A stretch of DNA of 64,000 nt from assembly GCA_963575745.1 (NCBI GenBank), contig CAUYUJ010000048.1, forward strand, positions 310,001 to 374,000, in the 5' to 3' direction. The position numbers and the translations under genes are program-made. This DNA is from Prorocentrum cordatum (taxonomy: Eukaryota). Each line of letters begins with the position of its first letter. Within the stretch, counting starts at the first letter, position 1. Below the pieces are notes generated by a model. It did no database searches, was not told the origin of the DNA, and was given only the letters and a program-made list of their open reading frames with translations. Below, one piece after another: positions 1-64,000 of the stretch.

Positions 1-78
1 GTAGTAGTAGTAGTAGTAGCAGTGGCAGGAGTAGTAGTAGTGGTAGTAGTAGTAGTAGTAGTAGTAGTAGCTGTAGTA

Positions 79-114
<36 letters not shown>

Positions 115-735
115 AGCGTACTCGTCGCGATAGTAGGAGTAGAAGTAGTGCGGCTATTCCGGGTAGAAGTCGTACCATTAGCATTGGAAGCGAGGCTAGT
201 CGTAGTCGTCGTAGTTTTTATTGTCCACATCCAAAGTGGGTATCTTGTTTTCTGTGCGCACGCCGCGCAGGATCTCACCCCCCCCTTTCCTCTCTCTCTC
301 TCACACACACTCACCATCATCACCATCATCATCACCGTCAACCACCATCATCGTCATCACACGTACACACTCATAATCATTACCATCATCATCACCATGC
401 ACCACCATCACCGTCATCACTGCTCATCAGCAGAATCTTTCATCACTACTCATCATCATAATCCTCATCGTCATCATCGTCACCATCATCACCACTCGAT
501 CACCCATTCACTTACTCAATTACTCACTCATCCTCAGTAGGCTTCGGAGGCAGTGGTCCTCCGACGGTTGGACCGCTGCCACTTTCAACATCACCGTCAC
601 CATCTCCATCACAATCTCTCGACCACCCACTCAGTGGCCATCATGATCATCATCAGCATCATCACCACTCATTCATCACACACTCATTTTCAGAATCATT
701 CACTCACTCATCATTTCGTCATCACTCACTCCCTG
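1..735. repeat. (GTA)n then (CAT/CAC)n low-complexity tracts
   Basis: Trinucleotide runs at 1-~220 (GTA) and ~300-735 (CAT/CAC/CACT). Confidence 0.9.
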
Positions 736-736
736 G

Positions 737-1290
737 CTTGAATATGGAGGTAGTATCATGCGGGAGCCTCGTCTGTGAGTGAATTGTGAGGAAGTCTCAG
801 GCGGGAACCCTTCCCTATGGGGCCCGCGCTTCATGATTTTAATCCGAGGCGGGTCATTCGAATCGTGTAACTGTCGTCACTTCTGGGCCCTTGTGGCGAG
901 AATATGGAGGAAATATAATGCGGGAGCCTCGTCGGTGAGTGAATTGCGACGAAGTCTCAAGCGGGAAGCCTCTCCCTATGGGGCCCGCACCTCATGTTTT
1001 TAATCCGAGGCGGGTCATCCGAAACGTGTAACTGTCTCACTTTTGGGCCCCTGCGGCGTGAATCTGGAGGAAATGTCAAGCGGGAGCCTCGTCTGTGAGT
1101 GAATTGCGACGAAGTCTCAGGCGGGAAGCCTCTCCCTATGGGGCCCGCACCTCGCGTTTTTAATCCGAGGCGGGTCATCCGAAACGTGAAACTGTCGTCA
1201 CTTTTGGCCTCCGGAGGGCTTGAATAAGGAGGATGTATCAGGCGGGAGCATCGTCTGTGAGTGATTCGCGAGGAAGTCACAGGCGGGAGC
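737..1290. repeat. ~160-bp tandem repeat, ~3.4 copies
   Basis: Motif gaatatggagg...gcgggagcctcgtc.gtgagtgaattg recurs at ~737, 896, 1056 and 1218. Confidence 0.92.
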
Positions 1291-1461
1291 CCGCTGGTCT
1301 GTCCCCGCGGGAGCCCCCGCGTTGAGCCAGCTGGAAGCATGCGAGCTAGAGCTGAGGTGCAGGAGAAGGAGGAGGAGGAGGAGGAGGAGGAGGAGGAGGA
1401 GGAGGAGGAGGAGGGGGAGGAGGAGGAGGAAGACGAGGATCAGGAATTGAGGAGGACGACG

Positions 1462-1942
1462 GCGGCCGGGCGCAGGGGGAAACCCTTGCGTCCGGGCCAG
1501 GGGTGGTAACCCATCCTCGGCCGAAGCGGCGGCCGGGCGCAGGGGGGAACCCTTGCGTCCGGGCCGGGGGTGGTAACCCATCCTCGGCCAAATCGGGGGC
1601 AAGGGTAACCCTTTGTCTCCGGGCCGCCGGTGGTAACCCATCGGCGGCCGAATCGGGCGCAGGGGTAGCCCCTTGCGTCCGGGCCGTGGGTGGTAACCCA
1701 TCCCCGGCCGAATCGGGGGCAGGGGTAACCCTTTGTCTCCGGGCTGGCAGTGGTAACCCATCGGCGGCCGAATCGGGCGCAGGGGTAGCCCCTTGCGTCC
1801 GGGCCGTGGGTGGTAACCTATCCTCGGCCGAATCGGGGGCAGGGGTAACCCCTTGTCTCCGGGCTGGCGGTGGTGACCCATCGTCAGCCGAATCGGGCGC
1901 AGGGGGGGACCCTTGCGTCCGGGCCGGGGCTTGGTAACCCAT
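1462..1942. repeat. 60-bp minisatellite, ~8 units, with alternating A/B variants (120-bp higher-order period)
   Basis: tggtaacccatc...gccgaatcggg recurs every 60 nt; units ending ttgcgtcc alternate with units ending ttgtctcc. Confidence 0.93.
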
Positions 1943-1944
1943 CC

Positions 1945-2360
1945 GATGACGATGATGATGTTGACGATGTTGCTGATGATGATGTTACTGATGGTGATGA
2001 TGATGATGATGATAACGATGATGATGATAATGATGATGATGCGGATGATGATGACGATGATGATGATGACGATGAGGATGATGATGATGGTGATGATGAT
2101 GGTGATGATGATGATCATACAGATTTTGCTGCTGAAAATGACGGCGACGATGCTGATGATGATGGGCTCCTCAGGGTCAGGTCTTCGGAGTCCCTCTAGG
2201 CCTTCTTGGACACTCTTGAAGTGGAGGAGAAGGAGGATGAGGTGGAGGAGGAGGAGGACCAGGAGGAGGAGGAGGAGGAGGAGGAGGAGGACGAGGCGGG
2301 GGGAGGAGGGGGGAGGAGGGGGGGGAGGAGGGGGGAGGAGGAGGAAGAGGAAGCGGAGGG
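1945..2360. repeat. (GAT)n and (GAG)n microsatellites
   Basis: Direct reading of the sequence. Confidence 0.95.
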
Positions 2361-2421
2361 GGGAACACTTCCTCTTGGGAGATCTGGGAGCTTGCGTAGA
2401 GGCTTCACTGCGGCGGCGCTC

Positions 2422-2429
2422 GGCTCAAG
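2422..2429 (+). other. Possible relict dinoflagellate spliced-leader 3' end (GGCTCAAG)
   Basis: Matches the last 8 nt of DinoSL (DCCGTAGCCATTTTGGCTCAAG) and lies ~78 nt upstream of gccATG at 2507. The match is short. Confidence 0.4.
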
Positions 2430-2506
2430 CGACGCTGCGCCGAGCGTTTTCGGACTTGCACTTCCTGGGTCGCTGGGCCCTTGCTTTTTCTATTCCCTCG
2501 GCGGCC

Positions 2507-3717
2507 ATGTCGATGCCGCCGCAGCAGGCCAACGCCCTCAACAAGAGGGAGCGGAAGCGGCAGCGGCGGGCGGCAAGCCCCCGCGTGGCCCGGCTCCGCG
2601 CTGACTTCGAGGCGCGGGCGGCGCAGGAAGCACAAGGCGCCAACGGCGAGGGCGGCGAGGGCGGCTGGGGCGCTGCCCCCGCCGGGAACGCAGGCGCCAA
2701 GGGCGAGGGCGGCAAGGGCTGCTGGGGCGCTGCCCCCGCCGGGAGCACAGCCCCCGCCGGGGGCAAAGGCGCCCGCGCCAGCGCCAGCGCCGCCGCCGCC
2801 GGCGACGGCGGCGCCAGCGCCAGCGCCAGCAGCCCCAGCGCCGGCGACGGCGCTGAGCACGGCAGGGGGGCCGAGAAGGGGAAGGGCAATCGCCTCTTGC
2901 ACCCCGAGCTGCTGCCCGAGGACGACCAGAAGCGAGCGACCGCGGCTGCAACGAAGGAGGAGCGGACGGACTGGCCGCGGAAGCTTGCGCTGCCATTTGT
3001 CTTGCGTTGGCTGCGTTGGTCGCGTTGCGAGCGTTGGTTGCCCTGTCTTTGCGCCGCGCGGTTCGCGTTGCCTGCGCTGCTTGCGTTGCTCGCGTGGCCC
3101 GCATTGCGCGTTGAGTTTCTGTGCTCAGTTCGGTCGACCCAAGAGGAGCACGGCGCCCTCCTCAACGCGATCAGGTCCACGAACGAGAAGACGGGAAAAA
3201 ACCTGGGGCCACGGCCGTCGGCGACATAATTTGAATACGTCTCAGATTTCCAGGTCTGCCACGTGCTTCTTCAAAATATCCAGGGGCGCCGCGGGGGTTC
3301 CTCGTTTCGGTTTCGTTTTGAGAGGCCGTCCAGGTGCGCCTCGTGCCCCAGGTGCGCCGGGAGCGCCACGCGCGCTCGGCGTCGAAAATTCTGTCGCCGA
3401 TGAGGCCCTGGCGCGGTGGCGCCCGGGTGCTTGCGAGTCCACGAAGAAGCTGCTCGTCGCCTCCCAGGGCCTCGACAACGACTGGTGGCGGACGACGGCG
3501 CCGCTGACGCAGCGGGAGGCCGAGGTCGTGGAGGCCCGCCGCGATCGGTTTCGGTCGACCCTCCTCGTCGACGGCGCCCCCGCGGCGCTCGTGTCGTTCG
3601 AGCGGGGGGCGAAGTGGATCTGGGGCGAGTTCCCCGGGCAGAACGCAGCCGGGCCGCCCCGCGTCCTCAGATACGAGGAGGGCGGCTACTGCGCGCGCGC
3701 CGCGGGCGGGCTGCAGG
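2507..3717 (+). CDS. Multi-exon hypothetical protein (MSMPPQQANALNKRERKRQRR...); predicted exons 2507-2959, 3146-~3170, 3438-~3717; may continue downstream
   Basis: gccATG start and GC3-rich codons. Predicted intron 2960-3145 is GA..AG with gaggagc repeated at both ends. The second intron is bounded by a gtccacgaa direct repeat (exact donor ambiguous). Downstream exon reads STKKLLVASQGLDNDWWRTT...KWIWGEFP. Confidence 0.55.
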
Positions 3718-3925
3718 CGCGGTCGCCGCCGCGGGTCACGCCCGCAGAAGCGGAGGTCCGCTGAGAGGAGGCGCCGCCGCCGGCCCTTGTGCCGCGCCGA
3801 GGCGATGGGCCCTCGCAGCAGGATGACCTCCTCTTCCTAGTGAGAGCGCCAGCCGACGCCGGGGCGGAGGGCGGGGGGGGGGAGCAGGAGGAGGAGGGGA
3901 AAGAGGAGGAGGAGGAGGTGGAGGA

Positions 3926-3956
<31 letters not shown>

Positions 3957-4003
3957 GGGGGAGGAGGAGGAGGAGGAGGAGGAGGAGGAAGAGGAGGAGG
4001 AGG

Positions 4004-4210
4004 TGGCTGCACCTCTACGTCATGCTCTCCCGCGCCACGCGCGTGCGGAACATGCTGATCCTGCGGCCGCCCGCGCGAGAGTTCCTGGAACGCGCGCCGC
4101 CGGCGCCCCCGCGAAGGGCGCTCCACGAGTTCGACAAGAGAGCGGTGGACTTCAGGGCTGTGGCGGCGCAGCTCACGGCAGAGCTGGGCTTCGCGCTGCC
4201 CCCCGCCTGA
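4004..4210 (+). pseudogene. C-terminal fragment of a Pif1-family (SF1B, possibly Helitron-type) helicase
   Basis: Translation WLHLYVMLSRATRVRNMLILRPP...* contains YVMLSRA, matching SF1/Pif1 motif VI (YVALSRA). No upstream helicase motifs were found. Confidence 0.6.
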
Positions 4211-4689
4211 GCGCCGCGGCGCGCGCCTGGAAACCCGCGGGGTTGCCCCAACGGTCTGGCCCGCGGGGTTGCCCCGACGGCCTGCCCTCGCGCCCCTGCG
4301 GCCCGCGGGGTTGCCCCGGAGGCATGGCTGGCCCGAAGGGCTGCCCCGAAGGCTTCGCGATCTAGCCGTCGGCAAACGCGCGCGCGCTGGCCGAGGCGGC
4401 GACGGCGCCGAGGAAAATCGGCTGGCTTCCCCCGACCAGGGGGAAGGGGAGGTGCACATGGAGAAGAGGCAGGAGGAGGATGAGGAGGGGAGGGGTAGGG
4501 GGAGGGCGACGATGAGGAGGAGGTGGAAGAGGAGGAGGAGGAGGAGAAGGAGAAGGAGGGGGAGGGGGAGAAATAGAAGAAGGAAGAAAAGATGGCTGAG
4601 GAGAGGGCGAGAGGAGGGTGTTCGCCATGGCCGGGAGGACAGGGATAAAGGGCAAGCTAAACAGATTATCATGCGGGGTCTTTCCGTCG

Positions 4690-4781
4690 GAGTAATCGTC
4701 GTAGTGGTATCAACAGTCGTAGAAGTAGTAGTAGTAGTAGTTGCACAAGTAGCCGTACTGTTAGTAGTAGTAGTAGTAGTG

Positions 4782-4817
<36 letters not shown>

Positions 4818-4853
4818 CTGGCAGTAGTGGTAGTTGTAGTTGTAGTTGTAGTT

Positions 4854-4898
<45 letters not shown>

Positions 4899-4929
4899 CA
4901 AATAGTAATAGTAGTAGTAGTAGTATTAT

Positions 4930-4969
<40 letters not shown>

Positions 4970-4973
4970 CGCT

Positions 4974-5035
<62 letters not shown>

Positions 5036-5140
5036 CTAGTAGTAGAGTAGTTAGTAGAAGTAGTAGTAGTAGTAGTAGTGGTAGTAGTAGTAGTAGTAGT
5101 AGTAGTCGTAGTAGTAGTAGTAGGTAGTAGTAGTAGTCGT

Positions 5141-5194
<54 letters not shown>

Positions 5195-5299
5195 GAGGAG
5201 GAGGGGAGGAGGAGGAGCAATAGTAGTGGTGGTGGTAGTCGCAGTAGCTATCGTAGCCGTAGTGTAGCAGTAGGAGTCGAAGTAGTAGTAGTTAGTAGT

Positions 5300-5343
<44 letters not shown>

Positions 5344-5350
5344 TCGTGTC

Positions 5351-5387
<37 letters not shown>

Positions 5388-5582
5388 CAGCAGCAGTAAT
5401 AGTAATAGTTGTAGAAGGTGCAATCGTAGTAGTAGTCGTAGGAGTACTCGTAGTAACAGTGGTAGTAATAGTAGTATGTGTAGTCGCAGTAGCAGTAGTA
5501 GTTTTAATAGTAATAGTAGTAGAAGTAGTAGCAGTAATAGTAGCAGTGGTGGTAATTGTAGCAGTTGGAGCTGTCGTAGTAT

Positions 5583-5665
<83 letters not shown>

Positions 5666-5751
5666 ATAGTAGTAGTAGTAGTAGGAGTAATAGTCGTAGT
5701 AGTAGTAGTGGTAGTAGTAGTAGTAGTAGTAGTAGTAGAATAGTGGTAGTG

Positions 5752-5784
<33 letters not shown>

Positions 5785-5819
5785 TAGTAGCAGTAGTAAT
5801 AGTAGTAGTAGTAGTAGTA

Positions 5820-5865
<46 letters not shown>

Positions 5866-5900
5866 CAGTCGCCGTCGTCGTCGTAAAAGTAGTAGTCGTG

Positions 5901-5970
<70 letters not shown>

Positions 5971-6028
5971 TAGTCGTGGTAGTAGTAGTAGTAGTAATAG
6001 TAGTAGTAGTAGTAGTAGTAGTAGTAGC

Positions 6029-6063
<35 letters not shown>

Positions 6064-6092
6064 TAGTAGTAATAGTAGAAGTAGTAGTAGTA

Positions 6093-6142
<50 letters not shown>

Positions 6143-6242
6143 TTGTCGTAGTGGTCAGAGTAGTATTTGTACCAGTTCTAGTAGCAGGGGGTAGCATTGG
6201 TAGTAGCTCAAGTCGTAGTATTCGTCGTCGTGGCCGTCGTAA

Positions 6243-6291
<49 letters not shown>

Positions 6292-6460
6292 CGTAGTAGT
6301 CGTAATAGTAGTAGTAGTAGTAGTAGTAGTAGTAGGAGGAGGAGGAGGAGGAGGAGGAGGAGGAGAAATAGTAGTAGTCGTAGTCGTGGTCGTTGTTGTA
6401 ATAGTACTACTCGTATTAATAGCAGAAGTAGTACATGCAGTCGCGGTGGTCGTAGGAGGA
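4690..6460. repeat. Long (GTA)n microsatellite tract
   Basis: ~1.8 kb of GTA with GTC/GTG/GCA variants. Confidence 0.97.
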
Positions 6461-6464
6461 TCTC

Positions 6465-8410
6465 GGGGAAACTGTTTTGACCGCTGGCACATTTCGCGGG
6501 GGTCCAGTTCTGAAGGAGGACGCGGTGCGCTGCGGAAGCTCGCGCGTCAAATCGAGGGCGAACGGGCGAACCGAGGACCTTGCGCATGGTTCAAATATTG
6601 TGAATTCAACGACGGGCGTCGTCCGACACCCTGTCCTAGAGCCGAATTTGGCTGGAGTGCTTCGGGCGCGGATCGCGCGTTTGTCGCCCCCGGCAGATCG
6701 CGAGGAGGGCCTGGAGCTATCCGACGGCGTCGCGTCGGGGGCGATTGCGCGCGCTCGCCAGAGCAACGTGTATTCCGCCCGCGGCATCGAGCGTCCATCT
6801 CTGCAGTGCTCCTTGGGGTCACTTGTGAAGCGCAAGCTGAAGTGTCGTGGGCAGCGACGCGAAAAGGCATGACTATGGTCGGAACTAGTGTCTTGGGATG
6901 GAATTCTTGTCGCCGGGAACCTGCCTCTCAAATCCGATTCACTGTTGAGAAGGGCAAAGGGCCCGCCGAGACTTCTCTTGGAGAGCTGGTTTATAAAGTA
7001 GAGGAGGAGCATCCTCGCGCTATTGTGAAAGAAACTCGCCGAGCAATGAGGTTAGCTAGTTGGCTTGCGGTGAAGGCGCAGACCGTCTATGCTGGCCCGG
7101 TGGTGTTGCGGCGTTGCCCGACTCGCTTGCCCTGGAGACTTGAGTTGCGCAGAGCGGCCGACATTCCAATTGCGATGCAAATCGCAGTCGACAGCGCTCT
7201 CGTTTCTTCATCCGAAGGTACAGACAACAGCGCCATGGCCGGTGGAGTCCTGGATGGCGATAAGATTCTGCTGATGTTCGATCCAAAATTTGATCGAGCG
7301 GGCAAGGTTCACCGAGCCAGCCGCCCGAAGAGAGAACGCAGTGTTTCTTCAACGAAAGGAACAGAGCATTCCTCCTGCTATCCATCTGTTGGGCCAAGAT
7401 GGATGGGCCCGAGTTCAGTCGTTCCGAAAGTTGGATACGCTCGTTGATGCCAGGGAGGCGCGAGGGAAGTCGGCCTCGCTGGCTGGCGCGAGTCGTCGCG
7501 AGGTGGACATCCCGAGCGCTGTAACGCAGGCTGGTCAACGCGAAGCTCTAAGAGCTGCGCTTGCACTCTCTAGTGTCTCGCGCAGCTTCTGATCAGTAGG
7601 CAGTCTCGTCGGCAGAGCAGATGGCCTTCCCTCTTGGCCGTGCGCGGATTTCTCCAGGACTTGCGCTCGGGACGCGCGCTGCCGAGGAGATGGGCGCCCG
7701 CGCGGCGTCTGCTCAGGAGCGTCGTGTAAAATCCTGGGAGCGTGCCTGCGAGACGTCCCCACTTCAGGAGCTGGCTGAGCTTCTAGTTCTGAAGCGCAGT
7801 CGTTTTGGTTGGGGGCCGGCGACCGAAGAAGAACTGACGGCCGCGCGCGATGCTTTGGGGGCGGGCTTTGTTAATATATTTCAGTCACTGGACGATTACA
7901 GGCGCTATCCGTAAGATATGCGACATGGTTCCATTCCTGCAAGTGATTCTCATGCATTTCAATTCGGATGGTGCCGCGCCAACCATCACGTGGATCCGAG
8001 GGGGAGCGAACCCCACATGGAACCGAAAACCAGAGAGGACGACATCCATGGTTCTGCAGGTAAAAAGCTCAGAACCAGGCGAACTGCGAAACATAAGAAC
8101 GACGATATGGAGGCGTACTCTTCCCCGGGGAACCACGCCAGCTTGGACTGTAGTGTCTTGACTATGATGTTGTTCATGCTCTAATAGTTTAGACCCTGGG
8201 GCCGACGGTCGCTAGCTGGAGCGCGTAGAAGGGGAAACGCGCACAACGGCGCACTGCAATGACGCGAGGACAGCAGCATGAAAGTCTTCGGCCTGAAGTC
8301 CCAGGTGGCTCTCAGCGTTCTCTCTGGGGGCTAATGCGTTTTAGCCGGGGCTGCGGGGCAGAACCTGTCCTGTGACATTCTTCGGGGTGCCTGGTGTCAT
8401 GGGTGATGGT
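6465..8410 (+). other. Complex ~1.9-kb island inside the GTA tracts; probably a decayed coding or TE fragment
   Basis: Abrupt switch to non-repetitive sequence with overlapping, broken + strand ORFs (6477-6872, to 7447, 7290-7592, 7621-7914, 7918-8184). No recognisable domain. Confidence 0.35.
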
Positions 8411-8485
8411 AGTAGTGCCTGGTACATGCCTGTGACGTGCGTAATCGTGGCAGCCGTAGTAATCGTAGTAGTAACAGTAGTAGTC

Positions 8486-8525
<40 letters not shown>

Positions 8526-8593
8526 TAGTAGTAGTAGTAGTAGTGGTAGTAGTAGTAGTAGTAGTAGTAATAGTAGTCGTAGTAGCAGCAGTT

Positions 8594-8644
<51 letters not shown>

Positions 8645-8655
8645 CTGGTAGTAGC

Positions 8656-8690
<35 letters not shown>

Positions 8691-9194
8691 TACAAGTAGT
8701 AGTAGCGCTAGAACTCGTACTCGTATTCGTATTTGTACTAGTACTAGTACGAGTAGTGGCAGGATTAGTTGCAATATTAAAAAATAATAGCAGCAACAAA
8801 CGCAATAGCGGTGGTCGTAGCAGTCGCAGCAACAGTAGCAGTTTCAGAATCAGTTGTAGTTGCAGTGGCAGTAGTGGTAGTGGTAGTACTTGTTGTTGTT
8901 GTAGTCGTGGTCGTGCGCGTGGGCAAGATAGAAGTGGTAATTCTAATAGTAGTCGTATTCATAGTAGTCGTGGTAGTCGTAGTACGAGTAGTAGCAGTAG
9001 TTGCAGGAATCGTCGCCGTAGCCGGAGTACTAGAGTGCTTGTAGTAGGTAAGCAGGAGTGGTCGTTGCAGTAGTACTCGTAGCAGTAGGAGTGGTAGTGG
9101 TAGTAGGCGTCGCAGTCGTAGTAGTCGTAGCAGGAGTGGTAAAAGTGAGCAGGGGTAGCAGTCGTAGAAATAGTAGTAGTAGTAGTAGTAGGAG

Positions 9195-9233
<39 letters not shown>

Positions 9234-9346
9234 TAGTAGTAGTAGTAGTCGTAGTAGTAGTACTAGTAGTAGTAGTAGTAGTAGTAGCAGCACTAGTAGT
9301 AGTAGTGGTAGTCGTAGCAGCAGTAGTGATAGTAGTAGTAGCAATC

Positions 9347-9388
<42 letters not shown>

Positions 9389-9925
9389 ATAGTAGTAATA
9401 GTAGTAGTAGTACTACTACTACTACTACTACTACTAGTACTAGCACTAGTAGTAGGATGAGGAGTAGCAGTAGTAGCAGTAATAATAATTGTAATTGTTG
9501 TAGTAGTAGTCGCTGTGGTCTAGTAGTAGTCGTAGTAGTCGTATTAGTAGTAGTAGTAGTAGTCGTAATAATCGTAGTAGTAGTAGTAGCAGTAGTAGTA
9601 GTAGTAGTAGTAGTGGTGGTAGTCGAGGAATTAGTGGTAGTAGTAGAAGTGCCAGTTGTAATACCGCTAGTCGTGGTAGTGGTAATACTCGTAGTAGTTG
9701 TAGCAGTAGCAGTAGCAGTAGCAGGATACGTAACTGTTGTAGCAGTTGTAGTGATAGAAAATTAGGGGCACTAGTCGTAGTGGTAGTAGTAGTAATAGTT
9801 GTTGTTGTAGTAGTGGTAGCAATAGCAGTCGACGTCGTAGTGGTGTAGTAGTAGCAGTGCCAGCGTTAGTAGTAGCAGTAGTAGTCGTAGTAGTCGTAGT
9901 AGTCGTAGTAGTCGTAGTAATAGTG

Positions 9926-9980
<55 letters not shown>

Positions 9981-10037
9981 CAGTAGTAGTCGTAGTAGTA
10001 GTAGTAGTCGTCGTCGTCGTAGTTGCAATAGTAGTAT

Positions 10038-10077
<40 letters not shown>

Positions 10078-10115
10078 TAGTAGTAGTAGTAGTAGTAGTA
10101 GTAGCAGTAGTAGTC

Positions 10116-10170
<55 letters not shown>

Positions 10171-10271
10171 TAGTAGTAGTAGTAGTAGCAGTAGTAGTAG
10201 TAGTAGCAGTAGTAGTAGTAGTAGTAGCCGTATTAGATTTTTTATTTTAATTATTATGATTGGTAGTCGTC

Positions 10272-10327
<56 letters not shown>

Positions 10328-10358
10328 TGTAATAGTCGTAGTGGTAGTAGTAGTGGTA

Positions 10359-10399
<41 letters not shown>

Positions 10400-10420
10400 C
10401 GTCGTAATGGTAGTAGCCGG
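8410..10420. repeat. Long (GTA)n microsatellite tract
   Basis: Direct reading of the sequence. Confidence 0.97.
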
Positions 10421-10547
10421 GGATTTCAAATGTGGTCTGGGAATTGTATTCTGGCAGCACGAAGAATAGGAAACTATAGGAATCGATTGGAGTCCTGGGG
10501 AGTCCCCGGGTTCCCCGGCTTCTCCCGGCACCCGCCCAGAGCCCCGA

Positions 10548-10985
10548 CGTGTGGTCTGGCCGCAGTTGCGAGGACATTCGTTTCAAAAGTGTGCAACAGT
10601 TGCGCGGATGGAAGACGTCTGGTTTTCAAAATGGGCGTCGCGTGCCGCCGCCCGCCCACGCATTCGTTAAATATCCAATGGCCTTGAAACATTGTTGTGT
10701 TTTGGGGGCCTGGTGCGGCTCGGCCACAGTTGCGCGGACATTCGTCTTAAACGTGTGCAACAGTTACACGGATGGAGAGCGGTTGGTTTTCAAAATGGGC
10801 CTCGCGGTCCGCCGCCCGCACACTTAGTCGTTAAATGTCCACTGACATTTTTTTGGTGTTCTGGGGGGACAGGTGTGGCTCGGCCACAGTTGCGCGGACA
10901 TTCGTCTTAAAAGTGTGCAACAGTTACACGGATGGAGAGCGGCTGGTTTTCAAAATGGGCCTCGCGTGCCGCCGCCCGCCCACAT
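10548..10985. repeat. ~162-bp tandem repeat, ~2.7 copies
   Basis: cagttgcg.ggacattcgt...gtgtgcaacagtt...ggttttcaaaatgggc units start at ~10548, 10712 and 10873. Confidence 0.92.
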
Positions 10986-11075
10986 GGCCCACAAGGCTTC
11001 TTTCCAGGAAAGGGGGGCCTCTGCATCCTCCCTCCCCCTTCGCTCTGCCATCCCCATGGCCGCCGACGACGAGCA

Positions 11076-11336
11076 ACCCTCGTCAGAATTAACATCAAAA
11101 ATGTCTGACGTGGTTGGACTACTTGTCGGAAGATCTGGGGCCGAGTATCGATGAGTGCGGGGTACTTGCATGCGCTGCCCCTCCAATGTCGGTCGACGTC
11201 AAACTTTCGAGTCTACTACGGTCAGACTATCTTTGCCCTCGCCCCGACATTGAAGGGGCGGCGTGTCGACATTGAGGGGCGCGCCGGAACCGAAATGACG
11301 TGCCAACAACTGTTGAGGTTCATTTTGACGAGGGTA
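11076..11336. mobile_element. Singleton TIR element (MITE-like, ~260 bp)
   Basis: Imperfect inverted termini accctcgtcagaattaacatcaa ... ttgaggttcattttgacgagggt. Confidence 0.6.
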
Positions 11337-11348
11337 GTAGTAGATGGG

Positions 11349-11395
<47 letters not shown>

Positions 11396-11443
11396 AGTAG
11401 TAGTAGTAGTAGTAGTGGTAGTAGTAGTAGTAGCAGTAGTAGC

Positions 11444-11519
<76 letters not shown>

Positions 11520-11526
11520 ATAGTAA

Positions 11527-11560
<34 letters not shown>

Positions 11561-11584
11561 CGTCGTCGTCGTCGTCGTCGTCGT

Positions 11585-11619
<35 letters not shown>

Positions 11620-11867
11620 GTCGTCGTCGTAGTCGTAGTAAGTCGGCGTAGTTGTAGTAGTAGGTTAGTAGTAGTAGTAGTAGGAGTCGTAGTTAGTAGT
11701 AGTAGTAGTAGTAGGTTAATAGTGTAGTATAGTAGTTAGTTTAGATTTAGTAGTTAGTAGTTTATGAGTAGTAGTGTAGTCAGTAATTAGTTTAGGAGTC
11801 GTAGTAGTTAGTCGTAGTAGTAGTAGTAGTTAGTAGTAATAGTAGTAATAGTAGTAGGTATTAGGTA

Positions 11868-11900
<33 letters not shown>

Positions 11901-12008
11901 GTTAGTAGTAGTAGTAGTAGTAGTAGTAGTACTGGTACTGGTAGAGTAGTTAGTGAGTTGTTGTTGTTGTAGTAGTAGTCGTAGTAGTAGTAGTAGTAGT
12001 AAGTAGTA

Positions 12009-12042
<34 letters not shown>

Positions 12043-12139
12043 TGTGTTAGTAGGAGTTACTAGTAGTAGTAGTAGTAGTAGAAGTCGTTAAGTTAGTAGT
12101 AGTAGTATAGTAGTATAGTAGTAGTATTTTTTTAAGTAA

Positions 12140-12172
<33 letters not shown>

Positions 12173-12173
12173 C

Positions 12174-12210
<37 letters not shown>

Positions 12211-12392
12211 TAGTAGTGGTAAGTTAGTAAGTAGTTAGTAGTAGTAGTTAGTAGGGTAGTAGAGTTAGTAGTAGTAGTAGTCGTAGTCGTAGTAGTAATA
12301 GTAGTTAATAGTAGTAATAGTGTGGTCGTAGTCGTAGTCGTATTTAGTCGTAGTACTAGTGTTAGTCAGTAGTAGTAGTTTTAGTAGTAGTA

Positions 12393-12426
<34 letters not shown>

Positions 12427-12780
12427 GTCGTCGTCGTCGTTCGTCGTAGTCGTCGTAGTAGTAGTAGTAGTATTAGTAGTAGGAGTAGGAGTAGGAGTAG
12501 GAGTAGGAGTAGGAGTAGGAGTAGGAGTAGGAGTAGTAGTAGTAGTAGTAGTCGTCGTCGTCGTCGTCGTCTTCGTCGTCGTCGTCGTCGTCGTTGTCGT
12601 CGTCGTCGTCGTCGTCGTAGTAATAGTAGTAGAAGTAGTAGTCGTCGTGGTAGTCGCATTTGTAGTCGTAGTTGTAGTTGCTGTCGTAGTCGTAGTCGTC
12701 GTCGTCGCCGCGTTTAGTTGCAGTCGTAGTGTCAGTGGAACTAGATGTAGGAGTAGCAGTAGCAGTAGCAATAGAAGTAG
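11335..12780. repeat. (GTA)n/(GTC)n/(GTAGGA)n tract
   Basis: Direct reading; 11640-12360 is indel-rich. Confidence 0.96.
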
Positions 12781-15113
12781 TCTTCATCGGCGGCGGCGGT
12801 ATCGATTTCGGCTTCGAGGTCGGCGACTGCGTCGGCGTCGGCGCCCGGGGCGGAGCGCGCTGAGCGCGCGCGCGCCGTCGGCGGCTCACCTCTCGCCGGC
12901 CTTTCGCTCGCGCCCGCGGGCCTCGCGCGAGCGCGCGCCCAGGCGGGCACGGCGGTCGCCCGCGACGGCGGCGGCCACGGCCCGCGACGGCGGTCGCCTG
13001 CGGCGGAGGACCGCGGCGCCGCCCCCTCTGGCGACGGGGCGCCGACGACGGCGACGTCGGGCGCCGCTGGCGCCGACGGCTGCTGCCCACGGCGCGGACG
13101 GCTGCCGCCGACGGCGCCGACGGCTGCCGTCGACGGCGCCAATGCTGCTGCTGCCGCCGCCTCCGGCGGCGCCGACGGCGCGGACGGCACTGACGGGGCG
13201 CGGAGCCGATGATGTCAGGGCACTCCTGGCAGTTTATACCCAAACCCTACTCGGACACGCGCATACACCAATCACGCCAGATGGGTGTATACACTTCGTC
13301 CAAGACAGAGAGTGCCGGTGTACACCGCAAATTGTACACACCAATCACTTGGGCTGGGTTTCGCCGCCATGGGCGGGGGCGGCTGGGGTCCGCGGAATCT
13401 GCCTCATTCCGAATGTTTGCATATGTACGTCTTCGCGCACGCTGCCACGAGCATGCATTCACGCGGCGCGGGGAAGACGATGAGGTTGCTAGATTCTACC
13501 TCGGAAGGAAGGGTGTATCTGTACAGTTGTTGTCCTCCAACTGAAGCGCGACTGTGCTTGCCCATATGTGCGATTTGGTTTCAGTCCCCGCATCCTGCTT
13601 GTCCAGATCGGGTTGTTCGCTTGCGTGCGAAGATTTTTGCGCTGAGCGCATCTCGGTCGATGGAGAAGCAGTCCCTTTAGCTCCTGTCCTTGGAAAGGGG
13701 GATCGCAGCGAACGTGGGTGTCCGTGCAGCTCGGGTGAGCTGCAGAGACGGAGTGTCGTTGGCATGATTGGCGGGCGATCAGCTGGGAAAGTCTGGGATG
13801 GGGACCGAGCTGGTGGGCGTCTCTGATCTTCTCCTCCTCCTCCGCCTCCTCCTCCTCCTTCCCCTTCCTCATCCGTGCTGATGAGAAAAGGCTTCGAAGA
13901 ACGTTGGGGGCCTTCTGGGGATTCGCCCGGGGTCTTCTTCGACGAGGAGGAGCAGGAGGGATGGGCGAGGACGTAATGGGGGACGGGAAGGGGAGAGGAC
14001 GGAAGGGAGAGGGATGGGGAGGAGGGAGGACGCAGAGGGGGAGGAGGAGGGGGGGGGGGCAAGCTAGGTGCGCTCGCGTCATATCTGACGTCCTACCCCA
14101 CCCTCCCATCCCTTATCATGGCGCTGATTTTCTCTATCGGCGGACGCGTGTCGTAGCGGACCTGTGGCTCCGCGCGCGCGTGCGTAGTGGGTGGTGGTGC
14201 GCGTGCGTGCGTGCGTGCGTGTGTGCGTGGTTGTGGTGGTGGTGGTGGTGGTGGTGGTGGTGGTGGTGGGGTGGTGGTGGTGGTGGTGGTGGTGGTGGTG
14301 ATGGTGGTGGTGTGCTTGTGGTGGTCGGTGTGGTGGTGGTGGTGGTGGTGGTACTGGTGCTGGTGCTGGTGGTGGTTGTGGTGGTGGTGGTGGTGGTGGT
14401 GGTGGTGGTGGTGGTGGTGGTGGTGGTGGCGATGCGGCGCGGTGGTGGCGGGCGGATGGGCGCGCGAGAAAAAGGCCCGCGCTGGGGCGAGAACGCCATC
14501 CTGAACGACGGAGGCCAAACACCGATCCGAAAAATGAGGCCCACGCTGCAGCGGGAGCACGATTCGGAACGATTCGGGAGCAGAAATGAGGCCGGCGCCT
14601 CAACGAGAGCAGCATTTTGGGAAAAAATGACGCCGGCGCCTCAGCGAGAGTCGTTTCCCGGGATTTCCCCGGAATCCTTTGTGTAAAAAAACAGTACGCG
14701 GAGGGTGCGCGGCCATCACCCGGACGCCATCAGGGGAAGAGGGAGAGTATTTTCATATTGAGTAATTGTAAAAGAAAAAGGAGGAGGAGGAGGAGGAGAA
14801 GGAGGCGGGAGGGCGAGGAGGACGAGGGATGAGGAGAGGAGAGGTGAAGGCACGACGGAGGAGAGAGCGGAGAGTCTTTTCTGACTGCAGGTTTTCGCGT
14901 CGCCGGTGCATGCGCTGGTGGGCCCAAGGCGGCCGACATGGAGGGACCTCGCCCTGTAAAGCACCCTCGGGACCGGCTCAACAAGACGGTGCTTGGCTGG
15001 AGGGGCGAGGGGCAAGTTGGGAGAAGAAGGCGGCCCGCATCTGCCGCCCTGCTTTATACCCTGGCGGGCTTGACGGCGTTGGAAGGCCGAGCATTATACC
15101 AGAAAGCTGGATA

Positions 15114-15287
15114 CAGTCGACCCGCATGGTAAGGATGGGCAACCTTCGCATGGGTACCCTTTTGCATCCTTGCCCCTTCGGCCCATCCTTGGCGACTTTC
15201 GCTGGCCGACCTCGTTCGAGAAACGCTCCCATGGGCCCTCGAGGCCCTTGCATCCTTACCGCACATCTTTGTGATACTGGTTGACTG
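15114..15287. mobile_element. Tc1/mariner-like MITE, singleton
   Basis: TA|CAGTCGACC ... GGTTGACTG|TA: CAGT termini flanked by TA. Confidence 0.55.
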
Positions 15288-15624
15288 TACATGACGCGGC
15301 CAGCGCACGTGGGATGCTGCGGCCGCCGTTTGTGGGGGGAGCGCAGGCTACCAGCCAGTTCCTGGGCCCCGCGGGGCCCCTCGGGGCTCCTGCGTCGCCC
15401 GCCCGTAACTCGGAGGGAGGAAGGAGGAGGAGGAGGAGGAGGAGGCGCAGTAGCAGGAGGAGGAGGGGGGGAGCTGGATGCACGCGCGGCCAGAGATCTC
15501 TCCGGCTCCCGGCGCCCCTGTGGCGGGGCACGCGGGGCCTCTGCACGGTCGCATCCTGCGCGTAGCCCCCGGGACGTTCCACGCGTGAGCGCGGCCGTGT
15601 GTGTGTGTGTGTGTGCGTGTGTGT

Positions 15625-15755
15625 CTTGGCATCGCTCGGACGTGTGCATTTTTTCTTCGGCGAGGACCATCGAGGAGCATCCTTGATCATTTCGCGAAAG
15701 AGCCACGCACGAAACCGAAAAAAGCACAGGAAATGGACGTCCGAGCGATGGCCAG
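15625..15755 (+). mobile_element. Family A TIR element (~131 bp). Other copies: 36761-36903, 39676-39808, 41996-42128, 46687-46817, 47645-47776, 61033-61168, 63256-63385, 63533-63664; divergent relative 22853-22982
   Basis: TIR CTTGGCATCGCTCGGACGT ... ACGTCCGAGCGATGGCCAG; shared interior ggcgaggaccatcgaggagcatccttgatcattt...ccacgcacgaaaccg. Confidence 0.93.
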
Positions 15756-15826
15756 GTGTGTGTGTGTGTGTGTGGGTGTGTGTGTGTGTGTGTGTCTGTG
15801 TGTGTGTGTGTGTGTTCCAGCTGAAG

Positions 15827-15968
15827 GGCCTGCTTTCTACCACCACCACCACAAGTTGGAGGGAGGGAGTCCTCCTCCTCCACCTACTCCTTCTCCTCCT
15901 GCTCCTCCTCCTCGTCCTCCTCCTCCTTCCCCCCTCCAACTTATGGTGGTGGTGGTGGAAAGCAGGCC
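15827..15968. repeat. ~37-bp inverted repeat enclosing a (CCT)n tract
   Basis: ggcctgctttctaccaccaccaccacaagttggaggg versus ccctccaacttatggtggtggtggtggaaagcaggcc. Confidence 0.8.
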
Positions 15969-18900
15969 CACCACCGGCTTCCTGGCAGTTCCCGTGCCTT
16001 TGGGTCGTTGCCCTTCGCTGAAGGGCAGCTGCAGAGTCCAGGGTGCGGACAGCACCGTGCCCGGGACCCTGGGGAGAGCCCGTGCAGGTCATCGAGTGGA
16101 GGGCCAGGGAGACCGACGACGTGACAATCATAGCGAAGAGAGGGGGATGGAGAGCGGTCAGCTGGTCGAAGTCAATTCCTCTCACTTCCTGTCAACTCCT
16201 GAGAGAAGCGCGTGTGAGAAGTGGGCAGTGTACCGGCAGCCCTCCACGGGCGCGGACTCTCCGCATGCCGCTCGCCGCCCCCTCAGCTGGTCGAAGTGCT
16301 CTCAGAGACGGTCCTGGCCGTCCCTGCGGGCGCCGGGGCGGCACCCCGTCCGCCGGAGAGCTGGCGCGAGCCTGTGCGGCGGGAGGCCGCGCTCCGCGGG
16401 CGGGCGGGCACCGCGTAGTTACCATGGCACTGCCGGGAGCGGCGTGCCCCGCGTGCACGGCCAGCTGGCCGAGGGAGAGTTCTCCCCGAGTCGGTGAGGT
16501 ACCGTCGGGGCGCTGAAGATACGGGGCGCGAAAACGACCACAGCCACTGCTTTTCTTTTGTTGCCGCCTGCCAGCCCGCAGAAACACAGCAGTGGTTGTG
16601 GTCATTTTCGTTGAGCTTGGCTCCAGGGAGATGACCGCAACCGCTGCTTCTTTTCCGGCCGGCTGGAAGGCGGCGCAAACAAGAAGCAGTGGCTGTGGTC
16701 ATTTTCCAGTCCCGCAGAAGAAGGAGCCCTTCTCGTTGGGGAGGGGCTCCGTGTTCCTTCATTGTTGCACAGTGTGCCCCAGGTGTTCTCCAGATTCCCG
16801 ATGGGAAATCAGAGTGTAACTTATGGAAAAAGGGGCCTCGTTCCTTACTTAGGGTTCCTTAGGTCAACGCCCCGATTGTAGTCTCATGGCGCCGACATCG
16901 CAGAGCGGATCTCGTTAGGAAGACAATGGGGATGGACCCGGATCGTCCTGGAGGATTGCTTTCCGGATTTCGAAGTGAATTTCGTGTGGGTTTTTTTTGG
17001 GGGGGCCGGGAATGATGACTAAAAAAATCCTTGTGAAAATCTGTTCGTTTTTCGCTCGCTGTTTCGGGGTTTTGCATTGACAGAATTCCATGCGAACATC
17101 CGCTGCAGCACGTCTGCGCAGGGTCTGCGCAGTGAAAAGTAATTAAGCGTCGGCGGGGACATGAGGGAGTCCCACGGTGTAACCCGGGGGAGTCCTGAAT
17201 CTGCGTTTCATGAAAGCCCCGTGTTTTGCACAGAGCGGGGAATCAGCATTTGGGTCAGCCAGGAGGATCCACGCCTGGTGTTTGAGAGGCTCTGGGACAG
17301 GTATGCGCTGGCCTTGCTGCTGGTTGGCTTCCCTTCGGACGTCCAGCCGTATCGACTTTGATGATGCTGATTGGAACTGTGATATTTAACGGGAGGGCAC
17401 AGCTACGCATATGAGGAGATATCCATACCTGGCGTTTGGAAATTTAGCATACTTAATCGAGGGGCGGGTTGTGCAGACACTGGAGATTCGTGGCTCTGCC
17501 AGACACTGCAGTGACGTGAGAGATGGGGCCAAGCGCTTCGAAGGGTATGAACCCAGAACCCTCGTCCTGGGATTGTGACGGTACTGTTCGAACCATCTCC
17601 GATTCTACCTTGCTTTACACGGAGCTTGTTGTTCGAGTCTCTTGGCTGACGAGCGTCCGCAATCAGCGCTGATAGGCAATGGAACCACCCGCGCGAATGT
17701 TGCACTATGGTGCAATCTTGTGCACATGTGCAGGAACAGCTGAGCACCAAGAGAAACTACCCGTAGACAACCAAGTTGGATGCACCCAGTGGTCTGAGGG
17801 AAATCGCACTGTCCGTTAAACCGTCAACGAGCTGGGAAAGTGACAGCGGTAAGGCAATGGTCTCGGTCCAGCCATGCTGGGCCATCACGCGCAATCACGG
17901 TGTGCTGAAGCGAATTGAACAGCGTTGATAACATGCCGTGATGAGAGGCCCGATGTTGTTGGCACAGGAGCGGGGCGGGGTTCATGATCGGATTTGGTTC
18001 TCTCGCTGCGACGCCGTGTGCTCGGGCTGGTCCCTTCGACAGCCCCGCGGCGGCCCCCTCCCGCTGATAGGAGGCAGCGAACAGGTGCGTACGCGAATCG
18101 GTGCTTTCCCGGGCGTGTGACCTCGGCACGTTTGCGGAGCACCTCGTCCTGCCCCTGGGGCCCTCCGTGGGGCCGTCCTCGGGCCTTCTTCGGGTATTCT
18201 TGGGCATCTCTTGCGCAGTGGGACAGGCTGTTGGGTTGCGCCCAGGAGGTACGACTGTTTTCCGGATCGGCCGTGGCCGAAGCTCAATCCTGACCACCTT
18301 GACATCCTCGCGCCAGGTTTCTATGACCTCGCACCACGAGCCAGCCACGGCGCAGGTCAGTCCAACTCACTCGAGCTCATTTCAGCCCTCACCAGCTAAG
18401 CCTAGATCAATCTACGATCTTTCGTCTCATATAGTTGCACGGCCAGTTCGACAGAAAGAGCGCACAAGAAGAGCATGTGGATCCTGGCGTCGAGTGGGTC
18501 CCGCGCGCACGTCCAGGCACAGGGCGCCAGGAGAGGATGAAGAGGGGCTGGCGAGGGTGATGGAGGGTGATGGGGCAGGGGTGGGGATGATGGTGGGAGG
18601 GGAGGAGGAGTGGATGGTGAGAACGAAGGGCATGGCAGGGGTGGGGGTGATGTTGGGCCGGGGGCAGGCGAAGGGTGCGGCTTCCGTAGCCCTTTCGGGT
18701 GCCCAGCGCGGCCCTTCTTCCCCGGCGGCCGTCTCGCACGCGCGCGCGACCGCCCTTTTGCCGGGGACCTTGCCGGCGAGGCGAGCCCGAGGCGGGGCGC
18801 GTCGCTGCTGCTGCCGCGGCGCCGCTCCCCGAGGCGGCGCCCCCCTCCCCCCCACGGCCGCATGGCGCAGCCGGCGGCGGCCCCGGGGCAGCGGCGAGGC

Positions 18901-19035
18901 CAGGCGCAGCCGCAGGCGCAGCCGCTCGTCGGGGAGCAGCGGCTGCAGGGGCTGCGCTTGGAGCACCCGTGCCCGCGGAAGCTGCACCACCCCGGGGAGC
19001 TCCGGGGGTGAACAGCACCCGGCAGGCTCGCGCCC

Positions 19036-19210
19036 CTCAGGGGAGGAAGAAAGGTGCCCATATACCGCTGCCCCTCTGCCCGTTTTCTCCGTCTGGGGCC
19101 TCCTGGGAGGTCCTCGTCGCCACCGCTGGCTTCGCCCCGAAAGTCTGATCAGGACGCACCTGGGGAGAGGTCTGGGGAGTAGCGGTATCGGTGCCTTTTG
19201 GTTCCCCCAG
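19036..19210 (+). mobile_element. Family H TIR element (~170 bp). Other copies: ~48391-48560 and ~60231-60403
   Basis: ctcag..gaggaaaaggcacc.atacc ... gtagcggtatcggtgcctttt...cag with shared interior gggcctcctggg..cctcgtc. Confidence 0.85.
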
Positions 19211-19905
19211 TCACGTCGACGCTGAGGAGGAGAAGGAGGAGGAGAAGGAGCAGGCGGAGGAGAAGGAAGGAAGGGTGGAGAGGGAGAAGAGGGACGACGA
19301 TGAAGATCAAGAGGAGGAAGATGAGGAGAAGAAGGAAGAGAAGGAGCAGGAGGAGAAAGAGGAGAAGAAGCAGAGGAAGGAGGAAGAGGAGGAGCGGCGG
19401 CGGCCCCGCCGCGGGCGTTCCGAGGTGGGAGCGGCGCCTGTGGCCCCAGGGTCGGCCAAGATATGGAGCGATCCGCCGTGAAACCGCCGCTCGTTGAGGA
19501 ATCTCGAACGAGCCACGGGGTGTCAGCAATCATAGTGGCGCGGCATTCATCATCTGATCGTGGCCCACGGACACTGCGCGGCCAAAACCAAAGCCCTCGC
19601 AGTACCCGGTTCCGGAGCTGTGGGGGTGGCGGTTGAGGCCCCGTGGCTAGTGACGCAGTGGAGCGGAGACGGAAAAAAAAGGGGAACTAAAAGTGCCATA
19701 AACATAAAATTCGGAGGTCCGCAAACATTCAGAGCGTGAATTACCTACCCGCTTTCGCTTCCAGGCAAAACCAAACCATACCACGCGCCGCCTCGTCAGG
19801 CGGCCTGACCAGCACGGGCCGTAGCTTGGCATCGCTGGGTATCTCTTGGAAGCGAGGGTGGTCAAAAGCGAGGTCGGTTTGCTTGCCCCTTAGGCATCGG
19901 GTAGC

Positions 19906-20085
19906 AAAAAGTGCCACAAACATAAAAACTCGGAGGTCCGCGCGGATTTCTCGGATCGGCGCTGGGGCCCCCCTGCGGCGCCTCCGGAGCCGACCCCGGC
20001 GCGCTCCGCGCGCCAGGGAGGGGGTCCAGCGCCGATCCGAGACATCCGCGCGGACCTCCGAGTTTTATGTTAATGCCACTTTTTG
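19906..20085 (+). mobile_element. Family B hairpin element (~180-215 bp). Other copies: ~26205-26403, 26673-26886, 28322-28532; partial copies at ~19680-19722, 23015-23060 and 30680-30810
   Basis: Long arms ctccgcgcggattt..gatc.gcgc / gcg.gatcc...atccgcgcggag around the core gcgcgctccgcgcgcc.ggg.agggg. Confidence 0.88.
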
Positions 20086-20628
20086 TTCCCCTCAATCAAC
20101 GCTGGGGTCGTCACGACGCAAACCCGGCGTGCGTAACTACCTTGGCCGATCCCGTGGTGCCTCTGCCTCGCTTTCGCCTGCTCGGGCCTCCCAGGACGGG
20201 GCCCTCGTGCGCCGCGGCGGGGCTCGCCATGGAGCCCCGCGGGCCCGGGAGTGGCCCAGAGGGAGTAGGCGCATCCTCAGGGGGGGCGCGGAGGTGACCG
20301 CGCTTCGCGCGTCGCAGTCAGAGCGGCAGCCCTGCTCGAGGCGGGTCGCGCGAGTGTGCGGTGGCGCGAAGGTTGTAATCCCGGAGCATTTGACAAGAGA
20401 CACCCGAGCGTGAGTTTTATTTATACGGGACAATTAGAAAACGTGTTTTCCTACTAATAGGGAAACATAGAGAACAGGTTTACCTATTAATAGGTAAACG
20501 CGCTTTTTCCCTACCTAGGCTCTGCCTAGAAGGGTTCTTACTCTCTTTGCTTAAAGGGCCGGGCAGTGCTAACCTCCCCGGGCGGTTCCCCCAGTCCCCG
20601 CCCCGCGTTTCCCCCAGTCCCCTGGGAG

Positions 20629-21477
20629 TTTTAGCCTTAGCTGTAGTTTTAGCTTAGCTTTAGCTTTAGCTTTAGCTTAGCTCTAGCTTAGCTTTAGCTT
20701 AGTGTTAGCTTAGCTTTAGCTTAGCTTTAGCTTAGCTTTAGCTTAGCTTCAGCTTAGCTTTAGCTTAGCTTTAGCTTTAGCTTAGCGTTAGCTTAGCTTC
20801 AGCTTAACTTTAGCTTCGCTTTAGCTTAGTGTTATCTTTAGCCCTAGCTTAGCTTTTGCTTAACTTTAGCTTCGCTTTAGCTTTGCTTTAGCTTAGCTTC
20901 AGCTTAGTGTTAGCTTAGCTTTAGCTTAGCTTTAGCTTAGCTTCAGCTTAGTGTTAGCTTAGTGTTAGCTTAGCTTTAGCTTAGCTTTAGCTTAGCTTTA
21001 GCTTAGCTTTCGCTTAGTTTTAACTTAGCTTTAGTTTAGCTGCAGCTTAGCTTTAGCTGAGCTTTAGCTGAGCTTTCGCTTAGCTTCAGCTTAGCTTTAG
21101 CTTAGCTTTAGCTTAGCTTAAGCTTAGCTCCGGCTGAGCTTTAGCTTGCCCAGCTTCAACTTAGCTTTAGCTTAGCTTTAGCTTAGCCTAAGCTTAGCTT
21201 TAGCTCAGCTTTCGCTTAGCTTCAGCTTAGCTGTAGCTTCGCTTTAGCTTAGTTTCAGCTTAGCTTTAATTTAGCTTTAGCTTATCTTTAGCTTTAGATT
21301 TAGCTTAGCTTCTGCTTAGATTTAGCTTAGCTTTAGCTTAGCTGTAGCTTAGCTTTAGCTGAGCTTTTGCTTAGCTTTAGCTTAGTGTTAGCTTAGCCTT
21401 AGCTTAGCTTTAGCTTAACTTTAGCTTAGCTTCAGCCTAGCTTTAGCTTAGGTTTAGCTTAGCTTCAGCTTAGCTTT
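20629..21477. repeat. Telomere-like satellite (TTAGC TTTAGC)n, ~850 bp
   Basis: Alternating 5-bp and 6-bp units (11-bp period) with scattered variants. Confidence 0.95.
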
Positions 21478-22512
21478 ACTGTTACTAGTAATGCTGCTTT
21501 CCTAGGGGCTCCAACTCGTAGGTAGGGTCGCACTGGGATAATTTTTTCCGATATTATCATGAAATTGTGAAATCTGTTTTTGTCCATGACCTTCGCGGCG
21601 AAGGTGATGCGCGATGCGCGATGACCTTCGCGGCGAAGGTCATCGCGCATCGCCGGGGGGGTGGGGGGCGCGCGAAGTCGGGCGGCCTGGGGCATCGTGG
21701 CCTCTCGGAAGAGCAGCAGGGACCACCGCCACCGCGAGCCCATCGGGGGGGGCCACCGCCAGCCCGCGGTGGCGCGCCGGAGCGTCGTCCAGGTGACGCT
21801 CAGGCGTGCCACCGCCCAGGGTGCTCGGTGGCGGTGGTCCCTGTTTCTCCCCCCGAGCCTTTCCTTTGGAGCCGACTTCACGAAGAAGAACCAACATCGT
21901 GAGACAACTCGAGCGGAGCCTTGGGCCTCGTTTTTCTGCGGTTTTTTTTTCGAGCCGGATCGGCCCGTGAGGGGGCCCCCCCTGGCCCCAAATGGGGATC
22001 GCCCCTTGTGACACACAGTTGCGACGCCAGGAGTTCAGGGGACGTCGACGACGACGACGACGGCGACGGCGACGGCGGCGGCGAGGAGCGGTGCGCCTGC
22101 GCTGCGCGGTTGGATGTGCGGGTGCCGTCGGGCCACTCGCGCCAGGGGGACCTCGGCCACGTGCACGCCGCGCGGGTGCAGAACCTGCGCTGGAGGCATC
22201 GGCGTCTAGAGCCCTGAGATCCTGGCGGCCTCATTTTTTCACGCCCGGCGTTTTCGCTCAGTTTCGGGCCCCAGGACCCTCACAGATCGATCGGGCTAGA
22301 GAAATGGTGCAGTAAGATGGGCTCCGGGGGTGCGGGCGCGATTTTCTGCTATGTTTTTGTTTGTCTGCAACGTCGGATTTCAGGGAGGGTGTGGTTCTGC
22401 CTGGGTGTGGCTTGCGATCGGCGCCGTGGGGCCAGGAAAGCACGTCGCTGTTTTCGTCGGGCCGCCTCGGGGCGCGGCGGAGAGCTCTGTCGAGTTCCTC
22501 GCCCCCCAGGGC

Positions 22513-22685
22513 GACCAACGAAACAAGCGACACCACTCCACCTATGGCCCTCCATGTTGCGCTACACGGCCCATCCGTCGGGCGCCTATAGCGTATACCG
22601 CGCGAAGACCCACGCCAGATCTCCTGGTATGCGCCAGGCCCCGTAGGGCCGTAGGTGTGGTGGTGTTGTCGCTTGTGTTCTGGTC
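22513..22685. mobile_element. Singleton TIR element
   Basis: gaccaacgaaacaagcgacaccactccacctatggccct ... agggccgtaggtgtggtggtgttgtcgcttgtgttctggtc. Confidence 0.65.
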
Positions 22686-23402
22686 ACCAGCGTGCCCCCC
22701 CGGGTGCCGGTTGCAGGCCATGCCCTTTGCAGGCCACACCCTGCGGAGTCGCCGAGAGGCTGTCCTTCCCCCGAGACGGGGCCGGGGCGGGCCCGGCCGG
22801 GGGCGGCCCCGGCGGGCGCCCCGGGGGCCCACAGGTCGGGGGCGTCCAATGACTTGGCGTCGCTCGGACGTGCCGTTTTCCCCGGCCAGGGCTATTCGAG
22901 GAGCATGCTGCATCATCTTGCGGAGAAGTACGTGCCCGAGGCCGAACAGTGCATGGGGAATGGGCGTCCGAGCGAGGGCAAGATGAGTCGAGGGAGAGGA
23001 AGCTGCATCGACACGGGCTTTCGGAGCTCCGCGCGGATTTCTGGGATCGGCGCTGGATCTCCTTCCCTGGCGAGCGGAGCGAGCGAGATCCTTAGCACCG
23101 CACCGAACCGCAGATTGATCCTCCTCTTCCTCCTCCTCCTCCTCCTCCTCCTCCTCCTCCTCCTCCTCCTCCTCCTCCTCCTCCTCCTCCTCTTCCTCGT
23201 CCTCCTCCTCTTCCTCGTGCTCCTCCTCCCTGTCCTCCTCCTCCTGCTGCTGCTGCTCCTCCTCCCTGTCCTCCTCCGCCCTTCCACTTTCGAATGCTGC
23301 GGGGGGCTCCAGAGAGGGGTGCTGAGCAACGGGCACGTGCCGGGGTCCTGCTTCGGGGTGCTGCTTCGGGGTGCTGGGCGCGTCAGCGTTTCGCCGGAGG
23401 GG

Positions 23403-23502
23403 NNNNNNNNNNNNNNNNNNNNNNNNNNNNNNNNNNNNNNNNNNNNNNNNNNNNNNNNNNNNNNNNNNNNNNNNNNNNNNNNNNNNNNNNNNNNNNNNNN
23501 NN
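23403..23502. other. Assembly gap (100 N)
   Basis: Run of N. Confidence 0.99.
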
Positions 23503-23634
23503 CGAGGGTGGCCGCATGAGCGGGGCGAGCGGGCCCGCCGCGGAGGACGGGCGGCGCGCCGAGAGGGGGGGGGGGACGGAAGCGGTCGGGGGCAAGGATT
23601 GGTCGGGGGCAGCGATGGCGGGGGATAGGCATTC

Positions 23635-23840
23635 AGAGCCCCGAATCATCAGGGGTAACTCGGGTCAGGGTTAACTCGGGTTTTCGGGAATCCGAACCCG
23701 AGTTACCCTGGGCCCGAGTTACCCCGGATAATTCGGGCGTCCAGAGCCCCACATCATCAGGGGTAACTCGGGTCAGGGCTAACTCGGGTTCCTTTTACGG
23801 GAATCCAAACCCGAGTTACCCCGGATAACTCGGGCGCCCA
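23635..23840. repeat. Tandemly duplicated ~105-bp hairpin unit
   Basis: cagagcccc..atcatcaggggtaactcgggtcaggg ... aacccgagttaccccggataa occurs twice; ggggtaactcggg pairs with cccgagttacccc. Confidence 0.8.
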
Positions 23841-24052
23841 AGGCATAGGGGGGGATGCAGCGACTCCCAATCGCCCATTGATCGCCGATGGGGGCCCGAC
23901 AGCCCCAACCTGCCCGGGAGGGTGCGGAGTCACTGTCGGGGGCCTATCCTTTCGCGGATCTATCGGCGATGTATGGCCGATGCCAAGACGATGCTTCCCC
24001 CCCTATCCCTATCCCTCCCAATCGTTGTTCCTCAAGAGGGGGGGACAGGCAT

Positions 24053-24228
24053 AGGTCAGCCACGCGCAGAGGGGGGTGGGGGGAGGGGGGAGGGCTTCTT
24101 AGAAGCACCCTTGCTTCTTAGAAGGCGCGGGCCTTAGCTACAGATGTAAGGTCGGTGCCTTCTAAGAAGCAGCCTCCTTCTAGGAAGCCCTCCCACCTCT
24201 CTCCACCCCCTCGTGCGCGCCGCCAAAT
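24053..24228 (+). mobile_element. Family J element; second copy at 33563-33740
   Basis: Both copies read ggtc.gccacgcgcagagggggg...gagggcttct..ga...gaagccc/gaggcctccc...tgcgc.ccgccaa. Confidence 0.8.
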
Positions 24229-25787
24229 AGTGGGGAACGCAGCGACCCCAAATCGCCGAGAGGGGGGACGGAAGCGGTCGGGGGCAACGATTGGGGGGAC
24301 AGGCGTAGGGTTAAGTCGGGCATGTCCCTCTACAGGAGGAATCACCAGATGACATCACACCAGAGAAACCCCAATCAGTGGATGGCTTGATCGATAAGGA
24401 GATCGACTGGGAACCTGGGAACCGGGAACCCACCGAAATCGGCCAGGAACCAGGAACCTGGAACCGGGAACCCAGGAACCCAGGAACCCAGCCGGCCTCG
24501 AAAATCGGCCGGACACTTTCGCCAAATCTTTCAATTTCCGCTAGGACCCCTTCAGTGCAAGCACTAATCTGGGAAAGTAATAGAAAATAGTCTGGGGACG
24601 ATTTTTCTATTATTATTTGCCATCTTGGAGTATTCGCTTTCCTCCAAAATCCGCCTGTAGGGGGACATGTCCGACCTAAGCATAGAGGGGTGGATGCAGC
24701 GACCCCCAATCGCCCACTGATCGCCGATAAGGGCCCGATAGCCCCGACCTGCTCGGGAGGGTGCGGCCCATCCTTTCGCCGATCTATCGGCGATGTATGG
24801 TCGATTCCAGGTCGATGTCTCCCCCCCCATGCCAGTCCCCCCCTGAATCTTTGCCCCCCTCTACAGGAGGAATATTCGAAAATATAGTTTGAAATAGTCA
24901 GGGGGCGACTTTTTGAGTATTCTTGATCCTTTTTTGATTATGTTGGGATGTTTTAAAAACTTTCGTCCAGACTCCGGCTGCAGGGGGACACGCCCGACCT
25001 GACTCTAGTGTCGCATGTTGCTATAGAGGTGCCCCCCGGCCCCAAGGTGCCCCCAGGATTTCCAAGGTCGATGCTGCGCCCCCATGCCTATCCCCCCCTA
25101 TCGCTGCCCCTCAAGCGGAGCGAGAGAAGCCCTCGCGCTGTAAAGTGAAGTCGGGCCTGTCCACAGGAGGAATGTTCACAAAGTGGTCAAAACATAGTCT
25201 GGGGACGATTTCTCGAATCTGTTTGACTATTTCTGATTCTTTTTTGTTATGTTTCGTCCAAGATCCGCCTCTAGGGGGACATGCCCGACGTAATTGCACA
25301 TAGAAATCACGGCGGCAAGAGTTTCGCTATGTTCGGCCTCTGGGGGCCCCTATCGGGCCTCGGGGACCGTCACGAAACGATTCGTGATGAAAGACTGGTC
25401 CCGGGGAATGGCTCCAGACCTCTGGGGGTCGACGTCATGTGCAAAGGTCACGACGTCGGATGTCTGGGTCTGGGGACTCCTGGCATCGCCATGAGAAGGA
25501 CACGGCCGGTCCCGAGCGAAGCGGGTCTTGAGGGGTGTCTTTCGCCGTTTTGTTACCGGTGCCCCAGGGCCCGCCACGGGCCCTGGGAGACTGCCAGGGA
25601 GCGAGGCAGGGCGAAGAACAGGTCCCGGGGGAAGGCCCCGAGGTCCAGTGCGTGTTTGTGTGTGTGCGCGTGTGTGTCTGTGTCTGTGTCCGTGTCCGTG
25701 TCCGTGTCTGTGTCTGTGTCTGTGTCTATGTTTGTATCTGTGTCTGTGTCTGTGTCTGTGTCCGTGTCTGTTTGTGTATGGATTGTT

Positions 25788-25836
<49 letters not shown>

Positions 25837-25887
25837 GCGTGTGCCTGTGTGTGGGTGGCGCGCGGGGGCGGCGCTGGCGCTTGGCAG

Positions 25888-28800
25888 GCCATCCGGGAGG
25901 AGGACTGCGCGGGCGTCGCCGCCTTGCAGGCCCAGGTGGCCCGTCTCACCGACGCGCTGGCGCAGGCGCAGAAGGAGGTCCACACGCTCAGTCTCGCGAA
26001 CGCCCAGCTGTCCGAGGACAGGCGGACCATCGGCGAGCGGCAGCGCGTCGTGGAGTCCGACCGGGTGGAGCTGCAGCTGCAGCTCGTGCAGGCCAGGGCG
26101 GCCGCGGAGCAGAGCGAGAGAGAGCGCAGCAGGCTGCAGGAGGCCGAGGACTCGGCGGGCAGGGCCGGCAGGTTGGGTGCCATTGTCGCGTCCGAGGGGG
26201 AGGCTCGAAGTAGAGAAAACGCGATAAGCATAAACTTTTGGCGCTCCGCGCGGATTTCTTTGATCCGCGCCTGGGCCCCTCTGGCGGCGCCTCCGGCGCC
26301 GCCCCTGGGCGCGCTCCGCGCGCCGGGGAGGGGGATTCGGAGCGGATCCAAGATATCCGCGCGGAGCGCCAAACGTTTCTGTTCATGCCGTCTTCTCTTC
26401 AAGAGGCGCAGCTGCGGGCGTCCGAGCGCGCGAGGGAGGCCGCGGAGGCCGCCGCGGCGGCGCTGAGGCGGGAGCTCCAGGCCGTGGAGGGCCGCGCAGC
26501 GGAGGCCGAGCGCCGGGCGGCGGAGGCGGAGAGCCGCGCGACCGAGGCTGCGGCCGCGGCTGCGGCCGTGGAGCACGCGGGGAGCAGCAGCGCCGCGGCC
26601 GCCGAGGCGCACGCGCTGAGGCTGGAGGTGCAGCTGGCAAGGCGCCGGGCGGAGGAGGCGGAGCGGAGCATGTCGCAGGAGAAAACAGCGGCACGAGCAT
26701 CAACTTTTGGCGCTCCGCGCGGATTTCTCAGATCCGCGCTGGCCCCCCACCCCCCCCCCCGGCGGCGCCTCCAGCGCCGCCCCCGGGCGCGCTCCGCGCG
26801 CCGGGGAGGGGGGGCCCAGCGCGGATCCAAGGAATCCGCGCGGAGAGCGCCAAAAGTTAGTGTTCATGGCGTGCTTTCTTCTTCGAAGCATGGACGCGGG
26901 GCGTGAGGCCGCGAGGCTGCAGGCGACGGTGACGGAGGCTGCGAGCCGCAGCAGCGAGGTTGCCCATCAGCAGGCGAGCGGCGCGGAGCAAAAGATGGGT
27001 TCGGTGGCGCGGCGGCGTGGGCGCGTGAGCTGCTCGCGTGGGGTCGCGCGTGAGCGCCCGCGTGAGCGCCCGCGTAGCCGCTGTCGCGTGCCGCGCCGGC
27101 GGCCCGCGCAGGTCGCCGCGTAAGGTCGCTACGTCATCTCCCGTCCCACACCCCCTCGAGTCATGGAAGAAATCACGACGGGAGGTTTTTTCATTTTTTA
27201 GGCCCCTGGGGGCCCCTACGCGGCCTCGGGACCGTCAAAAGAACTACTCAGGACGAAACATCGGTCCTGGGGAATGAGTCCAAGCCTCTGGGGGTCGACG
27301 TCATGAAAAAAATCATGAAGTCGGGGGTCTGGGTATATGTAGCGTGCCGCGACGGCGGCCTGCGTAGGTCGCCGCGTAAGGTCGCTACTTCATCTTCCAC
27401 ATAAGGACCCGTTTTTGGGCATTGCTCAGGTGGCCGTGGCTCTGGCGGACGTGGGGGCGCGCGTGAGTGTCCCGTGCCGCGCTGGCGGCCCGCGTAGGTC
27501 GCCGCGTAAGGTCGCTAGGTCATCTCCCGCATAAGGATCCGTTTTTGGGCAGGGCTCAGGTGGCCGTGGCTCTGGCGGACGTGGGGGCGCGCGTGAGCGC
27601 CCTCGTATCCACTGTCCCGTGCCGCGCTGGCGGCCCGCGTAGGTCGCCGCGTAAGGTGGCTACGTCATCTCCCGTAGAAGGATCCGTTTTGGGGCGTGGC
27701 CCAGGTGGCCGTGGCTCTGGCGGACGTGGAGAGGCTGAAGCAGGAGCTGCAGGCTGCCGACGGGAGGGCGGCAGACGCGGCAGCCCAGGTGGATCGGTTG
27801 AAGCAGGAGCTCGAAGCTTCGAATCAGAGGGCGGCGTCTGCGGTGGCCCACGTGGAGCAGCTCAAGCGGGAGATGCTGGCCCTGGAGAGGCGCGCCGCGG
27901 CGGCGGACGTGCGCGCTTCGGAGGCCGCGTGCCACCTCACCGCCGTGAAGGCGGAGAAGGAGCGCCGCGTGGCGGAGGCCGAGGCCATCTGCGCGGCCGA
28001 AGCGGAGAGGCTCCACCGAGACATCCAGGCGGGCACGCTGCGTCTTCGGGGGGCCTCGGCCGTCCCCTGTGAGTGGGCACCTCTCGCCTCGGTCCCGTGC
28101 CCGGCGCGGGCTCGGCGCGGATTCGGCGCGGAGTTTTGGCGCGGCTTCGACGCGGGCCCGGCGCGGAGGCGACGCGGAGGCGGCGAGCCCGACGCGGGCC
28201 GTACGCGGACTGGGGCGCGATGGGGCAGGCAAGGCCCCCCGAAGACGCAGCGCACGAAGGTGGCCCAGAGCCATGCCGAGGAGGCTTCAGAAGCCGCGCA
28301 CCTCGCCGCCGCCGCCGAGGCCTCGAAGAAGAAGAAGAAGCACAAAACCCACAAACATAAACTGTGGACGCTCCGCGCGGATTTTTCTTGGATCCTCGGC
28401 GCCTGGGCCCCCAAAAGCGACGCCCCCGGGCGCGCTCCGCGCGCCCAGGGAGGGGGGCCCAGCGCGGATCCAAGGAATCCGCGCGGAGAGCGCCAACAGT
28501 TTGGGCTTGCGTGGCCCGTTCTCTTCCTCCAGCAGAGGCGGAGGCGCAGAGCCAGGTCGCGGAGCTGAGGCAGCGCCTCGCGGCGGCGGAGCGCCGCGCG
28601 GCGGCCGCGGACGCCTGCTCGGAGGAGGCCGCCCGCCGAACAGCTGCCGCGGAGCTCCGCGCGACGGAGGCGGCGGTGGCCGAGTGCAACGCGGCCCAGT
28701 CCGGGTCGGCCATGGTCGAGCGGTTCTCGGGGCTCAAGAGACCCAGGCCCCTCGAGTCATGAAAAAATCGCGACGGGAGTTTTTTCCATTCTTTCGGCCT

Positions 28801-31422
28801 CTGGAGGCCCCTACTGGGCCTCGGGACCGTCAAACAACGACTCGGGATGAAAAACGGGTCCTGGGGAATGGGTCTAAGCCTCTGGGGGTCGACGTCATGA
28901 ATAAAAACCATGACATCGGGAGTCTGGGGACGGGGGGGTCAGTGCGAGCGGGGGGGTCGGCGGCACCCCAACGCATATATACTGTCTGCGCGCCGCGGCC
29001 CCCCCCCCCCCCCCAAGGGCGATGCGCGCACCGAGAACTCTTCTAGTATGTGCGTCGTGGCGGGCGCTTTCCGGCCACTCCGCTCGGGAGACGATCTACT
29101 ACAAGATGGGTATACTATATCCTCGGGTCGGACGCGCGCCTCCAAAGAGACCATATCGCAATAGCATGTCGGTGTGCGTCCCAGGGGTCAGTCAGAGCGC
29201 CGGATCTTGCACGATCCTGCAGGGCCAGGGGTGCACTAGCTGACCCCGGCTTGGGCGCAGGATCCTGCAAGATCTTGCGCGATCCGGCAAGGCCTGACTG
29301 GCCTGGGCCTCGCTTGACCTGGGCCAGCAGATCCCCGAGGTTCCGGCTGGAGATCCAGGCGGCCAAGCGCCAGGCCGCGGAAGCGGAGGCCAGCTCGGCG
29401 AGAGCGGGCGAGGCGGCGCGCTGGCAGGCCTCCCCGGCCCTGGAGGACGCGAGGCTGCCCGTGGCGCTCGAGGCGCTCGAGGCTGCCAGTGGCGCCCCTC
29501 CGCGCCGCCTGCCGCTGGCGGATGCTCTGGGCCCGGGGCAGCACGGCGAGGGCCCGGCGGCCCCGGGGGAGCTGCCGCCGCTGTCGCTGCCGGCCGGCCG
29601 CGGCGCCCTCGTCGTCGAGCCCGGGCCTTCGTCGGTCAGGCTCGTGCCGACCTCGTCGGCGCGGGCGCTGTCGGACGACCTGGCGGCCCAGCAGGCGGCC
29701 GAAGGATCGGGGGTGGCCAGACCTCCTACCCTGACACGTCGATTAAGGAATCGGCCGTTTTTGGTTCGCGAGAGGGCGTCGCGGCCGTCATTTTTGCGGG
29801 TCCAGGTCCGTCGGTTTCGGTCCCAAGCCGTTTTCACTAAGGGGAGGTCTACTAAAGGGAGCTTTGTCTACCGCCGAAAGGAGGGCCGGCGGACGCCGGC
29901 GCTCACGCGCAGCGAGAGGACCAGCTGGGCGCCCTCAGGCTGGAGTTAAGTCGGGCCTGTCCCTCTACAGGAGGAAGATTCCAAAGTAGTCCAATAATAG
30001 TCTGGGGACGATGTTTGGAGCACTCTTTGACTATGTTTGAATATTTTAGGATTTTTTTTATTTTTCGTCCAGTTCCGCCTGTAGGGGGACACGCCCGATC
30101 TAAGGCTGGAGCTGAAGCAGGTGTTCGCGGAGCTGAAGGGCGCCCGCAGCCAGCTGAACCACGAGCAGGACGAGGTCCGGCGACTCGGGCTCCAGTCCGA
30201 CGCGCAGCGGCTCGCCTACTACGAGCTGCAGGTTCAGAAGGCGCAGCTCCGCTCCCGCTTCGAGTCTTTCTCCAAGAACTCGGACATGGAAAGCATGCGC
30301 ATCGCCCTCGCCATGGCAGAGGCCAGCTCGCCCGGCTCGCGGCCCGGTTCGCGGCCCAGCTCGCGGCCGAGCACCGCCCGGGGAGCGCGGAGGTCGGCGG
30401 ACAGGCCCAACTTCCCGACGACCACCACGTATCGGCCGAAGCACGCGCCCGATCGGGAGGCGTCGAAGGAGAAGAAACACAAGTAAACAAGCAGTGGAGG
30501 CCCATGCCAAGAGACACACTGCTTACCTCAAAGGTGCCCTGAGTTTCTTTGGTTTCGATGGTTTTGCTATGGAATGCGCGAAATACCCACACCAACAATT
30601 AATGGACGTCCTGGGGTCTCAGGGTTGGGTTTCTTGTGGAAGGTCTCTTGAGGACTGGCCTCCACCGTACACTTTCACAGCTCCTCGCGGGTGTGCCGGA
30701 TCAGCGCTGGGGCCCCTTGGAGGCGCCCGCTTCGGCGCCGCCCTTGGCGAGCTCCGCGCGCCAGGGATGGGGGCCCCTCCAGCGCAGATCTGAGAAATCC
30801 TCGCGGAGCTCCTCCTCCTCCTCCTCCTCCTCCTCCTCCTCCTCCTCCTTCTCCTCCTCCTCCTCCTCCTCCTCCTCCTCCTCCTCCTCTTTGTTTACGC
30901 CCTTTTGTGGTTTCTCTGAGGCGGGCGTTGCAAGACCGTGGACCCCCCCCGTGATGCGGGGCCGCCCTCTCTGGAACTAGGGGCCTCGGCGAAGCCGCCG
31001 CGGGCGCCGTGAGCCGGCCGCGTGCTGCCCCGGCCCACGACAGCACAGGGCCGCGAGAGGCCCTGGATGTTATCCTTGAGAGTCCGATTGGGCTGACTGG
31101 TTCCTCTCCCCCTCTCCCCTCCCCTCCTTCCGACTCTTCCCGTCGATGGCCGATGGCGCTTTCCGATGCTGGTATTTCCGCGCCGGGCGGCACACTTGTG
31201 GCCCGACGGCCCATCGGCCATCGTGTCGGAGGCGCGTCTTTGGGTTTGGTCCGAAAGTTGACCGCCTCCCATGGGCGGATGCGTAGTGCTGCCTCCCTAC
31301 GAGTGCGGCGGGCGGACGCGTCCGCCGCGTCTTCGAGCCCCGCGGCGAGGAACACGCATGCTGACTCTCCGCTTCTTCATGCACTTGGCATTCCGACCTT
31401 TGCGTCGTTCTCAGGGAGATGA
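25888..31422 (+). CDS. Ala/Glu/Arg-rich coiled-coil protein, 5'-incomplete. Predicted exons: 25888-26202, 26406-~26665, 26889-26973 (or 27003), 27705-28028, 28260-28319, 28538-28722, 29340-29704, 29881-29938, 30105-30404, 30981-31422 (probable extra intron ~31.1-31.26 kb)
   Basis: Heptad-like peptides (LQAQVARLTDALAQAQKEV, DVERLKQELQAADGRAADAAAQVDRLKQEL, LRLELKQVFAELKGARSQLNHEQDEVRRL) join in frame across GC-AG, GT-AG and GA-AG introns with AG|G acceptors. The donor near 26665 is ambiguous. Confidence 0.75.
27040..27730. repeat. ~130-150-bp intronic tandem repeat that copies the exon acceptor
   Basis: aggtcgccgcgtaaggt.gcta occurs 4 times; cag|gtggccgtggctctggcggacgtgg occurs at ~27427, 27557 and 27702. 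Confidence 0.85.
27145..27333 (+). mobile_element. Family C TIR element (~190 bp). Other copies: ~25303-25468, 28742-28928, 32955-33060 (partial), 55246-55422; reversed and interrupted copies 31857-32298 and 49538-49900
   Basis: ccca.accccctcgagtcatg ... catga..tcgggggtctggg with shared ggcctcgggaccgtca and cctctgggggtcgacgtcatg. Confidence 0.88.
29946..30103 (+). mobile_element. Family D TIR element / Introner (~160 bp). Other copies: 24311-24680 (with insert), ~24857-25002, 25146-25293, 34628-34775, 35377-35555, 51194-51358, 61241-61400
   Basis: TIR TTAAGTCGGGC.TGTCCCTCTACAGG ... CCTGTAGGGGGAC..GCCCGACCTAA; AT-rich interior with tagtctggggacga; 8-9 bp TSD (aggctggag here, aggtacgc at 61.2 kb). 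Confidence 0.92.
30491..30650 (+). mobile_element. Family L dispersed repeat; second copy at 33061-33214
   Basis: gcagtggag.cccatgccaaga.acac.ctgctt.cctc...gatggttttgc.atggaa...tggacgtcctggggtctcaggg present in both. Confidence 0.8.
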
Positions 31423-31989
31423 CGGCACGCATACCTGTGCACGCACGGTGAGCTCGTGGCCGGACAAGTGGAGAGACAGAGGGCGAGAGAGAGAGGAAGA
31501 TAGGGAGCAAGTGTGGACTTCTTGATTGCATGGAAGTGGCCTGCCATCGCAGTGCATGCCTCTGCCAGCACAGCGTCTTCGCTCGAGATCAAGCAAGCGG
31601 TTACGCCGTGTTGATCTTGGCGTGAGGTCCAGCTCTGGGCCACGAGCAGGCATGTCTTCGGCCCCTCGGCGCGTGCGGGATAGCGGCATCTCTCTCGCGC
31701 GACCTTGCGACGGGGCCGCGCGGTCTCTGGTGCGCCAGAGACGTACACATTTCGGGCGGTGGCCGCTTACGTCTTGCGACTCTCAGCTCGAAGAACAGAC
31801 CATATAGCCGATCAGATAGCATAGACATGCACGCTCGGATGCCTTCCGGCGCCGCTCCCAGACCCCCGGCGCCATGATTTTCCCATGACGACGACCCCCA
31901 GAGGTCTGGACCCATTCCACGGGACCGGTTTTTCATCTTGATCCGCGTTCTGACGGTCCCGAGGCCCTGAATGGGCCCCCAGAGACCAA

Positions 31990-32244
31990 ATCGGAGCTTC
32001 AGAGACGGGGGTCAATGCAAACGGGGGTCAGCCAGGGCACCAGATCTTGCAGGATCCTGCGAAGACCCCCTCTGGCTGGCCCGGGCTAGCGAGCCGCTCG
32101 TAGCCGCGAGGTGGCCGCGCGAGTTTGGCTGGCACGGGCTGGCGAAGCCCTGCGTCGCAGCCTTCCTTTCTTGCAATGCAGCTTTTCGGTTGCCTGCTGA
32201 CCCACCCGGGTCTGATTGACCCGGGTCAGCAGATCCCCGGCCGA
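31990..32244 (+). mobile_element. Family I element (~255-275 bp), nested in a family C copy; other copies 39925-40200 and partial ~29185-29338
   Basis: gagacgggggtcaatgca.acgggggtcagccagggcaccagatc.tgcaggatcctgcgaagaccccctctggc shared; ends in agatcccc. Confidence 0.85.
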
Positions 32245-32500
32245 ACATCTGGACAAAAACCTCCCGTCGTGATTTTGTTCAGGGCTCGAGGGGGTCTGCA
32301 GGGACGACGAACGAGCAACACGCACCCAGGCCCATACCCACAGGGAGGTCGCTGGGAGGAGGACTGACTATATGGGTATGGGTGCGGGTTGTCGGACCCT
32401 GGGGAACGCTCCCGTAGCGGGGACCCCCCTCCGACAACACGCACCTATGGCCATCTCCGATCCCCCTGTGGGTCTGGGTGTGTGCTGTTGGTGCGTCAAG

Positions 32501-35500
32501 GGAGGCGCCCGACTGCTCGCGGGGGGGGCCCCTCGGCCAGAGAGGGAGGGCAGGAGCCGCAGCCGCAGCCACGACCGGGACCGCGACCGCGGCCGAGGCC
32601 CAGCGCCGCCGCGCGCCAGCGCCGCGCGCGGCCGCGCGGCCGCGGCCGCGACCCCCAGGGGCTCGCCTTCTCTGTGCGGTGTCCCCTGCGGTAGGTTCGC
32701 GTCGTGTCGACCGGCGGCGACCCCGCCGCCGACGTTCAACGTTGAACGCCGACGGCGGCCCAGAATCGGTCGATGTTGAACGATCGGACGTTGCGGAGAC
32801 GGCCGATCGTTCAAGGTTGAACGATCCAGCGCGGTGTCAGGAACCAACGCCAGGGTCGACACGGCACGGACCTGCAGTACATGAGTGGGTGACGTACACC
32901 CAGAGATCCCAAGCGTTGAGCAACATCAAGACGGAGGTGTTTCGCAGCGTTCGGCCTCTATAGGGGCCCTCGCCGGGCCTCGGGACCGTCAGAGAACGGC
33001 TCAGGATGAAACACCGGTCCTGGGGAAGGGGTGGAGACTTCCAGGGGCCCCGGATCTCTGGGCAGTGGAGACCCATGCCAAGAAACACCCTGCTTGCCTC
33101 CAGGGTGCCCTGGGCTTCTTGGTTTCCGATGGTTTTGCGATGGAAAGGGTGGCGTCCTCGCACCAGAATCCCTGGACGTCCTGGGGTCTCAGGGTCGGGT
33201 TTCTTGTGGACGAGGCTTCTGGCGGTCGGGCCCCTACTGTACCACCTGCTGGCGCCGTCCCTCGGCAAGCCCAGCGGGTGGCCCGCGGCAGCGCGCTGCG
33301 CGCCCCACCCCACGACCCTCCTGGCCGGAGAGCTCGCACCCCACCGCATCCGGCAGCGCGGCGCCCCCCTTTTGGACGCTGATCCTCCTCCTCCTCCTCC
33401 TCCTCCTCCTCCTCCTCCTCCTCCTCCTCCTCCTCACGGCGCCGTGGACCGCCCGGCGAGCCGCCCGCTGGGGACGTCGAGGGAAGAGGCCGGCCGGCCA
33501 GCAGGTGCCCCGGGGAAGGCTCCAGCCCCCCCAGGGCCCCCCAGGGGGCCCTCAGAGGCCCTGGGTCGGCCACGCGCAGAGGGGGGGTGGGTGGAGGGGG
33601 AGGGCTTCTCAGGAGTAGCCCTGCCTCTCAGGAGGCGCGGGCCTTCTCGTTAGACGTGAGGCTGGTTCCTTCATGAGGAGCAGCCTCCTTCTCAGAGGCC
33701 TCCCCCCCTCCCCCTACCCCGTCTGTGCGCACCGCCAACTGGGGCCTCACGGGGAGCCACAAGCCCGACGACAAGTGTGCCCTTAGTCTTCCTCTGGCAC
33801 CTTTTTCTTTGATCGTGTATGTCTGCTGTACCCTGGAGGTCCACGCGAGAGGCACGGCCCAGCTGTGTGTTTCATACAACTGACACGATTGTTGGGCCCT
33901 TGCGTCATGAGGGTTTGGTCGTTTGGAGTAGTATTCGCATTGGAGTAGTATTCATATAGCGTATCTCCATGGGGCCTTGGGCATGCGGCGGATGGGCTCA
34001 TGTTCTTGACCCAGGTTCTGGTGGGCATGTTTCTACTGCGTGCGCTCCAACTACTCAGTCCTGCTCGCAGTCCAGGGCGTCGTAAAATTTTGTGTTTTCT
34101 CGTATTCCTGCCCCATGGCCCAGACAGATCGTCCCGGCCCAAGAATCGCGGCGGAAAGATGGTGTCGGGGGCTCCGGTCCTGATTTCTCTCGGTGGCGTT
34201 TTTTTAACGACGTCGGATCTCGTGGTGTGAGACGGCGGAGGCTTAGGATCAGATGCAGTTCTCAATGTGCTCGAAACTTCCAAACCTCTTGGGTCGGACG
34301 AACGGAGACACTTCCAAACCTCTCGGGTCCCACGAACGGAGATTAGGAAAATTGGTGGGTACGACACTTCATGATGCTGCCTCTTCCTCCTCCTCCTCCT
34401 CCTCCTCCTCCCCCTCCTCCTCCTCCTCCTCCTCCTCCTCCTCCATACGTGGCCGTCCCCAGCACTGGGCGGCGCAAGAAACCAGCTGCGTGCAGTTCAT
34501 TCGCGGACCCCCGTTGGCAATACTTTCCCCCCGGAACCCGAACCTCCGACGTCATGATTTGGGCAATCCCGCGGCTTCTTCCCAAGGGACTCCTAGGTTC
34601 ATTTTCGGGCCCCAGGGCCAAACAGAAAAGTCGGGCATGTCCCTCTACGGGAGGCCTATTCAGAAACAGTCAAAAGATAGTCTGGGGCCGATCTTTGACT
34701 ATTAGTTTCGGATATGTTTCGAGTATTGCTTCTTTTTCGTCCAGAATCCGCCTACAGGAGGACATGCCCGACCGAACAATACAAGAAACGATCAGGGACC
34801 GAACACCCCCCCGGGGCGGGGGTGGCGAGACCTCTGAGGTCCATGTGCTGGAACAACTGGAATAACAGATCCGCTCCGATCTGTCGGCTCGGTGCTGGCC
34901 GCTCCCAAAGGAAGGTACCCTACCTCGGAAAGTCGCTCGTCCTCATCATGCGGGTTGACTGTCAGCAGCACCCACTGTCGATGCCGCCCCATGCGGCGCG
35001 CATCTCGACCCGGCCACAGCAGCGGAGGCCGCCAGGTCCGGGACCGCGCCTCGCGTCGTACGACGCAGGGAGCCAAAAGTCGGAGGGCACCAACTATACA
35101 CCTACACCGATCCTGGCCAGGCCGATCCTAGGCCCAGGATCGGTGTATATGCACTCTGCCCAAGGCAGGAGGGCGTATACATAGATCCTGGGCCCAGGGT
35201 GATCCTGGCAAGGATTGGTGTTGGTGTATAGTTCCTGCCTTCCTAAAGAGCGACCGAGCTGTGACGGGAGCACCTCCGCCCCGCAGCCTGCTGGGCCCCC
35301 ACAGCGCCAGCAGAGGCGCACGACCCCTGGCGAGCTGCCTCATTAGGCCACAGCGTGGGCGCCCGGAGGTCTCGAGTTAACGTCGGGCCTGTCCCTCTAC
35401 AGGGGGCATATTCAAACATAGTCAAACATTAGTTAGGGGACGATTTTTTTTTACAAAAAAAAAACGATTTTTCGGGTATTTGTTCATGTATGTTAGGGGC

Positions 35501-38500
35501 ATTTTTAAAACCGTTTTTCGTCCAAAATCCGCCTGATGGGGGGCACGCCCTCGACCCCTTCCAGGGGGCCAGCTTCTCAGCCCGAGCCGCTCCTCTCTGC
35601 GGCCTCCGGGGCCCTGCAGCCTGCCAGGAGCCCTCGGGGTGGTGGAGCACGGCCAGGGGGGAACAAAAACACACAGACACAATTAGTCGTCGATTCCCCA
35701 GAAAATATGGGAAAATATTGGAAGTTGGGGGGGAGACAAAAACCCGGAAAATATGGCAAAATATGGGTGGGTCCTGTTAAGTATGTGTGTGTGTATTTAT
35801 TTGCGTGTCCCGGGGCCCCATTCAGCCACGGACCTCCCACCGTGCTCTGTTTCTTCGCGGTGCTGGGGACGCGATCGCTGTTTTGCCGATCCGCGCGGGC
35901 CCTCGCACCCCCCCCCCCTGGAGTCGATCCTGGCTAATGGAGGATGACGATTAATAAATGACCGGGAGTCGTGTTCACGCGGCGGCGCCCGGGAGGACGA
36001 TTGGAAAAAGCCGGCCGCGGGCTGGAAAACTATGTTTTTTTTTTTTTCATCGTTCTCCTCCAGTCAGAAAGTTGTGCAGAATAGCAGAAAACTATTTTTT
36101 CAATCGTTCTCTCCCATTTTTTTCTGGCGCCTGCTCATTCCCGTATTAATTCTGGCGCCTGCTTCGAGGACTAGGTGGAGCCTCCCCCGCAGGGCGCACT
36201 GCTGCAAGCCGTCGCACCGAGCCGAGGTCCGGCCAGCTAGGCAGGCCCCCCCCCCGCTCCCACCCCAGTCTGCCCCAATGTCGAGACGCCGAAGACGAAA
36301 AAAAACAACGCTCCCGATTGTTTGGGGGGGGGGGATGGGGGACAGGGGCGGAGAAGGAGCGTGGAGGCGAGAGACGGATCGAGAGAGAGAGAGAGAGAGA
36401 GCCGGAGGGGCGTCCGCAGCCGCGAGGAAGCTCTCAAATATACTTTCGTCCCTCCCGCTGGAGCGGCGGCGGCCAGGGGCCACCCCGGGCGGTCCTCTGC
36501 AGCCTCCTCCTCGGCCTCCTCCTGCTCTGGACGCCCGGAATGGGTACCGAAAGAATGGGTACGATGCCCAACAGCAGTTCCTGTTCATTCTGAACAGGAC
36601 TCGCTGTCCACGCCGCCGCGGCCTGTGTCCATTCGAGACAGAAGGCCGCCTGTCCAACAGCGGCCGCTGTTGGTTTGGGACAACATTTGTTGTTGGGCAT
36701 AGTGCCCATTCTTTCCGTACCCATTTCGGGCGTCCAAACCTGCGTTCCTTCCTCCTTCCTCGTGGCATCGCTCGGGCGTGTGCACGTTTCCTCGGCGAGG
36801 ACCTCCGGGGAGCATCCTCGAAGATCAGTCAAGCAGCAACGAGCCAAAGCACACACGCGGAAGCGAACGGCGCACGGGGAATGGACGTCCGAGCGATGGC
36901 GCGTCCTCCTCCTCCCACCTCCTCCCAAGGCCGATCTGCAAGGGTCGGCATTATCAGCGATCGGGGGTCACCGTCGAGCACGGGTCCTGGAATACGTCAG
37001 CTGGCTAACGTGTTTTAGCATTGGTGATGTGAACGTCAAAATTCCAGGCCCTCCCAACGGATCAGAACCCTCCGGAAGCATCAAACTTAAGGCTCCGTCC
37101 TTTCCTGCTTTTCATCCTTTCCCTCCCCTTCACCTTCCCCCCACCCTAAAAAAGGGGCCCCTCGACCACGGGGTGCGTTCTGGCCAGCATCGAAGGGAAA
37201 TGCGGCCGATGCGACTAGAAGCGGCCCAGAGGACCGAACGAGGTGAGAAATTATCAACCAAATATCTCCTTCTTCGATCACTTCCCTTCTGGGCGGGGGA
37301 GTGGGCGTACGCCTCTGATGCTTCAAGAAACGGAGTCCAAGGAGCTCTCGACCGCTTCGGGGGACCCGCGTCCTGGAGCCCAGAAATTGCTCCCAGAAGT
37401 GACGAACACTTTCGGCATTCTGACTTGTGAGCGTGCCCTGGCCAGATCTGTCAGGCACATCCAGCCGTGGCGACGAGAAGCCTCCTGGGGATGGCCCAGA
37501 AAGGCTCGAGGACATTCAGAACCTCGAGCCTCGAGCCTCGAGGAAGGGACATCGAGGTCCGATGTCTTCTTCTCGCTGGTTGTTGTCATGATACGCACGG
37601 GGCCCCCGCAGGTCCCGACCCTTTCTCTCCAGGGCCGGCTTCCACCCTGAGCCCTACGCCACTCTTACTCTTCGAAGGCCCCTGGGCCGGGTGAGGGCCC
37701 CAGAGGGGGCGAAGCCGGCGAGCCACCTCCGCACTGCTGAGGGCTCGGCTCCTCGCGCCGGAGGCCGCTGCGGTCGGCGCTCGCCCCGCGCTGCTCTCCG
37801 AGGGTCCTAGATGGTAGGGGGCCACATGCGAACCCTACCCCTGCCCCCCCCGATTTTTGAGGGGGAGGCTGGGGTTCACTTCGCTCGGGGGAGGGAGGGG
37901 TGGGGTCTTTGAGGGGGAGGGAGGGTGGGGTTTTTGAGCGAGGTGAACCCCACCCTCCCCTTCAGAAATCGTTGGGGGTATAGGGGTAGGGTTCGCATGT
38001 GGCCCCCCCTACATGGGGCCCGGCGAGGGCCCCCGGAGAGGGCCCGGGCGCCAAGCCGCGGCTCGACTGCTCGGTCTCCTGCCCGGGCCCTCCTCCGCGC
38101 GTGGCCCCTGGCTGCCCCGCACCGGCGCCTCCCCAGGCCCCCCCCGCGGGTGTGAGCCCGCCGGCCGCGCCCCGGCGCCAGCGCGCACCCATGCCCGCCT
38201 CCGAGGAGGGAGAGATCTGCGAGGCGAGCCCTGCGGCGGAGGACCCCGCGGCCCGTCGCCTCACGCGGTAGATAGGGAGGGCGGCTCGGCGGCGCGCGCG
38301 GGGGGAGCCCCGCTTCGTGGGCCCTCTCGGGAGACTCGGGGGGTCGAGCGAGGAGGGGATCGGCTGCAGGAGGGAGCTGCCCCAGGGTTGTGAAGTGCTC
38401 CCCCGAGCCTGTTCGGAGATGACAGGGCGCTCCAGAGATCCTCGGGGCATCCTGCGCACGCTCCGCAGCGTCGAGTGAAGAAAGTATATGCTCTTGCTGC

Positions 38501-39110
38501 AGGTCGGTCCTGCAACCGTTCTCCTGCGTGGAGAGGCGGGCGACGGCCAGTGTGTGTCAGGCGGCCAGAGGTGGTCGCCCTCCTCCAGAGGAGGGGCGGC
38601 GCGAGCGCGCTCGGCCTCGCGGGCGCGAAGATGAGCAACCGCGCGTCGCGCATCGCGGGGCGCGGTGCGCGAGCACTGGGCGAGGGGGCGGGCCTTCTCA
38701 GACCAGGAGGTAATGATCGGTATCCTTTATCCGCTCCCCATCCCCATCCCCATCCCCTTCGAGACCCCCACCAAATTACCACCCCAGTTGGGGATGCACC
38801 CCTCGAAACCCGAAGGGAACGGCCTATATCCCCTATCTAGGGGGGTAAATCGGCCAGTGGGGCCCAGGCCACGCCACTGGGCCATGGATCGCGCAATCCG
38901 TGGGCCATGGGTCGCGCGATCCATGGGTTGCGCCGCATGCTATGGGGCAGTGTTTGCAACCCATGGATGTCGCAACCCACAACGCACCACATGGATCGCA
39001 CACACCACACACAAACAAACACACACACACATACACAAGTACACACACACACACACTCACGCAAACGCACACGCACACGCACACGCACACGCACACGCAC
39101 ACGCACACGC

Positions 39111-39157
<47 letters not shown>

Positions 39158-39163
39158 ACACAC

Positions 39164-39202
<39 letters not shown>

Positions 39203-42200
39203 CACACACACAACACACACACGCGCACACGCGCACACGCGCACACGCGCGCACACGCGCACACGCGCACACGCGCACACGCACACACGCGCACACGCAC
39301 ACACGCACACACGCACACACGCACACACGCACACACGCACACACGCACACACGCACACACGCACACACGCACACACGCACGCACGCACACACGGTGCAGG
39401 TTCTACAGGGCCCCCGATGAATGCTCGACGTTCGGGCCGGCGGTGGGGTGGAACCCGCTCGGCAAGGTGCCCTGCGCGTTCCTGTCTTCCACGGCGCGAG
39501 GGAGTCTGGGTTGCCCGAGGACTCGCCGCTCGCCGCCGACGCCGGCCGCGTGCCCTCCCCGCCCGACTCGGACGACGGGGAGATCCGCGAGCCCGACGCC
39601 CCTGGGGAGGGCCTCCCCGACGCCGTGCGCCCCGAGGCCTGGCTTCTGCGCCTGCACGCCGCCCTCTCCGTCAGCCTTGGCATCGCTCGGACGTGTGCAT
39701 TTTTCCCTCGGCGAGGAGCATCGAGGAGCATCCTTGATCGTTGGGCGAAAACACCACGCGCGAAACCGAAGCAAAAACACAGGGAATGGACGTCCGAGCG
39801 ACGGCAAGCAGCAGCAGCAGCAGCTCCGAGGCACGCACCCCGCGGCGGCGCGGCCGGTGTGCCGCGCCGGCGCGTCGGCGACCCCAGCGGCGCCGGCGCG
39901 TCCGCCAGCCTTGCGCCGGCCGGCATCGGAGGATCTGCGCTGCGGGAGCCTTGAGACGGGGGTCAATGCAGACGGGGGTCAGCCAGGGCACCAGATCCTG
40001 CAGGATCCTGCGAAGACCCCCTCTGGCCCCTCTGGCTGACCCGGGTTAGCGAGCCGCTCGTGGCCGCGAGGCGGCCGCGCATATTGGCTGACCCGGGTTT
40101 GCGAAGACTTGCGTTGCAGTTTTTGTTTTCCTGCATTGCAGTTTTTGGTTTCCTGCTGACCCAGGTCTGGACTGACCCGGTTCAGAAGATCCCCGATCGA
40201 GGTTGAACGCTTCACGCGGTGTTAAGAAGCCACCCGACTTCTTCGCGGCACGAAGTGGCTGTTCGTTGACCTGGCGCTCGCTGCTCCCGAGCATGCACTC
40301 TGCCTCGAAGTAAGTGGCTGTGGTTGCACAGGTTGCTTCGGCAAGAGAAGGTCAGCCACTGTTCGTGCAGCATGGTCCACCAATCAAACAAACGGAGGAG
40401 GTGATCTTGAGGCTTTCTGGGCAGGCCCCGTGGGGGACTGGCCGACTGGCCCTACGCAACCTACCCTGAAGGCATGACGGGGGTCCTACACCTACCTTGG
40501 CTAAACTTTGCGTTTTTAAGGCGCGCACGTTTAGCCAGGGTAGGTGTAGGTGCCCCCCACAGCCACTGGGCACGGGTGGCGCTTGCCTTGGTAGATCCGC
40601 GAGACAACCTTTGCCAGGAATGCGTTTTCCCCGCAATGCATTGCACGACCTGTTCTGTCCAGAATCCCTGATCCTACGGCTGTTTGGGAAAACCGCGGCG
40701 TGGGCGCTTGCATGCGACACATAGCCCTGGGATTCACACCGCCCAAGCAAGGACGGGCGGCCTTGATTAGTGAGACGCTTGCCCGCGTGTGCTCAGACTG
40801 AGTGGTCGGCTGGTCACATTTGTTGTGTCGCCTCAGATTTGGCCAAGAGAGGGAGGGTGGGCAAGGGTTGGGCAATTTCTTGATGGCGCAGTGGATGCAC
40901 TAACGCACGCTGTGTTGGAACTGGGGAGCGCCCGTTGCCTCAACATCCGTCGCCGTTGGAAAACGAAGACATCGTAGGCAAAATCACGACCCGAGCTCCT
41001 CGACCCCGGCTTCCGACGTGATGCTTCGAGCCAGATCCGTCCACGAGGGCAGCTTCCCCGTCATGTTCTTCGGCAGCAAATCATGGGAGCCTGCTGCACC
41101 CTCTTCATTCCATCTGTGGCGCCGAGTGGCGTCTGGGAGCCGAGGAGGTCGCGCCGATGTGGCGTCGGCATAGCGTCGATCGGCGTGGATTCAGCGTGAC
41201 GGTGTGGGAGGCTCCCACGAGTTGCCACCGAGCTGCTCCTCCCCTCCCCTCGGGCCGAACGAAAGGGGGGGATTGGGAAAGGGGGGGTTACGAAATCTGC
41301 TGCGTGCAGCTGGTTTCGGCCCCACCGAGGGGCCCGTTCCTCGATACATAGGCGCCTCCTGGCGCCGGGAGGCGCCGGGAACATCAGCTACGTGAGCTGA
41401 TTCTCAAACCCCCCCTTTGCTATCCCACCCTTTCGCCCGACCCGATACCCGCCGCGCAACCAGCAGCGGCATCTGGACCGAGCGCGAGCTCCACACCGAG
41501 CGCCCGGCTCCAGGGCCCCAGAGCCTCGCGCCCGGAATAAAGAGCACGCGTGGCGCTGGAGGTCTGGGTGTGCGGATCGGTGCAGCTGGTGGTCGTGTCC
41601 TTGCTCACGGTTCGGCCGACTCCTCGTCGTCGTCACTGTTTGACTCGTCGTCGTCAGTTTTCTGCAACCCTCCCCTGGGGGGCTCCAGGTTATTCAGGAG
41701 GGAAAGAAACACACAGACGCAATGAATCGTCGATTCCAGGGAAAACGTACCAAAATATGGGAGGTGGGGGGGGAAGGCAAAAACCAAACAAAGATATGGG
41801 AAAACATGGGGCATGTTTTTATTTGTGTATTTATGTGTGTGTGTGTGTGTGTCCCAGGGCCCCTTCAGGTTCGGCCGACTCGTCGTCGTCACTGTTTGAC
41901 TCGTCGTCGTCGTCAGTCCTCTGCAGCCCTCCCCTGGGGGGGCGCTCCGGGGTAGGGTCGTCGGCTTCTGGAGCCCTCCCCCCCCCTTCGCATTTCCTGG
42001 CGTCGCTCGGACGTGTGCATTTTTCCTTCGGCGAGGACCGTCGAGGAGCATCCTGGATCATTTGGCGAAAAAAAACCACGCCCGAAACCGGCAAAAGCAC
42101 AGGGAGTGGACGTCCGAGCGACGGCAGGATTTTCATCGCGAGCCCACGTCGTCGGTCTCGAGGTTGCTTGGGTGCAATAGCTTCGATTCACCGGTGACTT

Positions 42201-45200
42201 GCCGATCGGCGCGGGCCCGCTCAGTCCCTCCCCCCAGTGGGCCCCGGAAACGGCTGGGCCGGTTTGTTGGACCGTGTCCGGAAAAGTGTCTATTGAAAAA
42301 ATGGAAGCGGCAAAAAGCACGGCGAACGGAAACGGCGAAAAAAGGCCTTTAGGATTGGAAGCCGAGCGGGAACTGGTAAAACAACGCTGTCGGAACCGTC
42401 GACACAACGGCAAACGGAACCGGTAACAGAAACGGCCTTGTTGTTTCCAAGGCCCACTAAGCCTTTCCCCCCCATGGAGTAGATATTGGCTTTTGTTGGC
42501 GCCTGTTTCAAGCAGGTGGAGTCTCCCCCATAGGACGCACGGTTACAAACAGTCGCATCAAACAGAGGTCTGGAGCCAGACCCCCGCCCCTCCCCCGCCC
42601 CCCTTCCGCCCAACGTCGAAACGTCGAATGAGAAAACGGTCGATTCCGATCATTTACTAGTCCGTATTAGTCCGTTGTTCTTTTAGCTTGGCTGGGCTGC
42701 TGCTGGGCTTACTGGGGCCGAGTTCAGCGTTGGCTCGGCCTTGGCTTTCGCTTCGGCTGCAGCCGCATGGACGGTGTCGACAAGGTTCATGTGTGAAGGT
42801 TGCTTGGGTGATCAACCGCTCATCTGATGAGCATGCTCCGTTGCGCAGTGGAAAGAGTGTGGCCTTCACCTATGATCCGTGGCCGTGTCGAATGAGATTG
42901 TGGCACGGCGGGAGACCCGGGAGTTACTCTTGCTGCTCAGGTCGGGCGAGCTAGGCTCGCAGGCGACAGCGACGACGACGACGACAGCGACGACGACGGC
43001 GACGACGACGACGAAGACATGGCTCTCCCACTGCGCCCGCCTCTCTCGCGGCGGCGCCTTCGCGCCCCCCCAGGCCGCGGGCGGCCAGACCGCTGCACCG
43101 AGCCAGCGCGCGGACCCCCGCGTGGAGCCGCTGAAGGCCGGCAGGGGGCGGGCGGGGCGTCTGCGTGCCGGCCAGTCGCTCGGAGCGTCCGCCGTCAGGC
43201 AGTGGCTAGGCGTCCTGGCGTGCCTGGAGGCCTGCCAGAGGAGGGTCTGAGAGCCTTTGTGAGATTTGCACGGCACGTTCTCGGAACAGTTCTGGCTGAG
43301 TCAGCCCTGTTTCGACACATCGGGCTCCTGTTCTGAGGAGATGGGCTTCTGTTCTTAGAACATCTCTGGGTTCTAAGAACATGTCGTGGTAGGCCTCTCG
43401 GAATGCCGGGACGGTCGGTCTCTGCCCAACGCCGGGTGCAGACGCTGCGCTGGGGCGTCAGCTGCTGGCGCCCACTGCCGGCCAGGCCGAGGCCCCGTCG
43501 CTTCCGCGGCGGGCCCTTTGCGGGCCAGCGTGTCAAGCTGCGTCCAGGCGTGGCCAGGAGAGCGCCACCCCCCCCCCCAAAGGCCCGAGGCAGGCAAGCG
43601 CGTGTGCGAGAGTCCCTGATTCGCGAACCCCCCCCCCTTGACAGGTCGCACGGCCAGGGCCGAGGAGGACAAGGTTAGGAGGATGCGCGGGGGGATCTGA
43701 CGCCACGGGAGTGTCCGAGGCCGTGCCGGTGAAGGAGGAACCGGAGGAGGAGGAGGCGGCAGGAGGAGGAGGACAAGGGAGAAGGAGGAGGAGGAGGAGG
43801 CGAAAGAAGGGCAAGGGAGAGAGGAGGAGCAGCAGAGCGGCATCTAGGAGGTAGGTGGAGTGTTTGGAGGAGGGGGAGGTTGCAGATAGGAAGGAGGGGA
43901 GGAGAAGGAGCGGGGAAGGAGGAGGAGGAGGAGGAGGAGGAGAAGGGATGACAGAGGGAGGGGGAGGGAGGAGAGAGTAGGGAGGAGGGAGGTGGGAGGA
44001 GGAGGAGGAGGAGGAGGAGGAGGAGGAGGAGGAGGAGGGAGGTGGGAGGAGGAACGATGGAGGAGGGAGGAGGGAGGAGGAATGACGGAGGGGAGAGCGA
44101 GGGAGGGCGGAGGGATTAGCGAGGAGTATCGCAGCAAGGTGAAGATGGACCGCCGCAGGGATCCAACCTACCCGAGTGGAGGCCGCTTCCCTCACCCCAG
44201 GCTTATCCTGGGCGGTATTGTGGGGGGGCCTGATCAAAAATGGCCTGTCCAGAGAACGTCCGAGGATACCCCCCCAGAGCAACTGGACATACCGAAGCCG
44301 CAGCTGAGAACGTTTGGCTCCCAACCAATACCGTTCTTGTAGCTGAACGCGTGGTGTTCCAGCTACATCCCCTGAAGGCAATGCGGGCCTGCTAGCAATT
44401 TCGCACTACGACCTCACCTCCGCACTGCCGACCTTCGCATACGAGCTGATCCCAGAACTGTATCTGAAGACGTTCGCTCCTGCACTTCCGCTTTATGGCA
44501 TTGCCAAAGACTGCTGCCACGGCGTGCCATGCTCGCATTGCCGGCGCCTGCTGCCACTGCTTGCTTTCGCGCACGAGCTCGCTCCTGCATTTCCGCCTCC
44601 TCGCAGTGCCAAGACTTGCTGCCATTGAGCGCCCATCACGCATCGCCGTGCCAGCTCCTGCTGCCATTGCGTGCCTCCGCACACAAGCTGATCCCCGCAT
44701 TGTAGCTAGTGATGTTCGCTTCTGCGCGCTTCTCGCAGTACCAGCGCCTGCTGCCACTGCTCGCCTTTTCCGCTATCGGGCTCCGCGCGGAATCAGCTGA
44801 TGGCATCGGGTTCGACCTTCGCCTTTTCTCGATGCGTCGGGCACCAGCTTCACCTCCCACTCTTTGGCATGAGGAGTTTGGTGTGGTTCCAACTTCACCC
44901 TGGCCTGATCCCAGCACTGTAGCTGATGGCATCTGGCTCGTCCTTCATCGGCCTCCCTCTTCACCGCTGGCTTTGCTCATCGCGTCGGATGCAGCTGACG
45001 GCATTGGGCTCGTTCTTCACCTTGACACAGCGCCACCGCAGGCTGCCACTGCCTGCCTTCTTGCTCGCACGGGCTGCTCCCGGCTCTGTTGCTGATCGTG
45101 GCCCACCCGCTTTTTTCTCGCCGCGCCAGCGTCTGCTGCCGCTGCGTGCCCCCTTTCTCGCACGGGCTGCTCTCAGCGTTCCTGCCGATCATGGCCCCCC

Positions 45201-46490
45201 CCGCACTTGCCTCGCAGCGCCAGCGTCTGCTGACGCTGCGCGCCCCCTTTCTCGTACGGGCTGCTCCCAGAGTGGCCGCTGAAATTGGCCCACCCGCGCT
45301 TTTGTCGTCCTCGCAGCGCCAGCTCCAACTGCCACTGCCTGCCTTCTCGCACGGCCTGATCCCTGCCATGTACAGTCGGGGCCCTGAAGAAGGAACCCTT
45401 TTCGTTGAGGAGGGGCTCCGTGCTCCTTGATTGTTTCACAGCTTGCCTCAGGCTTTCCTCATGTTTTCGACAGGAGATCGAAGGTTAACTTATGGAAAAA
45501 AAGAGGCCTCGTTCCTTATTTAGGGTTCCTTAGGTCAACGCCCCGACTGTAGCTGATCATGACCTTGGTAAGTGCTGCACTTCCGCCGCGGCGCGCAGGG
45601 AGGCCGGCGCCGCAGCTCGCCAGACTGACCAGGGGGGGGGGAAGGAGGAGGAAGAGGACGACGAGGGAGGAGGAGAATAAGGAGGAGGAGGAGGAGATGG
45701 AGGAGGAGGAGGAGGTGGAGGATCACGAGCAGGAGGAGGAGGAGGAGGAGGAAGAGGAGGAGGAGGAGGAGGAGGAGGACGACGACGAGGGAGAGGAGGG
45801 GAGGGCGGAGGCAGCCCAGCCTCCCGGCGGGTGCGCTCGCGCCTGTTCTCAGCACTGCAGCTGATGACGTGGGGCGCCACGCTGCTCGATGTCGGCTCTC
45901 GCGAGCAAGGCCATGTCGACGTTTGCCCGCGGAGCACCCTTGCGCGCCCCGTGCAGGTTTGGGTCGCTCGAGCGCGGAATGGCTGGACGGCGGAGGGACG
46001 GAGGAGGAGGAGGAGGAGGAGGAGGAGGAAAAGGAGGAGGAGGAGAATAAGGAGGAGGAGGAGGAGAAGGAGGAGGAGGAGGATCACGAGCAGGAGGAGG
46101 AGGAAGAGGAGGAGGAGGAGGAGGAGGAGGAGGAGGAGGAGGCAGCAGCAGGCGGGGCACGAGGGAGGAGAGAGGTGGGAGGCCCGCAGGGCCACCGCGC
46201 CCCACGGACAGGTCGCCCTCACCAGGCGCCGGGAGCGCTTCCTCAAGCGGACCCTCGCCGAGGCCGGGCTGTACGCGGCCGCCGGCCAGCGGCGCGCCGC
46301 CCCCAAACAGGGCCCGCAGGCGCGCGCGCGCGCGCCCGCCGCCCGCTCTGCCAGAGGGCGCAGGGCCTTCGCGGAGGCCCTTCGGCGAGCCTTCTTGGAG
46401 GACCTTCCTTCGGGGGGGTACGGAGGCCCATGGGAGGTCTTCGGGGGCGCCCCTCGGGAGAGGCTGGGGCTCGACCTAACAGCGGTGTGC
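32501..46490 (+). CDS. Scattered candidate exons of one or more unknown + strand genes (e.g. 32501-32690, ~32870-32953, 33215-~33357, ~34915-35068, ~38030-38250, ~39400-39675, ~43020-43245, ~45850-45956, ~46145-46470)
   Basis: Protein-like GC3-rich segments between TIR elements. One clean junction: KTEVFRSV-R-LLAVGPLLYHLL via GC-AG intron 32954-33214. EEGEI/DDGEI motifs occur at ~38.2 and ~39.6 kb. The full model was not resolved. Confidence 0.35.
35092..35233. mobile_element. Singleton hairpin/TIR element
   Basis: aactatacacctacaccgatcctggccagg ... cctggcaaggattggtgttggtgtatagtt. Confidence 0.7.
35652..35823 (+). mobile_element. Family F element (~170 bp). Other copies: ~41692-41866 and 62813-62980
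   Basis: aaacac.cagac.caat...tcgtcgattcc...aatatggg...gtgtgtatttat..g.gtgtccc.gggcccc shared by 3 copies. Confidence 0.85.
36527..36738. mobile_element. Singleton long-TIR element
   Basis: tggacgcccggaatgggtaccgaaagaatgggtacgatgcccaaca versus tgttgggcatagtgcccattctttccgtacccatttcgggcgtcca. Confidence 0.75.
37817..38007. mobile_element. Family K fold-back element; shorter copy at 61589-61707
   Basis: Perfect arms gggggccacatgcgaaccctacccct / aggggtagggttcgcatgtggccccc. Confidence 0.85.
38998..39392. repeat. (CA)n / (CACACG)n / (CGCACACA)n compound microsatellite
   Basis: Direct reading of the sequence. Confidence 0.95.
40478..40558. mobile_element. ~80-bp hairpin mini-element
   Basis: gggggtcctacacctaccttggctaaac ... 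gtttagccagggtaggtgtaggtgccccc. Confidence 0.7.
44392..45565 (-). pseudogene. Decayed pentatricopeptide-repeat (PPR) array
   Basis: Minus-strand fragments such as KVEPDAIS, NITSYNAGISLC, SSPCEKGG, GRQWQPAVAL and KQWQQA match the PDxISYNAxISACEKGxQWQxAL PPR motif. Many frameshifts are present. Confidence 0.75.
45373..45549 (+). mobile_element. Family G Tc1/mariner-like MITE (~176 bp). Other copies: 62405-62580 and interrupted ~16502-16878
   Basis: TA|CAGTCGGGGC ... GCCCCGACTG|TA with shared interior tctcgttggggaggggctc and ggcctcgttcctt..ttagggttcctt. Confidence 0.9.
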
Positions 46491-46969
46491 TCTGGGCGAT
46501 CTCGTGGGCCGCTTTTTCGTTTGGGTTTCGTTTCGGAGCAGGGGCGGAGCGGGGACAAACCGAGGGAAAACGAAAGCAGAACGGAATCGGAAACCAGGGT
46601 CTGGGTCGAGCCCAGCTGGAGGCCCTCTGGAGGCGGCCGCTGCCGCTGCCGAGGTCGTCGCCTTTTTCGCCGCGGCCGATGGTTCTCTTGGCATCGCTCG
46701 GACGTGTGCATTTTTCCTTCGGCGAGGACCGTCGAGGAGCATCCTTGATCATTTGGCGAAAAAACCACGCACGAAACCGAAAACAACACAGGGAATGGAC
46801 GTCCGAGCGATGGCCAGTTCTGCCTCGGCGCGGGGGAGGAAGTTGGTCTCGGCGGGAGAGAACCTGGCCCCTGGGCCCGTGCTGGAGTGCTCTTGGGCTA
46901 GGGTCTCGAAGAGGATCCCGGCGTGGCGACGGACGCAACGACGAGGCGCGAGGACGACAAGCGAAGTCG

Positions 46970-47023
46970 ACGATGTCGACGACGATGGACACGACGGCGA
47001 CGGACACGACGAGCACGACGAGC

Positions 47024-47063
<40 letters not shown>

Positions 47064-47420
47064 CAGCACCAACACCGCCCTAAGCCCTCGACCCTGGAAC
47101 CTCGAAGGGTCGGGCCCCGCCGCCCTCCGGTGCCGCCGCCGCGGCCGCACCCTCCTTGCCGTGGCGTGTCGGCGCCGTCGGCTTGCGGACCGCCGCAGCT
47201 CGGCTGCGGCGTTGTGTCGTCGCCGTCGTCGCCGTCGTCGTCGCCGCCGTCGTCGTCGCCGCCGCCGTCGTCGTCGGCGCCGTCGCCGCCGTCGTCGTCG
47301 TCGCCGCCGTCGTCGTCGGCGCCGTCGCCGCCGTCGTCGGCGCCGTTGCCGTCGTCGGTGCCGTCGGCGCCAGCGTCGGCGCCGTCGTCGTCGGCGTCGG
47401 CGGCGTCGCCGCCGCGGCGG
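46970..47420. repeat. (GAC)n and (GTC/GCC)n tracts
   Basis: Direct reading of the sequence. Confidence 0.9.
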
Positions 47421-49647
47421 CGCCGCAGGCCCCCGCCGCGCTCCGCGGGCGCAGCGCCTCGCCGCCGGCGGCGCGCCCGCGGCGGCGCGGCAGCGGCCCG
47501 GGCGGCACGCCGCGCCAGGGCGGCTGCGGCCGCGCCGGGTCCACCGGAGGGCGGCGCGGGCGCGGTGCCCAGCCGCTTCGAGCAGTGGCGAAGCGTCCTG
47601 GCTCGCCTGTGGCCCTACCAAGCAATGTTCTAAGAACCTTTTTTCTTGGCATCGCTCGGACGTGTGCATTTTTCCTTCGGCGAGGGCCATCGAGGAGCAT
47701 CCTGGATCATTTGGCGAAAAAGCCACGCACGAAATCGAACAAAAACACAGGGAATGGACGTCCGAGCGATGGCCAGGTGGCGAAGCGTCCTGGCTCGCCG
47801 GTAGCCCTATCAAGCAATGTTCTGAGAACCTTTTTTGCGGTGCCCACGAGCTGTTCTTCGAGCATGTCTGGCTGGGACTGTCTTGGTTGAGCACATTTGG
47901 TATATGTTCAAAGAACCTTGTTTTTTTGTGATTCGAACACTGTTGGGTTCTAAGAAGATTTCGTGGTAGGTCTGTAGGAACGCCGGGACGGTCGGTCCCT
48001 GCTCAACCAGCGGGTTTTTTTGCGCGCGCACATTGTTCGTTTCTAACTCTTCGAAGGTTTTTTTGATTTTTTGCTGGGGGGGGCCAAGGTCCTTTCGTTT
48101 CTGATTGTTCTATCCTGGGCCTCTTCCTGGCCACTAGGGGGCCAGGGACAATCAGAAAGGAACACAATTTGAAATGAGCACGATTAGAAATGAACGACGT
48201 GTAAGAGTGACTCTTCGCCGGAGTGACCCTTGGTGCGGGCCCACTGGGACCCCCCGATCGCCGAACGTGATGCGGCAGTAGCGTCCTGCGCGCTTGCAAA
48301 ATTGGTCCCCCCGCGGCCCCCCAAAAGCCGCGCACCGAAGGTCACTCTTACGTACCCGGGGTCACTCTTGGGTGCAGTCGAGCGGAGGTTCTCAGAAGAG
48401 GAAAAGGTACCGATGCCGCTAGCCTTCAGTCGTTTTCCCCTTTTTGGGCCTCCTGGGAGGCCCTCGTCGCAACCATTGGATTCGACTCGAATTTCTGGTC
48501 AGAACGCATCCTGGCAGAGGTCCGGGGAGTAGCGGTATCGGTATCTTTGGGTTCCCTCAGGTTCGGCGGCGAGCGAGGGGGGTAAGAGAGAAGGAGAAGG
48601 CCGTCTCAAAAGGCGGCCGGACTTCTCGGAAGCCCTCTCGCCCCTGCGAGAGGTGTTCTGTGTCTCGGGGAAGGCTCGGAAGACCTCCTCAGAAGGCCGC
48701 GGGGGACTTCCGAGCCTTCTGAGAAGGCCCCCCCCCCCTTCTCACTGCCCCCCCCCTTCTCACTGCCCCTTCTGAGAAGGCCCCCCCCCTTCTGAGAAGG
48801 TCCCCCCCCCCTTCTCACTGCCCCTCCTGGGCTCGCCGCCGAGAGGTCGGCAGCAAGAGAGCAGTGAGGATGTCAGGAGCGCCCGGGGCGCAGGAGGGGC
48901 CCTGGTGGTCGGCAGGATCCTCATGCGGGCAAAATTTCTGTCTATATCCACTGCAGTCTGGAGTTTCGGGCTCCCTTCCCAAGAAACCCGAGGCGCACTG
49001 GATGTGGATAAATGTGCCCCCTAGAGGCTCGATGTTGATCCATATCCAGTGCGCCGCGGCCTTGTGGCGCCGCTTCTAAAAAAGTCCAAAAGGCACTGGA
49101 CATGGACATGAATCATGCCCGCACCTCAGGCCCAGGTCGGGGGACCTTCTGTGTGGGCGAGGCTCGCCGTGGTCGGACAGAGCCCCGCGGTTGCTCAATC
49201 TGCAAGGGCCGACCGCAACGCTGTTTTAGCTTGGTGTGGGTGTGGGCCTGTGCTTTGAGTTTCGTGCCGTTTCTCGTCCCTGCTTCGTTCCGTTTCTCGT
49301 TTTTTTGTTGTTGCTCCACGCCTCGCCTCGCTGTTCGTTCCGTTTGGCACCGGTTCCGTTTTGAACCTTGCTTTGAACGTTTGGCGTCGTTTCGCCTCTC
49401 GTCTTCAACGCCGCTCCGTCTCTCGTTTTCAACGCCGTTGCGTCTTCAGCACCGTTGTGGTCGGTGCTTCTCTCACCGTGCGCTCCGCGCGGTGGCTGTC
49501 AGGGTCGTGGGTGGGGAGCACGTCCGCGTACGGCCTCCACAGCCCCCCGACGTTAGGATTTTGTCATTGCCTCGACCCCCAGAGGTCTGGCCCCTTCCCG
49601 GGGGCGGACTCTTCCTCCTGCGTTGTTCCTCGACGGCCCCGAGGCCC

Positions 49648-49812
49648 ACCATCTACCAAATCAACCCAACCCAACCCGAAGGCCCGAATTTGCCCTTCAT
49701 TTCCAGTGGGGGGGGGGTCGGGGAACATGGAGAAAACGCATAGGAAGCCCGTACCCCCCCCCAACCCGAAATTCGGGTCTTCGGGTTGGGCTGGGGTGGT
49801 CTGGTAGGTAGT
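49648..49812 (+). mobile_element. Family E TIR element (~165 bp), nested in family C. Other copies: 57087-57256 and 59304-59474
   Basis: acca...accaaa...cccaacccgaagg ... cttcgggttgg..tggggtgg.ctggtagg.agt; flanked by cccgaggccc / cacgaggccc (10 bp, 1 mismatch). Confidence 0.88.
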
Positions 49813-50299
49813 CACGAGGCCCGGCAGGGGCCCCCAGAGGCCGGAAATGGCGAAGAGCCTCCCGTCGTGACTTTTTGCTCATGGCTCCTGTGGGTCTGGC
49901 TCGCTCGCCTGGCCCCCCCCCCCCCGGGGGGGGGCCGCGGCCCCCGCGGGCCCTGCGGGGCGTGGCCTCTCGCGGAGATTTCCCCGCGCGCCCGTGCTCA
50001 GGACGCGTCCCGCCGCGGCCGCGCGCGCGGCAGGTCGCGCGGGCGTGGCGGCGTAGAGCCCGGCGCGGGCGCCCCGGGTTTTGTGGGCGCCCACGCTTCT
50101 GTCGGGGGCGGGAAGAGGGGGGTGATGACTAGGGGGGGGTGGATATCATGGCGGGGGCCATGATATTTCCGCAGATCTCATGGCGCTTCTTCTTACTCCA
50201 TTACGTCCCTGGCCCCCCCGCTGGGCCGCGCACATGCCGCCGGTGATGATTTGCACCCCCCCCCTCTTGGACACCCCCCTCTTAGCCGCTCCCGATCGT

Positions 50300-50748
50300 G
50301 CAAATTGGGCGTCAGTAAGCGGGCCGCGGTAGCGAAGGGTGCGTCTTCATTGGTGTCTTCAAAGGATCGGTGTGCCTCGCAATCGGCGCCCACGGCCCTG
50401 CAAACGGAGCGTTGGTCAGCGGGCCGGTGGCGAAGGGTGTGTCGTCCTTGGTGTTCTGGAACAGTCCATCTGCCGCGCAAAAGACGCCTAAGCCCTTGCC
50501 AACAGGGCGTCAGTAAACGGGCCAGTAACTAGCTATGGGTGCGTCTTCATTTGTGTTTTGAAACAGTTGATTTGCCGCGCAATAGACGCCTAGTTAAGCC
50601 CCTGCAAACGGGGCGTTAGTAGCTAAGGGTGCGTCTTCACTGGCGAAAGGAAACGATCGATGTGCCTAGCCATAGACGCCCAAGCCCCTGCCAACGGAAC
50701 GTTAGTAAACTGGCTGGTAGGTAATGGTGTGTTTTCATTGGCGTTTTC
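50300..50748. repeat. Degenerate ~100-bp tandem repeat, ~4.5 copies
   Basis: gcgt.agta...agggtgcgtcttca.t.g...agacgcc..agccc.tgc.aac recurs. Confidence 0.75.
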
Positions 50749-51538
50749 ACGTAACCTGGGTCGCCGCGCGCGAGTGCGAGGTACTCCCCCCCCCGTCTAG
50801 AGTTGTGATGATGTGTCGATGTTTCTGCCGCCCCGACGCATCACGCACGAATGCGAGGTAAACGCCCCGTCGTCGCCCCGCTCTCGCTTGACAAGGCCTC
50901 GTAGCTCACCGCCCCGTTTCCTGACGCCCCGTCTGCAGGGGCCAACGACGCTGCCAGTGGCCCAGAGTCGGTTGACGTCGAGCGGTCTGCGCCACGGCCG
51001 GCCCGAGGTAGAAGAGCGAGGTCGGTTCGGGGAGGGTAGTTGCCCTAAGCTTCTTCGTGTTTTTGTTGGGTGCCCCTGTGACCTCAGGATGCTCTGCGTG
51101 CTTTGCCGGCGGAGGGTCTCCTGTTCTTGGAGGGTGGCCTTGTGTCCCAGGTCCGACTGGATCGGGTGGCCGCGATCGTTGCGCACGGTCGGCGTAAGTC
51201 GGGCCTGTCCCTCTACAGGAGGAATCATCAAAAATAGTCCAACAATAGTCTGGGGAAGACTTCTCGGCCATATTTTGCTTATGTTAGCATATCTTTTGGC
51301 AATGTTCAGATTTTCGCCCAGAATCCATCCGCCTGTAGGGGGGCCTGCCCGACCTAAGCGTACGTGCAGGAGGTCTGCCCAGATTGTAGACGCTGCCAGG
51401 GGCCCAGAAACCCGCTGACCGCTCGCGCGACCTGCGCCATCGGCGAGCTGCGAGCGCACAGGGTCGAGCGATCCGTGCGGCATCCGAAGCCAACTCCCGC
51501 GACGCCGCCTCGCGAGCCTGAGGTCACCTCACGGACCC

Positions 51539-53430
51539 GCCAGCGCCCGCAGCGTCGCCTCCGTCGTGCCCTGGCATTCCAGACCTCAGACTGCGAGGGC
51601 GCGGATCAGTCATGGGCGCGGTCGCCGCTCGCGGCAAACGGGAGGGGAACTCGTGAGACGGGGCCTCTCTGGGAGGCCAGCGCCCGCAGCGTCGCCTCCG
51701 TCGTGCCCTGGCATTCCAGACCTCAGACTGCGAGGGCGCGGATCAGTCATGGGCGCGGTCGCCGCTCGCGGCAAACGGGAGGGGAACTCGTGAGACGGGG
51801 CCTCTCTGGGAGGCCAGCGCCCGCAGCGTCGCCTCCGTCGTGCCCTGGCATTCCAGACCTCAGACTGCGAAGGCGCGGATCACTTATGGGCGCGGTCGCC
51901 GCTCGCGGCAAACGGGAGGGGAACTCGTGAGACGGGGCCTCTCTGGGAGGCCAGCGCCCGCAGCGTCGCCTCCGTCGTGCCCTGGCATTCCAGACCTCAG
52001 ACTGCGCGGGCGTGGATCACTTATGGCGCGGTCGCGGCCGCAGGCCAAACGGGAGGGGCACCACGTGAGACGGGGCCTCTCTGGAGGCCAGCGCCCGCAG
52101 CGTCGCCTCCGTCGTGCCCTGGCATTCCAGACCTCAGACTGCGATGGCGCGGATCACTTATGGGCGCGGTCGCCGCTCGCGGCAAACGGGAGGGGAACTC
52201 GTGAGACGGGGCCTCTCTGGGAGGCCAGCGCCCGCAGCGTCGCCTCCGTCGTGCCCTGGCATTCCAGACCTCAGACTGCGAGGGCGCGGATCAGTCGCGG
52301 GCGCGGTCGCCGCTCGCGGCATACGGGAGGGGAACTCGTGAGACGGGGCCTCTCTGGGGGGCCAGCGCCCGCAGCGTCGCCTCCGTCGTGCCCTGGCATC
52401 CCAGTCCTCAGACTGCGCGGGCGCGTATCAGCCACGGACGCGGTCGCCGCTCGCGGCAAACGGGAGGGGAACTCGTGAGACGGGGCTTCTCTGGGAGGCC
52501 AGCGCCCGCAGCGTCGCCTCCGTCGTGCCCTGGCATTCCAGACCTCAGACTGCGAGGGCGCGGATCACTTATGGGCGCGGCCGCCGCTCGCGGTAAACGG
52601 GAGTAGATGTTTTGAGGCGGGGCCTCTCTGGGAGGCCAGCGCCCGCAGCGTCGCCTCCGTCGTGCCCTGGCATTCCAGACCTCAGACTGCGAAGGGGCGG
52701 ATCAGTCACGGGCGCGGTCGCCGCTCGCGGCATACGGGAGGGGAACTCGTGAGACGGGGCCTCTCTGGGGGGCCAGCGCCCGCAGCGTCGCCTCCGTCGT
52801 GCCCTGGCATCCCAGTCCTCAGACTGCGCGGGCGCGTATCAGCCACGGACGCGGTCGCCGCTCGCGGCAAACGGGAGGGGAACTCGTGAGACGGGGCTTC
52901 TCTGGGAGGCCAGCGCCCGCAGCGTCGCCTCCGTCGTGCCCTGGCATTCCAGACCTCAGACTGCGAGGGCGCGGATCACTTATGGGCGCGGCCGCCGCTC
53001 GCGGTAAACGGGAGTAGATGTTTTGAGGCGGGGCCTCTCTGGGGGGCCAGCGCCCGCAGCGTCGCCTCCGTCGTGCCCTGGCATTCCAGTCCTCAGACTG
53101 CGAAGGGGCGGATCAGTCACGGGCGCGGTCGCCGCTCGCGGCAAACGGGGGGAGATGTTTCGAGACGGGGCTTCTCTGGGAGGCCAGCGCCCGCAGCGTC
53201 GCCTCCGTCGTGCCCTTGCATTCCAGACCTCAGACTGCGAGGGCGTGGCTCAGTTATGGGCGCGGTCGCCGCTCGCGGCAAACGGGAGGGGGAACTCGTG
53301 GGGCGGGGCCTCTCTGGGTGGCCAGCGCCCGCAACGTCGCCTCCGTCGTGCCCCTGAATTCCAGACTGCGAGGGCGTGGGCCAGTTATGGGTGCGTTCGC
53401 CGCTCGCGGTAGACGGGAGGGGAACTCGTG
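51539..53430. repeat. 137-bp tandem satellite, ~14 copies, with a 411-bp higher-order duplication
   Basis: gccagcgcccgcagcgtcgcctccgtcgtgccctggcattccagacctcagactgcg every 137 nt; diagnostic variants recur 411 nt apart. Confidence 0.97.
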
Positions 53431-53600
53431 AAACGCCGCCTCCCTGGGAGCCCGTCAGCGCGCGATTTTGTTCGTCTCTCTGTCTGACGGCCCAGTGGTT
53501 CGTCCGCGTGGCGTGCCGATGGGCTCCCGTAGGCGGCGCGTGCGTCATTGGAATTGTTGTTGCGCCTCCCCCCCCAGCGTAAAGCTCGGGCTCGAGGTGT

Positions 53601-53700
53601 NNNNNNNNNNNNNNNNNNNNNNNNNNNNNNNNNNNNNNNNNNNNNNNNNNNNNNNNNNNNNNNNNNNNNNNNNNNNNNNNNNNNNNNNNNNNNNNNNNNN
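53601..53700. other. Assembly gap (100 N)
   Basis: Run of N. Confidence 0.99.
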
Positions 53701-54379
53701 GGCAGACGGGTCCAGAAGTCCATAGCCCCTCAGAATTCTCCACAGTCTCCCAGATGACACATAAAAAACAACACATGATTTTCATGTTTCTCTCTTTTCC
53801 CCTGTCCGCCTCCTCCTGGCATCAAACGCCGTGAAGGGAGGACAGATGCTGGGTTGGTATGAGTGTGTGTGTGTGTGCTTTCTTTCTCGCTATCGTTCTC
53901 TCTCTCTCTCTCTCTTTCTCTGTTTGGTCTCTCTCTCTCTCTTTCTCCTGTGCCCCTCTCTCTCTTCCTCTTTCTCTCTCTTTCTTTGCCTCTCTCTGTC
54001 CCTCGAGCCCAGGCCGAACTTCCCTGCCGCCTGCGTTCGGCCACTGCCATGTCACCCCCAACGCAAAGCAGAAGGATGAATAATAGGGGGCCGAGGAGGA
54101 GCAGTAGCAGGAAGGACTCTCATATGCCGTAGCCGTATGGCATGTGGATGGGGGGAATAGGATGGATGGGGGAGGAACGATGATGGAGAGGAGGACCATG
54201 GACGAGGGATAAGGGCGACGAGAACGGAGTAATGCCACCTTGTGATTAGCAAATGATGGACCCCCCGTGGCTGATGAATGGACCCCTCGGGGCGCGAAAC
54301 AATTCTTTGAATCACGCGCGCCAGGACTCGGAGAGCTTGGGGAACCACCGCGCCGCGGATGATGACAAACGGCATGCAC

Positions 54380-54790
54380 GACGAGGAAGCGAAGACGGAA
54401 GAGGAGGAAGAAGAGGAGGATGAGGAGGAGAAAGAGGACGACGACGACAAGGAGGAGGAGGAGAAGGAGAAGGAGGAGGAGGAGGAGGAGAAGGAGGAGG
54501 AGGAGGACACAGAGGAGGAGGAGGAGGAGGAAGAGGAGGAGGAGGAGGAGGAGGAGGAAAGGGGAGGGGGAGGGGGAGGAGGAGGAGGATGAGGAGGAGA
54601 GGAGGAGGAGGAGGAGGAGTGAGGAAGGAGGAGGAGGAGGAGGACAATGAGGAGGAGGAGGAGAGGAGGAGAGAGGAGGAGGAGGAGGACAAGGAGACAA
54701 GGAGGATAGAGGAGGAGGAGGAGAAGGAGGAGGAGGAGGAGGAGAGGGAGGGGGAAGAGGAGGAGGACGAGGAGGAGGAGGAGGAGCTGC
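54380..54790. repeat. (GAG)n tract. Similar GAG/CTC tracts occur at ~3880-4000, 23120-23275, 43740-44110, 45640-46140, 55460-55580 and 57790-57900
   Basis: Direct reading of the sequence. Confidence 0.95.
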
Positions 54791-56049
54791 TGCTGCTCCT
54801 GTCGCTTTCTCGCTGGCGGCTGGGCGTCGGCGCTAGTCGGCGGCGCCGCCGCGTTGTGGTTCAGGGTGGCGCGCGCCACCCCGCGATTCGCCTGAGCAGG
54901 CAAACGTTTCTCTTAATCGCACGAGCCCCATTGATTCGTTGAGCACAAGCTGACGTCAAGAGAGGAGGAGGGAGCTTGGTCTTATGCACCATGCGTGAGG
55001 AGTGCGCGGTGGCACTGCAGGAGGGAGGAGGCGAAGGAGGAGGAGGAGGAGGAGGAGGAGGAGGAGGGGCAGGAGGAGGAGGAGGAGGGTGACGAAGACG
55101 ACGACTTCGGATCCTGACCCCCAGACGTCCGAGGTTCCCAGAGGCTTGTGGGTGGGCGGCCTGAAGAGGGCCAACCAAAAACTTTAAAACCGGCCGAAGA
55201 CCAGCACACGCCTCCTGCCCCCGACCCTCGCCTCCCCCCCCCTTAAGCCCCCACGACGGGAGGTTTTTTTCTATGTTTCCTTCGGCCCTCGGGAAGCCTC
55301 ACCGGGCCCCAGGGTCCCTCACGGGACGACTCCGGATGAGAGAAGCCGGTCCTGCCACGGGGAAGGGGCCCGGACCTCCCAAGGGGTCGTCGTGTCTGAA
55401 ACATCATGGCGTCGGGGGTCTGTGCCCGCCCCCCCCCCCAGCTCAGGAAAGCATGCAATAGCCTCCCCTCTCCTCCTCCTCTCCCCTCAATCTCCTCCTC
55501 CGCCTCCTCCTCCTCCTCCTCCTCCTCCTCCTCCTCCTCCTCCTCCTCCTCCTCCTCCTCCTCCTCCTCCTCCTCCTCCTCCAACCACGCAGCAACATTC
55601 ATCCCCGACCCTCACCTTCCCCCCCCCCCCAAGCTCAGGGAAGCATGCAAGAGCCTCCCTCCCCTGAACCCTCACCGCCCCCCTATTCCTCCACGCAGAA
55701 GGCTCCCGCCTCGACCCGCCTCGGCCCTCCTCCTCCCAGAGGTGGAGGGAGGAGATCCGTGAGCACTGAGGAGGGAGCACGTATTCATCCAGGATGCGGG
55801 CCTAGCAGGATTTTCTTCTCCATGTCCGCTTCGGGGAAATTTAAGCCGCGGGCGTTTTGTTGGTGAACAGCTGACCCCCTGGCTCCGCTGAAACTGGGCC
55901 CCGGCAGTGCTCCACTCTCCCCAACCCGTTCCCCACGATCCAGCCACCCCCCCACCGACCCCTCAACGCGATCATGCAGATGTTGGGTGTTCTTCTGCAC
56001 GGCACGCGCTGTGGCAGGACAAGCTAGGAAAGAAGGGTAGCACCATTGA

Positions 56050-56945
56050 AAGCTGTAAAATTGACTATGGGATGGACTTTCCCAGTTCCTGATCTTATCA
56101 CATTGCCCAAGTACATTTGCATGTGGTTTCTGTTCACTGGTTCGGAAGCTCTGGAAAAGGAGTCTATTTCGTCCTTTCCGAATTGCTACAACTAACCTAC
56201 TACATTGTCAAGGTTTGCGAAACACTGTATTCTGGTGTGGGAATACTGTATATGCGCGCCTGGAAAACAGGTGGTTCCTCCGACACTGCGCTGCATACCC
56301 TTCGAGTGACCGGATAAAGCAGGTGAAGTGAGAGAAATTGAATTGCCGTTCTCATCACTAGAGTTGCCTTCCTCCAAGGTTGCCTTGCCTGTCTGATCTT
56401 CGTTGGCCTTCCCAACTTTCTTGGATGCTGATCGCCCGTCATCGTGGCAACGACGTCTCCGTTGCAATCTGCTGATCTTTCCTCTGGCCTCGTCGCGCTG
56501 CTTGATCAATGCGACATCTGTAGGTTCCTGAGTGGCCTTACCCACTGACTTCAACTTGACCAGGTAAGCTGTCCTCACATTATCCTTCATATTGTCAGCC
56601 GGTGACCTTTTGACCTTCTGTCCTTCGTCGGTTGATGTGAGACCGAGCTGGACTTCAAGGGCATTTATTTCTCCCCGCATGTGTTGTTACTCTGTCTGCA
56701 CCGCTGCGGCGTATCTTCGCTGGACACCTTAGTCCTTGACTTCTCTGTTGTGGCTCTTGGAGGCGTCGGTAGCCATGAACAGTTTTCCGATGCAGCGGGC
56801 GGAGTAGCTTAGTCTGGACCTTTCCATGGGAGCCCACATGCACACGTAGATGTAGTAGACATGTGCTTGCAACACAACCAATTCATGCTTCCAACATGGC
56901 AAACTACGTATGCTGCCTTCTTCTTGAGGTCGCCGTGCTCATGCC
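56050..56945 (-). pseudogene. Lower-GC decayed coding fragment, possibly ORF1 of a non-LTR retrotransposon
   Basis: Minus strand YVVCHVGSMNWLCCKHMSTTSTCACGLPW (Cys-rich, zinc-finger-like) is followed by a helical K/E-rich segment (56192-56680), with stops and frameshifts. Confidence 0.3.
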
Positions 56946-57299
56946 TCTGCGTTTTCCATGGCCCATCGGCACGACGAAAGCTGGTGCAGGGCGCGCCCGC
57001 GCGGGCTCTGGCACTCCTGATGCCGCCCTGAGGACTGCACTGCTTGCGCCACAACGGCTACGGGATCTTCCCGGGAGGGGGAGGTCACCACCCACCAAAC
57101 CACCCCGACCCAACCCGAAGGCCTCAATTTGCCCTCCATTCCAGCGTGGGGGGGGGGGGTCGGGGAACACTGAACAAAACACATATGGAACCCGTAACCC
57201 CCCCCAACCCGAAATTGGGATCTTCGGGTTGGGTTGGGGGTGGCCTGGTAGGCAGTCAGGAGGACGACCACGACGACACCGACGTCGACGACGACGGGC

Positions 57300-60225
57300 G
57301 CGGGGGGCCCCTGCGCGCGGCGAGGGAGCGAGAGAGACCGCCCCGCCCAGTGTGGGTCGGCTGCCTGGGCGCCCTCCGCGGCCGCCCCTCCGTGCTCGCG
57401 CAGGACCGGCCGAGCGCGCGCGCGCGCGCGGGCTCGGCGCGCGCGCGCGGCGACGCCGAGGCGGCCGACGGCGACGGCCGACGAGGACGGACGGCGGCGG
57501 GCGACGACGGCCAGAGGAGGAGCAGGTGCCGCTGCCGCTGCTCGGCCGCGAGGGGCCCCGGGCCGCCCCGCGCCCGGAGTCGCCTCGAGGTGCTGAGAGG
57601 TGCCGGTCGGGGCGCGCCGCCGGAGAGGTCCGGGGCGGAGCGGCGTCGGCATCGTCTTGCGTCCGCGCGCTCGGCGGCGGCGGCGGCGACGGGCGGCGGG
57701 CGCCGGCAGGGCGACGGAGGGGCACGCCAGGCCCTCCTCATCGCTGTACTCTCGTGCCTCCCCATCTCTCCCCCGCCTCCCCATCTCTCCCCCTCCTCCT
57801 CCTCCTCCTCCTCCTCCTCCTCCTCCTCCTCCTCCTCCTCCTCCTCCTCCTCCTGCTCCTCCTCCTGCTCCTCCTCCCTCTCCTCCTCCTCCTCCTCCTC
57901 TCTCCCTCCCCTCCCCGCTTCCTCTGTCAGTCCTCTCCCTGTGGTCCCGTCCTCCCCTCGCCTCCTCCGCTCCCGCTTCTGCGCTGCCGCCGCCTCCCTC
58001 GTCGTGTACCTCGTTTCCCCTGCCACTCCTCTGGCTCCAACCCTCGTCTCGTGGGTGTATTGCTCTTGGCCTCAAGTCACGCCGGGCCCAACTGGGCCGC
58101 CGGACTGGGCCCAATCCGGCCTGTGTGGCCACATGCGCGCTCTTCACCTGACAAGTATAACCATGCTGGCCTCCCGCGCGCCAAACGGGCACCATCCCGT
58201 CAAATCATGTCACGCTTGTGCGTCGTGTACGTGGCTATGTTCAAGCAGTACCATGGGGAACCCCGCATGCGCCAGCTCCAAGCAACGCAAGTCTCCCCGC
58301 GCCGAAAGGGCACCATTTCTACCAACCCCTGGATTCACAAGTTGGGATCGGGATAATGCGAGGGGGCCGCACCCTGGGCCCTCCCTCGTCGATTGACCCT
58401 CGAGCGTTGATCTTCGACCGACCCCAAGATGACTCCAGGACAGGCCCGTGTTCTGGACGACGGATCTGCACAGCAGGGCGTTGAACGCTGCAGCGGAAAG
58501 TTCTGTTTAGAACCGTGCGCACCCTGAGGGAAATTGGCTACCCCGAAAGAGGCCAGAGGATGTTTCTTGAGGAAGTCCCAAGCAAAATCGCCAGTCTCTG
58601 GCGGCATCGGCATCGATCTTAATATTTTGCCGATGAAGTCCCTAGAGAAATCGCTAGTTTCAGACGGCATGGCAAATTTTCAGATGGCCCTGGAAGGCGA
58701 CCTGGTTTTTGTTGAGGAAGTCTCAGTCTCCATCCCCTCCTCGCGTGCTGCATCCCGTCGTTCCTCCTTTCCGTCATCTCTCCCTCGGGACGCACAGGCA
58801 CAGACACATACATCAGCTATGCTATGACAAATAGTTGGAGCACTGGGCGGAGTCACAAGCGGACTCGGATGATCTCAGATGGTCAAGCAGATGGGCTGGG
58901 AGGCAGACGTATGCACAGACACCGACGCTTTGTGCCGAAACCGACGCGGAAGCAGACGCATCGATAGACAGGATGTGCCAACCTGTACGCCTGCACGTGC
59001 GCGGAAACGGGCAGACGGGCAAGCAGGCATGCGGGGGCAGGCGAGGTGCCGCCGGTGAGGAGATGACGAGGGCCGTGCACGCACTGCCGGGCATCCGTGA
59101 GCAGTTCGCCGACGACCCAGTCACCAGCGTCAGCATTGACGAGGGCAACGGCTGGGCATTCGTCGAGCTGGCCAGCAGGGAGCTGGCTGGCGCTCTGGTC
59201 TCAGTGGGCCGGCTGTGGCTGAGCAGCGGGGGGCGAGTGAGCGTGGGATGGCCGGCGGCCCAGGCATGGGGGAGCAAAAAGATACTACATGGCACCATTG
59301 CTCACCACCCACCAAAACACCCCAGCCCAACCCGAAGGCTTCGATTTGCCTTCCATTTCTAGTTTGGGGGGTTCGGGGAATATTGAACAAACACATATGA
59401 AACCCGTACCCCCCTCCCCCAACCCGAAGTTCGGGTCTTCGGGTTGGCTTGGGGTGGTCTGGTAATTAGGCAGTCAGGTGCTCTCCAGACCTCAACCCTC
59501 GGGCCAGAGTTTCGGGGCCAGCCGGAGCGACGAGGGCTCCCCCCCCTTCTTTGGAGGCCCCAATGGGCGAGACCGAGGGAAGGGCATGGGCCGTATGGGT
59601 GTCGTCATTGTTTCGGTGGTTTGAAGATGGGGTCTGCAGGCATGGGCCCCGAGGATCGGAAGAGAGCCAAGCGTGGATCTCCGCCGTTTGAGGCACCTCG
59701 GCCGCAGGACCCCATCGCTCAGGACCTCATCTGTGAACCACCGCTTCGTGCTGAGAACCAGCCACAAGTGGGAGACGTGGTCCTCCCCCCCCTGGGGGGC
59801 CCCATCGTGGGGCGACGAGCTCTATGCAGATCCACTGCTCCTGGCCGGGCCCACCCTGGGCCCAGGGGCTGTGTCTACGCCGTCCCTGGCCAGGCGCCGC
59901 GGCTACGCACAGATCTCGTCGCCCTACGTCGGCGGAGTAAGGAGCGCAGCTCCCCTCGTCGTGGCTGATCCGCTGGCCCCCTCGGAAGGCGCAGCGAGCG
60001 CCAGCACGCCTGGCCTCCCCGGACCCGGCCAGGCGTCAGCCCGGGGCCGGGCACGCCGCCGCGCCAGACTGCGGCGTCGACCTCTGGCTGGGGGCCCCGC
60101 CGGAGAGCGCCATCGGGGAGAGGCTGGACTGCGAGATCTACATGCGCTGCGCCGGCAGGCTCGAGTCGATGCCCGTGTGGCGCTCCGCAGGAGGGGAGGA
60201 GCGCGAGGTCACGGTAGGGATACGG
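57300..60225 (+). CDS. RRM-containing RNA-binding protein resembling U2AF65-type RRMs, partial. Predicted exons: ~57300-57403, 59060-59263, 59640-?, ~60100-60225
   Basis: RNP2-like VWVGCL joins via GA-AG intron 57404-59059 to EMTRAVHALPGIREQFADDPVTSVSIDEGNGWAFVELASRELA, which contains RNP1-like NGWAFVEL. The next intron, 59264-59639, is GC-AG and bounded by the direct repeat caggcatggg. Confidence 0.65.
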
Positions 60226-60877
60226 CGTTCCTCAGAGGAGGAAAAGGCACCCATACCTCTGCCCTCCCATCGTTCTCCCCTTTTTCGGGCCTCCTGGGCC
60301 TCCCTCGTCACCACCGCGGGATTCGCCTCGAAGTTCTGGTCCGAACGCACCCCGGGAGAGGTCCGGGGAGCTTGGTAGCGGTACACCTTCTGGCTTCCCC
60401 GCAGTTCCAGTATCTCCAGGGCCAGCTGCCGTCCCAAATCAGGGGCATACAAAAACGCCCCTACCCTGGTTTACGAGGCGCTGTGCGCTAAAACCCCTGT
60501 GGGTTGACAGGGTCATCCCTGCGTGATGTGCCGCGTCCTGGCGGCTCTAGGCTTTGCGGGCTCCCAGGAGGTTTACAGACCGCGCGCTTGCAACCCAGGG
60601 CAGGGCCGTTTTGTTGATCCTTCAACCACAAAAGCTGCAGAGGCGAGGGCCAGCAGGCACTCTCCATGGAGATCCTGCAGTGCGTGTCCTGGGCCGACGC
60701 CCCCGCCCGACTCGCGAGCGAGGGGAGCCCCGCGGGGGCGAGGGGCCCCGCGGGGAGGTGCTCGCGGCCGCTCGCGGGCTCTCCCGGGGCGCCGCCCGCG
60801 CCCCGGGGAGCGCCGAGGAGCGGGCGCGAGTGAAGCGCACTGGGCCCTCGGGAGGAGTGCCCCCTGGGGGCCAGTTA

Positions 60878-61015
60878 CCCGCCTCGAACGTATCCCTACT
60901 CCAGATTTCGTAATAAAGGGAGTATCCCTAATATGGACACGCCAAAAGGCGATGACAATCTCAGGGATTCGCCCTGAAAAGCTAAGGGAATCCCTAAGAT
61001 TGGCAGCGTGATGAG
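60878..61015. mobile_element. Family M AT-rich element; reverse partial copy at 63945-64000
   Basis: agggaatccctaagattggcagcgtgatgag is the near reverse complement of ctcatcacgatgccaatcttagggattccct. Confidence 0.6.
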
Positions 61016-62109
61016 AATGAAGCGCACTGGGCCCTGGCATCGCTCGGACGTGTGCATATTTTTTCTCGGCGAGGACCATCGAGGAGCATCCTTGATCATT
61101 TTTGGCGAAGAAGCCACGCACGAAACCGAAACAAAAACACGGGGAATGGACGTCCGAGCGATGGCGAGGGGCCCGGGTGGGTGCCCCTGGGGGCCAGGAC
61201 CTCTCTCCGCGAGGGCCGTCTCGCCCACGCCAAGGTACGCTTAAGTCGGGCATATCCCTCTGCAGGCACAGTCAAGAGTAGGTAAGAGAATGGTGTGGGG
61301 ACGAGTTTCTGTTCTCTTCGGGCTATGTTTTTATTTTTTGTTGGCCCCCTTTTTTATGATTGTTCCCAAACCCGCCTGTAGGAGGACATGCCCCATCTAA
61401 AGGTACGCGCTCCTGGAGCTCTTCCAGTCCCTGCCCGCCTACCACCTCGCGTACGGCGACCGGGCCCGCCCGATCCCCATCCGCCCCCAGCGGCGTGGTC
61501 TCTTTGCGTGGCCACCAGAGGCCGTCGGTCGGCGCTTCAGTGAGCTTCCACAGTCCACGCTGCTGCCACCTCCATCTCTGGATTCGGCGGCCACATGCGA
61601 AGCCTACCCCACCACCCCACTTCGCTCGGATGGTCCCGGACGAAGTGAACCCCGCCTCCCCCCTCAGAAATCGTGGGTTGGCGGGGTATATAGGGTCGAA
61701 TGTAGCCGCCTATGGATGCCGAGGGCGTACGGTATGGATAGAGCGCTTGGCTCCAGAGGTCAGATTATTAGATCACTGCCCCCACACTGCCCCTGGCCAG
61801 CCGAGGCGTCACCAGACGAATCGCCCAGAGGCGATAATTACAGCAATCAAAGGAGAGCGGTCTGGTCGGCTCACCTTGCCTCGGCGCGGCTTGCCTGGCC
61901 GCCCCCTGGTCTCTAGTGGTCGGCCGTCTGGCCTGGCTGCTCCCTTGCCTCCCCCTTCGCCCACTGGTGGGCGTGCCGACCACGGCGCACCCCCCCGTCC
62001 GACGCCTGGTGCCAAAGGCGAGCGTCTCACGGCGCCGCGACAGAAGCGCGACCCGCGTCCTCCGGGCCGCTCGGCTGCCCGCACGACGAGGCTGTGCGAG
62101 AGGGGCGGC

Positions 62110-62632
62110 TCCTCAGAGGGCGGGGGGCCTCTCAGAAAGGCACGGGGGGCCTCTGACTGCGAAGGCTTCGGAGCAGTCTTGGCTGGCAGGAGGAGCTTCC
62201 CCGCAGAAGCACCCGCGGCCTTCTCGGGAGGCGGGGGGCCTCTCAGAAAGGCACAGGGGGCCTCTGACTGCGAAGGCTTCGTAGCAGTCTTGGCTGACAG
62301 GAGGAGCTCCCCCGCAGAATGCCCCCGCGGCCTTCTCAGGAGGCGGGGGGCCTCTCGGAAAGGCACAGGGGGCCTCTGACTGCGGAGGCTTCGCAGCAGT
62401 CTTACAGTCGGGGCGCTGAGGAAGGAACCATTCTCGTTGGGGAGGGGCTCGGTGTTCCTTAGTCGTTTTGCAGTTCGCCTTTGGTTTTGCTTAGGGCTTC
62501 GATGGGACATCGAAGTTACACTTATTGGAAAAAGGGGCCTCGTTCCTTCTTTAGGGCTCCTTGGGTCCACGCCCCGACTGTAGCTGACAGGAGGAGCTCC
62601 CCCGCAGAAGCCCCCGCGGCCCTCTCGGGAGG
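62110..62632. repeat. ~111-bp tandem repeat, 3 copies, the third interrupted by family G
   Basis: ggggggcctctc.gaaaggcac.gggggcctctgactgcg occurs at ~62122, 62233 and 62345. Confidence 0.9.
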
Positions 62633-64000
62633 CCGGCCCCTTTGTTGTGCGCGCCGCCAGCTCTCTTCGGGCATGCGCCCGATCTCCCGGGCCGACCCGA
62701 TCTGCCGCGCGCCGCTGGCTGCGGCCCCGCCGCAGGGCGCTTCTTCCTGGGCATGCGCGCGGGCGCCTCGGGCGCTGGGGGGTGCCAGGAAAACCAGCTG
62801 CGCAGGCCACTTCTCAGGAGGGGGAACAGAAAAACACAGACACAATGAATCGTCGATTCCCCAGAAAAGATTGGAACATGTGGGAAGTGGGGGGGGGAAG
62901 ACAAAAACCAAGAAAATATGGGAAAATATGGGGAATATGTTTATGTGTGTGTATTTATGTGTGTGTCCCAGGGCCCCTTCAAATTCGCTATCCCCCCCTT
63001 TGCTGTTTCCCCCCTCCGTCCGACCCGAGTCCCCCCAGATGTTCGTCCATCGTCCGCCACTGAGTGCCCCCGAGTGCACCCTTCTGGGGGGGGCCAGAGA
63101 TAGGGGGGCTGACATGGGGGGGTGGATGCATCGACCTCGAATGGTTGACACACCAGCGCTGCATCGACGATGTCAGGGCGACGTGCCGATGATGTGCAGG
63201 CGATGCCTGTGGCGGTCTGCATCCACGATGCGCGGGCGATGCATCGGCCACTCGACTAAGCATCGCCCGGACGTGTGCATTTTTCGTTCGGCGAGGACCA
63301 TCGAGGAGCATCCTTGATCATTTGGCGAAGAAGCCACGCACGAAACCAAAAAAGCACAGGGAATGGACGTCCGAGCGATGCCCAACCGAGCGAGGTCGCT
63401 GCCCACCCCGCCCGAATCGCTGCCCCTCGCGAGTGTGCGCCCTGGGAGGCTGCCCCCCCCCCTCCCTGGGTGTGTGCCTCGGGCAGCGCCTGCACGGAGC
63501 TGCTCGGCCCTCGGCCGAGCGGGAACGATGCCCTCGGCATCGCTCGGACGTGTGCATTTTTTTCACGGCGAGAACCATCGAGGAGCATCCTTGATCATTT
63601 GGCGAAGAAGCCACGCACGAAACCGACAAAAATCACAGGGAGTGGACGTCCGAGCGATGGCCAGGGCGGGGGGGAGGGGGGGGCGTGGGCACCCGTGTGG
63701 CGGGGGTGGGCGGAGCGAGGCCGCCGGCCATCGGCACCTGCTGCTATTTGTGTTCGGGCGCTGCCCTGCTGGCAACGGCTGGCGCCTCTGCAGCCTCACG
63801 AGAGGGGTCCCACCGCGCCTCGGGTTTCCAGTCGGGCACGTCCTGCGGAGGCGGCTCCTGGAAGGATCACGACAAACATGGCCAGAGCACATGCAGACAT
63901 GTTACCGGCCTGGAACATATCCCTATCCTTATGCTGGGCACCTCCTCATCACGATGCCAATCTTAGGGATTCCCTCATCTTTTGAGGGCGAACCCCTCAG

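What the first reader, a model, noticed from the sequence alone, without database searches (positions are those of the whole stretch)
15625..63664. TIR elements are co-oriented within families across ~48 kb
Seen: asymmetric interiors show the same orientation for family A (9/9), D (8/8), B (5/5 scorable), E, F, G, H and I (3/3 each), and J and L (2/2). Only C (2 of 7 reversed) and M break the rule. All reconstructed intact genes are on +. Known: cut-and-paste elements with TIRs generally insert in either orientation, so chance for A alone is 1/256 and for D alone 1/128. Inference: insertion or retention is coupled to transcription or splicing (an RNA-intermediate or strand-biased mechanism, or selection for the spliceable orientation), even for copies deep inside larger introns.
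Basis: partly seen in the sequence, partly recalled or inferred. Interest (0 to 1): 0.85.

Follow-up and report, generated by a model that had tools for sequence, protein, structure and literature searches.

The report
Co-oriented introner transposons in dinoflagellate genes
The window carries dozens of small hairpin-ended transposons that nearly all point the same way as the one RNA-confirmed gene, and several are removed from its mRNA as exact introns; this is the known "introner" phenomenon of dinoflagellates, here reaching copies that do not form introns themselves.

Summary
Profile searches on both strands give 50 of 56 copies on + at E<=1e-6. Counts are A 10/10, F7 8/8, F4 5/6, F8 5/7, F3 3/4, three families 3/3 and four families 2/2. 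Chance of so few minority copies is 3.6e-6, or 1e-4 if every weak hit I dropped is counted. Flanks and target-site duplications differ between copies, so these are independent insertions.

RNA contigs from four runs define one + strand gene at 23.5-31.5 kb with ten introns. Each intron is bounded by a 3-9 nt direct repeat, and nine read GC/GA/GT..AG|G, the dinoflagellate pattern. Splicing restores a 703-codon frame. Four introns are single F4 or F7 elements, and three more hold nested elements.

These are introner-like MITEs. Single-orientation intron creation is already published for dinoflagellate and Micromonas introners. Retention of the sense orientation is the best-supported cause. An RNA intermediate is not supported.

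Two points go beyond splice-site logic. Nested copies are co-oriented too, and so are family A copies, whose duplications cannot supply splice sites. All four reversed copies are truncated or split. + polarity is shown for one gene only.

The parts
23503..31475 (+). RNA-verified gene (5' end not reached). Exons: ..23545, 25888-26202, 26406-26668, 26889-26973, 27705-28028, 28260-28319, 28538-28722, 29340-29704, 29881-29938, 30105-30459, 30921-31475. The 703-codon open frame ends at 30977.
   Evidence: RNA contigs of 2.6 kb from runs X1, X4 and X5, and pieces from X17. Spliced ORF with GC3 0.92.
23546..25887 (+). Intron 1 (2342 nt, GA..AG|G, 3-nt boundary repeat). Holds nested F5 x2, F6, F7 x3 and F8.
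   Evidence: Joint seen in X1 and X17; shift analysis; element hits.
26203..26405 (+). Intron 2. It is one F4 element (26205-26400) plus the TSD GAGGC. Both splice sites, AG|GC, come from the TSD.
26669..26888 (+). Intron 3. It is one F4 element (26674-26881) with TSD AGCATG. It is removed precisely, but no GH..AG reading exists; the options are CA..AG, GC..AA or GT..AT.
   Evidence: Joint in 4 of 4 runs; all shifts listed.
26974..27704 (+). Intron 4 (GC..AG|G). Holds nested F8 (27176-27333) and a 130-bp tandem repeat.
28029..28259 (+). Intron 5 (GC..AG|G). Single-copy element with 21-nt perfect TIRs at 28036-28056 and 28232-28252.
28320..28537 (+). Intron 6 (GC..AG|G). F4-type element (28342-28525) with TSD GAGGC.
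28723..29339 (+). Intron 7 (GT..AG|G). The host ends resemble F10. Holds nested F8 (28771-28928).
29705..29880 (+). Intron 8 (GA..AG|G, boundary repeat AAGGA). Single-copy.
29939..30104 (+). Intron 9. It is one F7 element (29947-30101) with the 9-nt repeat AGGCTGGAG; reads GC..AG|G.
30460..30920 (+). Intron 10 (GC..AG|G, repeat GAGGCG). F4-type host (30668-30812) with nested F9 (30491-30640) and a (CTC)n run.
15625..15755 (+). Family A copy (about 132 bp, 19-nt TIR CTTGGCATCGCTCGGACGT, 4-bp TSD). TSD GTGT, inside a (GT)n run.
22853..22982 (+). Family A copy, diverged, TSD ATGA.
36762..36901 (+). Family A copy, diverged, TSD TCCT. The flanking bins have RNA depth near 0.
39676..39808 (+). Family A copy, TSD CAGC.
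41997..42126 (+). Family A copy, TSD ATTT.
46687..46817 (+). Family A copy, TSD TTCT. The RNA folds as a hairpin closed by the TIR stem.
47645..47776 (+). Family A copy, flanked by a 60-61-bp direct duplication (47585-47644 and 47777-47836) in place of a 4-bp TSD.
61033..61168 (+). Family A copy, TSD GGGC.
63257..63384 (+). Family A copy, TSD TCGA/CCGA (3 of 4 match).
63533..63664 (+). Family A copy, no clear TSD.
24574..24677 (+). F7 copy (3' part), nested in intron 1.
24856..25000 (+). F7 copy, nested in intron 1.
25148..25289 (+). F7 copy, nested in intron 1, no splice-type TSD.
34628..34773 (+). F7 copy.
35380..35550 (+). F7 copy.
51195..51355 (+). F7 copy.
61242..61398 (+). F7 copy with the 9-nt repeat AAGGTACGC, which would give AG|GT..AG|G on +. 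No RNA was laid here.
19903..20087 (+). F4 copy.
22995..23084 (-). F4 partial copy, reversed (profile positions 105-194 only).
25310..25468 (+). F8 copy, nested in intron 1.
31857..32297 (-). F8 copy, reversed, split by the + oriented F10 copy at 32002-32239. Lies about 400 nt past the mRNA 3' end.
32933..33060 (+). F8 copy with an internal deletion; abuts F9 at 33062.
49540..49868 (-). F8 copy, reversed and diverged, split by the + oriented F12 copy at 49657-49814 (F12 TSD CGAGGCCC).
55253..55422 (+). F8 copy, diverged.
16713..16881 (+). F2 copy. Termini CAGTC..GACTG; flanking TA in 2 of 3 copies, as in Tc1/mariner-type MITEs.
45384..45552 (+). F2 copy.
62414..62583 (+). F2 copy.
19060..19218 (+). 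F3 copy.
48411..48568 (+). F3 copy.
60252..60400 (+). F3 copy.
59479..59589 (-). F3 copy, reversed, diverged and partial (E 4e-8).
35657..35822 (+). F11 copy.
41697..41866 (+). F11 copy.
62820..62980 (+). F11 copy.
57096..57258 (+). F12 copy, boundary repeat GGAGG.
59313..59472 (+). F12 copy, TSD TGCTC (not splice-type).
23844..24019 (+). F5 copy, nested in intron 1. The second copy is at 24681-24842 (+).
24054..24226 (+). F6 copy, nested in intron 1. The second copy is at 33564-33738 (+).
33062..33210 (+). F9 copy. The other copy, 30491-30640, is nested in intron 10.
39953..40195 (+). F10 copy. The other copy, 32002-32239, is inserted in a reversed F8.
16530..16706 (.). F13: two adjacent copies in opposite orientation. 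This family breaks the rule.

Best explanation
The repeats are introner-like elements: short (130-250 bp), non-coding DNA transposons with terminal inverted repeats. They belong to several transposition types, to judge from their target-site duplications of TA, 4, 5-6 and 8-9 bp. The genome is dinoflagellate-type and G+C-rich.

Shown:
- A copy that lands in an exon is transcribed with the gene.
- The duplicated target (often ..AGG[C/T/A]..) supplies AG|GY at both ends, or one splice site comes from the element end.
- Element plus one target copy is removed exactly, and the reading frame is restored.

Inferred:
- The TIRs can pair in the RNA and bring the two ends together.
- Each family's interior is asymmetric, so only one orientation relative to transcription is tolerated. 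Antisense copies are lost because they splice badly, create cryptic signals, or pair with sense copies in the same long transcript.
- Dinoflagellate genes lie in long one-directional arrays, so 'sense' means the same DNA strand over tens of kb. That gives family-wide co-orientation across 48 kb.
For: Counts and independence
- 50 of 56 copies are on +; P=3.6e-6 for the within-family minority count, and 1e-4 in the least favourable count.
- Inside the RNA-verified gene alone: F4 4/4, F7 4/4, F8 3/3, F5 2/2, P=0.002.
- Flanks and TSDs differ between copies, so the insertions are independent.

Splicing
- RNA contigs from 4 runs skip ten stretches, each bounded by a 3-9 nt direct repeat.
- 9 of 10 can be read GC/GA/GT..AG followed by G on +.
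- The joined exons give a 703-codon frame with GC3 0.92.
- Introns 2, 3 and 6 are single F4 elements and intron 9 is a single F7 element.

Cause of the bias
- The bias is shared by families with four different TSD lengths. A host-level filter explains this more simply than several unrelated transposases each having a strand preference.
- All 4 reversed copies are truncated or split by a later + oriented insertion, against 3 of 48 + copies (Fisher P=1.3e-4).
- No family copy lies in the tandem-repeat-rich first 15.6 kb.

Published precedent
- Dinoflagellate ILE classes create introns in one orientation only. One has a 4-nt TSD plus CT...AG, the anatomy of family A; another has an AGGH TSD supplying both sites, as in F4. 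The authors note a bias to one orientation in all classes.
- Micromonas introners occur only in the sense orientation.
Against: - Spliceability does not obviously depend on orientation. In F4 both splice dinucleotides come from the TSD. In family A both orientations would begin with CT after the TSD and end in AG.
- I found no shared branch-point-like motif in the ten verified introns and no common base skew across families.
- Nested copies inside verified introns should be nearly neutral under a pure splicing filter, yet all are +: F7 x3, F8 x3, F9, F5 x2, F6.
- 7 of the 8 family A copies with a clear 4-bp duplication have one (ATGA, TCCT, CAGC, ATTT, TTCT, GGGC, TCGA/CCGA) that does not fit the published GHNN rule, so most A copies probably do not form introns, yet A is 10/10.
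- Transcription polarity is shown for one gene only. Compositional and ORF-based attempts to call strand elsewhere were not discriminating.
- One window without a strand switch cannot separate transcription direction from replication direction or from a local founder effect.
Confidence: 0.58

Rival explanations
1. Strand-biased insertion. Integration is coupled to transcription or to replication direction, for example by use of the exposed non-template or lagging strand in one-directional arrays. Copies would then enter already co-oriented, whether or not they form introns.
For: - Nested copies in verified introns and family A copies with non-splice TSDs are co-oriented.
- No orientation-specific splice motif was found.
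Against: - At least four TSD lengths imply different transposases, and all of them would need the same strand preference.
- Reversed copies do exist, and all four are damaged. That looks like survival after inactivation.
- Classical TIR/TSD cut-and-paste integration has no known strand sense (my own knowledge, not from a call).
Confidence: 0.25
2. RNA-mediated spread: reverse splicing of the excised element into transcripts, followed by reverse transcription and recombination. This would automatically give sense-only copies.
For: - The pattern is sense-only.
- The same argument was made for Micromonas introners (passage read).
Against: - There are TIRs and family-specific TSDs at independent sites.
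- Copies occur with TSDs that contain no splice site and inside other elements.
- Reversed copies exist.
- Reverse splicing would not duplicate 4-9 bp of target.
Confidence: 0.04
3. Local duplication or gene conversion. The copies would be co-oriented because they arose by tandem or segmental duplication of a few founders in this region.
For: - Some local duplications exist: 130-bp and 137-bp tandem arrays, and a 60-61-bp duplication around one A copy.
- The two F5 copies lie 660 bp apart among F7 pieces.
Against: - For nearly all families, similarity ends at the element termini.
- Family A copies have different TSDs and unrelated flanks.
- Copies are spread over 48 kb and across two scaffold gaps.
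Confidence: 0.04
4. Family A, and perhaps others, are not introns at all. They would be sense-oriented elements of intergenic or untranslated regions with a role in RNA processing, for example supplying a hairpin plus an AG acceptor. Orientation would then be kept by function.
For: - No A copy lies inside the verified 8-kb gene, although it holds more than 20 other elements. A copies flank it at 22853 and 36762.
- A TSDs are not splice-type.
- RNA depth beside A36762 is near zero.
Against: - There is no direct evidence of any processing site at A.
- A's anatomy (4-nt TSD, CT start, AG end) is that of a published intron-forming class.
- No relic spliced-leader motif was found in the window.
Confidence: 0.07

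Closest known systems
Introner-like elements (ILEs) of dinoflagellates (Polarella glacialis, Symbiodiniaceae; Roy et al., bioRxiv 10.1101/2020.10.14.339549, later Curr Biol 2023)
   Same: - Multi-copy short elements with TIRs and TSDs that make up whole introns.
- 5' GC/GA/GT and 3' AG followed by G.
- Splice sites recruited from the TSD (AGGH) or from TSD plus element end. One class has a 4-nt TSD, CT at +5/+6 and a terminal AG, like family A.
- Many coexisting families with different TSD lengths.
- Some classes create introns in one orientation only, and a bias is reported in all classes.
   Different: - No sequence comparison with the published families was possible. Their dataset is a supplement that I could not see.
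- The host here is much more G+C-rich.
- The published surveys start from annotated introns. In the later pipelines, secondary insertions into existing introns are filtered out. Co-orientation of nested or non-intron copies is therefore not described in the text I read.
Introner elements reported in the Prorocentrum cordatum genome (Dougan et al., bioRxiv 10.1101/2022.07.25.501386)
   Same: A high-G+C (59.7%) free-living dinoflagellate with long introns enriched in elements that have inverted repeats of 8-20 nt and direct repeats of 3-5 nt at intron ends, and with mostly unidirectional genes (passages read).
   Different: - Identity of the window's organism is not established.
- That paper detects elements by pattern, not by family, and the passages I read say nothing about orientation.
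- Its Supplementary Tables 1-2 were not available to me.
Micromonas pusilla introner elements (Worden 2009; Verhelst 2013; Simmons 2015)
   Same: Repeated introns found only in transcribed regions and only in the sense orientation. The same inference, that mobility is linked to transcription or splicing, was drawn from this.
   Different: Green alga with canonical GT-AG splicing and few families. Each copy is itself an intron. No homology to these elements is expected.
Amoebophrya non-canonical introners (Farhat et al. 2021, PMC7789003)
   Same: IR plus DR architecture at intron ends, a hairpin that brings the exon ends together, non-canonical boundaries, and co-oriented gene blocks. Intron 3 here likewise has no canonical reading.
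   Different: Here 9 of 10 verified introns are canonical for dinoflagellates. Families are well defined by sequence, whereas Amoebophrya showed few family-specific IRs.
MITEs (Stowaway/Tc1-mariner-like, hAT-like and other non-autonomous TIR transposons)
   Same: Size, TIRs, TSDs and absence of coding capacity. F2 has CAGT termini and flanking TA.
   Different: To my knowledge, ordinary MITEs are not reported to be nearly 100% co-oriented with host transcription, and they are not spliced as exact introns.

Membership tests
Introner / introner-like element (ILE) | Many similar copies at unrelated sites in one genome | tested here: met
   12 families with 2-10 copies in 48 kb and unrelated flanks. 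Very high RNA-contig depth over F4, F7 and F8 suggests many more copies elsewhere.
Introner / introner-like element (ILE) | A copy constitutes an entire spliceosomal intron and is removed from mRNA | tested here: met
   Introns 2, 3 and 6 (F4) and intron 9 (F7) are skipped exactly in RNA contigs of 4 runs, and the frame is restored. Not shown for A, F2, F3, F8, F11 or F12.
Introner / introner-like element (ILE) | Splice sites supplied by the element end and/or the target-site duplication | tested here: met
   GAGGC, AGGCTGGAG and GAGGCG repeats give AG|GC at both ends.
Introner / introner-like element (ILE) | Evidence of recent intron gain (orthologue or strain lacking the intron) | not testable with these tools
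   No genome or relatives are held. Protein searches found no homologues.
Introner / introner-like element (ILE) | Sense orientation relative to the host gene (a property of many, not all, classes) | tested here: met
   In the one verified gene, 13 of 13 family copies are +. Elsewhere the gene strand is not verified.
Non-autonomous TIR DNA transposon (MITE) | Terminal inverted repeats, a target-site duplication of fixed length per family, small size, no ORF | tested here: met
   - A: 19-nt TIR with a 4-bp TSD in 8 of 10 copies.
- F7: 8-9 bp. F4 and F12: 5-6 bp.
- F8, F3, F11, F9 and F10: TSDs not resolved.
Non-autonomous TIR DNA transposon (MITE) | A cognate autonomous element encoding a transposase | tested here: not met
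   No transposase domain in any ORF >=115-120 aa on either strand of the window (273 ORFs scanned). The rest of the genome could not be searched.
Dinoflagellate nuclear gene | 5' GC/GA/GT, 3' AG followed by G, and repeated sequence at intron boundaries | tested here: met
   9 of 10 introns. These features are as described.
Dinoflagellate nuclear gene | Spliced-leader relic or trans-splicing signal | tested here: not met
   A 15-nt spliced-leader core recalled from memory gave 0 matches with up to 2 mismatches. Absence of relics does not exclude a dinoflagellate.
SINE / retroposon (RNA intermediate) | Poly(A) or simple-repeat tail, no TIR, variable TSD | tested here: not met
   TIRs are present and no A-tails are seen at the element ends.

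The most novel reading that the evidence does not exclude
The orientation rule is not only a by-product of intron formation. Copies that cannot form introns are held to the same strand as the intron-forming copies. This includes copies nested in older introners and family A, whose duplications carry no splice site. It holds across at least four transposition types. The only reversed copies are broken or split by later sense-oriented insertions.

This would mean that dinoflagellate one-directional arrays impose a transcription-direction filter or targeting on all short hairpin transposons. One possible filter is purging of intact antisense copies because they pair with sense copies in long primary transcripts. 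The alternative is strand-specific integration.

Such a rule could be used to read transcription direction from repeats alone, and it would constrain how introners arise.
Probability: 0.25. Interest if true: 0.7.

Novelty: new member of a known kind. Interest (0 to 1): 0.4.

Why it matters
Introners are currently the best-supported source of large-scale intron gain, and dinoflagellates are the extreme case. This window gives a compact worked example. All ten introns of one gene carry transposon marks, and one of them is spliced without canonical dinucleotides.

The extension of the orientation bias to nested and non-intron copies, if general, bears on an open question that the papers I read do not settle: is the sense bias of introners made at insertion or by selection? 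Their pipelines discard nested insertions.

It also offers a practical rule: repeat orientation could serve as a proxy for transcription direction in poorly annotated dinoflagellate assemblies.

Tried and rejected
- **Earlier findings of the scan.** Nothing by place, sequence or words.
- **Pfam on long ORFs.** 137 + strand and 136 - strand ORFs of >=115-120 aa were scanned. Only sub-threshold, low-complexity hits came back.
- **Independent loci.**
0 of 120 matched the A profile or seven other family profiles, so all were chance matches.
  - 19-nt (A) and 24-nt (F7) patterns in viral contigs gave 0 matches.
- **Protein route to more gene models.**
  - An 85-aa candidate exon next to A39676 gave 0 hits in 1.84 billion representatives.
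  - A verified 121-aa exon gave 0 hits among longer proteins.
  - The library therefore offers no transcript-derived proteins to map onto the window.
- **Calling strand outside the verified gene.**
  - A codon-usage log-odds model gave 39 + versus 28 - segments but is dominated by trinucleotide repeats.
  - Junction-spanning ORF lengths after excision are long in all six frames, even for verified introns.
  - A GC-periodicity sign test had the expected sign in only 17 of 23 periodic windows in verified exons and found few coding-like windows elsewhere.
  - None of these is used as evidence.
- **Strict scan for boundary repeat + AG|GH + 12/14 TIR.** It failed to recover most verified introns and returned 14 + and 7 - candidates, mostly in repeats. 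Rejected as too crude.
- **Orientation-specific signal.** No consistent AT or GC skew across families, and no shared motif upstream of the ten 3' splice sites by eye.
- **RNA folding asymmetry.** The + strand RNA is predicted more stable in 36 of 48 sense copies (Wilcoxon P=3e-4). Copies within a family are not independent, and only 9 of 12 families go that way, which is not significant. The three reversed copies that were folded (of four) follow their family, not the genomic strand. It stays a lead only.
- **Spliced-leader relic search.** 0 matches.
- **Published Curr Biol version of Roy et al.** Not held.
- **RNA cover.** The runs each held at most 0.19 of the sampled words of the 10-kb stretch searched. 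Stretches without RNA cover are not taken as untranscribed.

Full report
**What the window is.** The sequence is G+C-rich (0.45-0.71 per 2 kb). It is full of microsatellites and tandem arrays and has two 100-N scaffold gaps. No whole genome is held. None of 273 long ORFs on either strand has a Pfam domain above threshold.

**Checking the observation.**
- Self-BLAST with tandem arrays set aside shows many dispersed 130-250 bp repeats. Nearly every pairwise match between different loci is +/+.
- The clearest family, A, has ten copies. All align full-length on + at 73-94% identity, with a 19-nt terminal inverted repeat and unrelated flanks.
- I built a profile for each of 12 families and searched both strands of the whole window. 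At E<=1e-6 the counts are A 10+/0-, F7 8/0, F4 5/1, F8 5/2, F2 3/0, F3 3/1, F11 3/0, F12 3/0, and F5, F6, F9, F10 2/0 each. Two small inverted pairs (F13, and 60963/63945) add 1/1 each.
- That is 50 of 56 copies on +. The chance of a summed minority of 6 or fewer is 3.6e-6.
- I dropped weak hits with E>1e-6, and several of these are on -. Counting them all in the least favourable way gives 10 of 63 and P=1e-4.
- The near-palindromic F4 is still clearly oriented: + scores exceed - scores by 34-108 bits.
- No family copy lies in the first 15.6 kb.

**Independent insertions, not duplications.**
- Similarity ends at the element termini.
- Family A copies carry different 4-bp target-site duplications: GTGT, ATGA, TCCT, CAGC, ATTT, TTCT, GGGC, and TCGA/CCGA. 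Two copies lack a clear one.
- F7 copies have 8-9 bp duplications (AGGCTGGAG, AAGGTACGC). F4 and F12 have 5-8 bp (GAGGC, AGCATG, CGAGGCCC, TGCTC). F2 has CAGT termini flanked by TA.
- Several transposition types are therefore present.

**RNA evidence.**
- Public runs each hold up to 0.19 of the sampled words of a 10-kb stretch, including marine poly(A) metatranscriptomes.
- I laid four runs on 23503-38990. Contigs of about 2.6 kb in three runs, and pieces in the fourth, join eleven blocks and skip ten stretches.
- Every skipped stretch is bounded by a 3-9 nt direct repeat. Sliding the cut within that repeat gives GC..AG (six), GA..AG (two) or GT..AG (one), always followed by G.
- Intron 3, with repeat AGCATG, has no such reading; the options are CA..AG, GC..AA or GT..AT. 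It is nevertheless removed precisely in all four runs.
- The joined exons carry a 703-codon open frame with GC3 0.92 ending at 30977. The gene is therefore on + and the introns are real.
- This splice pattern and the boundary repeats are those described for dinoflagellates. High G+C, introner-rich long introns and unidirectional genes match the published description of Prorocentrum cordatum. I did not establish the organism.

**Elements and introns.**
- Introns 2, 3 and 6 are single F4 elements and intron 9 is a single F7 element.
- Intron 5 is a single-copy element with perfect 21-nt TIRs.
- Intron 10 is an F4-type host with F9 nested in it. Intron 7 has F10-like ends with F8 nested. Intron 4 holds a nested F8.
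- The 2.3-kb intron 1 holds F5 x2, F6, F7 x3 and F8.
- In F4 introns the duplication GAGGC supplies AG|GC at both ends, so both splice sites come from the target.
- Family A folds as a hairpin closed by its TIR stem.
- Within this one verified gene, 13 of 13 family copies are + (P=0.002).

**How this compares with what is known.**
- Roy et al. (preprint, parts 1-2 of 4 read) describe dinoflagellate introner-like elements with TIRs and TSDs.
  - One class has a 4-nt TSD, CT at +5/+6 and a terminal AG, and creates introns in one orientation only. This is the anatomy of family A.
  - Another class takes both sites from an AGGH duplication, as F4 does.
  - Other classes work in both orientations, but with a bias towards one orientation in all classes.
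- Micromonas introners are found only in the sense orientation.
- The finding is therefore a new instance of a known kind.

**What goes beyond the known explanation.**
- The splice dinucleotides are orientation-neutral in F4 and in A.
- I found no common skew and no shared motif that would make one orientation spliceable.
- Nested copies in verified introns are all +.
- 7 of the 8 family A copies with a clear 4-bp duplication have one that does not fit the GHNN rule, yet A is 10/10. No A copy lies in the verified gene, and the RNA depth beside A36762 is near zero.
- The surveys I read start from annotated introns and filter out secondary insertions. They do not address these classes.
- All four reversed copies are damaged. 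Two F8 copies are split by + oriented F10 and F12 insertions, and the F3 and F4 copies are partial. Only 3 of 48 + copies are damaged (Fisher P=1.3e-4).
- This pattern, and the sharing of the bias by families with different TSD lengths, favours a host-level filter over a property of any one transposase.
- With one window and no strand switch, insertion bias cannot be excluded.

**Limits.**
- + polarity is shown for one gene only. My compositional and ORF-based attempts to call strand elsewhere failed.
- Attempts to find independent loci or homologous proteins gave nothing.
- The predicted greater stability of sense-strand RNA (36 of 48 copies) does not hold at family level (9 of 12) and is only a lead.
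- Supplements listing the published introner families were not available to me. They may already contain these families.

**Verdict.** This is a new member of a known kind. The open sub-question, co-orientation of non-intron copies, is worth a genome-wide test.

Noticed in passing
window 26667-26892: Intron 3 is a single F4 element with target duplication AGCATG. It is removed precisely in RNA contigs of all four runs. No placement of the cut gives a dinoflagellate-canonical GC/GA/GT..AG pair; only CA..AG, GC..AA or GT..AT are possible.
   Followed up: partly
window 47585-47836: One family A copy (47645-47776) is flanked by a 60-61 bp direct duplication at 93% identity instead of the usual 4-bp duplication. 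The origin is unclear: aberrant repair, or insertion at the junction of a tandem duplication.
   Followed up: partly
window 31857-32297 and 49540-49868: Both reversed F8 copies are interrupted by a + oriented element of another family (F10 at 32002-32239, F12 at 49657-49814). None of the five + oriented F8 copies is interrupted.
   Followed up: partly
window 1-15600: The first 15.6 kb holds no copy of any of the 12 families. It is dominated by long trinucleotide arrays ((AGT)n/(GTA)n at 4715-6433, 8456-10416 and 11394-12696) and by 160-bp tandem repeats.
   Followed up: no
window 51539-53450: A 137-bp unit is repeated 14 times at 90% identity. Another 11-bp unit (TTAGCTTTAGC) is repeated about 77 times at 20631-21478.
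   Followed up: no
window 23504-30977 (spliced): The verified gene encodes an alanine-, glutamate- and arginine-rich protein of at least 703 residues. Its exon-containing ORFs have no Pfam domain, and one exon (121 aa) has no match among longer proteins in the large protein library.
   Followed up: partly
all family copies: The predicted RNA fold of the + strand is more stable than that of the - strand in 36 of 48 sense-oriented copies (mean 4 kcal/mol). The effect belongs to families (9 of 12), and reversed copies follow their family.
   Followed up: partly
window 16530-16706: Two adjacent copies of a short, about 80-bp hairpin element lie in opposite orientation, directly upstream of an F2 copy. 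This family breaks the co-orientation rule.
   Followed up: no
window 16713-16881, 45384-45552, 62414-62583: Family F2 has CAGT...ACTG termini with flanking TA, as in Tc1/mariner-type MITEs. In all three copies the base after the right-hand TA is G, which gives ...TAG at the 3' side.
   Followed up: no
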